From: a virus
Reading direction: 5' to 3' (one strand)
Virus record (IMG/VR): IMGVR_UViG_3300022602_000051
Coordinates: 33,957-97,956 of that record
DNA length: 64,000 nt
The notes beneath the pieces were generated by a model. The model worked only from the letters and a program-made list of their open reading frames with translations. It ran no database searches and was not told where the DNA came from. The translations under genes and the position numbers were made by a program. This document shows, in pieces, positions 1 through 64,000 of the stretch (its first letter is position 1; every line of letters starts with the position of its first letter).

Positions 1-2535
1 TACGGTCAACAACAAGGTATTGCACCATCAAATGGCAACAATAGCAGCAGTGCAGGTCCATATGGCGCAGCCAACAACTTTGGTAGCAGTATGATTCAAC
101 AAAGCTATGGACCAATGACTAATAATATACCACCTGTTACATATAATAACGCTATAGCTACAAGCAGTGGTCAAGGCAGCCAATACGCAAGCACTTCGCC
201 ACAGCCTACAACACCTGGCACAAGTTATCTTGTTAGCGGTGCTATTGCTGGCGCAGTTGCTGGCATTGCTTATGGCACGGGCGCAAGCTTTGATGTAACT
301 GATCTATCGCCAGGCAATAATAGTAATCCAAACTATTCTACTGGTGAATTACAAAACAATCCAGGCAATCTTCCATATAACGCAAGCGACACATATGCTA
401 TTGGATTTGCTAATAATATGGCTGTTTATGCTAAACCAGAACAAGGCATTGCAGCACTTGCAACGCTATTCCGCAATCTTAATACAAGCACATCTACAAT
501 GTGTATTGATTTGATTACTGCTTTCTTAAATGCACAAACAAACCAAGACCCAAATGTCATCAATATGACGCGCTACATGCAAACTAATTTAGGTATTAAT
601 AGTACAGATTATGTTGCGCTAAACGATCCTACTACGCTGCTTGGTTGGGTATCAACTGTAGTCAATTATGTTCAAGGCGGTTTAATTTACACATATGACC
701 AAATGGTCAGTGGTTGTGCGTTAAGTCTTAACGAAAGCAATACCACATTCCTTAATGGATTGCAGCCTATTACACAGCCTTGGCAAAATAATGGCGGAAC
801 TAATTCTTATAGCGGATTTGTTAATCCAGCAACTACACCAAGCGTTACTAATAATGGCAGCAGTCCACTACAACAAATTGCAAATCGTGTTATTACTGGT
901 CTTGTAAGCAATGCTGCATTTGGTATCGGTAATGCAATTGGTCAAGCACTAAATGGTCAATCAACAAGTGCAGTAAGCGCAGCAGTAAATTCTGGCACGG
1001 CTAATATTGGAACTACTGCTGGTCAATTAGCATATACTTCTTATCTTGGTCAAAGTGTAGGCAGCGGTCAATGCGTTGCACTTGTTCAAGCAGCGAGTAA
1101 TGTAGGCAATACAAGTACATGGGTTCCTGGCGCAAGTGTAACCAGTGGAAATCTACAACCTGGCACTGTAATAGCAACATTTGGTAGTGATGGCACATAT
1201 CAAAATGTATCAGGTCAAAGTCATGCTGCTATCTTCTTGGGTTATCAATATGACACAAGCGGACATATAAGTGGTATTCAAGTGCAAGATCAGTGGTCAG
1301 GACAGCCTTGTGGAACACGAGTTATTCCATTTAACCAAGGAACAGCAGAGAGTGGTGAAAACTTTTATGTGGTAACGCATGATGGTAACACAGCAATTCA
1401 AGCCAATGGTTCACCACAAGTAGTAACACAAAATCAAATTGATCAGATTAATGGTAACTCACCAACTTATAGTTCACAGTCACAAAATGTAAGTGGCAGT
1501 AGTCCAACAAGCGAATCAAACGCTTATAATTATGATAACAGCGGTTATCGTGATTTGAGCGCAACAGGCACAACTGGTCCAGTGCCACTACCACCAAGTA
1601 ATCCTTCGGTTATAAGTGCTAACAGTCCTACTGCAAGTAACGGCACAATTGCTTATAATGGTGGTGCTACTGCAAGCGACAACGTGGCTGCAAGTGTTCC
1701 AAATTATCCAGTTACACCACAAGGTGCTAATCCAGCAGATATTGCTGGTGGTGGTTTTGGTGCACCAAGCAGTGGCAGCGGCGGCGTAGCATATCAACAG
1801 ATTACATCACTGCAAGGGTTGCAACGAGTTTATGATCCTACAACTGACAGTTACAATTTTATTGGTAAAACAAGCAATGGTTCTACTGTAAGTATAAGCC
1901 AATCAACAGTAGATCAGCTTACAATACAAGGTCAAGATAAAGCAAGTCTCAATGAAATTGGTGTTGATGGACTTTATCAAATACAACAAAATAATGCAGC
2001 GGCTACAAGTTCAACTGATTATAGTGGCGTTGTAAATCAAGGTGTCAGTTCTACACCTACCCCAAGCACTGATTATGTTCCACTTGATCCAGGTATTGCG
2101 GCACAACAGCACAATTATGCGAATGATACAAGCTATTTGTATGATACAACAGCGCGTCGTGACCCAATTGCGAGTCCAGATGCTGCTGCTTATGGCGATA
2201 GTTACAGCGCAACAGTTGTAAATGCTCCAACTGCTACACCAACACGAATTGCTGCAAATCCTGGTGATATTGCAACTGGCGGTTATGGCACAGGCGATAA
2301 TCAAAGCGATACAGACAGTTATATTCAACCACCACCACAAACTGTTACACCACCAACCACTTCTAATCCAGGTGACTTGGCAAGTGGCGGCTTTGGTAGT
2401 GGCAGCAGCGGTGGAACAACATCAGTTGCACCTATAACTGGCAATCAGCCAGCACCAGCAACTGGCGGTCAAACTGGTGCGCAAACTGCACCAGGCGGCA
2501 GTGCTGATACTGGTGGCGCTGGTAAGAGTTGTTAA
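1..2535 (+). CDS. Baseplate hub/spike-like virion protein (5'-partial) with a degenerate NNPGN lysozyme-like domain and a Tae/BPSL0067-like peptidoglycan amidase domain
   Basis: Frame is open from base 1 (YGQQQGIAPS... runs into the ATG at 91), so the gene starts outside the window. Contains NNPGNL...AVYAKPEQGIAAL and GQCVALVQ...PGTVIATF...SHAAIFLG. Lies directly upstream of the gp25-like gene. Confidence 0.6.
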   Translation, partial: YGQQQGIAPSNGNNSSSAGPYGAANNFGSSMIQQSYGPMTNNIPPVTYNNAIATSSGQGSQYASTSPQPTTPGTSYLVSGAIAGAVAGIAYGTGASFDVTDLSPGNNSNPNYSTGELQNNPGNLPYNASDTYAIGFANNMAVYAKPEQGIAALATLFRNLNTSTSTMCIDLITAFLNAQTNQDPNVINMTRYMQTNLGINSTDYVALNDPTTLLGWVSTVVNYVQGGLIYTYDQMVSGCALSLNESNTTFLNGLQPITQPWQNNGGTNSYSGFVNPATTPSVTNNGSSPLQQIANRVITGLVSNAAFGIGNAIGQALNGQSTSAVSAAVNSGTANIGTTAGQLAYTSYLGQSVGSGQCVALVQAASNVGNTSTWVPGASVTSGNLQPGTVIATFGSDGTYQNVSGQSHAAIFLGYQYDTSGHISGIQVQDQWSGQPCGTRVIPFNQGTAESGENFYVVTHDGNTAIQANGSPQVVTQNQIDQINGNSPTYSSQSQNVSGSSPTSESNAYNYDNSGYRDLSATGTTGPVPLPPSNPSVISANSPTASNGTIAYNGGATASDNVAASVPNYPVTPQGANPADIAGGGFGAPSSGSGGVAYQQITSLQGLQRVYDPTTDSYNFIGKTSNGSTVSISQSTVDQLTIQGQDKASLNEIGVDGLYQIQQNNAAATSSTDYSGVVNQGVSSTPTPSTDYVPLDPGIAAQQHNYANDTSYLYDTTARRDPIASPDAAAYGDSYSATVVNAPTATPTRIAANPGDIATGGYGTGDNQSDTDSYIQPPPQTVTPPTTSNPGDLASGGFGSGSSGGTTSVAPITGNQPAPATGGQTGAQTAPGGSADTGGAGKSC

Positions 2536-2538
2536 ATA
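2533..2538 (+). promoter_or_regulatory. T4-like late promoter core (TAAATA) overlapping the upstream stop codon
   Basis: TAAATA lies 5 nt before ATG 2544; the same motif recurs before most structural genes. Confidence 0.55.
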
Positions 2539-2543
2539 CTACT

Positions 2544-2930
2544 ATGGCTCTATACAAAGGTTACAGCAGTGTAAATCGTGATTTTGGTCCTTTTGCTATC
2601 AATGATAATGATCTGATAGTTCAAGACCTGCTAAATCACTTAAGTATTCGCAAAGGTGAAAAACTACACAATCCAAGTTTTGGCAGCATTATTTGGAATC
2701 GACTGTTTGACCCACTTACACCAGCACTGCAAGCAGAAATTAAGAACGATATTGATGCAATTATAAAATATGATCCACGATTTAATGTTGTTTCTCAAAC
2801 AGTAGTTCAAGAATCACCAGATGGTCGTGGATTGATATTAAATTTTAGTTTGAGTTTTGCCACAGATAACAAAATAGCTGACCTTTCTGTATTATTTGAT
2901 AAATCCAGCAATCAACTTTACGTGCTATAA
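2544..2930 (+). CDS. Baseplate wedge subunit, gp25-like
   Basis: LIVQDLLNHLSIRKGEKLHNPSFGSIIWNRLFDPL...YDPR is a GPW/gp25 pattern. Start moved to ATG 2544. Confidence 0.85.
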   Translation: MALYKGYSSVNRDFGPFAINDNDLIVQDLLNHLSIRKGEKLHNPSFGSIIWNRLFDPLTPALQAEIKNDIDAIIKYDPRFNVVSQTVVQESPDGRGLILNFSLSFATDNKIADLSVLFDKSSNQLYVL

Positions 2931-2955
2931 TAATAGTCGCATATTATTATTAAAA

Positions 2956-2961
2956 TAAATA
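2956..2961 (+). promoter_or_regulatory. Late promoter core TAAATA
   Basis: Intergenic TAAATA upstream of a GAGGT SD and ATG 2976. Confidence 0.6.
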
Positions 2962-2975
2962 CTTTGAGGTTCATA

Positions 2976-5900
2976 ATGGCTACTAATTCTCGTCAAACAA
3001 ACATATTTGCTGCTGAAGATTGGAAAAAGGTTTATACTACCTTTTCTAATGCTGACTTCCAAAGTTATGACTTTGAAACTCTTCGCAAGGTTATGGTTGA
3101 TTATATCAAAACTTATTATGCAGAAGATTTCAATGACTTTATTGAAAGCAGTGAATATGTTGCGCTGTTAGACCTTATTGCATTTATGGGTCAAAGTGTT
3201 GCATTCCGCACAGACCTTAATGCTCGTGAAAACTTTCTTGACACAGCAGAACGTCGTGATAGCGTCCTGAAACTGGTAAAACAACTTAACTATGTTCCTA
3301 ATCGCAATGTGGCTGCAAGTGGCTTGCTTAAAGTGGTTAATATCAGTACTACAGAAAATATCTTTGATATCAACGGAACAAATTTAAGTCGTGTCACCGT
3401 AAACTGGAACGATGCAAACAATCCAAGTTGGGTTAGCCAATTCACACAAATTCTTAATGCAGCTATCAGCAGTAGCACAAAGATTGGCAAACCATTTGCA
3501 AGCAAGAAGATTAACGGAATCCGCACAGAACAGTATAATGTTGCTATTCCAAATACTATTCTGCCTATCTTTGCTTTTAATAGCACTATCAATGATGTGA
3601 ATACAGATTTTGAAATTGTAAGTGCTAATATTACAAACAGCGATACTATTAGTGAATATGATCCTGGCACACGCGGTCAATTTGGTATTGTTTATCAAAA
3701 TGATAGTCGCGGTAATGCAAGTGCAAACACTGGATTCTTCTTATATTTTAAACAAGGCACACTTAATTCAACAGATTTTATTATTACTGAAAAAGTAGCA
3801 AACCGTGTATTTCCTATTAATACAGCAAATATCAACAACAGTGATATTTGGATGTATGAAATTACCAATGGAACTATTGGAAATGAATGGACTCAAGTGC
3901 CAGCAACAAGTGGCACAAGTGCAATCTATAATAGCGTTGCTCGTGGTATTCGCACACTGTATAGCGTTGATACACGCATCAATGACCAGATTGATTTAAT
4001 ATTTGGTGATGATACTTTTAGTGATATTCCACTTGGCACTTATCGTGCATATTATCGTGTAAGCAATGGCTTAACCTATCGCATTACGCCAACTGATATG
4101 GCAAATATTAGTGTTGCTATTCCATATATTGATTCAACTGGTAAACCACAGACACTTACAGTAAGTGCAAGTCTACAATATACAGTTAGCAATTCATCTC
4201 GTCGTGATTTAACAACAGAAATTAAGCAAAAGGCACCACAGGCATATTATACACAAAATCGTATGGTAAATGGTGAAGATTATAATGTATTTCCATATAC
4301 AAGCTATAGCGATATTGTTAAAGTAAAGAGTGTAAATCGTTATGCAAGTGGCGTTAGTCGTGGTCTTGATATCACTGACCCAACTGGCAAATATACTTCA
4401 ACTGATTTGTATGCTCGTGATGGCGCACTTTATAAAGATTCATATAACCAATCACTGAACTTTACATATAATAGTCGCAATGATGTGATTGATGTAATCA
4501 ATAATCAAATATTGCCTATTATTCAAGACTACCCAATGCGTCATTTCTATTATGAAAACTATACACCATTGGATTTTACAGCATTGCAACCTACAATTTG
4601 GTCACAAGCAACCAATGATACAACTACATCAACTGGTTATTTTTTAGATGCAAACAACACTGCCAATGGACCGCAGCAAATTGGCACTTCAACAACAAGT
4701 TATCGTAAGTTTTTGCAAGTGAATAGCTTGATTAAATTTACTGCACCCACTGGTCAATATTTTAATGCAACTAACACATTGATTACGGGCACTCCAACAC
4801 TAACCACAGACAAAACATACATTTGGGCAAGTATTCAAAATATTACTGGCACTGGCGCATCTACTGTGCTGGTCGCTGGTCGTCAAATTGGTGGCGTTAC
4901 GCTAAGTGAAGCTATCCCAAGCGGTGCTATCGTTAGTGAAGTATATGTTCCGTTTGCAACAACATTCCAGTATTCAACTATCAACACAATTGTAAGTTAT
5001 ATCCTTAATAAAACTGAATTTGGTTTAGTTTATGATTATAATAAAACTGCTGGTGTAAATGATCCTTGGACCATTATTCCAATCAGTAGTGTTAATACAA
5101 CCAACCCATTTAATCTTGCAAGTCAATACACAACAAACGATAGCAGTTGGATTTTTCTTTTTACAACAAATAGCCAACAATACACTGTGCAATATCGTCA
5201 GTTAGACTATGTGTTTGGCAGCCAAAGTCAAGTTAGCTTTATTAGCACAAATCCTGCTGCTGTATATGATGCTGCAACAAATACTCTTGTTCGTGATAAT
5301 ATTCGTTTGACGACTGTTAACAGCGGCTTAAGTGCCGATGTTAACATGAATGTTTATAAAAATTACACAACCAGTGATGGCTATGCTGACAGCACTCGTG
5401 TTTATGTCACATATCCTATTAGTTCTACAAGTGGTTTGCCAACCGATCCAGATATTTTCAGTGAAACAAATACAAGCAATACACTTGTATTCTATCAACA
5501 ATATATTGATAGCGATAATCTATTGCGTTATGAACTGCTATCAACTGGAACTATAGTTGCCATTTATAATACACTTGCAGACATTACATATGTTCGCAAT
5601 AACTTTACTGTTGGAACTGTATTCTATGCACTCACAGACCAGATTTTCTATCAAATACAGTTGGTGAATAATGTGAACACAATTGTTAATGTAAACTCAC
5701 AATATCTTGTATTCTCTGGTCGCCAAGATTTGGTATTTGAATATGAACATAATGCTGAAAATACTCGTCGTCTTGATCCTGCTGCGACTAATCTTATTGA
5801 CACTTATATTCTTACAAGAAGTTATGATGAAAGTTATCGTAACTATGTGTATGACAATACTGGCACAGTTGCGAAACCCGCTGATTTAGATAGTGTTGAA

Positions 5901-6365
5901 CTTAACAGCAGCTATAGCGGATTGTTTAATTACAAAATGATTAGCGATGAAATGGTTCTTAATCCAGGTGTGTATAAATTACTATTTGGCGCAAAGGCAG
6001 ATGTTACACTACAAGCTAATCTGCAAGTTGTTAAAAATCCAAATACAACTCTAAGCGACACTGAAATTAAATCGCGTGTTATTGATACTATCAACAATTA
6101 TTTTAGTTTAGATAACTGGGATTTTGGTGATACATTCTACTTCAGTGAATTAGCAGCATATTTGCATCAGGAATTAAGCAGCTATATCAGCAGCGTTATA
6201 TTGGTTCCAATTGGAAGCAATAATTATTTTGGCAGTCTCTATGAAATTCGTTGTGAGCCTAATGAAATCTTCTTAAGTGCAGCAACAGTTGATAATATTC
6301 AAATCGTTCAAAGCGTATTAAGCGGTATCAATACTGCTGGCGTTCAGTTATATCAGGGTTATTAA
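2976..6365 (+). CDS. Baseplate wedge protein, gp6-like
   Basis: N-terminal DFETLRK...ENFLDTAERRDSV...LNY, internal TQNRMVNGEDY and C-terminal WDFGDTFYFSEL are typical of gp6-like wedges of large myophages; follows gp25. Confidence 0.8.
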   Translation: MATNSRQTNIFAAEDWKKVYTTFSNADFQSYDFETLRKVMVDYIKTYYAEDFNDFIESSEYVALLDLIAFMGQSVAFRTDLNARENFLDTAERRDSVLKLVKQLNYVPNRNVAASGLLKVVNISTTENIFDINGTNLSRVTVNWNDANNPSWVSQFTQILNAAISSSTKIGKPFASKKINGIRTEQYNVAIPNTILPIFAFNSTINDVNTDFEIVSANITNSDTISEYDPGTRGQFGIVYQNDSRGNASANTGFFLYFKQGTLNSTDFIITEKVANRVFPINTANINNSDIWMYEITNGTIGNEWTQVPATSGTSAIYNSVARGIRTLYSVDTRINDQIDLIFGDDTFSDIPLGTYRAYYRVSNGLTYRITPTDMANISVAIPYIDSTGKPQTLTVSASLQYTVSNSSRRDLTTEIKQKAPQAYYTQNRMVNGEDYNVFPYTSYSDIVKVKSVNRYASGVSRGLDITDPTGKYTSTDLYARDGALYKDSYNQSLNFTYNSRNDVIDVINNQILPIIQDYPMRHFYYENYTPLDFTALQPTIWSQATNDTTTSTGYFLDANNTANGPQQIGTSTTSYRKFLQVNSLIKFTAPTGQYFNATNTLITGTPTLTTDKTYIWASIQNITGTGASTVLVAGRQIGGVTLSEAIPSGAIVSEVYVPFATTFQYSTINTIVSYILNKTEFGLVYDYNKTAGVNDPWTIIPISSVNTTNPFNLASQYTTNDSSWIFLFTTNSQQYTVQYRQLDYVFGSQSQVSFISTNPAAVYDAATNTLVRDNIRLTTVNSGLSADVNMNVYKNYTTSDGYADSTRVYVTYPISSTSGLPTDPDIFSETNTSNTLVFYQQYIDSDNLLRYELLSTGTIVAIYNTLADITYVRNNFTVGTVFYALTDQIFYQIQLVNNVNTIVNVNSQYLVFSGRQDLVFEYEHNAENTRRLDPAATNLIDTYILTRSYDESYRNYVYDNTGTVAKPADLDSVELNSSYSGLFNYKMISDEMVLNPGVYKLLFGAKADVTLQANLQVVKNPNTTLSDTEIKSRVIDTINNYFSLDNWDFGDTFYFSELAAYLHQELSSYISSVILVPIGSNNYFGSLYEIRCEPNEIFLSAATVDNIQIVQSVLSGINTAGVQLYQGY

Positions 6366-6368
6366 TAA

Positions 6369-9300
6369 ATGGCATCAAAGCGTAAAAGTATTAATTTTTT
6401 ACCACAGGTTTTTAACACTCTTGGCAACAAGAGATTCTTAAATGCTACTATGGACCCTCTTATTCAAGAACCAAGCTTGAAGAAGATTTATGGTTACATT
6501 GGTGAACAAGACCAAAGCCCTGTTTTTAATAAAACCGATTACTATATTAATGAAAGCGACAACTATTCACAGTTCTATCAGTTAGAACCAGGCGTTGTTA
6601 TTAATAAGCGTCAGTTAGGAACAAATACCTACAAGATTGACAATGTTTATAACTATGTGGATTTGCTAAACCAAATAAGTGCTGATGGCGGATTAAACAA
6701 TAACCATGACCGTCTGTTCACTAACCGCTACTATAGCTATAATGGCTTTGTTGATTTAGATAAACTAACAAACTATCGTCAGTATTATTGGGTGCCTGGC
6801 GGTCCACTGCCTGTTGATGTTACTGCTAACGCAACTGCAACACAACAAGATTTTTATATTCATCGCAATAGCTATATTGCTAACAACGAAACTGAATTAC
6901 AAAGCGCAGCACTTGGCGAAACTGGCTATAGCGTTGATGGCTATACCAATGTTGTTAATCCAACTATTACACTTGTTCGTGGTGGCGTTTATAATTTCCA
7001 TGTTAATCAAGGCACACAGTTTTGGATTCAAACTGAAATTGGAACAAGTGGCGAAAGCAGTGTCCAAAACAATATTTCAACACGCGATGTATTGGGCGTT
7101 GCAAATAATGGCGATGAAAGTGGAACTATTACATTTTCTGTTCCACTCGCTACTGCACAAGATTACCTGATAAATTATCCAACACTTACACAAACTGTTG
7201 ATATTATTATTGATGGTATCACATATGACCAACTGCAAGGTCAAAACTATGATACATTTATTCAATCTAACAGTTTAGATGGTGTAAAAAGTTTTGATGG
7301 AAAGTATGTTGTATTCACAAGTGTAACTGGTTTCACTGGCGTTGATACAAGTCAGTATGGTGGTGTGTGGCAAATAAATGTTGATAACAGTGCAACACTG
7401 CCAAATGGTGATGTAAATCCTGATTACAGAAACATGAATCTAACCTACATTGCGCCTTGGACTAATCTTTACAAAGTATTTGTAAGCCAAGGTGATGCGT
7501 ATGGTCACGTTTATGCTTATAAAAATAACGTTGGCGTAATTACAAAGTTCCCAACCCTAAGTGCAGCACAAAGTGTTCTTTATTACTGTGATGGTGAAAA
7601 TCCGCTTGTTTATGGAACAATTCGCCTTGTTGACCCTACACCAAATAGCCTACTTAATGTTAATGATATTATTGGAAAAACAAACTACACAAGTCCAAAT
7701 GGTGTTCAGTTCACCACAGGTTTGAAAGTAAAGTTTGTTGGTTTAGTTGTTCCAAGTGAATACCAAAACAATGAATATATTGTTGAAGGCGTTGGCAGTG
7801 CTATTAAACTTATCAAGTATAGTGACCTTGTTACACCCGAAACAATCAACACCAATCTTGGCGTTTCTTATGGAAATGGTCAAGGATTTGATGCTGATGG
7901 AACTGGTTATGACGGTGCATCAAATAGTCCAGAAGAAAAAGATTACATCACAATTAATCGCGCAAGCGTAGACGGCAACAGTTGGAGCCGCAATAACCGT
8001 TGGTTCCATCGCGATGTGCTGCAATATGCTGCTGATTTAAACAATATCAGTTATAGTTTTGACAATACCGAACAAGCCAAGCGTCCTATTGTTGAGTTCT
8101 TGCCTAACTTAAAGTTATTCAATTATGGCACAAACTATCGCGGTAGTGTAACTTGCATCGACAGCGTTACTACAAATGCGTTTTCACAGGTTGAAGGCTT
8201 TAACAGTTATGCTGTAAAAACAAATGGCGTTTTCAATAGCGATGGTATTCAGTTGCTCAACGGCGTCACTGTTATGTTTATTAATGATGCTGACCCAACT
8301 GTTCGTGCAACACTATACCAAGTGCAAAACAATAAAACACGCGCACCAGTAACTTCAAGTGTCCTTACTGATGGTTATTCACCAGCGGGCAGCACTGCAC
8401 TTTATATCAACAATTTAGGAAGCATAGTTGAAAGTCAACATGTTACTGGAACTGGTATTGCCCCAAATACAACTGTTGTTTATGTTGATACCACTAATAG
8501 CATTGTATATATTAACAATCCGATTACACAAGAAATTGCAAGTGGTTCAACTATTTTCTTTGATAACAGCTATGACCAAATTCATCTTGTTCCAATTAAA
8601 GTATTTGCAAATGGTGACACTGTTGTTGCTATGGAAGGCGATGTAAATCAAGGTAATATGTTCTATTATGTGGATGGCGTGTGGAATCTTGCACAAGTTC
8701 GCAATAGTCGTCCACAGTTTCCGTTATTTGATATTATCAATACCGATAGTGTGAGTTTGGGAGACCTAACTGCATATCCAAGCAGCACATTTACTGGCAG
8801 CAAGTTATTCGGTTATGCAATCGGTCCATCAACAGGAACACGTGATAGTGAATTAGGTTTCCCATTAGTTTATAAGAGCATCGGTAATCTTGGTGATATT
8901 GTATTCCAAAACTATTATCAAACCGATACATTTGATTACAATTTAAATCAAATTGACCAAAAAGTAAATGTTGATGTCGGTTATGCGGCAGTAATTAATG
9001 GATTCAACGATTACACTTTTGCTAATGGTTGGTATCGTGTAAGCGATAAAAGCAAACAATATATTTCTCAAGTATTCAATGCAACAGAAATATCACTTAA
9101 CAACTTTGACCTTGGCGTAGTTTATGAAAACAGTTACTATGAAAACAATATCTTTGTTTATGTAAACGGTGAACTGCAATCTAATAGCACATACACTCTT
9201 AAAACAAGCGCAACTACAAGCCTTATTGTTTTCAATCAGGATTTAAATGCGGGTGATCGAGTATTTGTTAAGGTATACGGGTTAACAAATCAGTATAAGC

Positions 9301-12300
9301 AAACTTACACTATGCCACGCAATCTAACAAATAATAGTGAAAACACAGAATTTACTACTATTACTCTTGGTCAGCTACGCAATCATCTTATTGAAATTGG
9401 TGATAATCTGTTAAATCTCGTCGGTGAACCAGCGGGTGCTAATAATTTTCGTGATTTGAATTTTAATTATGTTGGTGGTAAATTGCTGCAACACAGCGCA
9501 AGTATGCGACCAGCCGCGCTGCTGATTGCAAATAGTGATGTTGATCCTGTTCAAATTATTCGTTATGCAGCCGATAGTTATAACATTTTTAAAAATCAAC
9601 TGCTAAACTATATTAGCAATACACAGTTTCCTGATCCCACAAATTATCGTGCTTGTTTAGATTTAATTTTAAATCAATTCTATGCTTTGGGAAACAGCAG
9701 TTCTCCATTCTATTATACTGATATGGCACCAAGCGGAACCAACTATATCAATAGCACTTACACTGTTCAGAATACCAATTATCGCAGTTTTGGTTTAACA
9801 AAAACATATGATGCATTTACAAAAAACTTTGCATCCGTTATGGTTTATTGGAATGGAACACTTCTTATAAACAATCATGATTATATTATTACTAACAAAA
9901 CCATTACAATTGCATCAAGCGTTGATTTGGTTCGTGGTGATACTATTGCAATCAATGAATATGCAAGCACACTCGGTTGTAACATACCTGCAACACCAAC
10001 AAAACTTGGCATTTATCCAAAGTTTGAACCACAGATTGTAAGCGATGATACCTATGTGCCAGCAGAAGTGCAAGAAAATTTTGAGTATACTGTTAGTGGA
10101 ATCATCGGCCACGATGGCAGCTTTACAGTTGCTTGGGGCGATTATCGCGATAACATTCTTCTTGAATTTGAAAAGCGTGTTTATAATAACATCACTACAA
10201 CCTATGCAAATGATAGTGATGTAGATTTACCAAGCATTGTGCCAGGTGCTTTCCGACTAACTGATTATAGTATTGGTGAGTGGACCCAGTTGCTTGCACC
10301 AGCATACTTGCGTTGGGCAAATTCTAACAATGTAGATATCTTTACCAATAATACTGCAACAGGAAATCCATTTACTTGGAATTATAGCAGTGGTGTTGAT
10401 AAACTATTCTATACCAATGTGCCTGGTTACTGGCGCGGTATATACAACTATTTCTATGATACTGATAGACCACATACTAATCCTTGGGAAATGCTTGGAT
10501 TCAGTGAACAACCATCATGGTGGGAAAATCGTTATGGACCAGCGCCATATACAAGTGCTAATACAGTTCTTTGGGGCGATTTAGAACTTGGATTCATCTA
10601 CGGTGGCAATCCAAATGCTTCATATATTGATTCACGTTATAGCCGTCCTGGTTTAAGTCAAATCATTCCTGTTGATGAACATGGTAATTTGATTGCGCCT
10701 AATTTAAGTGTCATTACTCGTTATGATGCAAATCTTGCAACACAAAATTGGACAGTTGGTGACCAAAGTCCAGCAGAAACTGCATGGCGTCGTAGCAGCG
10801 ATTATCCATTTGCTGTAATGATTGCATGGTTCCTTGCACGACCAGCAGAGTGGGCAGCATTAAAATATAATACTCGTGATTTAGCTTATAATGCTTCACT
10901 TAATCAGTATATTAATTCAAATACTAATAATCGTGTATTTGATTTCAGTGTGACAAATGCGTCTAATTATATTCCAGGTTACAATGTTTGGTTACAAGAT
11001 TATCTTGTAAGCAACAATCTTGATGTAACAGAAAACTGGTTAAATGTTGTAAACAACAGCACATTCAATCTTGTTTATAAGATGGGCGCATATACAGACA
11101 AGAGCTATCTTACTGTTGTTGCTGACCAAGTAAGTCCACAAAGCACAAATAGTAGCGTTATTATTCCACAAGAAAACTATCGCGTTAAGGTGACAAAAAG
11201 CGCACCTGTTGCTCGTGCAATTTACAGCGCAGTTGTAGTTCAGAAAACTACTGATGGTTATCAATTAAGTGGGTTTGATAAAGAACGTCCATACTTCTTA
11301 ACTATTCCCAGTTTAGTAAGTGCAAACAATTATGGCATTACAGTTGGTAATGACACTGCTATAATCTATATGGACGCATCACCTGGCATTGTAAGCTATC
11401 CTTATGGCACTGTTTTTAACACTAAACAACAGGTAGTAGACTTTTTTGTAAGCTATGGTCGTTATCTTGAATCACAAGGATTCTCATTCCAAGACTTTTT
11501 AAGTGATAACACTACTAAACAAGATTGGACACTTGCAGCAAAAGAATTCTTATTCTGGGACCAACAAAGTTGGGGAACTAACACTGTAATAAGCGTGACG
11601 CCAACTGGAACATCGCTTACATTCAACAGTTCTTATGGCGTTGTTGATACTATAAGCAATACAAACAACTATACCAAAGTAATTGACAGCGATAATACAA
11701 CCCTAACTGGACGCGATTATCGTGTTTATCGTGATGACAATGATTTTAGCATTACCCTTAAGAATACACAAAAGGGTATTCACCTTTTAGATATTGCTAT
11801 TGTTCAGTATGAACATACACTTATATTTGATAATACAACTGTGTTTAATGATATTCTTTATGATGAGCAAACTGGTAGTCGTCAGTTTCGTCTGCGTATT
11901 GATGGCAGCAAGACACAAGACTGGAATGGTTCACTTTATGCCCCAGGCTTCTTTGTCAATGTAAGCGATATTCCTGAATGGGCACCATATACTGATTATT
12001 ATACTGGTGATATTGTGCTATTCAAAACACAGTATTATGCCGCACAAAACTTTGTGCCAGGTTCAGCATCTTTTAAAAGCAGTGATTGGTATGTAATCAA
12101 TGGTGATTTGCTATCCAAAGACCTGATTCCAAATATGGCATCGGGTGCAGCACAGTTCATCAACTTCCATGATCCAGATGCAACTGACTTGAACAGTGCA
12201 GCAGATGCGTTAAGCAAAAGTGAAACTGGTTTTAGTCCACGTCAATATTTTACTGATCTTGGATTAGATACAACTACTCAATATAAGTTCTATTTGGGCA

Positions 12301-15300
12301 TGATTGCACAGAAAGGAACACAAGCTGTTATCAACGCATATCTGCGCAACTATCAACCGCGCATTGACAGTGATATTAAACTTAATGAACAGTGGGCAAT
12401 TAAACTTGACAATTATGGTGGCACAAACCAGAACGACAAGTTAGAATTTAATATTGGTAACGCCACTTCTATTAATAATCAGTATTTGTTCCAGTTAATT
12501 CAGGATACCGATAACCGCAGCAGCGATTATAACAGCGTTAAGCCAAGTGACTTGCTTTATAAGCCACGCAATTATACAACTGATATCTTTGCACTAACTG
12601 AACCACGCCTACCAATTATTCCTACTGCTGGTCCAGTAAACACCAATGATGTTAGCGCAACTGTATTTGATATTAGTAAAATTTATAATATAAGTGGGCT
12701 AAGTCCAATACTTGGTGAAAGCAGTAAAGTTTGGATTGCTGCTGATAGCGCAAATCAATGGGGCGTTTATCGTTTAAGTCAAACCAATAATCTGGTTGTA
12801 ACTTATGTTAGCCAAGTAACGCCAACAGAACTACAATTTACCACAAGCGCACCGCATTACCTATCACAATATGATTATGTAATGATTAAAAACGGTAGGA
12901 TTGTAAGTGCTACAAGCAGCACTGCAATTGTAGATATGAGTGGTTTTTATCGTGTCAGCAGCGTTGGTAATAACACATTTAATGTAAAGATTACTAACAA
13001 TGTTACTATTGGCAATGGTAATTTGTCTGCTCAATTGTATAAGTTGGTTAATGTTCGCTATACAACAGGCAATGATTTTGCAAACTTCACGCCTGCTCGT
13101 GGTTGGGCAACTAATGAAATAGTTTACATTGACAATGGTCCTGATGGTTATAATGTAATTCAAAATACAAACAATTGGGCATACAATCAAACCAAGAGTC
13201 CTGTCTTCACCGCGCCAAGTGATAATTTTGGTAGCAGCATTAAAATTAACGATACACAAGGTTTTGCTGTAGTTGGTGCAAGTCAAAAGAACGGCAGTGG
13301 CAGTGCATTCGTTTATGGTAAGGCACAAGATAACACTTGGCAAGAATATGGCGTTTTAACTCCATATAGTGTAGTTGGTAATGCAACCGTTGTAGATAGT
13401 CGGATTGGTGGTTTTGGCAGTAATGTTGATATCAACACAAATGATATTGCATTTATAAGTGCTCCTACTGCACAAAAAGGCGCAGTATATGTTGCCAATG
13501 TTAATAGCCAGCAAAATGATTTAACACAAGTTATCCACTATGATAATCTATATGTAATTAGTGCTGGTATTTCTCAGAGCAATTCTTATTTGTTGGTAAG
13601 CAATGTAAGCACATTTGATGCTACTGCTAATATTGCGGTTCAAGCAAACTATAGTTTAGCAAACTTTGCGAATGGAATGACTGTAGCTGTGCCAGGCACA
13701 ACCACAAATGTTCAAATTGCTAACTTAAGCTATGGTTATCCTTATCATAAAATTGGTTTGACCGCAAATCTTGCAACATTGGGTGTTACTATTCCAGGTT
13801 ACTCAAAAGTTGCAATCTATCCTAATGTCACTCCTCAAAGTCAACTTGGTTATAGCATAAGTGCGAGTGGTGATGGCAATTGGTTGTATGTTGGTGAACC
13901 TAATACAAACAGTGTTTATGTTTACAAATATGCAAATGTAGCAACCGCTTACACAAATCGTATTGGCGATGGTTCTACTACAAGCTTCTCATATCCACCT
14001 GGTGCTCCTGCAACTGCAAGTGCTCTTGATATTAAAGTTTATGTTAACAGCGTTCTGCAAATACCAAATCTTGATTATATTAAGACACCTGGTCAAGCTG
14101 TTATTACATTTGATGTGCCACCAGCAAGCGGTGCAGCAATTTATATAAGTTATGAAAGCCACTATGTTGAAACAAATCGTATTGTGACCGATGATCCACA
14201 AGCAAGTGGATTTGGAACAAGCGTAAGCACAAACTATGATGGTAGTGTGGTTGTTATCGGTGCTGCTAACAGTGCTGCAACATTTACATCAACATATACA
14301 AATGCTGGTAAAATTTACATATTTGACCGCACCGCAGAAGAATTTATTGCAAATGGTGCAGTATCAACATTCCAATTAAGTAACGCATTTGCTGGTCTAA
14401 CAACAATAACAACACCATCACTCATTACAAATCCATATGTATCAGTTGATGGCGTTGATGTAACTGATTCATCAACAATCAATTATGCAACCAATCAAAT
14501 CACATTTGCAGAAACACCTGCAAACGGCAGCGTAATTCGTGTTGAATCAAATCAGTTTATCAATACAAAAATTGCTACAACTGATAGTGGTCAAAATAAC
14601 AGTTATTATGGCACTGCAGTTAAGATGTCACACGATGGCAGCAGTGTATTTGCCTCTGCAACAGGCTATGGTTTAACAAGCAGTCAAAATGGCGTGGTAT
14701 TTTATCTTGTTGATGTGCCACAAAAATATGGCACTGCCGTTGGAACCGCATCTAACTTTACTATTGCTGCAAACAGCAGTATACGCATTAATGATTATCT
14801 TGTTACATTTGGTGTTCATAAAAATCCACCATTTATTACAACTTATTATGATAGTGATGTATACCAAGCTGCAAGTGCTATTAATTCTGCAAATATTCCA
14901 CATGTGTCAGCTACTGTTCTTGCAAATAACGCAATTTCTATTTCCAGTAGCGACATTACAAGTGCGGCTAAACTGCGTTTGCGCAATGAATATGGCAATG
15001 TTCTTAACACAATGGGTATTACTCAATGGCAAACTGTGCAGCGTTTAAGCAATCCAATTGCACAGGATACAGCATACTTTGGTGAAATCTTAAGCTTAAG
15101 TCCAGATGGAAGAAGCCTTGTTGTTGGTAGCACGCTAAGCAATACTAAAACAACAACTACTTTTGATAGCCAAACAACAACATTTGATAGCGCAAGTGTG
15201 CGATTTATTGACACCGTATATCGCAGTGGTGCTGCACATGTGTATGAGTATCAAGCACTCGCTGATGAAAACTACAGCAGCTATGGCAGCTTTGCTTATG

Positions 15301-18300
15301 CAACCCTACTCAATGACCAGTTTGCCAAGAGTTATGATCGCTATGGCAGTGGCGTTGATGTAAGCACAAACTATATTATGGTTGGTGCACCACATGCAAA
15401 CATCCTCAATAATCCTACTGGCGCAATGTATGTTTACTATAATCGCAATGCACAACCAGTATGGCAAACTATTCGCAGTGGTGGCGTTGATTATGATAGC
15501 CGTAAGATAGACCGCGTTTATATCTATAACAGCACAACTGCGACACTTATTGCAGAACTGCCAGTATATGATTTAATAAATGGATTCTTACCAAATGAGA
15601 GCGAAACATATATTGACTATACAGTAAATTATGATCCTGCTGTTTATAATCAGGTTCCAACTACTATAAGCTTTAACTATGACCGCAAAAATGCTTGGGG
15701 TAAAGAGCGAGTTGGTAAGCTATGGTGGGATACTAACAGCATCAAGTATTATGACAACTCTCAAGGCAGCGTATTAGATAGATTTAATTATTGGGGTCTT
15801 GCTTTCCCTGCAAGCACAGTCAATGTATATGAATGGGTTGAAAGTTTAGTTCCACCAAGTCAATATATTGGAAAAAGCCCAATCAATACTCCACTTTACA
15901 CCGTCAATGATGTGTATACAAGTGCAGTTGAAATTGATAGCGCAACAGGGCAAGCAGTTACAAAATACTATTTCTGGGTAAAGAATAGTAATTTAAGCAA
16001 TAGCAATCGTCCAAGTGCATTTGAAATTCAAGGCTATTTGAGTTCTCCACGCGCAATCAGTGAGCCATTTGCTGCTGTTATCAGTCCAAATTCTCTTGCT
16101 GTGTTTAATGCATCAAGCCTTATAAGCTTTGATACAAATCTTGCTATTGAATACAAGACTGAACAAAAACCACAATTAATTCATACCGAATGGACACTGT
16201 TTGATGATGGCACTGATTTAGGCGTTGCAACCGAGTTCCTTAACAAGCTTAATGACAGCTTAACTGGTCAAGATAGCAGCGGCAGAATCATACCTGATCC
16301 AAAGCTACCTATCGGTCAAAAATATGGCATGAGTGTTGTGCCTCGTCAAAGCCTATTTAAAGAACAATATACTGGTCGTCAGTTGTTTATTGAAAATATA
16401 AATGGTGTGTGCGCGACATATCCTATGGTATTGACAAGACCAGAGGCAATTATTGCTCTTAACTATTTTGAACCGCTACCAGATATTACACAGTATAAAA
16501 CGCAAGTTGCTAACATTACTGAACTTGGTTATCTTAACAAAGAAGTTTACAAGCCAGGCGACCGTGTATTAGTTGTAAGTGATAGTAACAACTATACCAA
16601 TGGTTGGAGTTTGTATCAACTTAACTATGTTTCCCCTGATACAAGAAGTTGGGAAATTGTTCAAGTTCAAACTTACAATGTAAACAGCTATTGGAGTTAT
16701 GCAGATTGGTATAGCACCAATTATAATCCAAATCTGCTGCCAACATATACAGTCAATACCGACAACGATATTGCAAACTTAAAGTTAAATGTAAATGATA
16801 CCATTTATGTAACTAATAGTTCAAGTGGTGGTTGGAAATTAGTGCTTGTCAATAGCAATAATTTAGAATTGCTTGCACAACAAAATGCTACAATTCAATT
16901 TAATGAAAATCTGTATAATTTGGTTGCTGCTAATCAAGGCTTCCAAACAAGCAGTTTCCAAAACGTAGGATTTGATGCCGATAGCAATCTTGAATTTAAT
17001 TATATTTTTGATGTAATTCAAAACAAGCTGTTGATAAGCGAATATCGCAGTGAATACAAAGCAGCAATCAAACTTATGATTGATACTATTGCAACACAGC
17101 ATCAACAAACAGATTGGATGATGAAGACTTCATTTGTTGATATCTACCATCGTGTTCGTGGTCTTGATCAACTGCCAGTTTATCTGCCACAACCAGAAAG
17201 CACTGTCACTGATTTCTTCAGCGAAGTTAAACCATATCATACTAAACTCAAGCAATATATTGCAACTTATGATAACAGCGATGCTATTGATTATGCTTAT
17301 GCATCTACAACTGACTTTGATTTGCAACCATATAAAAATAGCACTATCAACAAATATCGCAGTCCACAGTTAGGCAACAGTCTTGATACAAATGCACTTA
17401 CCAATCAAGCAGTCTATCAACCATGGGTTCAAAATCATACCTATAGCATTGAACGCATTGACATGGTTGATATCGGTGCTGGTTATGATGCAACCACAAC
17501 TGTAACTATTGTTGGCGATGGAACAGGCGCAAAAGCCACAGCTTATATTCTCAATAATACAGTTTATACAATAACTGTCACTGATCCAGGCGTTGGCTAT
17601 ACATATGCAAATGTTTTGATACATGGCGTTGGAACTGGTGCATCTGCTGTTGCTATTATTGGTGGCGGTTTAGCGCGTAACATTGACACGCATATTAAGT
17701 ATGACCGTTATACATACTTTAACTCTATTCAAGATTGGGCAGCAAATACTGCTTACACACTCAACACTGTTGTTGTTTATAGTGAACAACCATATCGTGT
17801 AACTGTTGCGCATACAAGTGGAACCACTTTTGATGCAACTAAATTTGTTCCACTTGTTGTAAAAGTTTGGTATCCACAAACGCAATATGCTCTTAATGAT
17901 GTTGTAATCTATCAAAATACAGCATATACTGCAAATGCGGAATTTACAAGCGCACTAACATTTGATACTGCAAATCTAACACCATATAGTGGTGTTTGGC
18001 TTGATAATGCGTGTGACCGTGTGTGGGCATATTACAGCCCAATGAGTGGCATGGCAGGTCGTGACCTTGCACAAGTTATGACAGGCATCAATTATGACGC
18101 TAATCAAATCATTGGTCCAAACTTTAACCAAACTCCTGGTTATGATGTTACCAATTATGATTATATCTCATATGACTATGAAACATTCAATGCTGAAAAT
18201 GTTGCCGACACATATGGTCCACAAGCAGAAGACACATATATACAAAGCTTCTTTACGGACAGTGGTTTAGGTCTTCGCCCACAAGATATTAACATTGTCG

Positions 18301-20237
18301 GCGGTGACTTTATTGATGCTTACAGCAGCCATGCACCAGAAGAGTTTGTGCCTGGTCAAGTTCTTGACACATTGGATATTCGTGTTGTAACACAACCAGT
18401 TACAAATGGTGGACCAGATATTAAGATAATTGCTTCAAATTACAGCGGATCAAAAACATTTAGTTTTGATCCACAAATAACTGGAGTAGAATATCCTGTT
18501 GGTGGTATTGAAAAGTTCTATATCATTGATTCAACAATCGGTCCTATTGCAGAAAATGTAAAGTATAGTGTGGATTATCAAACAAAAACAATTACTATTA
18601 CATATACTCCACAAACTGGAACATTTTTGTATATCATGATGATTGGTGCAAATGGTGTAAATCCAGTATATGACCAAGATTATTATGCAGACGGCATTCA
18701 AACTGACTTTGATATTCCTGGCTTTACACTTGCAAGTGTTGGTCAAGCCTATGTCAAAGTGAATGGCACTGCAGTTTCTAACTGGTCACTTGTTGACAAA
18801 TTAGAAAATGGCAACACTGTATTAGCTGTTCGCTTTACAACTGCTCCAAATGCTAATGATTTTGTTCAAGTTCACCTATTCAATGTTGCAGTGGGAACAC
18901 GCGCATATAGTGAATGGTACGAACAAACATTCTCAATCGCATCACCTGCTTATCCAAGTGGTTATAATTTTACATTGCAAAATCCAGAAATTTATAACGA
19001 ACCTATCAGCAGTTATGCAATTGTTCGACTAAATGGCAGTGATTTGTTACCACCACAACAAAGTTATTATATCGGTGATGGCGTAACAACTGCCTATAGC
19101 TTAACTAATAGTTGGGTAGAAAACATTGCTAATATTACTGACGCTGAAATAATCGTTGTTGTTGATGGCGTTCTGCTTAATCGCGGTATTGATTACACCG
19201 TTTATCATGATCCACTTAACATAGCAATGCCAGTCGTTAACTTCACAACTGCTCCTTTAGTTGGCACTAGTATTGTTATAAGCGACAGCAGCCAAAGTGA
19301 TTTTAAAATTTACAATGGAAATCAGTTAACGCTGCGTCCTTACGTTTCTATTGTTCCAAACAGCATATTAACTATATTAACACAAGGTAATCATAATTCA
19401 AATAATCAATATACTAAATTGTTTAGTGGCAGCACAAGCAATATAAGTGTTGTTGATAATGGTCTTGACAGCAATGGTTTTGATACAAGCGGTCTTGATA
19501 ATGAATTAAGCAGCTTTATTGGTGCAGTTTATTATACTCTTCCAAACAGTGTCAATAACGTAAATGAAATTTATGTTACATTAAAGCAAGCTGGCACAAC
19601 GGGTGGTCAAGTATTATTGCCATATCGTGACTTTATTCTTGCAACTCCAACAACACTGTTGATAAGCAACACAATAAGTGTGAGTGCTAATAGCACTATC
19701 ACTGTTCGTATCTTTGGTGAACCAGTGCGTGAATACACTGTTGAATTCCGTGTATTCAAAGATATGCGTGACAATACTCGTTATTATGGCGTTCATCGCA
19801 TATCAACAGTATTGACTGCTAATCTTGCACCTACTGATGAATGGATATACGTAGAAGACGCAAGTGTTCTGCAAGCACCACAAACTAATACAAACAATGC
19901 TGGCATTGCCTTCATTAATGGTGAACGCATTGCATATGGCGTTGTTGACAGTGTAAACAATAGACTTGGAAACTTGCGCCGTGGAACAAGCGGAACTGGT
20001 ATAGCTAATCTATATCAAAGTGGAACACTGGTGACAGATAGCAGCAGCTTGCTTGAAATACCTGGCAGTCAAGAAACTTATAAAACCACACCAATTCCTA
20101 CATATATATCTAATGGAAACACAAGCATATATGTGCCAGCTAATGGAACTATTCGCCAAAGTCCATTGCTAACAACACTTGGTGAAAGTATTCAAATAAG
20201 TTCTTCAAATTTTGCACAGTTTATTAGGGCACAATAA
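6369..20237 (+). CDS. Giant (4622 aa) virion structural protein, probably baseplate wedge/fibre, with FG-GAP-like repeats and CBM5/12-like W-x5-Y motifs
   Basis: Uninterrupted 13.9-kb ORF after the gp6-like gene. Repeats include FGSSIKIN, LGYSISASGDG, FGTSVSTNYDG, YGTAVKMSHDG and FGEILSLSPDG; motifs WAPYTDYYTGDIV, WAANTAYTLNTVV and WYPQTQYALNDVV. Confidence 0.75.
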   Translation: MASKRKSINFLPQVFNTLGNKRFLNATMDPLIQEPSLKKIYGYIGEQDQSPVFNKTDYYINESDNYSQFYQLEPGVVINKRQLGTNTYKIDNVYNYVDLLNQISADGGLNNNHDRLFTNRYYSYNGFVDLDKLTNYRQYYWVPGGPLPVDVTANATATQQDFYIHRNSYIANNETELQSAALGETGYSVDGYTNVVNPTITLVRGGVYNFHVNQGTQFWIQTEIGTSGESSVQNNISTRDVLGVANNGDESGTITFSVPLATAQDYLINYPTLTQTVDIIIDGITYDQLQGQNYDTFIQSNSLDGVKSFDGKYVVFTSVTGFTGVDTSQYGGVWQINVDNSATLPNGDVNPDYRNMNLTYIAPWTNLYKVFVSQGDAYGHVYAYKNNVGVITKFPTLSAAQSVLYYCDGENPLVYGTIRLVDPTPNSLLNVNDIIGKTNYTSPNGVQFTTGLKVKFVGLVVPSEYQNNEYIVEGVGSAIKLIKYSDLVTPETINTNLGVSYGNGQGFDADGTGYDGASNSPEEKDYITINRASVDGNSWSRNNRWFHRDVLQYAADLNNISYSFDNTEQAKRPIVEFLPNLKLFNYGTNYRGSVTCIDSVTTNAFSQVEGFNSYAVKTNGVFNSDGIQLLNGVTVMFINDADPTVRATLYQVQNNKTRAPVTSSVLTDGYSPAGSTALYINNLGSIVESQHVTGTGIAPNTTVVYVDTTNSIVYINNPITQEIASGSTIFFDNSYDQIHLVPIKVFANGDTVVAMEGDVNQGNMFYYVDGVWNLAQVRNSRPQFPLFDIINTDSVSLGDLTAYPSSTFTGSKLFGYAIGPSTGTRDSELGFPLVYKSIGNLGDIVFQNYYQTDTFDYNLNQIDQKVNVDVGYAAVINGFNDYTFANGWYRVSDKSKQYISQVFNATEISLNNFDLGVVYENSYYENNIFVYVNGELQSNSTYTLKTSATTSLIVFNQDLNAGDRVFVKVYGLTNQYKQTYTMPRNLTNNSENTEFTTITLGQLRNHLIEIGDNLLNLVGEPAGANNFRDLNFNYVGGKLLQHSASMRPAALLIANSDVDPVQIIRYAADSYNIFKNQLLNYISNTQFPDPTNYRACLDLILNQFYALGNSSSPFYYTDMAPSGTNYINSTYTVQNTNYRSFGLTKTYDAFTKNFASVMVYWNGTLLINNHDYIITNKTITIASSVDLVRGDTIAINEYASTLGCNIPATPTKLGIYPKFEPQIVSDDTYVPAEVQENFEYTVSGIIGHDGSFTVAWGDYRDNILLEFEKRVYNNITTTYANDSDVDLPSIVPGAFRLTDYSIGEWTQLLAPAYLRWANSNNVDIFTNNTATGNPFTWNYSSGVDKLFYTNVPGYWRGIYNYFYDTDRPHTNPWEMLGFSEQPSWWENRYGPAPYTSANTVLWGDLELGFIYGGNPNASYIDSRYSRPGLSQIIPVDEHGNLIAPNLSVITRYDANLATQNWTVGDQSPAETAWRRSSDYPFAVMIAWFLARPAEWAALKYNTRDLAYNASLNQYINSNTNNRVFDFSVTNASNYIPGYNVWLQDYLVSNNLDVTENWLNVVNNSTFNLVYKMGAYTDKSYLTVVADQVSPQSTNSSVIIPQENYRVKVTKSAPVARAIYSAVVVQKTTDGYQLSGFDKERPYFLTIPSLVSANNYGITVGNDTAIIYMDASPGIVSYPYGTVFNTKQQVVDFFVSYGRYLESQGFSFQDFLSDNTTKQDWTLAAKEFLFWDQQSWGTNTVISVTPTGTSLTFNSSYGVVDTISNTNNYTKVIDSDNTTLTGRDYRVYRDDNDFSITLKNTQKGIHLLDIAIVQYEHTLIFDNTTVFNDILYDEQTGSRQFRLRIDGSKTQDWNGSLYAPGFFVNVSDIPEWAPYTDYYTGDIVLFKTQYYAAQNFVPGSASFKSSDWYVINGDLLSKDLIPNMASGAAQFINFHDPDATDLNSAADALSKSETGFSPRQYFTDLGLDTTTQYKFYLGMIAQKGTQAVINAYLRNYQPRIDSDIKLNEQWAIKLDNYGGTNQNDKLEFNIGNATSINNQYLFQLIQDTDNRSSDYNSVKPSDLLYKPRNYTTDIFALTEPRLPIIPTAGPVNTNDVSATVFDISKIYNISGLSPILGESSKVWIAADSANQWGVYRLSQTNNLVVTYVSQVTPTELQFTTSAPHYLSQYDYVMIKNGRIVSATSSTAIVDMSGFYRVSSVGNNTFNVKITNNVTIGNGNLSAQLYKLVNVRYTTGNDFANFTPARGWATNEIVYIDNGPDGYNVIQNTNNWAYNQTKSPVFTAPSDNFGSSIKINDTQGFAVVGASQKNGSGSAFVYGKAQDNTWQEYGVLTPYSVVGNATVVDSRIGGFGSNVDINTNDIAFISAPTAQKGAVYVANVNSQQNDLTQVIHYDNLYVISAGISQSNSYLLVSNVSTFDATANIAVQANYSLANFANGMTVAVPGTTTNVQIANLSYGYPYHKIGLTANLATLGVTIPGYSKVAIYPNVTPQSQLGYSISASGDGNWLYVGEPNTNSVYVYKYANVATAYTNRIGDGSTTSFSYPPGAPATASALDIKVYVNSVLQIPNLDYIKTPGQAVITFDVPPASGAAIYISYESHYVETNRIVTDDPQASGFGTSVSTNYDGSVVVIGAANSAATFTSTYTNAGKIYIFDRTAEEFIANGAVSTFQLSNAFAGLTTITTPSLITNPYVSVDGVDVTDSSTINYATNQITFAETPANGSVIRVESNQFINTKIATTDSGQNNSYYGTAVKMSHDGSSVFASATGYGLTSSQNGVVFYLVDVPQKYGTAVGTASNFTIAANSSIRINDYLVTFGVHKNPPFITTYYDSDVYQAASAINSANIPHVSATVLANNAISISSSDITSAAKLRLRNEYGNVLNTMGITQWQTVQRLSNPIAQDTAYFGEILSLSPDGRSLVVGSTLSNTKTTTTFDSQTTTFDSASVRFIDTVYRSGAAHVYEYQALADENYSSYGSFAYATLLNDQFAKSYDRYGSGVDVSTNYIMVGAPHANILNNPTGAMYVYYNRNAQPVWQTIRSGGVDYDSRKIDRVYIYNSTTATLIAELPVYDLINGFLPNESETYIDYTVNYDPAVYNQVPTTISFNYDRKNAWGKERVGKLWWDTNSIKYYDNSQGSVLDRFNYWGLAFPASTVNVYEWVESLVPPSQYIGKSPINTPLYTVNDVYTSAVEIDSATGQAVTKYYFWVKNSNLSNSNRPSAFEIQGYLSSPRAISEPFAAVISPNSLAVFNASSLISFDTNLAIEYKTEQKPQLIHTEWTLFDDGTDLGVATEFLNKLNDSLTGQDSSGRIIPDPKLPIGQKYGMSVVPRQSLFKEQYTGRQLFIENINGVCATYPMVLTRPEAIIALNYFEPLPDITQYKTQVANITELGYLNKEVYKPGDRVLVVSDSNNYTNGWSLYQLNYVSPDTRSWEIVQVQTYNVNSYWSYADWYSTNYNPNLLPTYTVNTDNDIANLKLNVNDTIYVTNSSSGGWKLVLVNSNNLELLAQQNATIQFNENLYNLVAANQGFQTSSFQNVGFDADSNLEFNYIFDVIQNKLLISEYRSEYKAAIKLMIDTIATQHQQTDWMMKTSFVDIYHRVRGLDQLPVYLPQPESTVTDFFSEVKPYHTKLKQYIATYDNSDAIDYAYASTTDFDLQPYKNSTINKYRSPQLGNSLDTNALTNQAVYQPWVQNHTYSIERIDMVDIGAGYDATTTVTIVGDGTGAKATAYILNNTVYTITVTDPGVGYTYANVLIHGVGTGASAVAIIGGGLARNIDTHIKYDRYTYFNSIQDWAANTAYTLNTVVVYSEQPYRVTVAHTSGTTFDATKFVPLVVKVWYPQTQYALNDVVIYQNTAYTANAEFTSALTFDTANLTPYSGVWLDNACDRVWAYYSPMSGMAGRDLAQVMTGINYDANQIIGPNFNQTPGYDVTNYDYISYDYETFNAENVADTYGPQAEDTYIQSFFTDSGLGLRPQDINIVGGDFIDAYSSHAPEEFVPGQVLDTLDIRVVTQPVTNGGPDIKIIASNYSGSKTFSFDPQITGVEYPVGGIEKFYIIDSTIGPIAENVKYSVDYQTKTITITYTPQTGTFLYIMMIGANGVNPVYDQDYYADGIQTDFDIPGFTLASVGQAYVKVNGTAVSNWSLVDKLENGNTVLAVRFTTAPNANDFVQVHLFNVAVGTRAYSEWYEQTFSIASPAYPSGYNFTLQNPEIYNEPISSYAIVRLNGSDLLPPQQSYYIGDGVTTAYSLTNSWVENIANITDAEIIVVVDGVLLNRGIDYTVYHDPLNIAMPVVNFTTAPLVGTSIVISDSSQSDFKIYNGNQLTLRPYVSIVPNSILTILTQGNHNSNNQYTKLFSGSTSNISVVDNGLDSNGFDTSGLDNELSSFIGAVYYTLPNSVNNVNEIYVTLKQAGTTGGQVLLPYRDFILATPTTLLISNTISVSANSTITVRIFGEPVREYTVEFRVFKDMRDNTRYYGVHRISTVLTANLAPTDEWIYVEDASVLQAPQTNTNNAGIAFINGERIAYGVVDSVNNRLGNLRRGTSGTGIANLYQSGTLVTDSSSLLEIPGSQETYKTTPIPTYISNGNTSIYVPANGTIRQSPLLTTLGESIQISSSNFAQFIRAQ

Positions 20238-20917
20238 TGAAAAAACCAGAGGTAATTAAACCAATAAATACTAACAACAATAAAAACGGAAGTGAAAAGA
20301 TGAATCGTCCTAATGAAACAGGTGGAATTGTGGTAAGTGGTCATATTAAGATATTTGACCCTAATAGTGGAGAAGTATTTGTAAACAAACGCAATGCAAT
20401 CCATTATGAAAATTTTTCACTTGCACTTGCACAAAGTATCAGCAATAGCCAACAAGGTTGGATTAGCGAAATGGCGTTTGGTAACGGCGGCACATCCGTG
20501 GACCCAACTGGCGTTATTACATATTTGCCCACTAATACTACAGGCAGCAACAGTTCACTTTACAATCAAACATATTATAAAGTTGTTGACAATTATAGTA
20601 ACTATAATACTGATCCAACACGCAATAATATTAGTATTCGTCATACTGCTGGCACAGTTTATAGTGATATCTTTGTTACTTGCACACTTGACTATGGTGA
20701 GCCAAGTGGACAACAAGCTTTTGATAACAGCACAAATATCAATGATACCTTTGTTTTTGATGAACTTGGATTAAAAGCTTGGAATGGAACTGTTGATACT
20801 GGTAACCTTTTAACGCATGTTATCTTCCATCCAATTCAAAAAAGTTTGAATCGTTTAATTCAAATTGATTATACAGTTCGTGTTCAAACCCTTACAAATC
20901 TAACATCACAGGCGTAA
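20237..20917 (+). CDS. Baseplate-region structural protein (true start may be ATG 20300)
   Basis: GHIKIFD...KRNAIHYEN...FDELGL...LLTHVIFHPIQKSLNR. An internal TAAATA at 20265-20270 and a GGAAG SD precede ATG 20300. Confidence 0.65.
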   Translation: MKKPEVIKPINTNNNKNGSEKMNRPNETGGIVVSGHIKIFDPNSGEVFVNKRNAIHYENFSLALAQSISNSQQGWISEMAFGNGGTSVDPTGVITYLPTNTTGSNSSLYNQTYYKVVDNYSNYNTDPTRNNISIRHTAGTVYSDIFVTCTLDYGEPSGQQAFDNSTNINDTFVFDELGLKAWNGTVDTGNLLTHVIFHPIQKSLNRLIQIDYTVRVQTLTNLTSQA

Positions 20918-20920
20918 CCG

Positions 20921-21865
20921 ATGACATTTTATATTAACTATACCAACGGTGCAAACTTAACAGCTATCAGTGACGGTACAATCAATACTAACAGCACAAG
21001 TATAACTCTTATCGGTAAAAACTTTCCAACCTATGGTCAGCTATTAAATCAAGACCTTGTGAGCATGTTAGAAAACTTCTCTAACACAACAAGTCCAAAC
21101 AATCCACTTGTTGGGCAACTATGGTATGATAGCGGAAATAATCTGCTTAAGTTCTATCGTGGTGGAACTGCAAATAATTACTGGCAAACTATTCCAAATT
21201 TATTATATAACGCAACAACACCAACCAGTCCACAACAAAGTGATTTTTGGTGGGATGCAACTAACCAACAGCTAAAGTTTTATGACCAAATGAATTGGAT
21301 TACAGTTGGTCCACAAACTACCAATGATGGTCTCAACCGTGTTAGTGGAACCAACAGCTTTATTGTGCAGATTGGTGGCAATAATGTATTCACAGTAGAT
21401 GCTTATGGTCGTGTAAATGCAGCTTATAATCCAGTTGTTCAAGGCACTGGTTTATCTGGCAATGTTGTTTTTACTGGTAGTGGTTTGTCCACGCCTTCTA
21501 CAATGGTTCCAAGTGCAGTTCCTATCAATATTGGCAGCTATTTTAATACTGGAACTGGTGTCTTTACTTGCCCAGTTGCTGGTATCTATTTTGTTACTGC
21601 AACTGCCACAAGTCTTGGATATGGCAGTTCTGCGCCAGATACAACACAATCAATTACTTGGTGGAAGAACCAAAGCCCAGTTAATATTGCATCGGTCGTT
21701 AAAAATCCATCAAGTTTACAAAGTGATACATTCAATATTCAAATGGTTGCAACAGGTTATATTCAATGTAATGCGGGTGATATCTTGCAATGTGTTATGG
21801 CTGCTAATGCTGGCGGACAAATTGACTATAACAACGCAACTCTGGGTATAAGATTAGTTGGCTAA
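20921..21865 (+). CDS. Short fibre/receptor-binding protein with C-terminal C1q-like domain
   Basis: Shared N-terminal anchor (TLIGKNF..YGQ..N...LENF...P..GQLW); C1q-like signature FNTGTGVFTCPVAGIYFV. Confidence 0.65.
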   Translation: MTFYINYTNGANLTAISDGTINTNSTSITLIGKNFPTYGQLLNQDLVSMLENFSNTTSPNNPLVGQLWYDSGNNLLKFYRGGTANNYWQTIPNLLYNATTPTSPQQSDFWWDATNQQLKFYDQMNWITVGPQTTNDGLNRVSGTNSFIVQIGGNNVFTVDAYGRVNAAYNPVVQGTGLSGNVVFTGSGLSTPSTMVPSAVPINIGSYFNTGTGVFTCPVAGIYFVTATATSLGYGSSAPDTTQSITWWKNQSPVNIASVVKNPSSLQSDTFNIQMVATGYIQCNAGDILQCVMAANAGGQIDYNNATLGIRLVG

Positions 21866-21869
21866 CCAA

Positions 21870-21875
21870 TAAATA
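21870..21875 (+). promoter_or_regulatory. Late promoter core TAAATA
   Basis: Intergenic, upstream of ATG 21895. Confidence 0.6.
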
Positions 21876-21894
21876 ATAGTGTTGGGATTTAGCT

Positions 21895-23496
21895 ATGACT
21901 TATAGTGTAAAAAATAGTGCAGGTACAGTTACATACAATGTTGCAGACGGTGCAGCTAATACAAATGCTATAAGCTTAACTTTTATGGGTAAAGGTGAAA
22001 CCAATTATGGCACCTACCTTAACGAAAACTTTCTTTGGCTTTTAGAAAATTTTAGTAATAATAGTTCAAATCCACCAGCACTTCCTGTTCAAGGACAGTT
22101 ATGGTGGGATAGCACTTATAAATTTTTAAATGTTTATGATGGCAGTAAGTGGAATACAGTTTATGGAAACCTTGCTACATTAACTGTTAACGGCGCAGTA
22201 TCAAGCAGTTCTGTTACTGCTGCCACAATAGGTAATAGTATAACCACTTATACAGGTGTAAGTGCAAATCTTGTTGGTGGAGTTACAAGTGTTGGACAAA
22301 ACTTTAATGCAAATCCTGTAAGCACAGACGCTGGTAGAATATTTGGGGTCTATAATCTTAACTATATGCCAGGCGCAAGTTATAGCCCTTCTGATAATCG
22401 TATTTTTGATTTTGGCGTCACTACTGGTAATATTGCATATGTTAGAACAAATGGTTCTAATGGAGTACAATGGTATGCGGCTGGTAATGGAACGAGTTTT
22501 AATAATGCATTACTACCATTAAGTAACACAAGCATAAATTTTGGAAGTGCAACTAATTACTGGAATAACATTTATGCGGCTAATGGAACAATTCTTACAA
22601 GTTTAGGAGTTGGAACAAGTTCGCCGCTGTATACACTTGATGTAAAGAGTCCAAGTGGCGAGTACCGAACGGCTATTTTTGAAACAGCAAGCACACTTGG
22701 TCCATCAATTCAAATTAAAGGTAGTAAGATTTATGAATTAAGAAGCACTGATGTTGGAGCGAGTGAAGGTGCTGGTTTATTCTTTATCTATGATAAAGAT
22801 AATAATATTTCTCGCTTAACTGTTAATAGTAACGGGTATGTTGGTATCGGTGGAATAACATCTCCAACTGCACCATTAGATGTAAATGGTAATATTACTG
22901 CAAGAACTGCAAATATCTATGCGGGAAATCTTATTGCTAATACTGCTATATATAGTGCATCATATTATTGGGCAAACGGCACACCATTTGTAAGTTCAAA
23001 TTATGGCAATACACAAGTTGCTGGTTACCTTGGTGTTGTTGCAACAAGCATTGTTCCTTCTGTTAGCAATACCTATACTTTAGGTAGTTCAACAAATTGG
23101 TGGACTACATCCTATACGCAAAGCGTTCAGGCAAAATACGCTGACTTGGCCGAAAAATATTTGACAGATCAAGATTATCCTATTGGAACTGTTGTAATGG
23201 TAGGCGGCGATGCAGAAGTTACACAACATGATGGTCGCGCCGTTCGTGCTGTTGGAACAGTAAGTCAAAACCCAGCTTATATGATGAATGATGGTCTTGA
23301 AGGCGGAACTTATATTGCACTTAAAGGACGAGTTCCTGTTCGTGTAATTGGTCCAGTGCAAAAAGGTCAATCACTGCGTGGCGCACCGTGGGGTGTTGCT
23401 ATGGCAGAAGAAATGAGCAGCGCATATACATTTGCTATTGCATTGGAAACAGTTGCAGACCCAATTCAAACTATAATTGAGGCAGTTATACTATGA
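21895..23496 (+). CDS. Tail fibre with C-terminal intramolecular-chaperone (peptidase G2-like) autocleavage domain
   Basis: Shared N-terminal anchor; GVGT/GIGG fibre repeats; C-terminal YADLAEKY...GTVV...NPAYMMN...[11 protein letters not shown]. Confidence 0.75.
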
Positions 23497-24782
23497 GAGG
23501 TTTATTTCTTAATACAAGAATAAATGCAGGCAGTGCAACCTATAATAGTAGCGGAAACTTTGTTACGCCATATAAAGTAAGAACAGTATCATTTAGTGGA
23601 CACGGCGGTAATGGTGGAAACGGTGGTTCTGGCGGTCAAGGTGGACAAGGCGGTCAAGGCGGCACTGGTTTTTCTGGTAATGCGGGCAATAATGGAACTG
23701 CTGGTAACGGTGGAACAGGCGGTGCTGGTGGATATGGTGGCACAGGCGGAAACGGTGGTTCAGGTAATGGAAACTGCACAGCACCTGGCAATGGTGGTTC
23801 TGGCGGTAGTCCAGGCGGCGTTTCTGGTAACAGTGGTAACAAAGGCAGAAGTTCTTATAACCAATTTGGTAATGGTGGTAATGGCGGTAGTGCATACTGT
23901 ACTACTGGTGGCAGTGGTGGTGCTGGTGGACGTGCTGGTGACAATCAATGCGGCGGTTATACCCCTTCTGGCGGTGGCGGCGGTGGCGGAGGCGGATACG
24001 GCTCACCTGGCAATGCTGGCAATAGTGGTAATGCTGGTGCAAATGGTAATAGTGGAAGTGCTGGTAACAGTGGCGGCAATGGTGGAAGCGGCGCTACTGG
24101 AAATAGCGGTGGCAGCGGAAACGCAACACAGTTTGGTAATATAGTATCATTTAGCGGAACATCTGGCGGTGCTGGTGGCAATGGTGGAACTGGTGGTGCT
24201 GGTGGCAACGGTGGCGCTGGTGGTAATGGCGGCGCAGCAGGTAATGCAGGAACATCTGGTAATGCTGGCGGAACAGGTGGTGCAGGCGGCGGAGGCGGAG
24301 GCGGCGGTTCTTCTGGATGGCGTGATGGCGCACAAGGCGGTTATGCTGGTAACGCTGGCAGCGGAGGCACAAGTCCTGGTAATGGTGGTGGTGGCGGTGC
24401 TGGCTTTGGTCAAGGCGGTAGTGGCAACGCTGGTGGCAGTGGTGCAAGTGGAAACGCAGGCAGCAATGGATATGGCGCAACAAATGGAAATGCTGGCAGT
24501 GCTGGTGGTAATGGTTCAAATGGCGCAAGTGGCAACGCTGGTGCGTCTGCATCTATAAACAACACAAGTAATGCCAATGGAACAATTGTTCCATTTACAA
24601 CATATGCAGTAACTGTTGGCAGCGGCGGCAGTGCTGGAACTGGTGGCAGCGGTGGCAGTGGCGGAAGTGGCGGCACTGGTGCTTCAACTGGTTCAAGTGG
24701 AAATAGCGGTTCTACTGGTGCAAGTGGTAATGCTGGTAACAGTGGAACAATTACAATTTCTTGGCCTAATCAGGGTCTATAA
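23493..24782 (+). CDS. Glycine-rich (GNAG/GSGG repeat) putative fibre-tip adhesin
   Basis: Long G-x-x repeats framed by [12 protein letters not shown] and [10 protein letters not shown]...GTITISW; coupled (ATGA) to the fibre gene. Confidence 0.65.
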
Positions 24783-24796
24783 ACACGGAGACGAAA

Positions 24797-25105
24797 ATGA
24801 GTATTATTAAAATTAAAGATATTTGTTTATGCACTGGTTTAACCAAAGACAATAACGAAAATCGTGAAGCTTATGATTGGTTAACCGCAAACGGAGTTCC
24901 TTTTAAACTTCTTGCATATAACGATCCTGCACAACACCCAGATGTATTTGCAAGTATACAAACGTGGGTTAGTGATAAAAATATCAACACATTTCCATTA
25001 GTTCATTATCACGAAGTTGATGACCAGTATAATATTACAGGCGTTGTTCTTGTAGGATTAGCTGAAATTCAAGCAAGCAACATAGTAGAATTAAGCAAAC
25101 TCTAA
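24797..25105 (+). CDS. Hypothetical protein, possible glutaredoxin-like fold without CxxC
   Basis: GGAG SD. AYDWLTANGVPF...TFPLV resembles the glutaredoxin helix and cis-Pro motif. Confidence 0.45.
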   Translation: MSIIKIKDICLCTGLTKDNNENREAYDWLTANGVPFKLLAYNDPAQHPDVFASIQTWVSDKNINTFPLVHYHEVDDQYNITGVVLVGLAEIQASNIVELSKL

Positions 25106-25314
25106 TGGACAATGACATAGACATTCGCAGACTGCAGATTGTCATGTCGTGTTATGATAAATTGCCGCCTGAATTGCGTCAGTGGATAGCAAATTTAGAC
25201 TTTTCTTTGCATGATGACCATATTTTGCGTGGTCTTAAAGAGATAGAACGCTGCAAAATTTATGTTGAAGGCAACGGAGAGATAAGTTATTATAGTGGCA
25301 ATGGTCAAAATTAA
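25105..25314 (+). CDS. Small hypothetical protein (DUF6525-like by recall)
   Basis: YDKLPPELRQWIA motif; TAATG coupling to the upstream gene. Confidence 0.45.
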   Translation: MDNDIDIRRLQIVMSCYDKLPPELRQWIANLDFSLHDDHILRGLKEIERCKIYVEGNGEISYYSGNGQN

Positions 25315-25319
25315 TAACT

Positions 25320-26039
25320 ATGTTCAAATCATTTTTTGGTGATAATAAAGAAGTAAGATTTAGTTGCGCCGATGAATATTGGGATGTAATTCCAAAACCA
25401 TATTCTGCACGTAAATTTATACCAGATTGGTACAAATCATTGCCAATGAAAATAAACAATGAGGAACGCTTGAATAACAACACAGTTAAACGCTGCGTTC
25501 CTTTTTTTGATGCAATGAGCATAGGTTATATTATTCCGCTATCAGCAGATGTTTGGTTTAAATCAAATGATGATTGCAGTGGGCTTGAATGGGATAGCCA
25601 ATTTCCAGACCCGCTGATTAGACAGCATAGTAAAGAACAAATTAGCGGCGGCAGCGTTCGTAATCCCAAAGATCATATACCACCAATGAAATTTGTATCG
25701 CAATGGATTATTGAAACACCGCCTGGTTGGAGCACATTGTTTATTCCGCCAATAAATCGCAGAGACGAACGATTTGAATGTATGGGTGGTTTAGTTGATA
25801 CTGACAACTACTTTAACAATATACAGTTGCCATTCTTTTTTACAAAACCAAACTATGATGGCATTATCAAAGCAGGCACTCCGTTAGTTCAGGCTATCCC
25901 AGTTAAGCGCAGCGAATATCTTTCTAAAGCAAAAGTTGAAAAATTTTCCGATAACGATTATAAAAGATTGAATAAAACAAAATTAAAGATAAGTTCGCAC
26001 GAGAGTTATTATCGTGATGAAGTTGTAGAGAAGAAATAA
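25320..26039 (+). CDS. Conserved phage hypothetical protein, DUF6065-like (paralog 1)
   Basis: IPDWYK...TVKRCVPFFDAM..GYIIPL...TPPGWSTLF...GLVDTD...AGTPLVQAIP. Confidence 0.6.
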   Translation: MFKSFFGDNKEVRFSCADEYWDVIPKPYSARKFIPDWYKSLPMKINNEERLNNNTVKRCVPFFDAMSIGYIIPLSADVWFKSNDDCSGLEWDSQFPDPLIRQHSKEQISGGSVRNPKDHIPPMKFVSQWIIETPPGWSTLFIPPINRRDERFECMGGLVDTDNYFNNIQLPFFFTKPNYDGIIKAGTPLVQAIPVKRSEYLSKAKVEKFSDNDYKRLNKTKLKISSHESYYRDEVVEKK

Positions 26040-26764
26040 TGTTTAAATCATTCTTTACTAAAGATAAAACTATTGAATTTACCTGTGGTGAAGAATTATG
26101 GGATGTAATTCCAAAACCTTATGCTTCACGAAAATTTATTCCAGATTGGTTCAAAGCACTGCCTATGAATCTTGGACCAGAACAAAACGTTGCGGACCAT
26201 TTTGAAAACAGCACTATTAAAAAATGCATGCCTTTTCTTGACGCCATGACTGCTGGTTATATTATTCCACTTGCTGCTGATGTAGAATTTGAATCAAATG
26301 CAGACGCAACTGGTGTTAGTTGGTTTACAAAATTTCCTTTTTCAGTAATTGAAAAGCATGGCAAGGACCAAATTACAAGCGACAAGTCTCCTAATCCTAT
26401 GGCACATATGCCACCATTAAAGTTCATAAACTTTTGGAAAATTAAAACGCCACCAGGTTGGAGCACACTATTCTTACCGCCACTTAACAGACCTGACCCA
26501 CGATTTGTTTGTTATAGTGGCTTGGTGGATACTGACAATTATGATAATGTTGTAAACTTTCCTTTCTTTTTTACGCAACCTAACTTTTTAGGTGTAATTA
26601 AAGCTGGCACACCACTTATTCAAGCTATTCCTATTAAGCGCGAAAGTTTAAAAACTACGACACGAGCAATGACACCCAAAGAAGAAGAAAATCTTGTTAA
26701 GTTTCAAAATAGATTAAAATATAAAAAAGGTTTATACAAAGACGATATAGTGGAGAAAAAGTAA
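26039..26764 (+). CDS. Conserved phage hypothetical protein, DUF6065-like (paralog 2)
   Basis: Colinear with the preceding ORF; both start MFKSFF and end VEKK. Confidence 0.6.
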   Translation: MFKSFFTKDKTIEFTCGEELWDVIPKPYASRKFIPDWFKALPMNLGPEQNVADHFENSTIKKCMPFLDAMTAGYIIPLAADVEFESNADATGVSWFTKFPFSVIEKHGKDQITSDKSPNPMAHMPPLKFINFWKIKTPPGWSTLFLPPLNRPDPRFVCYSGLVDTDNYDNVVNFPFFFTQPNFLGVIKAGTPLIQAIPIKRESLKTTTRAMTPKEEENLVKFQNRLKYKKGLYKDDIVEKK

Positions 26765-27381
26765 TGGAACCGTGGATATATTTTGGCACTCCAGTGTATA
26801 GTTTTATAATGCAGGATTACTTGCCAGTTGCACGAGAAGTGTGCAATGAATATCTTGATGCTATCAAAAAAGAAACAGAATTAGATCAAATATACCCACT
26901 ATATCAAACATATTCATTTAATACAGATAGCAGAATCAGCAATCTTTCAACAGAAATAATGCGCACTGGCTATAATATTCTTGATGACCAAGGATATGAT
27001 TTATCAAACTATGAATTATTTTATACTGAATTTTGGTGTCAAGAGCATCTCACAACAAGTGGACAAGAACGACATGTTCACGGATATAATAATGTGCTAA
27101 CTGGTTTTTATTTTTTAGATTGTCCTGAAAATTGTTCCAGATTAGTAATTCACGAACCAAGGTCAGCTAAAGAATTTGGTAATTTTCTACCAGAAAAAGA
27201 TAACAATATAGGAACATTAGCAAGTCAAGCTATAAATTTTGTTCCGCAAGAAGGTCAACTTATTATAACAAACAGTTGGATTCACCATACTTTTACAAGA
27301 AACGGTTCCACAATGCCTTTTAAGATGATTCATTTTAACATAAGTGCTCGTTGGAATCCTAAACAACCAGAGATCATATGA
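26764..27381 (+). CDS. Putative 2OG-Fe(II) oxygenase (TIGR02466-like)
   Basis: HVH...LTGFYFL...WIHH...IHFN double-stranded beta-helix pattern. Confidence 0.7.
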   Translation: MEPWIYFGTPVYSFIMQDYLPVAREVCNEYLDAIKKETELDQIYPLYQTYSFNTDSRISNLSTEIMRTGYNILDDQGYDLSNYELFYTEFWCQEHLTTSGQERHVHGYNNVLTGFYFLDCPENCSRLVIHEPRSAKEFGNFLPEKDNNIGTLASQAINFVPQEGQLIITNSWIHHTFTRNGSTMPFKMIHFNISARWNPKQPEII

Positions 27382-27605
27382 ACAAATATCATATTCGTTT
27401 TAATAAAAGCAGAGGTCAAAGTGGTCGTGGAACGATTGAACATGTTTGGCGTGTGTTTGAAAACGGTAAAGAATTTTTAGTCAAACATTTACAAATCAAT
27501 GTTCCATGCCATGATGAAACCGATGGTGTAGATTGGAATATTTGTTGTTATGGCGTTATGCATATAGATAGTGATACAAGCACGGCGATTATAAATGAAT
27601 CTTGA
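27378..27605 (+). CDS. Small hypothetical protein
   Basis: 75-aa ORF overlapping both neighbours; GAG SD. Confidence 0.6.
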   Translation: MNKYHIRFNKSRGQSGRGTIEHVWRVFENGKEFLVKHLQINVPCHDETDGVDWNICCYGVMHIDSDTSTAIINES

Positions 27606-28176
27606 ACATATATTTGTCACACCATTCTTTCACGACTTCTTAAATTTATCGTCAACAGATTTAGAAGAATATGCGGTGCGTTTGCGTGGTCAAAGTGATG
27701 GGCGACAAAAATCTAATCGTCTTGGTTGGCAAAGCAATGATATACAAGGCGACGAAGAAGTGGCACCGCTTTTAGATGCTATAAATCAAAGATTGGTTGA
27801 CGTAAGCCGTTATAGCGGTTTAAAAAATGACAAGCGATTAGTTGTTGATAATATGTGGGTCAATATAAACTCAAAATATAGTTATAACCGAAGCCATATT
27901 CATGCCAAGTCAATCTTCAGTGGCACATATTATGTAAAAGTTCCTGATAATAGTGGAAATTTAAATTTTAAAAATCCTTCGCAATTGCAGCGGTTGTTTA
28001 TTCAAGATATTGATCACCATATTGAAGAATTAAATGACTTTGTTGCTCAAAATTGGATAGTGCAACCAAAGATAGACATGATGGTTTTGTTTCCAAGTTG
28101 GTTAGAACATGATGTAGATCAAAATCTTAATGATGATGTTAGAATCAGTATTGCTTTTAATACAGCAATCAAATAA
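27595..28176 (+). CDS. Putative 2OG-Fe(II) oxygenase (TIGR02466-like)
   Basis: GWQS...WVNIN...HIH...FSGTYYV...FPSWLEHDV...RISIAFN. Confidence 0.85.
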   Translation: MNLEHIFVTPFFHDFLNLSSTDLEEYAVRLRGQSDGRQKSNRLGWQSNDIQGDEEVAPLLDAINQRLVDVSRYSGLKNDKRLVVDNMWVNINSKYSYNRSHIHAKSIFSGTYYVKVPDNSGNLNFKNPSQLQRLFIQDIDHHIEELNDFVAQNWIVQPKIDMMVLFPSWLEHDVDQNLNDDVRISIAFNTAIK

Positions 28177-28179
28177 ATA
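28174..28179 (+). promoter_or_regulatory. Late promoter core TAAATA overlapping a stop codon
   Basis: Upstream of fibre gene 28201. Confidence 0.55.
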
Positions 28180-28200
28180 CTATAAACCAGGTTTTAAAAC

Positions 28201-29409
28201 ATGTCATATACATTAACCGTAGTCAATCATTCGCCCATCATTATCCAAAATGGTGCAACAGACAATACCACAAGCTTGACACTTGTGGGTAAAAACTATC
28301 CTAATTATGGTCAGCTTCTACAGCAAGATTTGATTAATATCTTGCAAAGTTGGGCTGGTTCATCACAGCCAGCTAATGCCGTCACTGGTCAACTTTGGTG
28401 GAATACATCAACTGGCGCACTACAAGTTTATACTGGTGCAGCTTTTAAAAATATTGGTGGCTCTACTGTTTCTACAACTGCACCAACTGCAACTGCTGTT
28501 CAGGGTGATTTGTGGTTCAAGAGCGATGACCAACAAATGTATGTTTATAACGGTGCTACTTGGTTGCTTATTGGACCAAGTTATACCAGTTCACAGCAGC
28601 TTACAGCAGCAACTGCACTTAATATTACTGACACTTCAAGTGCAAGTCATACTGTATTGGCATTTTATGTAGGTAATTTCCTAACTGGTATTATTAGCAA
28701 AGACCCAGTTTTTACTCCACAAACTACAATCAGTGGATTCTCAACAATTGGACCAGGCTATAATATCAATACAACAATTTTTACTGGCGCAGTTCCACTA
28801 AGTGGACAGCTTATTACAAACGCACAGCCATATGTTACCAGTCTTGGAACACTGACTGGACTAACAGTTGCAACTCCTATCATTGGCAGTATCTATAATG
28901 CAACCAATGTAACTGGCGCATCACAACCAAACATTACAGCAGTTGGCACACTCACAAGTTTAACAAGCAGCGGAACAATTACTGCTGTAAACCATGTTGG
29001 TGCACTAAACGGTATTGTTGGTGGCGTTACACCAAATACTGCTACATTCACAACAGCAACTATTAACAATCGTATTATTGAAACTGTTAATGCCATTGGT
29101 AGCGTTGGTTCAACTGCTACCATTGATTGGAGTGCTGGTGATGTGCAAACACTTACTCTGACAAACAACTGCACTCTTACATTTACAAATCCACCAAGCA
29201 GTGGAAAAACACAAACCCTAACACTTGTTGTATATCAAGATGCAACGGGAGGCAGAACTTTAACTTATCCAACTGGTATTCGTTGGAGTTATGGTCAAGC
29301 ACCTGTTCTAACAACAACACCAACATATCGTGATGTGCTATCATTTATTACATATGATGGTGGAACAACTTATCTTGGTGCTTATAGCATGGCAAACGTT
29401 GCCCCATAA
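28201..29409 (+). CDS. Tail fibre protein
   Basis: Shared N-terminal anchor; AQPYVTSLGTLTGL/SQPNITAVGTLTSL repeats; C-terminal TIDWSAG...QDATGGRTLT...DVLSF..YDGG head domain. Confidence 0.75.
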   Translation: MSYTLTVVNHSPIIIQNGATDNTTSLTLVGKNYPNYGQLLQQDLINILQSWAGSSQPANAVTGQLWWNTSTGALQVYTGAAFKNIGGSTVSTTAPTATAVQGDLWFKSDDQQMYVYNGATWLLIGPSYTSSQQLTAATALNITDTSSASHTVLAFYVGNFLTGIISKDPVFTPQTTISGFSTIGPGYNINTTIFTGAVPLSGQLITNAQPYVTSLGTLTGLTVATPIIGSIYNATNVTGASQPNITAVGTLTSLTSSGTITAVNHVGALNGIVGGVTPNTATFTTATINNRIIETVNAIGSVGSTATIDWSAGDVQTLTLTNNCTLTFTNPPSSGKTQTLTLVVYQDATGGRTLTYPTGIRWSYGQAPVLTTTPTYRDVLSFITYDGGTTYLGAYSMANVAP

Positions 29410-29418
29410 GGAAATAAT

Positions 29419-29814
29419 ATGTCAACATTAGCAATTTCAGTTTTTACAGATGAACAATATGATGATGGACTACTTGTAGTTTTGGGCAGTGACACTACCG
29501 AAGCTACATTAGCAACAAAATCACATGATCCAAAAGTTCTTGGCGTTACAACTGATTTAAACAATTGCGAAATTACTCTTGCTGAATTTGGTAACAATGC
29601 CACATTTCCTCTTGTTGCTGTTGCTGGTCGGATTGATTGTCAAGTTCAAGGACCAATAGATGAAGGCGATTGTGTTGTAACAAGTGATCAACCTGGCATT
29701 GGTCAAAAACTTGACCCAACAAAATGGGTTCCTGGTTGTATTATTGGCAAAGCTGTCAATGCAATTCAAGACGACAGTGTTCAATTAATCAATATCGTTG
29801 TTGGATTACACTAA
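29419..29814 (+). CDS. Stand-alone fibre chaperone domain (peptidase G2/IMC-like, catalytic motif degenerate)
   Basis: VLGVTT...VAVAGRIDCQVQGPIDEGD...IIGKA aligns with the C-terminal domain of ORF 21895; has its own AAGGA SD. Confidence 0.65.
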   Translation: MSTLAISVFTDEQYDDGLLVVLGSDTTEATLATKSHDPKVLGVTTDLNNCEITLAEFGNNATFPLVAVAGRIDCQVQGPIDEGDCVVTSDQPGIGQKLDPTKWVPGCIIGKAVNAIQDDSVQLINIVVGLH

Positions 29815-29817
29815 ATA
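29812..29817 (+). promoter_or_regulatory. Late promoter core TAAATA overlapping a stop codon
   Basis: Upstream of ATG 29837. Confidence 0.55.
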
Positions 29818-29836
29818 TACTTGTGGGAAATAAAAT

Positions 29837-30745
29837 ATGACTTATGCAAGTGGCGGCCTAATTCAGGCAAGTGATTATAATGGTTTTGCAACCAGTGTTA
29901 ACCAATTATGGGGAACTGGTAGCGGTAACTATGGTTATGGTCAAAGCGGAACTCTAAACACTTCTATTACGGGCGTGGTTGCAGCAAGTGATTGGGCAAC
30001 TATGATTTCTCGCATGAGCACTATGCAACAGCATCAGTATAATAATACGACTGGCATTCCTTCACAACCAAGCAGCGGTGGTATTATTACATATCTAAGT
30101 CAGGTTTCTACTGCTATTAGTAGTTTACAAACCAACCGATTAGCTAATTATACTATAAGTTCTAATCCTACAAATAGTGCCAGTAATAACAGTAATTGGT
30201 ATTCAAGTCATCAATTTGCTTTTACATGGACATTTTCAAGTGGCGATGCTGCCAGATACTTTTTTAATCAAGGCGGAGTGCTACAGTTAGTTGTCAACAC
30301 CGCAACTATTAATGAGTCTCAGTGGAATACATTTGCTCTTACAAATTATTATTATGTTAATCTTGGTGCTAATAGTTTTTTCCATGGTGGAACAGTAGGT
30401 TCTACAACTCGTAGCACATATTTAAGTACGTATGGTTATTATAACTTGACAACAAGTTACGTAAACTATCTAGTATTATATGATACTGGCACAGGAAACA
30501 GTGCTTATAACAGTAATTATATTGCTATTGCTTTTAAGAGCAATGGAACACAAGGTTCAAATGGTGATCTTGGTAATGTTATTACTGGATACATGACATT
30601 CTATAATGCTGATTCAAATGGATTTCAATTGCCATTAAGTGGAACGTTAGGTGTTTGGTCTATATTTGCATATCCCGAAACGACTTATCTTTCTGCATCT
30701 TATGGCACTCCGTCAATGGCTACTATTGTAAACACTGTTACTTAA
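29837..30745 (+). CDS. Putative virion structural protein
   Basis: MTYASGGLIQASDYN...GYGQ...ARYFFNQGG; S/T/N/G-rich composition; late promoter upstream. Confidence 0.6.
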   Translation: MTYASGGLIQASDYNGFATSVNQLWGTGSGNYGYGQSGTLNTSITGVVAASDWATMISRMSTMQQHQYNNTTGIPSQPSSGGIITYLSQVSTAISSLQTNRLANYTISSNPTNSASNNSNWYSSHQFAFTWTFSSGDAARYFFNQGGVLQLVVNTATINESQWNTFALTNYYYVNLGANSFFHGGTVGSTTRSTYLSTYGYYNLTTSYVNYLVLYDTGTGNSAYNSNYIAIAFKSNGTQGSNGDLGNVITGYMTFYNADSNGFQLPLSGTLGVWSIFAYPETTYLSASYGTPSMATIVNTVT

Positions 30746-30778
30746 ATAATTGACATTACTGTTAGTATTTGATAAAAT
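30743..30778 (+). promoter_or_regulatory. Dual promoter: late TAAATA (30743-48) plus sigma70-type TTGACA-N17-TAAAAT with extended TG
   Basis: TTGACA at 30750-55 and TAAAAT at 30773-78; ATG lies 6 nt downstream with no SD. Confidence 0.7.
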
Positions 30779-30784
30779 AACCCT

Positions 30785-31105
30785 ATGACTCCAGAAGAAC
30801 TGCGTGAACGGGCTATTGAAGCCTACAATCGTGATTTAGCAAAACAAAATATTATAACTGCCATGGAATCACGCATGACAGTAAATTATAATGATGGCGT
30901 ATTCATTGTAACACAAGAACTTATAAGTTTCTTACATGCTTGGCAAGATGAATTAATTTATATGCTTGATGCATATGATGTTCCAATCCAAGTTGATGCG
31001 AACTATTTAAAAAAACTTTGCAAGCAGCGTTGGTGTGAAGTTATGAATGAATTTGCGTTAGAATACGAAGAGTATAAAAAGATTCGTAATGCAAAGCAAC
31101 TCTGA
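30785..31105 (+). CDS. Hypothetical protein, first gene of the glycosyltransferase/radical SAM operon
   Basis: 106-aa ORF overlapping the next gene. Confidence 0.7.
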   Translation: MTPEELRERAIEAYNRDLAKQNIITAMESRMTVNYNDGVFIVTQELISFLHAWQDELIYMLDAYDVPIQVDANYLKKLCKQRWCEVMNEFALEYEEYKKIRNAKQL

Positions 31106-31838
31106 AGGTTGTATCATATTTGCATACAACACAGATACCACTGATTATTTTAGTCAAGCAGTTGCGGCTGCTGATAGGGTTGAACATTACCTAAACATAC
31201 CTACAACTATTTTTACTAATGAATTTAAAACTTGTAAGCACAATATTATTCTTACAGAAACGCCAGAAACTAATTACAAACTTAAAAAACTGTGGCTCAA
31301 TCGAAGCCGAACACGTGCTTTTGAACTTTCACCCTATGATAAGACGCTAATAATTGATAGTGATTACTTTTTATGCACTGATAATCTAAACTATCACTTG
31401 CAAAGTTCTAAACCATTTTTAATAGCAAGTGAAGTTTATGAACCACTTACTGGCAAACGCACAGTCTATAATCTTGGTAAAACACAAATACCTATGATGT
31501 GGGCAACGGTAATGATTTTTGATAAGAGTGATGAAGCACGATGCATATTTGAGTGTGCAAGTTATGCTGAAAAACATTATAATTATTATAGTGATTTTTA
31601 TGGATTTAAACAACATCCAATACGAAACGATTATATCTTTACAATAGCCTGTCATCTTATGGGTGGATATGGCAGCAAGTCATATGCACTACAAAATTAT
31701 CCACTTGTAAATTGTTATGATATGGCATATCATAGTTGGGATAATGACAAATTAGTTTACAAATACGATAGCGGTAAAATCTATGGTAATCGTCTACAAA
31801 ATATGGATTTGCATCTTATGAAAAAGGATCAATTATGA
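31089..31838 (+). CDS. GT-A (GT8-like) glycosyltransferase-like protein
   Basis: AFELSPYDKTLIIDSDY (DxD)...WATVMIF...RNDY. Confidence 0.65.
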   Translation: MQSNSEGCIIFAYNTDTTDYFSQAVAAADRVEHYLNIPTTIFTNEFKTCKHNIILTETPETNYKLKKLWLNRSRTRAFELSPYDKTLIIDSDYFLCTDNLNYHLQSSKPFLIASEVYEPLTGKRTVYNLGKTQIPMMWATVMIFDKSDEARCIFECASYAEKHYNYYSDFYGFKQHPIRNDYIFTIACHLMGGYGSKSYALQNYPLVNCYDMAYHSWDNDKLVYKYDSGKIYGNRLQNMDLHLMKKDQL

Positions 31839-32680
31839 GTCGAGGATTTTTATGCATTGCACAGAATAGCAGCGAAACTGATTACTTGCGCATGGCATAT
31901 CTGCAAGCATTAAGTTGCAAGATAACACAATATGCACATCGCAATAGTTTTAGTGTTATTGTTGACCGTGAAACTGCTGATTGTATTGAGCAAAAACATA
32001 TTGATGTATTTGATAATATCATTGTTTTAAAAGATGACCTTGCGCAAAACAGCAAAGTTAAAATGCAAAATGAGTGCCAGGTTTTTAACTACAGTCCTTA
32101 TAAACAAACAATTAAAACCGAAGCAGATATGCTTTTTACAGCCAATTATGATTCTATTTGGGATCATTGGGCTTTTGACAAGTTCCACTTTTGCACCCAT
32201 GTTTATACATATGATGGACATTTAATCAAAGACCGTAGTCAGCGTCAATTGTTTGATGATAGCCTGTTGCCTGATGTGTATAGTGCTTGGACATACTTTA
32301 CATATAATTTGGAATGTAAAGAATTTTATGATACAATGCGTTTAATTATAGATGATTGGGATTATTATCGTGACAGCTATCTTGTAAATTGTCGCTATGA
32401 TGAACCACGAACCGATGAAGTATATGCGCTTGCTTGTAAAATATTAGATATACCTTATAAAGGAAGCGGTTATGGTTTCTTACATATGAAACCAAAATTA
32501 CAAAGACTTGGATCACATCAGTCATGGGTTGAACAGTTAGATTTAGATATTAATGCAGACTTAAATGTAACTATTGGTGGTTATAGACAAAATAAACCGT
32601 TGCATTATGTAGAAAAAACCTTTGTTACAGACGAACTATTAGACAAATATGAATATGGATTTAAACGAACAAGAGATTAA
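31835..32680 (+). CDS. GT-A glycosyltransferase-like protein (paralogous to the previous gene)
   Basis: SPYKQTIKTEADM (ExD)...YSAWTYF...TDEVYAL...HMKP...LHY. Confidence 0.6.
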   Translation: MSRGFLCIAQNSSETDYLRMAYLQALSCKITQYAHRNSFSVIVDRETADCIEQKHIDVFDNIIVLKDDLAQNSKVKMQNECQVFNYSPYKQTIKTEADMLFTANYDSIWDHWAFDKFHFCTHVYTYDGHLIKDRSQRQLFDDSLLPDVYSAWTYFTYNLECKEFYDTMRLIIDDWDYYRDSYLVNCRYDEPRTDEVYALACKILDIPYKGSGYGFLHMKPKLQRLGSHQSWVEQLDLDINADLNVTIGGYRQNKPLHYVEKTFVTDELLDKYEYGFKRTRD

Positions 32681-32879
32681 AGAATGGTGGGATGAGTTTG
32701 AGCGTGAACTTTGCACAATGGTTAAACCCAATGACCCAAATCCACCACACAAACCAATAATGGAACCACCCAAACCACCATCTTGGAAGCGTGGCAATAC
32801 GTATTATACATTAGCAAATGACCGCCAGTTTCCTGTAGAACCTGATCACCCAAATGCCATAGGCTGGAATTATGACTGA
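32649..32879 (+). CDS. Small Pro-rich hypothetical protein
   Basis: 76-aa ORF filling the gap between the two flanking genes and overlapping both. Confidence 0.55.
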   Translation: MNMDLNEQEIKEWWDEFERELCTMVKPNDPNPPHKPIMEPPKPPSWKRGNTYYTLANDRQFPVEPDHPNAIGWNYD

Positions 32880-33810
32880 ATTAGTTGATATAAGTGAATT
32901 AGATTGTATTTTTTTAAGTTACAAAGAACCAAATGCCGATAGCAATTGGGCATATTTGCGCTCTTTTGTGCCGTGGGCAAAGCGTGTGCATGGCATAGAA
33001 GGCAGTGATGCAGCACATAAAGCTGCTGCCGCTGCAAGTGACACAGAACGCTTTATTCTTATTGATGGAGATAATCAACCAGACCCAGAGTTTTTTAATC
33101 AGCAATTGCGTATTAATCAAACAAATGAACGTTGCGTGTTTCGTTGGCGAGCCAGAAATATTATCAATGGATTATGTTATGGGAATGGTGGAATCAGCAG
33201 TTGGACAAAAACTTTTGTAAACAATATGCGAACACATGAAGCCAGCGAAGGCGATGCTGACACAGTTGTAGAGTTTTGTTTTGATGACAACTATTGGGCA
33301 ATGCATGATGTATGGAGCACTACATTGCCAAACTCATCACCACAACAAGCATGGCAAGCTGGATTCCGTGAAGGTGTAAAATTATGTCTTGATCGTGGTC
33401 GTCGCCCCACACCAGAAGAATTTGAAAGTGCAACTTGGGTAGGCAACAGAACTAATTTGGTAATTTGGGCAACGGTTGGCAGTGATGTTGAGTTTGGTAA
33501 ATGGGCGATAATGGGTGCTCGTCAAGGTGCCTATATGACCATGTTTGTTGATGAATGGGATTATCGCGAAGTTCGTGATTTTAAAAAACTTGATGACTTG
33601 TGGCAAAATACAACGGATGATGGATTACAAAGAAGCGAAAATTATGCAAATATATTGCGTAAACGTCTAAATCTTGATATAATTAGCATGTCGCCTGAAC
33701 AAAGTTCTTGGTATAAAAAGCATCAACGAGCATACCAAAACATTGATATCATGCTTCCAGAAAGAGATGTAGGAAATGTCATTAGAAGCGCGGCTAGACA
33801 ACTCTGGTGA
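32872..33810 (+). CDS. GT-A glycosyltransferase-like protein
   Basis: IFLSYKEPNA...RVHGIEGSDAAHKAAA...FILIDGDN (DxD)...YGNGG...AGFREG. Confidence 0.65.
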   Translation: MTELVDISELDCIFLSYKEPNADSNWAYLRSFVPWAKRVHGIEGSDAAHKAAAAASDTERFILIDGDNQPDPEFFNQQLRINQTNERCVFRWRARNIINGLCYGNGGISSWTKTFVNNMRTHEASEGDADTVVEFCFDDNYWAMHDVWSTTLPNSSPQQAWQAGFREGVKLCLDRGRRPTPEEFESATWVGNRTNLVIWATVGSDVEFGKWAIMGARQGAYMTMFVDEWDYREVRDFKKLDDLWQNTTDDGLQRSENYANILRKRLNLDIISMSPEQSSWYKKHQRAYQNIDIMLPERDVGNVIRSAARQLW

Positions 33811-35212
33811 TGTTGCCACAGTAAACAGTGATAAAACTCTTAAAAGTGATTTTTTATCGGCTGCTGAGCAAATGCAACAGAAACTTGGACATGCTCTTTG
33901 CCTTGCAAAGTGGCAGCAAACCAGTTTACATTTAACAACTGGTCATACAAATAGTTGCTATCACCCACCACTACACAGGATTAATGCAGATGATCTCACC
34001 GATAACCCCAGTGCGCTACACAACACTGAACACAAAAAGGCACAAAGGCAGAAGATGCTACGGGGCGAGCAACCAGAAGAATGTAGTTATTGCTGGCGAG
34101 TCGAAGCAACAGGAAACCTTAGTGACCGTCACTACCGAAGCGGCGAAACATGGGCTGCCGAGCATTACGATACAATTATTGCTCGCGACCCTACTACTTG
34201 GAATGTTAATCCTGCTTATGTAGAAGTAAATTTTAGCAATGTATGTAATCTACAGTGCAGCTATTGTTCACCGCAGTTTAGCAGTGCCTGGCAAAAGGAA
34301 ATAAATGAATACGGTGCTTATCCTACTTCTAATCTCCACAATAGCCCTACTTACTTTAGGGGTGATCGTAAACCTATACCAAATCGCGAAGATAATCCTT
34401 ATGTTGATGCGTTCTGGCGATGGTGGCCCGAACTCTACCCAAACCTAAAACATTTTCGCATGACAGGCGGAGAACCGCTATTAGATAAAAATACCTATCG
34501 TGTATTTGATTATGTTTTGGATAATCCTAAAAAAGATTTGCATCTTAACGTCACAAGCAACTTTAGCCAAGATGAATATGTGTTTGACAAGTATTTGACT
34601 TATGTAAAACACATGTGTAGAAATGGTGTATTAGAACACTTTATGCAATTTGTTAGTATTGATGGTTACGGTGAGCGTGGTGAATATGGTCGTCATGGTT
34701 TAGATTTTGAACTCATGAAAAGGAATGTAGAACGGTTTTTAACTGAAGTTCCTAGTCGCAATAGCGTTACATTTATTATTACAATGAATGTTCTCAATAT
34801 AACAAGCCTCAAAGAATTGATGCAATGGATACTTGAACTTCGTGCAAAATATAGCACAACATATCAGCGTGTTTGGTTTGATACACCTATCTTGCGTGAA
34901 CCAGCTTGGCAATGTATTGATATACTACCTGAAAGTTATGCATGGTTTTTACAAAATGTCGTGCACTGGATGCAACCAAAAACTGAAACACTAGATACAC
35001 GATTTAATGGATTCAAAGATTATGAAGTTGTAAAACTACAGCGTGTAGTAGATTGGATGCACGAACATCGTCGTGAAGATACTAAAACAATGGCAGATTT
35101 TTATCGTTTCTTTAACGAACATGATGCTCGTCGCAAAACTTATTTTTTGAAAACCTTTCCAGAAATGAGTGATTGGTATAACACTTGCAAATATTGGGCT
35201 GATAATGTATAA
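33776..35212 (+). CDS. Radical SAM protein with N-terminal twitch-like Cys domain (1)
   Basis: CNLQCSYC; TGGEP; N-terminal CLAKW...SCYHP...CSYCW. Confidence 0.9.
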   Translation: MSLEARLDNSGDVATVNSDKTLKSDFLSAAEQMQQKLGHALCLAKWQQTSLHLTTGHTNSCYHPPLHRINADDLTDNPSALHNTEHKKAQRQKMLRGEQPEECSYCWRVEATGNLSDRHYRSGETWAAEHYDTIIARDPTTWNVNPAYVEVNFSNVCNLQCSYCSPQFSSAWQKEINEYGAYPTSNLHNSPTYFRGDRKPIPNREDNPYVDAFWRWWPELYPNLKHFRMTGGEPLLDKNTYRVFDYVLDNPKKDLHLNVTSNFSQDEYVFDKYLTYVKHMCRNGVLEHFMQFVSIDGYGERGEYGRHGLDFELMKRNVERFLTEVPSRNSVTFIITMNVLNITSLKELMQWILELRAKYSTTYQRVWFDTPILREPAWQCIDILPESYAWFLQNVVHWMQPKTETLDTRFNGFKDYEVVKLQRVVDWMHEHRREDTKTMADFYRFFNEHDARRKTYFLKTFPEMSDWYNTCKYWADNV

Positions 35213-36233
35213 ATTTCCTATTTGGCATTGGCATATTGAAAATAGCAGTATATGTAGTTTGCGATGCCCACGCTGTCCACGTGTGGAAATACCCGATACT
35301 TTAGTCCAAACAAGTCTAAGTTTAGATTTTTTTAAAAAAAATTTTAACCCTGGCTTTTTGCAAGAGGTTTGGCAAATTAGTTTCTGTGGCGATGATGGTG
35401 ATCCAATTTACGGTAAAGAATTTTTAGAAATAATTGAATATCTTAAAATTACTAAACCTAATTTAAGTCTTCGTATTATTACAAACGGCAGTTATCGTAA
35501 CGAAGCATGGTGGAAAAAACTTGCAGCAAATTTAAATCAATATGATGAAATCCATTTTAGTTTAGATGGATGGGATCAACAAAGCAATGAAAAATATCGC
35601 ATCAATAGTAACTGGGATAGTATTAAAACTGCCGTTAAAACTGTCAGAGAAAATAGTAATGTTATCCTCACTTGGGCTGCTATTGTTTTTAAATATAATC
35701 AATATGATATTATGACGATGAAGGATTTAGCTACTAAATGGAATTTTGATATATTTCAAATTACATACAGCACTAAATTTGGTAGCAAATACTGTAATTA
35801 TAATATTGAAGGCAGTGATGATTTAGAACCCGCTCAACAATATATTGCAAAAGGACATCGTTTTGAACGTCAAATAATAAATCTCACTAATAGAAAATTA
35901 TTAGATAACGGTAAAAATTTAATTAATACAGATTTATATACTAATATTAATCGTGACAGCGATATTATTCCATTATGTAAAATTGGTAACAAGGGTCTTT
36001 ATATAAGCAGTGACGGCTATTTCTATCCTTGTTGTTGGATGGCAAATAGGTATAATCACACTCGTTGGCAAGAGTTTCGACAACCACAATATAATTTGAA
36101 TACAAGAAATATTGGTGATATATTAAAAGATGAAATGTGGGACGATTTTTTTAATAGTTTAAACAATTACGATGAATGTAAAAATAAATGCTGTTCACAA
36201 AATTTTAATAAAGGATACGCAACATCGTGGTAA
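35205..36233 (+). CDS. Radical SAM protein with C-terminal SPASM/twitch domain (2)
   Basis: CSLRCPRC; CGDDGDP; TNG; SLDG; C-terminal PLC...DGYFYPCCW...CKNKCC. Start set to ATG 35205. Confidence 0.9.
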   Translation: MYKFPIWHWHIENSSICSLRCPRCPRVEIPDTLVQTSLSLDFFKKNFNPGFLQEVWQISFCGDDGDPIYGKEFLEIIEYLKITKPNLSLRIITNGSYRNEAWWKKLAANLNQYDEIHFSLDGWDQQSNEKYRINSNWDSIKTAVKTVRENSNVILTWAAIVFKYNQYDIMTMKDLATKWNFDIFQITYSTKFGSKYCNYNIEGSDDLEPAQQYIAKGHRFERQIINLTNRKLLDNGKNLINTDLYTNINRDSDIIPLCKIGNKGLYISSDGYFYPCCWMANRYNHTRWQEFRQPQYNLNTRNIGDILKDEMWDDFFNSLNNYDECKNKCCSQNFNKGYATSW

Positions 36234-37588
36234 CAAGCAAACAACCAGATGAATCATTTTTAAAATATAAAAAACGTGTTCTGGATACCAAAAGTGCATC
36301 ATTCTGTGGTGCAAAGTGGTATAATGCAACTATTTGGTTAGGTAGCGGCCAAACAACAAGTTGCCACCATCCACTTCCACATCAAGTAACTGTGGAACAA
36401 GTATTAGCTAATCCATCGGCATTGCACAATACACCGCAAAAAAAAGAACAGCGTGCGCAAATGCAACGTGGTGAAAGACCCACTGGTTGTGAATATTGTT
36501 GGCGAATTGAAGATAGTAGTTCAACTGCTATAAGTGATCGTCCATATAAAAGTATGATATACAGTGAAGAAGAATTGCATGATGCTTTTGTTCTTCCATC
36601 GGATAGCGATGTAAATCTTCGCACATTGGAGATAGCCTTTGACCGCACTTGTAATTTTGCCTGTTCTTATTGTAATCCTGCTTTTAGCACAACTTGGGTT
36701 CGAGATATTAAGTCTAATGGTCCATATAGTAATCTGGTTAGTGACGGTCGCAATCATTTTACTCATACCCATGATTCTAGTCAGCTTTATGGTTATAGCG
36801 ATACTAACCCATATGTAGAAGCTTTCTTTAAATGGTGGGAAAGTGATTTGCATAAAACACTACGAGAACTTCGCATTACTGGTGGTGAGCCACTTATGAG
36901 TGGGCACACTTGGAAACTGCTCGAATGGTTTAAAGAAAATCGTGGCAAAAGCCAAACAAAGTTAGCCATCAACAGTAATCTTGGCATGGATAGTAAAAAA
37001 TTAAATGAATTTATAGAAGCTATTCGTGATATTCCTCACGTGGAAATTTATACAAGTTGTGAAGCATTTGGAAATCAAGCAGAGTATATTCGCAATGGTT
37101 TAAATTATAAGCAATGGTTTGATAATTTAGTTACACTTCATAGCAGCGGTGTAATTAAACAATTGCATGTTATGGCAACTATTAATGGCTTGTGCTTATT
37201 GTCACTTCCTCAATTTTTAAAACACATGATGGATTTTAAAATAGGTCGAGGTAAAAATTCATTAACCTTTACTCTTAATATTTTACGATTTCCTAGTTTT
37301 CAAAGCCCTACAGTTATGCCAGTTGAGGTTCGTGAAAAATGCGCAACTGAACTTGAAAGTTTTTTAAATAGTTATGAACACGGTAATTATTTGCATCAGA
37401 TGGAAATTGAACATGTTAAGCGATTGATTGAATATCTTCGCAAAGTTGAAACCCCACACGAAAACGCAAGTGAACTGGGTATATTAGAAAAAGATTTTAA
37501 AAATTTTTATGAACAATATGATGCTCGTCGTAATAAAAATTTTATAGAAACATTTGCAGATTTGGAAGATTGGTATCGTGGTTTATAA
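36227..37588 (+). CDS. Radical SAM protein with N-terminal twitch-like domain (3)
   Basis: CNFACSYC; TGGEP; N-terminal FCGAKW...SCHHP...CEYCW. Confidence 0.9.
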   Translation: MVTSKQPDESFLKYKKRVLDTKSASFCGAKWYNATIWLGSGQTTSCHHPLPHQVTVEQVLANPSALHNTPQKKEQRAQMQRGERPTGCEYCWRIEDSSSTAISDRPYKSMIYSEEELHDAFVLPSDSDVNLRTLEIAFDRTCNFACSYCNPAFSTTWVRDIKSNGPYSNLVSDGRNHFTHTHDSSQLYGYSDTNPYVEAFFKWWESDLHKTLRELRITGGEPLMSGHTWKLLEWFKENRGKSQTKLAINSNLGMDSKKLNEFIEAIRDIPHVEIYTSCEAFGNQAEYIRNGLNYKQWFDNLVTLHSSGVIKQLHVMATINGLCLLSLPQFLKHMMDFKIGRGKNSLTFTLNILRFPSFQSPTVMPVEVREKCATELESFLNSYEHGNYLHQMEIEHVKRLIEYLRKVETPHENASELGILEKDFKNFYEQYDARRNKNFIETFADLEDWYRGL

Positions 37589-38849
37589 TTATAATGGCAA
37601 GGAACCAATAAAAATTTCTGTTGAAGACTTAAATGATAAGCATAAAAAACTTATATTTGAAAACAAAACATTTTGTATGTATCCGTGGATTCATCTACAT
37701 GCTTTTCCAACAGGTGAAGCATACCCTTGCTGTAACACAGAAATGAGTGAAACAGTAGGCAACACACGTTATGATACACTTGAAGAAATATGGAACAGCG
37801 CACCAATGCGCGATGTTCGTAACAAAATGTTAGCTGGTGAAAAGATTACAGGCTGCGCACGTTGTTATGAACAAGAGGATAACGGTTTTTTTAGTATGCG
37901 CACGAGTGCCAATAAACACTTTGGTCATCATATTGCACTGACCGATAATCCTAACCCACCAATGAAGATGATTTATTGGGATATTCGTTTCTCTAATCTT
38001 TGCAATCTTCGTTGCCGCAGTTGTGGTCATATTTTTAGCAGTAATTGGTATGATGACCAGGTTAAACTTGCTGGTCCTGAATGGGCAAGTCGCAATACTC
38101 GCATCAACTTTGCTGGCCGTAGTGAAGATGATATTTGGGAACAATTAGAACCACAAATTGATAACCTTGAACAAGTATATTTTGCTGGCGGTGAACCACT
38201 TATTATGGAAGAACATTATCGTCTTCTTAATGAGTTGATTAAGCGTGGTCGCACGGATGTTCGATTAATTTACAACACTAACTTTAATCAATTATCCTAT
38301 AAAAAAACAAATGTGTTAGAATTGTGGCGAGAATTTGATTCGGTAAGCGTGGGCGCAAGTCTTGATGCTATGGGCGCACATGCTGAATATATCCGCAAAG
38401 GAACTAAGTGGTCACAAGTTGAACAAAACCGTGAACAGATGCTGCAAATTTGTCCAAAGGTTGATTTTTATATAAGTCCAACCCTAAGCATTATGAACGC
38501 ACTGCATCTGCCACAGTTTCACCGTGAATGGGTCAATCGTGGTTTCTTAAAACCACAAGATTTAAATATTAACATACTTCAAGACCCTCCGCATTATCGC
38601 ATTGATGCACTACCACACCAATATAAAGTGGATATACAAGAAGCATACGCAGAACATATTGATTGGCTTAAACCGCAAGATCACCTTAAACGAGCAACAA
38701 CTGGATTTGAAAGTGCTATTAAATTCATGATGGGCGATGACAAGTCACATCTATTGCAGCAATTCAAAGAAAAAACCGCACAGTTAGATGCAATTAGGAA
38801 TGAAAATATATTGGATGCTATTCCTGAATTAGGATGCTTATATGAATAA
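37578..38849 (+). CDS. Radical SAM protein with N-terminal twitch-like domain (4)
   Basis: FCMYPW...PCC...CARCY; CNLRCRSC; AGGEP. GTG 37578 is the probable start. Confidence 0.9.
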   Translation: MVYNYNGKEPIKISVEDLNDKHKKLIFENKTFCMYPWIHLHAFPTGEAYPCCNTEMSETVGNTRYDTLEEIWNSAPMRDVRNKMLAGEKITGCARCYEQEDNGFFSMRTSANKHFGHHIALTDNPNPPMKMIYWDIRFSNLCNLRCRSCGHIFSSNWYDDQVKLAGPEWASRNTRINFAGRSEDDIWEQLEPQIDNLEQVYFAGGEPLIMEEHYRLLNELIKRGRTDVRLIYNTNFNQLSYKKTNVLELWREFDSVSVGASLDAMGAHAEYIRKGTKWSQVEQNREQMLQICPKVDFYISPTLSIMNALHLPQFHREWVNRGFLKPQDLNINILQDPPHYRIDALPHQYKVDIQEAYAEHIDWLKPQDHLKRATTGFESAIKFMMGDDKSHLLQQFKEKTAQLDAIRNENILDAIPELGCLYE

Positions 38850-40041
38850 TATTTGTATCTTGCCATGGATTAGTATAGAAACAACACCACTTGGTCAAAT
38901 GCGTGTGTGTTGTCTTGCAAATGAAAATATTAGTGATAGTGATGGCAATGATTTGCTAATTGAAAATACCACATTATCATCTGCATTTAACAGTCAATAT
39001 ATGATTGACCTTCGCAAATCTTTTTTGAATGGTGAGAAGCCATCTGTATGCAATCGTTGTTGGAGTGAAGAAGAAAGCGGCAGAACAAGCAAACGCCAAA
39101 ACAGTTATAATCGCCTTGGTAATCTTGTACGACATATTGATTTTAGCAATCCAGATAGCGGTGATTTAATTTTCCTTGATTTAAAATTAGGCAATATCTG
39201 TAATCTTAAGTGTCGCATATGCGGAAGCTTTAGCAGTTCTAAATGGGCGCAAGAAGAAATTGAAATCAATAAAGAATACCAAAGTGAATATCATAGACCA
39301 GCAAAGGACTTTTTAAGACAAGGACAATGGCCTCGTCAAGTATCCGCTTTCTGGAATGATTTAGATACACTTTTGCCACACATTCGCTATTTGGAATTTA
39401 CAGGCGGCGAACCATTCTTAATCGCAGAACATTTTGATTTCTTGCGCCAAGCTATCAATCTTGGCGTTGCTGAAAATATTGAAATACATTATAATACAAA
39501 TGGCACACAATTTCCTGAACACGCAATAGATATTTGGAAACATTTTAAGCTTGTAGAAATTGCACTAAGCATAGATGACTTAGGCGATAGATTTGAATAT
39601 CAACGCTATGGCGCTAAATGGGATATTGTGCAAACAAACTTACAAAAATTTAGAGAATTGCGCGATAGCAACAAAAATATTGTGCTACAATTATGCTTAA
39701 CTGTAAATGCTTTAAATTTTTATTATATAGATGAAATATTAAATTGGGTTCCACACCAAATGTTCAACTATCATTATCTTAATGTAGTCCATGATCCACC
39801 ACATTTTTGTGTAAAGAATCTTAATGATGCTGCTAAAGAAATGATAACAAGTAAAATTTCACAAGCTAATATACCATCAATATTTGCAGATGAAATAAAG
39901 AATTTATTGCAGTTTATGAATAGTGGCAGTGGCACCGATTGCAAATATCTTATACAAGTATTGCGTGATAGTGATAAATTTCGCAAGCAACATCTTGCAG
40001 ATCACCATCCAGAGTTAGCGGCAGCAATAGGTTATGATTAA
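38842..40041 (+). CDS. Radical SAM protein with N-terminal twitch-like domain (5)
   Basis: ICILPW...VCC...CNRCW; CNLKCRIC; TGGEP; YNTNG. Confidence 0.9.
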   Translation: MNNICILPWISIETTPLGQMRVCCLANENISDSDGNDLLIENTTLSSAFNSQYMIDLRKSFLNGEKPSVCNRCWSEEESGRTSKRQNSYNRLGNLVRHIDFSNPDSGDLIFLDLKLGNICNLKCRICGSFSSSKWAQEEIEINKEYQSEYHRPAKDFLRQGQWPRQVSAFWNDLDTLLPHIRYLEFTGGEPFLIAEHFDFLRQAINLGVAENIEIHYNTNGTQFPEHAIDIWKHFKLVEIALSIDDLGDRFEYQRYGAKWDIVQTNLQKFRELRDSNKNIVLQLCLTVNALNFYYIDEILNWVPHQMFNYHYLNVVHDPPHFCVKNLNDAAKEMITSKISQANIPSIFADEIKNLLQFMNSGSGTDCKYLIQVLRDSDKFRKQHLADHHPELAAAIGYD

Positions 40042-40520
40042 ATTTGTTGTTTTCTTTTAGCCCAATTAGCACGATGTTTCGCTTTTGTTTCTTCGCTTCT
40101 TTTTTGACCTAACATTGATTTTCTAAGTTTTTCTTTTTGTTCTTCGGACATCTTTATTCCTTTACGATTAGAAACTCTGCCTTTGAGAGATTTGCTTTGT
40201 TTCTCTAATGTTTCTTTTGTAGGTTTATATCCACTTGAACCTTCGCCGCCATCTGTTAGATTTAATAATCTACCAGTTCCTATATTTTCTCTGCCGTAAT
40301 ATTCAATTAATAACTTTTCTATAAGAAATGCTTGATTTTCTGTAAGATTCTAATATAATAATTTTATTCTACTTTTATCTTGCGGCGGCGGTATTCTTTT
40401 ATCTTTTCTAAACGCTCTTCTGCCTTTTCCCTTGCCGATATAATAAAAAGAAGAATCGGATTTTCTTATGTAGGCATAAACATAATAAATTTGCGAGGAT
40501 TGCTCGTTATTAAATACCAT
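40038..40520 (-). pseudogene. Free-standing GIY-YIG homing endonuclease with NUMOD3-like tail, interrupted by an in-frame TAG (codon 57, 40350-40352)
   Basis: YYVYAY...YYIGKGKGRR. The frame continues past the TAG as NLTENQAFLIEKLLIEYYGRENIGTGRLLNLTDGGEG...MSEEQKEKLRKSMLGQKRSEETKAKH to TAA at 40038. Confidence 0.85.
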
Positions 40521-40583
40521 TGCTGTGTTCCTTTTCAACATAGAGTAGGCGGGATTGCAGTCCGTGGCCTACACTATTATTTA
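40511..40583. promoter_or_regulatory. Structured endonuclease leader between two face-to-face TAAATA late promoter cores
   Basis: TAAATA on + at 40511-16 and on - at 40578-83; hairpin ATAG-A-GTAGGC...GCCTAC-A-CTAT at 40540-40577. Confidence 0.6.
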
Positions 40584-40591
40584 GGCAAATA

Positions 40592-41908
40592 ATGACAGAA
40601 AATAATAAAGAACAATTTATGGACTTCTGCCTAGCCCCATTTACGCACACATTTATTTCTCCTGTCGGTGAAAGACGCCTATGCTGCGCCTCTCGTGAAC
40701 CTGCGCAGAACTTCAAGCAGTATATTGACACTGCTGGCGGAGATGGACAATTTAATCCGCTTACATTAAAGGATTGGTGGAATGGTGAACATATTAGAGA
40801 AATTAGAAAGCAATGGTTGGCTGGTGAAGTTCCTTCTGCATGTGAAGTCTGTGATAAAAAGTTACTTAATACCTCTGTTTATCGCGATTACTTTAGTCAC
40901 TTGTTTGGTCACCTTAGAGATGATATACAGGCTAATACGGATGCTGATGGTTACACAACTTTAGAGCCTATATCGTGGGATTATCGTTACAGTAATGTCT
41001 GTAACTTTAAGTGTCGCATGTGTGGCGATATGTTAAGCAGCGCGTGGGAAGTTGAAGTTCGCAAAAATTCGATGGTTGATTTGTCTAATCCTAAGAATCA
41101 TTGGATGCAACCAAAGAACCGTCATGCTATCCGCGATTTTACACGTGATGTTGTAATACCAGAGTTTCGCCAAGCTATAGAAAACAAATCGGTGCGCGAA
41201 ATCTATTGGGTTGGTGGAGAACCACTGCTTTATGATGAACACTGGACATACATGCGCCGTATTATTGAATTAGGTTATGCAGATCAAGTTCGTGTGCGAT
41301 ACAATACAAATTTAAGTTATTGCAAGGATGGCAGTGGTAGCCTATGGGAACTCCTAAATAACTTCCCACACTGGGAAATTTGTGCAAGCTTGGATGCAAC
41401 GGGAGCAATTGGTGAATATATTAGAACTGGTCTTGACTATAATAGTTTTTTGTTCAATTTTAGAGAAGGCATTGCACACGCAAGACATAATCGTCAGATG
41501 CGCCTTGACTTTACTCTTACTACCGTTGGTCTTTTTGATGTTGAGAATATCATCGCCCTCGCTGATGAACTGAATGTTGAATTGCTAAGCAAGGTAGTGT
41601 TTGCTTTCTCGCCTGATATACTATTAAGTCCACTTGCTATGCCTTGTGATATACTGCATCCTCTTATTGAAGATATACAAAGCCGTATTAAACCACGCAT
41701 TACTCGTCGCACACAAAGCCTATGGGATGTATTAGAACACTTAAAAACTCGTCCTACATTTGCTGAACAATGGCCAGAAACATATGCAGCAGAAGCTGTA
41801 AAAGGAAAGGCGCATCTTTTAAAATTGGAATCTATCCGCAAAGATGCTAAAATAAAAATAAGTGATATCCTTACTGGTGATGTCTTAACTTGGTGGAATA
41901 GTATATGA
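40592..41908 (+). CDS. Radical SAM protein with N-terminal twitch-like domain (6)
   Basis: FCLAPF...LCC...CEVC; CNFKCRMC; VGGEP; YNTN. Confidence 0.9.
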   Translation: MTENNKEQFMDFCLAPFTHTFISPVGERRLCCASREPAQNFKQYIDTAGGDGQFNPLTLKDWWNGEHIREIRKQWLAGEVPSACEVCDKKLLNTSVYRDYFSHLFGHLRDDIQANTDADGYTTLEPISWDYRYSNVCNFKCRMCGDMLSSAWEVEVRKNSMVDLSNPKNHWMQPKNRHAIRDFTRDVVIPEFRQAIENKSVREIYWVGGEPLLYDEHWTYMRRIIELGYADQVRVRYNTNLSYCKDGSGSLWELLNNFPHWEICASLDATGAIGEYIRTGLDYNSFLFNFREGIAHARHNRQMRLDFTLTTVGLFDVENIIALADELNVELLSKVVFAFSPDILLSPLAMPCDILHPLIEDIQSRIKPRITRRTQSLWDVLEHLKTRPTFAEQWPETYAAEAVKGKAHLLKLESIRKDAKIKISDILTGDVLTWWNSI

Positions 41909-43014
41909 CTGTTGTAATGACCCTTCGCAATCCGCTTGATAAAACGGATGTGTTTCCTGTATTCATTGAACCCAATGATACACAACTTGCTCGTGATTGG
42001 GAAGCAGCATTATCTCTTGAAATACAGCGCAATGCTATTTTAGAAAAGAATTATTGCTGGCATGGCTGGCCAAATGGTGCAAGAAATTTAGAATATCTTA
42101 CGAGTGAATTAAGTCGCCATGCACTTAACATTTGGAAATATAATGAACTTGGTATTTGGCAATCAGCAGGATTAAAGAATGTTGTTATCGAAACAGTTTA
42201 CACACCAGAAACTGTTATGTTGCCATTGACTGATGAACGCAATAGCGGTGGTCCTAATCATGATGTAATGAATATTGTTCACAATCATTTTGAGCATCTG
42301 CAAGGAACTGTTGAAAATCTAAGTCTTTACTATAAACTTGCTCCGCCTAATATCAAATATAGCATCAGGCAATTAAACAATCTTTGCCATGAAATTGAAA
42401 CTCTTTGTTTAAGTTTGCGTAAACAAAAACACAATCCAGATTGGGTGCGCCCATCGCAAATTACAACATTTCTTAATGCAAAGAGATATAATTTAACCGA
42501 AGAACATCGTCGTGGATTTTTAACCAATGGTCATGATAGAAAATTTGGTCATGTTTATATGCACTGGACACAAATTGGCAAGACGCTTATGGAAGTATTC
42601 CGTGACGAAGGTGCTCCACATCTTGACCAAGCTACATGCGATGTTATTACTCATTTGCAATATTATAGTGGTGAATTTGATATTGAATGGGGTCGTGATG
42701 TTTGTTATGGAACGCATGATTGGCACACTAAAGAACAAGACCAATTCTACGAATGGTTGCGTCGTGAAGGATATGATCCACACGATACATCACTAAGTCT
42801 TGGTTACCTTGAAATTGGAAAGATTGATTTGGAAATGAGTTTTGGCACAAGCGATGTTGCCGAGATTTGGAAAATCATGGGCGATCATCTTGACATTTAT
42901 AGTCTTGAAGTAGATGGTAACCATGCTATCTATGATTATTCTTGGGCAGACGAGGATCATGAACAGCGGCAAATCAATTATTTGATGCCAGGTTATAATA
43001 GTCACAATGTTTGA
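41905..43014 (+). CDS. Hypothetical protein in the radical SAM operon
   Basis: 369-aa ORF coupled (ATGA) to rSAM 6; His-rich motifs HNHFEHL and CHEIE. Confidence 0.75.
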   Translation: MTVVMTLRNPLDKTDVFPVFIEPNDTQLARDWEAALSLEIQRNAILEKNYCWHGWPNGARNLEYLTSELSRHALNIWKYNELGIWQSAGLKNVVIETVYTPETVMLPLTDERNSGGPNHDVMNIVHNHFEHLQGTVENLSLYYKLAPPNIKYSIRQLNNLCHEIETLCLSLRKQKHNPDWVRPSQITTFLNAKRYNLTEEHRRGFLTNGHDRKFGHVYMHWTQIGKTLMEVFRDEGAPHLDQATCDVITHLQYYSGEFDIEWGRDVCYGTHDWHTKEQDQFYEWLRREGYDPHDTSLSLGYLEIGKIDLEMSFGTSDVAEIWKIMGDHLDIYSLEVDGNHAIYDYSWADEDHEQRQINYLMPGYNSHNV

Positions 43015-45277
43015 TATCTATTGGTATGACTATGATGATTGTAGTGATATTAAGCACTTAATAAAAAGTGCTGTAGAGAGTAGTCGCACTGAATATGTAT
43101 GGCTTGCACATAAAGCAGTAGACTATTCTAATTTTAATTGGCGGTGGATGCCTAACTATCATCAAAAGCATTTCTATCATGCGTGGCCAAGTCATAATAA
43201 TCCTAATTGTTTGACTACATGGCTTATACCTGTTGATAAGGCGTTTGAAGATACCCAAAAAGTATTTCATGATAATATTTTACCAATTATAAAACCGCCT
43301 GTATGGAATACAAGTGACCAAGTTTTGTATGATGGTTTTAATTGGAACTGGTATCCTGATGTATGGGATTGGGATAAGCAGCATCATTTCGCAATGGGCG
43401 GCACCACTCAATTATCTTATACAAGCGTTGGTAATGGTAGTGAAATAAAATATCATATTTCCGATTTGCAGTTTAAAGCTATAGGTATTTGGTATGACAC
43501 TGACAACATTGAAAGTTCACCCTATGAATGGACTTGGATTGCTGACAATCGTATAGATTACACGGATTTTAACTGGAGTTGGTTGCCTGATAGATGGGAT
43601 GCAGATGCAATACATGAATTTTGTATGTATAATTCACAGCATCTTTCATATACTCGTTTGGTGAATAAAAACAATAACGGCAAACGTGTATTTCATCATT
43701 CATACTTGCAATTCAAACCTAATGTTACACCCCTTATATATTGGCAAGATTTCTTTGATGAATTATCACTTGATAATCTTCGGCAACTTGCGCAAGGCAA
43801 TGAATGGACTTGGATAGCCGATAAGCGAATTGATTATAGCGATTGGAATTTTGATTGGCTTCCTGATGGATGGGATACAAAGTATATTCATTGCTTTACT
43901 ATGGAAAACAAAGACCAATTAAGCTATACCTGGTTAGTGCATCGTGATGCAATTACTGATTTCGTAGATTACAAATATCATCAATCGCAATTAAAATTCA
44001 AAGATGCACATGCTGACATGTGTTTGTTAAACACTAATTCTTTTAGTAATATTATTCACAAAGATTTCCAAGTGCGACTTATAACAACTATGGAAGAAGC
44101 AATTAAGTCCGCCGTAGCAAAAAGTAAGCGCGAATGGTTATGGATTTTTAGTGATGTTTGTGAATATAATGATTTTGATTGGACATGGTTGCCAGACCTT
44201 GATCAACGCGACCAAATACATTGTTGGCCAAGCGGCACGTGTGAAAAGGGCGATACATTTTTAATACATGTTCCCAGTTTTAATCCACATAAACTAAAGT
44301 TTAATTTTGAACATGAACCAGTTATTCGCAAACGCTGGCCAGTTGTTAGCATTACGCACGATAGTTTAGCAGAAGAACTTAATGCTACTCCGCGTCTAAG
44401 TTCAATTTATACAATCTATTCCTATACAGGCTTTACAGATTATCCAGATGTTTGTTTATGGGATAAGCGACCAGTTGTTAGCCTGAATCGCAGCAATAGC
44501 AGTTGCCTTGTTCCGCGTGATTGCATTGTGCAAAAAGAAATATATGAATATCCACACTTGTTACGGCATCCGCAATACGGATTTGATATTCCAATTGATA
44601 TTATTTTTATTCATAATAATGAAAACTGTGTAGCGCAAAACTGGGTGCGATTAAAAGCACTATGTCAACATGCAAAAATATTAAGCGGTATAAATGGCAG
44701 ATTAAAAGCATATCAAAGTGCTGCAAGCATAAGTGAATCGCCGTGGTTTATAGCTGTGTTTGCGAAGTGCTATGTAAAAAATGATTTAGCAAATATAAAA
44801 TGGCAACCAGATTATTGGCAAGAACCTAAACATTATATTTTTCACAATCATAATTTAAACAATGATTTGATTTATGGTCATATGGCACCAATTGCTTATA
44901 ACAAAAAGCTGATGTTGGGCAATGAAGGCGGTCTTGATATGACGCTTGCTCAAAAACACACCACTGTTCCAATAGTTTTAAGTGAAACTGATTTATCGCC
45001 TGATTATTTCTTAATTTGGCGCACGGCATTTCGTGAAGTTATCAAAATTCTTCACTATAATAATAGCAATCCAAGTGTTGAGAATGAATATAGACTACAT
45101 AATTGGTTTAATGTAAGTCGTGGTGTGAATTGTGATTGGCAAATAAAAGCCGCGCATGATGCAAAAAATTATTATTACGCTTGTAATGGCAATAATGATG
45201 CACTTTTGCTTACCAGTGAATGGGATTGGCTTTCAGCACTTTTCAATAGTCTTTATAAGGATGAAATTACTGTTTGA
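43007..45277 (+). CDS. Trp-rich repeat protein with C-terminal GT-A-like domain
   Basis: Five W-x-W...DY.DF.W.W.PD...IH repeats; the C-terminus (IDIIFIH..E...GINGRLKAYQSAA...YGH...TAFRE) parallels ORF 32872. Confidence 0.65.
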   Translation: MFDIYWYDYDDCSDIKHLIKSAVESSRTEYVWLAHKAVDYSNFNWRWMPNYHQKHFYHAWPSHNNPNCLTTWLIPVDKAFEDTQKVFHDNILPIIKPPVWNTSDQVLYDGFNWNWYPDVWDWDKQHHFAMGGTTQLSYTSVGNGSEIKYHISDLQFKAIGIWYDTDNIESSPYEWTWIADNRIDYTDFNWSWLPDRWDADAIHEFCMYNSQHLSYTRLVNKNNNGKRVFHHSYLQFKPNVTPLIYWQDFFDELSLDNLRQLAQGNEWTWIADKRIDYSDWNFDWLPDGWDTKYIHCFTMENKDQLSYTWLVHRDAITDFVDYKYHQSQLKFKDAHADMCLLNTNSFSNIIHKDFQVRLITTMEEAIKSAVAKSKREWLWIFSDVCEYNDFDWTWLPDLDQRDQIHCWPSGTCEKGDTFLIHVPSFNPHKLKFNFEHEPVIRKRWPVVSITHDSLAEELNATPRLSSIYTIYSYTGFTDYPDVCLWDKRPVVSLNRSNSSCLVPRDCIVQKEIYEYPHLLRHPQYGFDIPIDIIFIHNNENCVAQNWVRLKALCQHAKILSGINGRLKAYQSAASISESPWFIAVFAKCYVKNDLANIKWQPDYWQEPKHYIFHNHNLNNDLIYGHMAPIAYNKKLMLGNEGGLDMTLAQKHTTVPIVLSETDLSPDYFLIWRTAFREVIKILHYNNSNPSVENEYRLHNWFNVSRGVNCDWQIKAAHDAKNYYYACNGNNDALLLTSEWDWLSALFNSLYKDEITV

Positions 45278-46365
45278 ATAACTGTTTCAACTTGTTCATC
45301 AGTTAAATGCCAGTGGCTTGGTAAACTTATTACACGTTCGGCATTAGTAATATATTCTGCTTGCGGACACAATTGATAACCATAACATTTAACAAATGGT
45401 TCACGGTTCAACGGCCTTGCATAATGACTACTATATTCTATATCAGCAGCCTTTAGTGCTGCTTTCACTCTATCTTGACGCAGTGGTGCTAAACTAAATG
45501 AATAATAATTCCATGTAGCCCAATCTTTTCGCATTGGTATATCTAATGCTTCGGTATGTTTAATAAACGCATTATAATAGCGTTCACAAATTGCAAGCTT
45601 GCGTGGCAGATGATCTTCATAGTAAGGAACTTTGGCAACAAGTGTAGCCGCTTGTGTTGATAACATGCGACAATTAAGACCAGGTAATTCTATTTGACCA
45701 TAAGGTCCGCCTTCTATCTTACCCATAGTGCATGTGCCACTCAATATAGATGGATGAATTGTTTTACTCACAACAGCACCGCCGCCACTGCCACCAAGAT
45801 TTTTAAGTGGATTAAAGCTTAAACAAATAGCATCAGCGATTGTTTGGCCATACGCTTTTGTGCATAATCCAAAACTATGTGCAGCATCAATAATCCATTT
45901 GATATTATGGTCATCACACCATTTGCGAACACGAGATAAGTCAACGCCTTGACCATATAAATCAACAGTGATAAGAGTGCTAATCTCTCCACCATATTTG
46001 GTATACATTTCATCGAGCAGTTCAATGTCCAATAACCAACTGTTATCAATATCAACAAAGGTTGGGATACAACCTACTGCCATAACTGCTTGAGCGGTAG
46101 CTGCATATGTTAGTGCTGGCATTAGCACACGCGAACCACGCTTTGTATAAAGAGCCATTAGTGCAGCAATAAGTGAACTGGTTCCACTGTTAGTGAGTTC
46201 AACATGCGCATCATTATATTTTACACGAATATATCGTGCAACAGCATCGTGTGCTTCGCCGCTATAAAATTGTCCGCTTTTAAAAGCAGATTGCATACCA
46301 CCAAGTATGTAACTTTTACAATCTTCGTATTGTTCTTTAAGATTGTAATAATTTATTGATGCCAT
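45253..46365 (-). CDS. DegT/DnrJ/EryC1/StrS-family PLP-dependent sugar aminotransferase
   Basis: NSGTSSL, PALTYAATA, VDLYGQ, IDAAHSFG, SFNPLKNLGG (PLP lysine), ISLP. Confidence 0.9.
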   Translation of the reverse strand: MASINYYNLKEQYEDCKSYILGGMQSAFKSGQFYSGEAHDAVARYIRVKYNDAHVELTNSGTSSLIAALMALYTKRGSRVLMPALTYAATAQAVMAVGCIPTFVDIDNSWLLDIELLDEMYTKYGGEISTLITVDLYGQGVDLSRVRKWCDDHNIKWIIDAAHSFGLCTKAYGQTIADAICLSFNPLKNLGGSGGGAVVSKTIHPSILSGTCTMGKIEGGPYGQIELPGLNCRMLSTQAATLVAKVPYYEDHLPRKLAICERYYNAFIKHTEALDIPMRKDWATWNYYSFSLAPLRQDRVKAALKAADIEYSSHYARPLNREPFVKCYGYQLCPQAEYITNAERVISLPSHWHLTDEQVETVIQTVISSL

Positions 46366-47215
46366 CTTCTAAACTTGTCTTTGGCGTGTAACCAAGGAAT
46401 TGAACTGCACGTCGAGTATTAAGCGAACCACGCTTTGGCATGTTAAATGGAATACCATCGCCATACAAGATTTTGCTTTGGGATTTGGTCCAATCTTTTA
46501 TAATTGTAATAGCATCTTGTAGCGTCCGTGCGCTACCATAACTTACATTAGCAATAAAATTATGTGTATCAAGCACTGCAGCATTTGCAATAGCCTGTGC
46601 TACATCTTCAACATATGTAAAGTCCAACGTGGCTTTAGGATCATCTACATGGATCGTTTCTTGTTTTAAGGCAGCACTTATCCATTTAGAAATAACACGA
46701 TTGCCATCATCGCGGTTTCCATACACCGCCGTGGGGCGAATTATTACCCATTTATTTGCAATAATTCTAACCAATTCTTCGCACATCTTTTTAGCCCTAC
46801 CATAATCATTGATAGGTTTAAGTGGCGCATCTTCTACAATTTCTCCACTCCAATCGCCATAGACCATACTACTTGAAATATAAACCATCTTGGCGTTAGG
46901 ATAAGTTGTCAATAGATGAATAGTGCTTTGCACTGTATTGCGCCAAGCAGCAAGATTGTTTTTATCAAATGTAGCTTGATTTGGTTCGCCAGCAAGATGA
47001 ACAATTACATCTACATCTTGTACAATTGTGCTACTGCAATCAGCATTGATCCATTCATCATAACCAAACTCCATATATCGCCCACGAGCAAGATATAAAT
47101 CAGTATTGATATAACGCAAATCATCAATAACAGTGACACGATGACCACTATCAATAAGACGCTTTACAACATGATGACCAATAAATCCGTAACCACCTGT
47201 CACTAATATATGCAT
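46337..47215 (-). CDS. NAD-dependent nucleotide-sugar epimerase/dehydratase
   Basis: ILVTGGYGFIG, HLAG, SSSMVYG, YGRAK (YxxxK), DFTYVEDVA. Start set to ATG 47215. Confidence 0.9.
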   Translation of the reverse strand: MHILVTGGYGFIGHHVVKRLIDSGHRVTVIDDLRYINTDLYLARGRYMEFGYDEWINADCSSTIVQDVDVIVHLAGEPNQATFDKNNLAAWRNTVQSTIHLLTTYPNAKMVYISSSMVYGDWSGEIVEDAPLKPINDYGRAKKMCEELVRIIANKWVIIRPTAVYGNRDDGNRVISKWISAALKQETIHVDDPKATLDFTYVEDVAQAIANAAVLDTHNFIANVSYGSARTLQDAITIIKDWTKSQSKILYGDGIPFNMPKRGSLNTRRAVQFLGYTPKTSLEDGINKLLQS

Positions 47216-47216
47216 T

Positions 47217-48059
47217 TTACACAGCCATTTCTGCTTTGATTGTAGAATGAGATTGATAGTTTTGTAAAATAATATCATCCATTTTTGCTGTCCATATATC
47301 CGCAACATTACTTAAATCTAATGTAGGATATGGATAAGGTTCACGACCTAATAATTCTAAAACTTGTGGAACATGGTTATTGTAGATATGAACGTCACCA
47401 AATGTAAGAATAAGTTCACCAACTTCTGCACCAATTGTTTTAGCAATAAGATGTGTGAGTAGAGCATAGCTTGCAATATTAAATGGAACGCCCAAGAATA
47501 AATCTGCACTGCGTTGATACATTTGGCAACTTAAAATATTTCTACGAATATAAAACTGTGCAAACATGTGACATGGCGGCAATGCCATTTCTCCCAACTC
47601 ACCTGGGTTCCATGCAGTAATAATATGACGGCGACCATTGGGATCATTCTTTAAGCCATCAACGAGATTTTTTAATTGATCTACTTCAACACCATCTGCA
47701 CTACGCCAGTGACGCCACTGCACACCATATACACGACCCAAATCGCCACTATAAGCAGACTTTGGAAGCCAATAATCTGCGTTAGCATTTGCAGTCCAGA
47801 TTGTTTTTTTGCTTTCATCTCTTGTGCCATGTAGGATTTCTGCCAATCGTCGTTCATCACCACTGCCTTCAATAAACCAAAGTAGTTCACTAACCACACT
47901 TTTCCAAGCAAGTTTTTTAGTAGTCATTGCTGGAAAACCATCTTGTAAGTTAAACCGCAATTGTTCACCAAACAAACTGATAGTTCCTACGCCAGTTCTG
48001 TCTATAACTTGTGGTCCAGTTAGTATAATTTTTTTACATAATTCGTTATAATTTTGCAC
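47217..48059 (-). CDS. thyA: Thymidylate synthase
   Basis: DRTGVGT, ELLWFIEG, LGRVYGVQWR, MALPPCH, YQRSADLFLGVPFNIASY, GDVHIY. GTG 48059 is the probable start. Confidence 0.95.
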   Translation of the reverse strand: MQNYNELCKKIILTGPQVIDRTGVGTISLFGEQLRFNLQDGFPAMTTKKLAWKSVVSELLWFIEGSGDERRLAEILHGTRDESKKTIWTANANADYWLPKSAYSGDLGRVYGVQWRHWRSADGVEVDQLKNLVDGLKNDPNGRRHIITAWNPGELGEMALPPCHMFAQFYIRRNILSCQMYQRSADLFLGVPFNIASYALLTHLIAKTIGAEVGELILTFGDVHIYNNHVPQVLELLGREPYPYPTLDLSNVADIWTAKMDDIILQNYQSHSTIKAEMAV

Positions 48060-48543
48060 GTGTCCACACCGAGAATACTTTATCTTTGCCATATGTTTCA
48101 TAATTCATCACATATGAGTCTAATAAATCTAACACATTTAACTTAATATCGCAATTAAAATTATTATCAAATGTTGTAAGATATATCTGTTCAAACAGAT
48201 GTTTGGTGCTTTCAATCAATTTAGCACCACCAATAATCCAAACATCTTTGTTGGGATGTTGTAATTTTAAAACTTCTAAACTTGGAAGTAGGGCACTACC
48301 CGCTATAACATCATGTGCATCCGCAAAGTTTTCAATTGATTGATTTGTTACAACAACACAATGTCTATCAGGAAGTGGTTTGGGCATTTTAGGATCACAC
48401 CACGTGTTGCTGCCCATTACAACCACGTGTCCTTTAGTATTACTACTAAACCATTGCATGTCCTGTTTATCGTGTGGCCATGGAAGGGTTCCATCTTTAC
48501 CCATACCACCTTCAATATCAGTAGCAAAGATGGCTTTGAACAT
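48046..48543 (-). CDS. folA: Dihydrofolate reductase
   Basis: GMGKDGTLPW..D..WF, VVMGSNTW, KPLPDR, WIIGGA. Confidence 0.9.
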   Translation of the reverse strand: MFKAIFATDIEGGMGKDGTLPWPHDKQDMQWFSSNTKGHVVVMGSNTWCDPKMPKPLPDRHCVVVTNQSIENFADAHDVIAGSALLPSLEVLKLQHPNKDVWIIGGAKLIESTKHLFEQIYLTTFDNNFNCDIKLNVLDLLDSYVMNYETYGKDKVFSVWTRAKL

Positions 48544-48848
48544 TAGTCTAACAATCTATTGGTTTCTGTTTCAACTTCTTCTGCAATTGCGCTGATATTC
48601 AAATGGAAGTCAACACAATCAATATCATCTGCATACATTTCAAGATAGGTTTCTATCAACATTTCAATTTCAGAAAATTCCATGCCTCTTTCAAGCATGA
48701 CTTTAATGTCAAAACTGTGTGATTGACCATCATTAAAAGATGCACTTATTGATTTTATAAAACGAATGGGAACATCTGAAATTTCTACGGAAGAAATTAG
48801 GTGTTCCCATCTGTTAAAAAATTCATCGCTAAAATTATTATCAGGCAC
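48543..48848 (-). CDS. Hypothetical protein
   Basis: Acidic ORF; probable GTG start at 48848 overlapping the upstream stop. Confidence 0.65.
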   Translation of the reverse strand: MPDNNFSDEFFNRWEHLISSVEISDVPIRFIKSISASFNDGQSHSFDIKVMLERGMEFSEIEMLIETYLEMYADDIDCVDFHLNISAIAEEVETETNRLLD

Positions 48849-49506
48849 TGGTCTTGGTCTTAGCAGTCTTTGCAGGAGCCTTTTTAGCAGTAGCCTTAAC
48901 AACTACTGGTTTAGCACCTTGAAGTTCATTAAGCTGCTTTTGCATGCCTTGCATAGTCTTCATCATTTCCATCATAACCGCAGTCATATCTGGAGCAGTG
49001 GCTGGTGCTGGCGCAACAGTTGCTTCTGCAATACCAAGATCGGCAGCCGTGACACTTTCACTTACCATTGCATCTGTTGCTGCTGTCTTAGCTGGATCAT
49101 TAAAGCCTTGCTGATTTTCCATACGTTCAAGACGTGAAACTGCTTCTGGACCCTTACCAACTTGATTAAGAAGTTTGGTAAGTTCATCAAGACGGATGCT
49201 GCTTTTGCTATTTGGTGTTACCATAACATTAGCTGCTGGCACACGCTTAAGGTAATTTTCAGCACTTAGTGCTTGTAGCATGTTCATTCCATCTGCCATC
49301 ATGCGGCGTTCAAGAATATCACGGAACTCATATGCTTGCTGACCTTCATCACTTTCAAGAACCTTCATGACATCATCATGATACTTGCTTGGCATGATAT
49401 CACTATAAATGACAACTGCCATATGATCTTCGTCACCGCTTAATTGACGCTGTACAATGATAACCTTTTTACCATTGACGCTGCCTACGTGTTTAAAAAA
49501 ACTCAT
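48841..49506 (-). CDS. Hypothetical protein with Lys/Ala-rich C-terminal tail
   Basis: 221-aa ORF; GAGG SD; ends KATAKKAPAKTAKTKTSA. Confidence 0.75.
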   Translation of the reverse strand: MSFFKHVGSVNGKKVIIVQRQLSGDEDHMAVVIYSDIMPSKYHDDVMKVLESDEGQQAYEFRDILERRMMADGMNMLQALSAENYLKRVPAANVMVTPNSKSSIRLDELTKLLNQVGKGPEAVSRLERMENQQGFNDPAKTAATDAMVSESVTAADLGIAEATVAPAPATAPDMTAVMMEMMKTMQGMQKQLNELQGAKPVVVKATAKKAPAKTAKTKTSA

Positions 49507-49724
49507 TGATTTACTTCCTCTATTGGTTGTTCTGGTGCTGGTTGTGGATTATTAGCAACGATAAATGCTTTTACCTTATCATAAACTGCACCTACGCTAC
49601 TTAATTCTTCTGCACGGAAAGCACCACGCTGTGCAACTGTTTCTACAATTTGAACCAAGAAAGCAATATCATTGATAGTAACACTTGGCGGTGTTGCAGG
49701 AACATTAGTATTTTCGTCTGTCAT
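49503..49724 (-). CDS. Small hypothetical protein
   Basis: GGAG SD; late core TAAATA at 49743-48 (-). Confidence 0.7.
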   Translation of the reverse strand: MTDENTNVPATPPSVTINDIAFLVQIVETVAQRGAFRAEELSSVGAVYDKVKAFIVANNPQPAPEQPIEEVNQ

Positions 49725-49757
49725 TATAATCTCCGTTTTTATTATTTAATATAATAA

Positions 49758-49788
49758 AAAAGGCTCCGAAAATTTTTCGGAGCCTTTT
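49758..49788 (-). terminator. Rho-independent terminator (symmetric, potentially bidirectional)
   Basis: Perfect 15-bp inverted repeat AAAAGGCTCCGAAAA-T-TTTTCGGAGCCTTTT downstream of the VWA gene. Confidence 0.85.
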
Positions 49789-49824
49789 GAGACTGCAAAC
49801 AATAGGAGCGAAAAGACAGTCTCA
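49788..49824 (-). other. 3'-UTR hairpin with anti-SD loop
   Basis: 8-bp stem TGAGACTG/CAGTCTCA including the stop codon; the loop (- strand) contains CTCCTAT. Confidence 0.6.
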
Positions 49825-51084
49825 GTCTTCGTAGTAAGCGTGAACACCAAATGGTGGTTGAATGTTCTTGTTATACTTGTTATGGATAATCCATACAGTA
49901 TCACAATAGTTTTCATCACCCCATGAACCAAATGGTTCACCATCGGTAAACACGATGAACAGTTTAGGTTCAATGCTTTCGTGTTCCATCCACCGCCAAT
50001 TCACATCAAAGTCAGTGCCACCAAAACCTCTTGGCTCATAGTTTACAAGTTCATCGCCATCAGCAGTGGTGTAATCTTGTGGGTTATGAACCTGTGTATC
50101 AAAGCACCAAATCTTTATCTTGTAATCATCATAAGATTGCATGATACCATTGATTTCACTGAAGAACGCAGTCAATTGTTCTTGACCAATTGAACCACTG
50201 GTATCAATAGCAACGCAAACATCAATGGCTTGATCCTTACGCATGTTAGGCAGAACAAATCCTTGCGAGAACATTTTCTTGTTAGGAATAGTCCAAGTGT
50301 AATCATTCTTTACAGTAGATTGAATTTGCTGTGTAATGAGTTCACGCCAGTTGATTTTAGGTTGCGTGAGTTCATTGATCATACGCTTGACATTGCCAGG
50401 AACATCGCCAGCGCCAGTGCTTTGTGCAGCAGCAAGCATTGCTTCCTTGAACTCGTCTTTGATCTTTTGGCGTTCTTCTTGTGAAAGAACAGGACGACCA
50501 TTGCCGCCCTTATCACCACTGTCATTACCATTACCATTGCCATCACCGTCTTTATCGGCTTCAAGATGGTCATCAAGCAACTGGTCAAGCAAATCTTCGA
50601 TATTGAGTTTCTGTGCGTTTTTGATCAAGTCATCATAGACTTGTTCAAAGTTCCAGTCATCATACTTGCGATCATAGAGAACAGGCACAACTGTAATTTT
50701 TTGACCAAGGGTATACTTTATGCAGTCAGCATTGACCACATAATCCATTGCAATGTTTGCAAGGTCTTTTTGTTTGCCAATACCACGATTGATATGGTCA
50801 TAAGCGCAATGAAGCAACTCATGGCAAAACAAGAACATCATTTGATTTGTAGGAAGCTTGAGGATGAAATCGCTGTTGTAATAGAAATGGCGACCATCGG
50901 TTGCGGCAGTGGTCAGCCAGCTATCGGCATTGACCAGTTTGAGCCGCATGGCAAGATTACCAAAAAACGGTTGTTTAATAACAAGCGCAATACGCGCCTT
51001 GAGGATTGCTTGACGAGCATCGTGGTCAACCTTTGGGTCAACCGTATCGGACAGTTTGCCGCTACCTTGTTTCATTTTAGCCAT
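49822..51084 (-). CDS. DUF2201-like metallopeptidase plus VWA domain protein
   Basis: PFFG...TAATDG...HELLH (HExxH); DTSGS MIDAS; GGTDF; FTDG. ATG 51084 with AGGAG SD. Confidence 0.85.
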   Translation of the reverse strand: MAKMKQGSGKLSDTVDPKVDHDARQAILKARIALVIKQPFFGNLAMRLKLVNADSWLTTAATDGRHFYYNSDFILKLPTNQMMFLFCHELLHCAYDHINRGIGKQKDLANIAMDYVVNADCIKYTLGQKITVVPVLYDRKYDDWNFEQVYDDLIKNAQKLNIEDLLDQLLDDHLEADKDGDGNGNGNDSGDKGGNGRPVLSQEERQKIKDEFKEAMLAAAQSTGAGDVPGNVKRMINELTQPKINWRELITQQIQSTVKNDYTWTIPNKKMFSQGFVLPNMRKDQAIDVCVAIDTSGSIGQEQLTAFFSEINGIMQSYDDYKIKIWCFDTQVHNPQDYTTADGDELVNYEPRGFGGTDFDVNWRWMEHESIEPKLFIVFTDGEPFGSWGDENYCDTVWIIHNKYNKNIQPPFGVHAYYED

Positions 51085-51107
51085 GTTTGTTCTCCTATCT
51101 ATATTAT

Positions 51108-51135
51108 ATAATAACACGGATTTGTATAATGTCAA
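51108..51135 (-). promoter_or_regulatory. sigma70-type early promoter
   Basis: cTTGACA-N16-TATTAT with TG extension. Confidence 0.7.
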
Positions 51136-51138
51136 GAG

Positions 51139-51174
51139 AAAAAAATAGGGGGGTAGTTGCGGCTACCACCCTAT
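51139..51174 (-). terminator. Rho-independent terminator
   Basis: ATAGGG-T-GGTAG-CCGCAA-CTACC-C-CCCTAT followed by a T-tract on the - strand. Confidence 0.8.
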
Positions 51175-51176
51175 AA

Positions 51177-51209
51177 CTCGCCCTCACTGATGGAGAACGA
51201 TGGGGCGAG
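51177..51209 (-). other. 3'-UTR hairpin whose loop is complementary to the gene's own RBS
   Basis: Stem CTCGCCC/GGGCGAG; the loop contains TTCTCCATCAGT, the exact complement of the leader ACTGATGGAGAA (52344-52355). Confidence 0.7.
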
Positions 51210-51210
51210 A

Positions 51211-59207: not shown

Positions 59208-59530
59208 CTACTTTTTTTTTCGTTATTTTTCAATAACTTATTATAATGGTCGATAGCTGCTTGAAGTTTAGGAATATCATCCTTTCGCAAAATTACATCA
59301 TTCCAAATCAAATCTGCCCCAAAAATATACTTTAGTGCAGCCCAAACTCGCTTGTAAAATGGTCGGTAATTACTTGCTTGAACATTTACAATAAAATCTG
59401 GACCATAAGGCAACTCATTGCCCCAATCATACACTTGAATAATAACGGTATGATCGGGACTATGACATTCACAGGAAAGAAATACCTCAAGGTCATCTTG
59501 CTTTACTGTTATATTTTCGTTATTGCTCAT
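59204..59530 (-). CDS. Hypothetical protein (CxCxxxxH motif)
   Basis: 108-aa ORF coupled to the clamp gene. Confidence 0.65.
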   Translation of the reverse strand: MSNNENITVKQDDLEVFLSCECHSPDHTVIIQVYDWGNELPYGPDFIVNVQASNYRPFYKRVWAALKYIFGADLIWNDVILRKDDIPKLQAAIDHYNKLLKNNEKKSS

Positions 59531-60258
59531 TATTTTGCCTTAGCTGGTAGCAGATACTCATATGTAATCAAACCACTATTGACAATGATCTTGGCAACAC
59601 CATCATCACTGAACTCAACAGTCTTGTCACCTTGAAGATTAAGAATACTGATAAACAATCCAACTGGCCAAGCCCAACCCTTTGCCAAAGTGCCTGTCAC
59701 ATTGCTTTGGAATACAAAGTTACCAGCATGTGTAGAAACATCACCAAAGAAGAACTTTAAGTTAGTGCCTTCTGTCTTGGCAACAAACATCTTTTCTTCG
59801 CTGTTTGCTTGTGACTGGAACTTAAGACGCTGAATGCTTCCAACCGACGGTTCAAATGTAATACCAAAGTTTGCACCACGGAACTTGACAGTCTTAAGCT
59901 TTTCATTGATAACTTCTGTAGTCATAAAACGATAGTCGTTCTTAAAGTCACCGCCAGCGTTTTCAAAGTGAATACCAACAGGAGTTTGTGTGCCATTGCG
60001 TTGTTCACGCTTAAGTTCAATTGTAGCGTCATTGGCATATTCTGGAATATTAAGCACAGTGTTTAGCTTGCTCAAGTTTGGCATACCAAAGATGCCAGCA
60101 AAATCTGGATTTACTTCATTAAATTTAGCATTAAAAATTACTGAACGGTCTTCGGTAACGCTTTCAATTTTAGTTTCATTGGTATCGCCAGTAACCTTAA
60201 CTACATCAATTCCAGTAGGAAGTGTGTGTTGAACAATATCTGTGAGAAAGTCTTTCAT
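59530..60258 (-). CDS. Putative DNA polymerase sliding clamp (gp45-like)
   Basis: 242 aa with an alternating beta/alpha pattern; FGMPNL, NDYRFM, C-terminal YEYLLPA; close to the polymerase. Confidence 0.65.
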   Translation of the reverse strand: MKDFLTDIVQHTLPTGIDVVKVTGDTNETKIESVTEDRSVIFNAKFNEVNPDFAGIFGMPNLSKLNTVLNIPEYANDATIELKREQRNGTQTPVGIHFENAGGDFKNDYRFMTTEVINEKLKTVKFRGANFGITFEPSVGSIQRLKFQSQANSEEKMFVAKTEGTNLKFFFGDVSTHAGNFVFQSNVTGTLAKGWAWPVGLFISILNLQGDKTVEFSDDGVAKIIVNSGLITYEYLLPAKAK

Positions 60259-60278
60259 TGATTTTTCCTTTTGTAATT

Positions 60279-60307
60279 ATAATAACAAATTTGTAATTAG
60301 TTGTCAA
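60279..60307 (-). promoter_or_regulatory. sigma70-type promoter
   Basis: TTGACA-N17-TATTAT with TG extension; AAGGA SD downstream. Confidence 0.65.
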
Positions 60308-61142
60308 TTATTTCTGCATAAGAACCACTAATTTTATATCTTGGCTCGTTATTGCCTGGTTTTTTTGCAACAATATAACTGCTGCGAAATGGTTGTATTT
60401 TATAATTTTCTATTACATAACCTAAGTTTGTCAATCTTTTCATTAACATTTTATAATCTATAACAGAAAAATCTAATTTTAAATTTGCCTCAATTGCCCA
60501 AATTTGATCGTCGGGTAAAAAGTTAAAAATAAAAACTCCACCTTCGTATAATAAATTGAAAACTTCTACAGCCCAACTGTAGATGTATTCTATATTAGCA
60601 TAGTAAAATTCATTGAAGCAATAAACTAATCCAAAAGAGTTATATGGAAGCGCAGTTAAATCATATTCGGTTGTTGTATATTTTCTTAATCTACGGTTTT
60701 TATAAAAATCATTATTAAGTGAATCTGCTGCGTATTCACATATTTCCATATAGCGATCAACAATATAAAGCGGTTCACTTGCAACTGCATATGGCAAAAA
60801 CTGCCCGACGCCTGGAAATAATTCTAATGTTGGTATATTATTGCCAATGTGCGGTATTAACGACATTGATAAATTATTAACATCTTCATCATGCAATTTA
60901 TTAACTTTTACAAAATTCTTTCTTAATTCTAAATCTTGCCTTAATAATTTTTTATATAATGTTTCACTGTTAGAATACAATTGACCTTTTGAATAGGAAA
61001 GATTATTTTCAATATTATAAACTAAATCATTAAACAACTTACATATGTCGTCATAATTTTCATAACTGCTGCCATAAGATTCATAAAAATCTTTACATTC
61101 TACAATTTTATTGTATATTTCTTGTATCTGTAAATTATTCAT
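60297..61142 (-). CDS. Putative class I SAM-dependent methyltransferase-like protein
   Basis: LELFPGVGQF (motif I-like), LYIVD, LPYNSFGLV, LLYEGGVFIF. Confidence 0.55.
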   Translation of the reverse strand: MNNLQIQEIYNKIVECKDFYESYGSSYENYDDICKLFNDLVYNIENNLSYSKGQLYSNSETLYKKLLRQDLELRKNFVKVNKLHDEDVNNLSMSLIPHIGNNIPTLELFPGVGQFLPYAVASEPLYIVDRYMEICEYAADSLNNDFYKNRRLRKYTTTEYDLTALPYNSFGLVYCFNEFYYANIEYIYSWAVEVFNLLYEGGVFIFNFLPDDQIWAIEANLKLDFSVIDYKMLMKRLTNLGYVIENYKIQPFRSSYIVAKKPGNNEPRYKISGSYAEIIDN

Positions 61143-63805
61143 TATTCAAAATCAAATAAATTAGTGAATGTATTGCTAATGTTTGTCGCATTGGTAATGT
61201 CCCAACCAAGAACATCAAGAAGATTTTCTACCTTTTGTGTCACAATAGTATCTTCCATTTCATCACTATCAAATGGCATTTCTTTAAACCATTTTGGAAT
61301 ACGTGTTTCATCTGTTGGATAACCAATGCTTGTAAGTCCAAGTGGATTATCTTTAAGTTTACAAACAATAGTTTTCATACCGTCAACAATTTCAATACTG
61401 CGAGTATCGCTGTGCATTCTGCGGAGATTATTCCAATTAATCGCCGCACGAACGTGCCCTGGCATGTTTGCCTTTCCTTGTTTCTTTTCTAAATCACCAT
61501 AATATGTTAATTTATTAACACGCTTTGGTGTGCCCTTTTCCCAACTTGGTAATTCTTTAAACTTTGTTTTAAAATTTCGCACTTCTTCAATGATCTGCTC
61601 GCGTTCTGCACCGTCAAGAACTTTCTTTAAAATATCGGACAAGAAATCTTGCACAAGTTTGGGAGTATCACTGCGTTTAAGGTCAAGCCCCATAGCTTTA
61701 ACTTTGCCAGTCTTACCTTCAATATCAAGTCGTTTACCTTCTAAATCAAAAATTAGCACAGCATAACGCTTTTTGGTAATAAACAACCCTTTACTTGCAA
61801 TAAGTTCACGACCGCCTTTAATAATTGAACCAAGTTCTGGTGTTGTATGAAATGCTTCATACATGAATTTTGGGAATGTCATATTGACCTGTTCACCAAT
61901 GCTATTATATAGTTGTATACAAATCTCTTTATTCCATTCCATGCGACCAGCTTCAACATCATCTTTGATAACGGGCCAAGCACTAAAGTATACAGAGTCA
62001 GTATCGCCATAGATAATTGCCTTACCAACATGGTCAGCTTCACCAGTAATCAATTGATTGACGGTTGCATCCATATGTTTTGCAATAGTTCGACCACATA
62101 GTGTGGTGCTTTGTCCAATGCGTTGGTCAAAGAAACGACAGCCTGCGTTAAGAATAGCACCATATAGACTATTCAAGTTAATCTTTTTAACTAACTGACG
62201 TTTATCCCAGAACGCAATTTCTTTTGGATCAGTTGATTCTTTCTTTTTAGCTTGCAGTTCTTTACGCTCACTATACCAACGCTCTAACAAGCTTGGCACA
62301 ACGCCTTGTCGCTCAAGGTTAAAGATTGTGCCATTTGCACTTAACGCCCATGGTGCGTAGTTGTCAAAAATCATATCATAGATTTGTGCGGCACTATAAA
62401 CTTCACTGTTACCATTTTCCCAATCAATGGTAATTTCTGTACCAATTTCACGGTTCATAACAGCACTATATTCTAAAGTTGCGAATAGACCTTCCCATGC
62501 GCCAGCAAATGATTTGCCTTCATCCATGCGTTGTTTAAGCAATGCTTCTGTCATAATAGGTCGCAACTGACCAACTACTGTCTCTGGTCCCATGTTAAGT
62601 GCACGAATAGTTGATGGATACAGTGAATTAATATCAATCGCACCAATCCAATCATTCAAACCTTTTTTAGGATAAGCAACATAAGCACCAGCAACTTGGC
62701 TATTGACTTCTTCATCGCGTGAACGGCGATTGGGAACTACCATACCACGACGATGTGCTTCGTTGATAATCGCTTGTTCTGTGACCGCAACCGCTCCCAT
62801 TGTAGTTTGTAGCAACACAGTATTATCGTGCGCGATTTCATTTGCCAAATCAAGAAAGCGCAACTTTTTATCTAACTTATTGAGCAGTGCAACGTCTTGT
62901 CGTGAATACTGAATAAAGGTTTCAAAGTCGCGGTTATATAACTGGTCAAGTGTGCCTTCATATGCAGTCTTGCGTTCATTTAACTCATATTCACCAATAG
63001 CATCAAGACTATAACTATGGCGTTCTTCATAGGTATATTTGCGATACAGTTCCATATAATCCATGTGAACACGACCTACCAAGTCATATGTTGAACTTGT
63101 TTTACCATATTTTTCATACTCACGCACTTTTGGAAACTGGTCCCACAAACAGAAACGGCGTGTGTCATCTTTACTTAAAATGCGTGTTACGCGATTTACA
63201 GTGTATGGAATATCAAAGCCTTCGCTGTTCCAACCACTTAGCACATCTGCATCTTCAATAAGTTCAAGGAATGTTAGCAACATTTCTCGTTCACTATCAA
63301 ACATAAAAGTATTTTCAAAGATGCTTGCTACTTTATTCGCATCTTCCATAGACATGGCACTTGGTGGCAGTGCTAATGTGATAAGTTGGTCTAACCAATC
63401 CAAATAAACTGTAATTGCAGTAATCTTTGTAAAGGGATCATCTGGTGTGCTGTAGCCTTTTTGCGGATCAAAATCCGTCTCAATATCGAAAAAAGCTGTT
63501 TGTAGCTGCGGTGAATCACTGCCAAGATAATTTTCTGCCAAACATCTAAAAATAGGATTGATATCGCTTTCAAATATTTGGTGTTTACCTTGTCGCAGAT
63601 TCAGTTCCTTGCGGAAATCCTTACTGCTGCGACAAGTTATACGGCGAACTGGAGTATCAAATATGCTTTTGTGGTTGCCCTTTTCATCGCTGTAATAAAA
63701 AACATAATTTACAGGATATTCCTTATAAACACGTTTTCCATTTACACGCTCAACAACATGAATACGCTCATGCTGTCTATCAATAATTGCATCTACATAA
63801 CTCAT
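61142..63805 (-). CDS. Family B DNA polymerase (T4 gp43-like)
   Basis: Exonuclease FDIET and GWNSEGFDIPY; polymerase DINSLYPS, KINLNSLYG, YGDTDS, KKRY. ATG 63805 after a GGAGA SD. Confidence 0.95.
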   Translation of the reverse strand: MSYVDAIIDRQHERIHVVERVNGKRVYKEYPVNYVFYYSDEKGNHKSIFDTPVRRITCRSSKDFRKELNLRQGKHQIFESDINPIFRCLAENYLGSDSPQLQTAFFDIETDFDPQKGYSTPDDPFTKITAITVYLDWLDQLITLALPPSAMSMEDANKVASIFENTFMFDSEREMLLTFLELIEDADVLSGWNSEGFDIPYTVNRVTRILSKDDTRRFCLWDQFPKVREYEKYGKTSSTYDLVGRVHMDYMELYRKYTYEERHSYSLDAIGEYELNERKTAYEGTLDQLYNRDFETFIQYSRQDVALLNKLDKKLRFLDLANEIAHDNTVLLQTTMGAVAVTEQAIINEAHRRGMVVPNRRSRDEEVNSQVAGAYVAYPKKGLNDWIGAIDINSLYPSTIRALNMGPETVVGQLRPIMTEALLKQRMDEGKSFAGAWEGLFATLEYSAVMNREIGTEITIDWENGNSEVYSAAQIYDMIFDNYAPWALSANGTIFNLERQGVVPSLLERWYSERKELQAKKKESTDPKEIAFWDKRQLVKKINLNSLYGAILNAGCRFFDQRIGQSTTLCGRTIAKHMDATVNQLITGEADHVGKAIIYGDTDSVYFSAWPVIKDDVEAGRMEWNKEICIQLYNSIGEQVNMTFPKFMYEAFHTTPELGSIIKGGRELIASKGLFITKKRYAVLIFDLEGKRLDIEGKTGKVKAMGLDLKRSDTPKLVQDFLSDILKKVLDGAEREQIIEEVRNFKTKFKELPSWEKGTPKRVNKLTYYGDLEKKQGKANMPGHVRAAINWNNLRRMHSDTRSIEIVDGMKTIVCKLKDNPLGLTSIGYPTDETRIPKWFKEMPFDSDEMEDTIVTQKVENLLDVLGWDITNATNISNTFTNLFDFE

Positions 63806-63816
63806 TTTATTCTCCA

Positions 63817-63834
63817 AGTCACTTGTGGCTGACC
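63817..63834 (-). promoter_or_regulatory. Hairpin (5-bp stem, 8-nt loop) abutting the polymerase SD
   Basis: GGTCA-GCCACAAG-TGACT followed by TGGAGA...ATG. Confidence 0.45.
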
Positions 63835-63882
63835 AAAACCTTTCTACATGCACGTGTGGTGTGCGAACCATATACTAATTTA

Positions 63883-63999
63883 TTATACGGAATCTTTCAA
63901 ATTATCCGTAGATTGCAAAATACTTTCAATAATATCAAGGTCTTCACGAGCCTTGTCATAGTCGCGCTTCATAGCCATCTTAACTGCTTTTTTAAGCAG
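63883..63999 (-). CDS. C-terminal part of a small helical protein (possibly T4 DsbA-like dsDNA-binding protein), 5'-partial
   Basis: Open frame LLKKAVKMAMKRDYDKAREDLDIIESILQSTDNLKDSV-stop running off the window end. Confidence 0.5.
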   Translation of the reverse strand: MLKKAVKMAMKRDYDKAREDLDIIESILQSTDNLKDSV

Positions 64000-64000
64000 A

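Follow-up and report, generated by a model that had tools for sequence, protein, structure and literature searches.

A conserved operon of glycosyltransferase-like and radical SAM genes beside the tail fibre genes of a giant T4-like lake phage

Gene content and layout of the locus

The window analysed here is a stretch of 64,000 nucleotides from IMG/VR record IMGVR_UViG_3300022602_000051, and its source is a giant T4-like lake phage. Behind the tail genes, we found a plus-strand operon of overlapping genes (positions 30785–45277, 14.5 kb), which converges with a minus-strand arm encoding a DegT aminotransferase and an SDR protein. The gene map bore out both this layout and the 25-nt convergent overlap (E, 43007–45277, plus strand; DegT, 45253–46365, minus strand), as described in the first-pass annotation. 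Conservation was assessed in 80 related viral contigs drawn from more than 567 matching viral contigs. The features are as follows.

28201–29409, +: tail fibre gene, immediate upstream context (PHROG tail fibre families, E = 1e-18)
29837–30745, +: g29837, fibre-like, candidate acceptor; Cys-free and rich in Ser, Thr, Asn, Tyr and Gly; directly 5' of the operon
30750–30778, +: best sigma-70-like promoter match of the region (TTGACA-17-TAAAAT with TG, 11 of 12 matches)
30785–31105, +: g30785, small conserved first operon gene (64 of 80 loci, ~31% identity)
31089–31838, +: A, GT8-like GT-A protein with invariant DxD (D90, D92; alignment A2)
31835–32680, +: B, GT8-like paralogue of A with invariant E96/D98 (alignment A3)
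32649–32879, +: unlisted ORF of 76 codons that occupies the B–C gap, kept in relatives L007–L010
32872–33810, +: C, N-terminal GT-A fold and helical C-terminal domain, invariant DGD (D65, D67; alignment A4)
33776–35212, +: rS1, NF033640, subfamily rS1/rS3 (342.9 bits)
35169–36233, +: rS2, classical radical SAM protein with C-terminal SPASM domain, accessory (PF04055, PF13186)
36227–37588, +: rS3, NF033640 (312.8 bits), syntenic
37554–38849, +: rS4, NF033640 (411.8 bits)
38842–40041, +: rS5, NF033640 (349.6 bits)
40038–40541, −: remnant of a GIY-YIG/NUMOD3 homing endonuclease between rS5 and rS6, in ORF pieces
40592–41908, +: rS6, NF033640 (272.2 bits)
41905–43014, +: D, conserved, cyclophilin-like barrel with a four-helix insertion, invariant His/Glu (alignment A5)
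43007–45277, +: E, built of Trp-rich repeat modules and, behind them, a C-like domain with no DxD (residues 530–693)
45253–46365, −: DegT/DnrJ/EryC1 sugar aminotransferase (PF01041, 186.8 bits against 19.8)
46337–47215, −: extended SDR of epimerase/oxidoreductase type (PF01370, 123.7 bits)

All plus-strand junctions of the operon overlap by 4–44 nt, except for one 550-nt gap (40041–40592) that contains the minus-strand GIY-YIG remnant. B and C lie 192 nt apart, and this gap is occupied by the 76-codon ORF, whose counterparts in the four closest relatives hold an equivalent position with 53–87% amino-acid identity. The DegT and SDR genes share 29 nt, and thyA and DHFR genes lie where this arm runs on (Pfam annotation). 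The putative promoter sits in the sole intergenic gap ahead of the operon; we regard it as suggestive because the promoter scan as a whole was not above chance. A hydropathy scan of the operon proteins yielded 0 windows of 19 residues at a Kyte-Doolittle value of 1.6 or more, and all operon products are predicted to be soluble and cytoplasmic.

Proteins A, B, C and E had been counted as four glycosyltransferase-like proteins. None reached a Pfam, PHROG or NCBIfam threshold, but their glycosyltransferase character is supported through profile and fold evidence. The families of A and B matched each other with 99.4% probability (hhalign, E = 1.4e-21), and the B profile matched the GT8 enzyme glycogenin-1 over 100 residues at the N-terminus, where the DxD region lies (E = 0.0024); neither A nor B contained PF01501 (GT8) or any other Pfam family at E ≤ 0.01. 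C was the most conserved protein outside the radical SAM group, with a mean column identity of 67% in alignment A4. The top Foldseek match of its structure model (pLDDT 84.7) was 2p6w, the PBCV-1 capsid glycosyltransferase (E = 2.8e-3). In a VIA search, the top 50 matches to residues 4–155 were all GT-A glycosyltransferases or nucleotidyltransferases (Z 6.5–9.1), and the alignment with B4GALNT1 reached Z 9.1 (rmsd 3.4, 142 residues). C thus has the Rossmann-like fold with a DxD after strand 4 that defines GT-A, a fold common to nucleotidyltransferases and so no proof of transferase activity. The C alignment also matched E (hhalign, 94% probability, E = 1.5e-7), whose Atlas matches were viral clusters only and whose length in relatives is 510–943 aa. 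For D, the structure model (pLDDT 91.7) gave no match in Foldseek and aligned with cyclophilins in VIA (Z 8–10, 130–140 residues); this modelled fold could indicate a protein substrate.

In the convergent arm, the PLP-lysine context of DegT (SFNPLK) and the YxxxK motif of SDR (YGRAK, alongside TGGYGFIG and SSS) are intact, and SDR probably starts at Met32 (position 47215), all in agreement with the first reading of the sequence. DegT reached none of the equivalog cut-offs for PseC, LegC, DesI, WecE or ArnB (best, PseC, 126.6 against 423.5 bits; DesI, 76 against 650 bits), and its substrate and position are therefore not assignable. NDP-hexose 4,6-dehydratases follow a Thr-Asp-Glu motif rule. 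At that site SDR reads SSSMVYG, and its score against the RmlB/LegB type was 81 bits at a cut-off of 365. Lacking Thr-Asp-Glu, SDR looks like an epimerase or oxidoreductase rather than a 4,6-dehydratase; the proposal that a dehydratase and DegT together supply the amino sugar is therefore not supported.

Radical SAM proteins and their bacterial homologues

All six annotated radical SAM genes are real, with six Pfam matches to PF04055. Five of them (rS1, rS3, rS4, rS5 and rS6) matched NF033640 (NCBIfam N_Twi_rSAM, N-terminal twitch radical SAM) over its full length, above its curated cut-off of 170 bits. The CxxxCxxC motif, reported as intact, is invariant in these five paralogues (C157/C161/C164 in rS1 numbering), as are four N-terminal cysteines (C42/C61/C103/C106), and it is also present in rS2 (CSLRCPRC; C29/C33/C36). 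rS2 did not match NF033640; its matches to PF04055 (37.9 bits) and PF13186 (23.1 bits) exceeded the gathering thresholds of 29.5 and 21.5, respectively. The Pfam SPASM model aligned to residues 41–105 of rS4 and 13–88 of rS6, ahead of the radical SAM core in both. The kinship to BtrN, DesII and NeoN suggested earlier did not hold for five of the six proteins, which fall in a separate family with an N-terminal auxiliary-cluster domain. The closest solved radical SAM cores were weak matches (E about 2e-3) to BlsE, viperin and MoaA, all of which act on nucleotide-linked small molecules.

The family is abundant in this clade. Orthologs of rS1 (~60% identity) were found in more than 567 viral contigs, and for rS4, 7570 of 8000 scored proteins had E ≤ 1e-10. 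Complete related phage genomes carry ~6–17 NF033640 genes above the cut-off (7–21 matches at E ≤ 0.001), compared with none in 14 control genomes. NF033640 itself has no assigned reaction; the full-length match, CxxxCxxC and four-Cys domain are shared here, and what sets the locus apart is the fixation of five separate orthologue lines within a single operon.

Bacterial homologues with 35–40% identity occur in Crocinitomicaceae, Chryseobacterium and Synechococcus, adjoining genes for GT4, GT2, SDR, UDP-glucose dehydrogenase, methyltransferase and Wzt O-antigen exporter proteins. Among 46 bacterial-type loci, 20 had at least one O-antigen- or capsule-type neighbour and 26 had none of the polysaccharide markers, counts that were made without a background control. 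Together with a carbamoyltransferase found in relatives (see below), this context makes a sugar-tailoring role likely.

Conservation and related systems

The order fibre, g29837, g30785, A, B, C, rS1, rS3, rS4, rS5, rS6, D was retained in essentially all 80 contigs, with g29837 present in 74 and the tail fibre gene (28201) syntenic in most. E facing DegT and SDR was syntenic in all five long relatives, four of which are complete genomes of 337–357 kb; SDR was syntenic in each, and DegT held the matching position with an identity of only 25–43%. The core thus did not assort independently among relatives, the outcome named at the outset as evidence against a pathway. rS2 occurs in only 2 of the 80 loci. 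In lake run X4, read depth dropped from ~100 to 5–17 across 35156–36269, and rS2 is an accessory insertion outside the conserved core. The GIY-YIG endonuclease is likewise an insertion: in lake runs X2, X3 and X5, position 40037 connects directly to 40637/40643 in contigs that lack it. Because this endonuclease-free allele has an ATG right after the rS5 stop, the ancestral start of rS6 is probably Met10 (about 40619). The core therefore consists of g29837, g30785, A, B, C, the five N-twitch lines and D, and E with the opposing DegT and SDR forms a conserved convergent arm. Between D and E, relatives carry a NodU/CmcH-type carbamoyltransferase, two DUF6071/GDSL-like (SGNH-like) proteins and an APS-kinase-like protein (P-loop kinase). 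The sugar-1-phosphate nucleotidyltransferase family PF00483 was absent from the four complete relatives.

The fibre-like protein g29837 gave no family match in Pfam, PHROG or the Atlas. Its conserved features are an N-terminus of the form SDYN..VN.LWG..GYGQ and the motif ARYFFN.GG; the N-terminal motif is common to fibre 28201 and to the gene preceding a similar module in RsoM2USA (MG752970), a cultured Ralstonia phage of 344 kb with a Gp23-type capsid. ORFs 348–355 of RsoM2USA form a reduced module in the order A (28% identity), B (32%), x, C (43%), one rS1/3-type radical SAM gene (34–35%) and a C-like gene (36%), with only that one radical SAM gene; D, E and DegT are missing from its neighbourhood. 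The module sits behind a fibre-like gene and follows ORF356 and ORF361, virion proteins confirmed by mass spectrometry; its genes were all annotated as hypothetical, with neither radical SAM nor glycosyltransferase mentioned (PMC8504454). The operon is tied to the fibres through gene position only.

No phage pathway of this composition has been characterised, as the first-pass annotation had remarked, but the composition itself is already on record. GT8 and radical SAM cassettes beside tail fibres have been described at the annotation level in T4-like marine phages, where the 'host recognition cluster' of pelagimyophages and cyanomyophages contains glycosyltransferases that are mostly GT8 (PMC7029224), and one T4-like marine viral genome carries 12 radical SAM genes (PMC5332604). 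Those phages are T4-like and have glycosyltransferase and radical SAM cassettes by tail fibre genes, as here. Their cassettes are variable and were read, by annotation only, as modifying host O-chains, whereas the core described here is strictly syntenic over a large clade of freshwater jumbo phages and is accompanied by the DegT/SDR arm.

In BtrN/BtrS (butirosin) and DesI/DesII (desosamine), a DegT-family aminotransferase and a radical SAM enzyme act on a sugar or cyclitol, and BtrN reportedly has a twitch auxiliary cluster (Grell et al. 2015, cited in PMC5332604). The likeness lies in the DegT-family enzyme beside radical SAM; here, by contrast, the twitch domain is N-terminal instead of C-terminal, there are five paralogues with glycosyltransferases in a fibre context, and no equivalog matched. 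Virus-encoded virion glycosylation is known from the capsid of the chlorovirus PBCV-1 (A64R, PDB 2p6w), mimivirus fibrils, and mycobacteriophage capsids and tails. These viruses decorate virion proteins with their own soluble GT-A transferases, and mimivirus also has a DegT-type aminotransferase; to our knowledge, none of these systems includes radical SAM enzymes, and for the present phages a glycan is a prediction.

Possible functions of the operon

We propose that this locus represents a fibre-linked operon, conserved widely among T4-like jumbo phages, whose products build sugars and tailor them by radical chemistry in the cytoplasm; we give this reading an even chance of being correct. The earlier idea of a pathway that builds and tailors a glycan remains the best-supported one, given the co-inherited core, the glycosyltransferase folds and the sugar-type neighbours, leaving aside its dehydratase-based supply and, for five of the six radical SAM proteins, its BtrN/DesII/NeoN kinship. 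The product is most likely an unusual sugar decoration, built and edited by the operon, and an acceptor on the virion is plausible. A host NDP-hexose would be oxidised or epimerised by SDR and aminated by DegT, and A, B and C would transfer sugars onto a phage-made acceptor, likeliest the adjacent fibre-like protein or the fibres, possibly with E as a non-catalytic partner. Each of the five N-twitch enzymes would abstract H from a sugar C–H, leading to oxidation, epimerisation, dehydration or cross-linking at distinct positions, while the auxiliary [4Fe-4S] cluster at the N-terminus would serve as a sink for electrons or anchor the substrate. A ketone made in this way may also become a substrate of DegT, much as the BtrN product passes to BtrS on the way to butirosin. 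Product diversity among phage strains may arise from rS2 in this phage, from the carbamoyltransferase, SGNH-like proteins and P-loop kinase of relatives, and from the fast-diverging DegT and E.

A rather unlikely alternative is that the enzymes remodel the host envelope during infection by changing the precursors of its LPS or capsule on the cytoplasmic side, with effects like superinfection exclusion or serotype conversion. The bacterial N-twitch homologues in O-antigen- and capsule-type loci with Wzt exporters fit this idea, but flippase, polymerase and bactoprenol transferase genes are all missing from the operon, as are membrane proteins of any kind. This absence does not exclude an envelope target, since soluble GT8 enzymes also act on the lipid-linked LPS core at the inner membrane face, and LPS-core GT8 enzymes are soluble or peripheral proteins. 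Against it stand the coupling to a fibre-like gene, both in related loci (74 of 80) and in RsoM2USA, and the small gain that late envelope conversion would bring to a lytic jumbo phage, although envelope modification has been argued for the GT8 genes by the tail fibres of pelagimyophages (PMC7029224).

We consider it improbable that the radical SAM enzymes instead mature side chains of the fibre-like protein directly, by cross-linking or epimerisation, with glycosyltransferases adding sugars separately. Peptides are frequent substrates of twitch/SPASM enzymes, the barrel of D is cyclophilin-like, and an Atlas row naming Pfam 'tSAM_targ_Cxxx_rpt', half viral, may hint at protein targets. That match is weak (TM 0.31), however; neither this contig nor G001, a complete relative, encodes a Cys-repeat protein, g29837 is Cys-free, and no RRE-like or leader-peptide feature was seen. 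The weak sequence neighbours are small-molecule enzymes, with no RiPP maturases above noise, and the bacterial context is that of polysaccharide loci.

Very unlikely, in our view, is the idea that the bases of the phage DNA receive a sugar or amino-sugar adduct by which the phage evades restriction. The predicted cytoplasmic location of all enzymes, the nucleotide substrates of the closest solved cores and the thyA and DHFR genes at the end of the convergent arm would suit it, and thymidine hypermodification reportedly uses PLP and radical SAM enzymes. The ThyA–DHFR pair nevertheless resembles ordinary dTMP synthesis, the operon lies in the fibre module instead of the replication module in every relative, and among the matches of the operon ORFs in the general Pfam and NCBIfam scans there was no DNA kinase, transglycosylase or base-hydroxymethylase; the GT-A/GT8 folds and O-antigen-type contexts also match glycans better. 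Least credible is a soluble secondary metabolite made during infection, such as an aminoglycoside-like compound: the composition recalls antibiotic sugars (DegT and twitch radical SAM as in BtrS/BtrN, carbamoyltransferase as in TobZ), but the operon lacks a scaffold-forming enzyme, exporter or resistance gene and is closely coupled to structural genes.

A bolder and rather doubtful possibility is that the five fixed N-twitch lines perform serial, undescribed radical reactions on a glycan of the host-recognition apparatus or directly on its fibre-like protein. If true, this would be a new class of chemistry for virion maturation in a very abundant clade of jumbo phages, which would tune adsorption or shield the fibres, and it would be diversified at the strain level through DegT, E and the accessory genes.

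Operon layout and conservation among T4-like jumbo phages

We examined the neighborhood of the radical SAM operon in related phages. An orthologue of rS1, the first of its six radical SAM genes (rS1–rS6), was found at ~60% identity in more than 567 viral contigs by a pattern scan. Across the 80 loci fetched, the order of fibre gene, g29837, g30785 (genes named by start coordinate), GT-like genes A, B, and C, rS1, rS3–rS6, and D (a conserved protein) was kept almost without exception, with departures only at contig ends and through occasional extra radical SAM paralogues; this is the conservation that the first-pass annotation had proposed as a check. Low first counts for the GT-like gene E and for the DegT aminotransferase and SDR genes in these loci arose because the flanks were limited to 10 kb. 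Five long relatives have E convergent with DegT and SDR and then the same g48543, g48841, and DUF2201 genes, whereas thyA and DHFR were matched only in the closest two. The layout first described, a plus-strand operon of mostly overlapping genes meeting a convergent arm with a 25-nt overlap, is borne out by the ORF map: junctions within 30785–45277 overlap by 4–44 nt, and E runs to 45277, past the 45253 end of the minus-strand DegT gene.

The window covers bases 33957–97956 of its source IMG/VR contig (97,956 bp), which CheckV estimated to be 29% complete. Its nearest complete relatives are 337–357 kb long with direct terminal repeats and encode a T4-type Gp23 major capsid protein (E ~1e-99), so the contig is a piece of a T4-like jumbo phage genome. 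Nearly identical DNA is found in metagenomes of lakes and fresh waters sampled in several independent studies. Among isolated phages, the whole region had no megablast match, and at the protein level only Vibrio phages K566/K567 and phage RsoM2USA gave hits, all distant. Despite the T4-type capsid gene family of this phage, the window (1–64000) contains no copy of the T4 late-promoter octamer TATAAATA, for which shuffled sequences predict ~8.7 matches.

Two smaller elements belong to the operon region:

32649–32879, plus strand: a 76-codon ORF that fills the gap between B and C and overlaps both neighbors
40038–40541, minus strand: a GIY-YIG/NUMOD3 endonuclease remnant, an insertion polymorphism

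The former has a Pro-rich middle and shares 53–87% amino-acid identity with its counterparts in the four closest relatives. The latter occupies the sole real gap in the plus-strand run (40041–40592). In contigs from three lake runs, position 40037 is joined to 40637/40643 and the endonuclease is missing, leaving an ATG immediately after the rS5 stop; in the called rS6, the initial nine codons (40592–40640) therefore probably derive from the insertion. Similarly, rS2 was present in only 2 of the 80 loci, and in lake run X4 depth fell to 5–17 over 35156–36269 (rS2) versus ~100 in the flanks, whereas in runs X2 and X3 rS2 was at full depth. The rarity of rS2, this drop in depth, and the endonuclease-free junctions indicate that rS2 and the endonuclease are accessory insertions into an ancestral five-radical-SAM operon. 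Within the operon, an entire enzyme gene, rS2, is polymorphic for presence or absence and is nearly missing from the dominant X4 population.

An N-terminal twitch radical SAM family

Pfam recovered all six radical SAM genes counted in the first-pass annotation, and the motifs reported as intact are so: CxxxCxxC in all six, the PLP-lysine SFNPLK in DegT, and YxxxK in the SDR. Over their full length, five of the enzymes (rS1 and rS3–rS6) belong to NF033640, "twitch domain-containing radical SAM protein," scoring 272–412 bits against an NCBIfam cut-off of 170 bits. In these five, the auxiliary four-Cys domain precedes the SAM core, four N-terminal Cys are invariant, and the Pfam SPASM model matches residues 41–105 of rS4 and 13–88 of rS6. 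rS1 pairs with rS3, and rS4, rS5, and rS6 form a second group; rS2 is a conventional radical SAM protein with a C-terminal SPASM domain. Searching PDB sequences revealed no close solved structure, the best matches being marginal (E ~2e-3; BlsE, viperin, GDGT-MAS, and MoaA), and the top of the rS4 homologue list consisted entirely of close phage orthologues, uninformative about gene context.

Complete phage relatives carry ~6–17 NF033640 genes above cut-off (7–21 matches at E ≤ 0.001), compared with none above it in 14 control genomes. A prokaryote scan with one genome per species returned 76 loci with the family, the nine best of them being misbinned phage contigs that carry the entire module. 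On long bacterial contigs, by contrast, homologues of 35–40% identity adjoin polysaccharide genes: SDR, GT4, a GDSL-like protein, PhyH-type oxygenases, a Wzt-type ABC exporter, and a methyltransferase in Crocinitomicaceae; SDR, a GDSL-like protein, GT2, and UDP-glucose dehydrogenase in Chryseobacterium; and GT2 in a Synechococcus isolate. In a crude BLAST census giving raw counts without a background, at least one polysaccharide-type neighbor was found in 20 of the 46 bacterial-type loci and none in the other 26. One Elusimicrobia bin has arrays of up to seven tandem paralogues on many contigs (L121, L123–L127, L130, L133, L134, L137, L138, L143, and L153) with no tested polysaccharide marker, representing either a different context for the family or misbinned virus.

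Glycosyltransferase-like proteins and the convergent arm

Neither g30785 nor A, B, C, D, or E matched anything in Pfam, PHROGs, or NCBIfam, so the four "GT-like" proteins of the first-pass annotation are not recognized by family libraries; the label is retained in part through profiles and structure, with A and B GT8-like by profile, a GT-A fold in C, and a C-like domain in E. Alignments of A, B, C, and D were built from 36 orthologues each, and profile searches against PDB sequences gave nothing useful for A, C, or D. A and B are paralogous (hhalign 99.4%, E 1.4e-21); the match of the B profile to glycogenin-1 (GT8; E 0.0024) spans the half that binds nucleotide, DxD position included, and A has invariant D90/D92 and B invariant E96/D98. 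C has the highest mean column identity among the aligned non-radical-SAM proteins (67%) and an invariant DGD. In its AlphaFold model (pLDDT 84.7), the N-terminal domain is GT-A; Foldseek placed the PBCV-1 capsid glycosyltransferase A64R first, and the top 50 rows of an exhaustive structural search were all GT-A transferases or nucleotidyltransferases (Z 6.5–9.1). Homology to C extends over residues 530–693 of E, where the DxD is missing, and the N-terminal part of E consists of Trp-rich repeats known from phages only. For D (41905–43014; pLDDT 91.7), Foldseek found no match in the PDB, and only an exhaustive aligner revealed a cyclophilin-like barrel with a four-helix insertion (Z 8–10). Invariant H126, E130, H162, E163, and E165 lie on adjacent helices of this insertion; they may bind a metal, in which case D would be an enzyme and not a chaperone.

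On the convergent arm, the aminotransferase call (45253–46365) was upheld by Pfam DegT at 186.8 bits. The partner gene (46337–47215), first labeled an epimerase/dehydratase, is an extended SDR (123.7 bits), but the dehydratase half of the label is unsupported: 4,6-dehydratases carry a Thr-Asp-Glu signature, at whose site this protein has SSSMVYG, and it did not reach any dehydratase equivalog (81 versus 365 bits). The position of DegT is kept in all long relatives (L097–L101), whereas its identity is 25–43%, compared with 50–86% for its neighbors, and E ranges from about 510 to 943 residues, indicating that this arm diversifies. Such divergence suggests that DegT is being replaced or is diverging fast, which may give different phages different sugars. 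More distant relatives have a 5–6 kb D–E interval encoding a NodU/CmcH-type carbamoyltransferase, two DUF6071/GDSL-like proteins, and an APS-kinase-like protein. We dropped an SGNH link, as the bacterial GDSL-like neighbor has no BLAST-detectable homology to the phage DUF6071 proteins.

Candidate acceptor and proposed pathway

The operon proteins are predicted to be soluble, with no hydrophobic stretch typical of a membrane span, and the operon encodes no flippase, polymerase, or exporter. No sugar-1-phosphate nucleotidyltransferase was found in the complete relatives, so the input must be host NDP-sugars. The operon always lies behind fibre genes and g29837, a Cys-free, Ser/Thr/Asn/Tyr-rich protein sharing an N-terminal motif with the fibre gene at 28201. 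In the cultured phage RsoM2USA, which has a Gp23-type capsid, a reduced module (A, B, one extra gene, C, one rS1/rS3-type radical SAM gene, and a C-like gene) follows a fibre-like gene in the same order, just downstream of ORF356 and ORF361, which are virion proteins confirmed by mass spectrometry (PMC8504454). Together these features favor a virion acceptor for the operon product. However, lipid-linked LPS core is also a target of soluble GT8 enzymes, so the host envelope may be modified instead, as has been proposed for pelagimyophage "host recognition clusters" (PMC7029224). A Cys-repeat target (Atlas lead "tSAM_targ_Cxxx_rpt," PF27846), on which we found no literature, was dropped for this clade because no Cys-repeat protein is encoded in the contig or in the complete relative G001.

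Two further features of the structural region deserve mention. One ORF of 4622 codons (6369–20237) may be the counterpart of the >288 kDa ORF361, given its equivalent upstream position. Just upstream of the operon (25320–28176), two DUF6065-like genes and two PF13759 2OG-Fe(II) oxygenase genes are interleaved with fibre genes, possibly forming a second set of virion-modifying enzymes.

In the proposed pathway, the SDR would oxidize or epimerize a host NDP-hexose and DegT would aminate the product, and A, B, and C would move the sugars onto a phage acceptor. Each of the five N-twitch enzymes would abstract a hydrogen from the sugar, its auxiliary cluster serving as electron sink or anchor, and accessory enzymes may diversify the product. 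The nearest mechanistic precedent is BtrN/BtrS, likewise a twitch radical SAM enzyme with a DegT-family enzyme, but without family relationship to the operon.

From annotation, T4-like marine phages have been described with GT8 and radical SAM cassettes beside fibres (PMC7029224), and one T4-like genome with 12 radical SAM genes (PMC5332604). We found no literature on the "N-terminal twitch" family; judging from titles and abstracts, papers with the phrase "twitch domain-containing radical SAM" deal with different enzymes. Virus-encoded glycosylation, including glycan synthesis, is a known phenomenon. To our knowledge, no characterized system of this kind uses radical SAM chemistry, which would be the new element here.

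NF033640 is an orphan family of thousands of members without an assigned reaction, represented here by five co-inherited orthologue lines in one operon across hundreds of lake and marine phage contigs. Our interest lies mainly in the size of this family, its unassigned reaction, and the cultured RsoM2USA, whose one-radical-SAM version makes the question directly testable. Identifying the product would show what chemistry a large orphan enzyme family performs and could explain how giant phages alter the machinery with which they recognize hosts.
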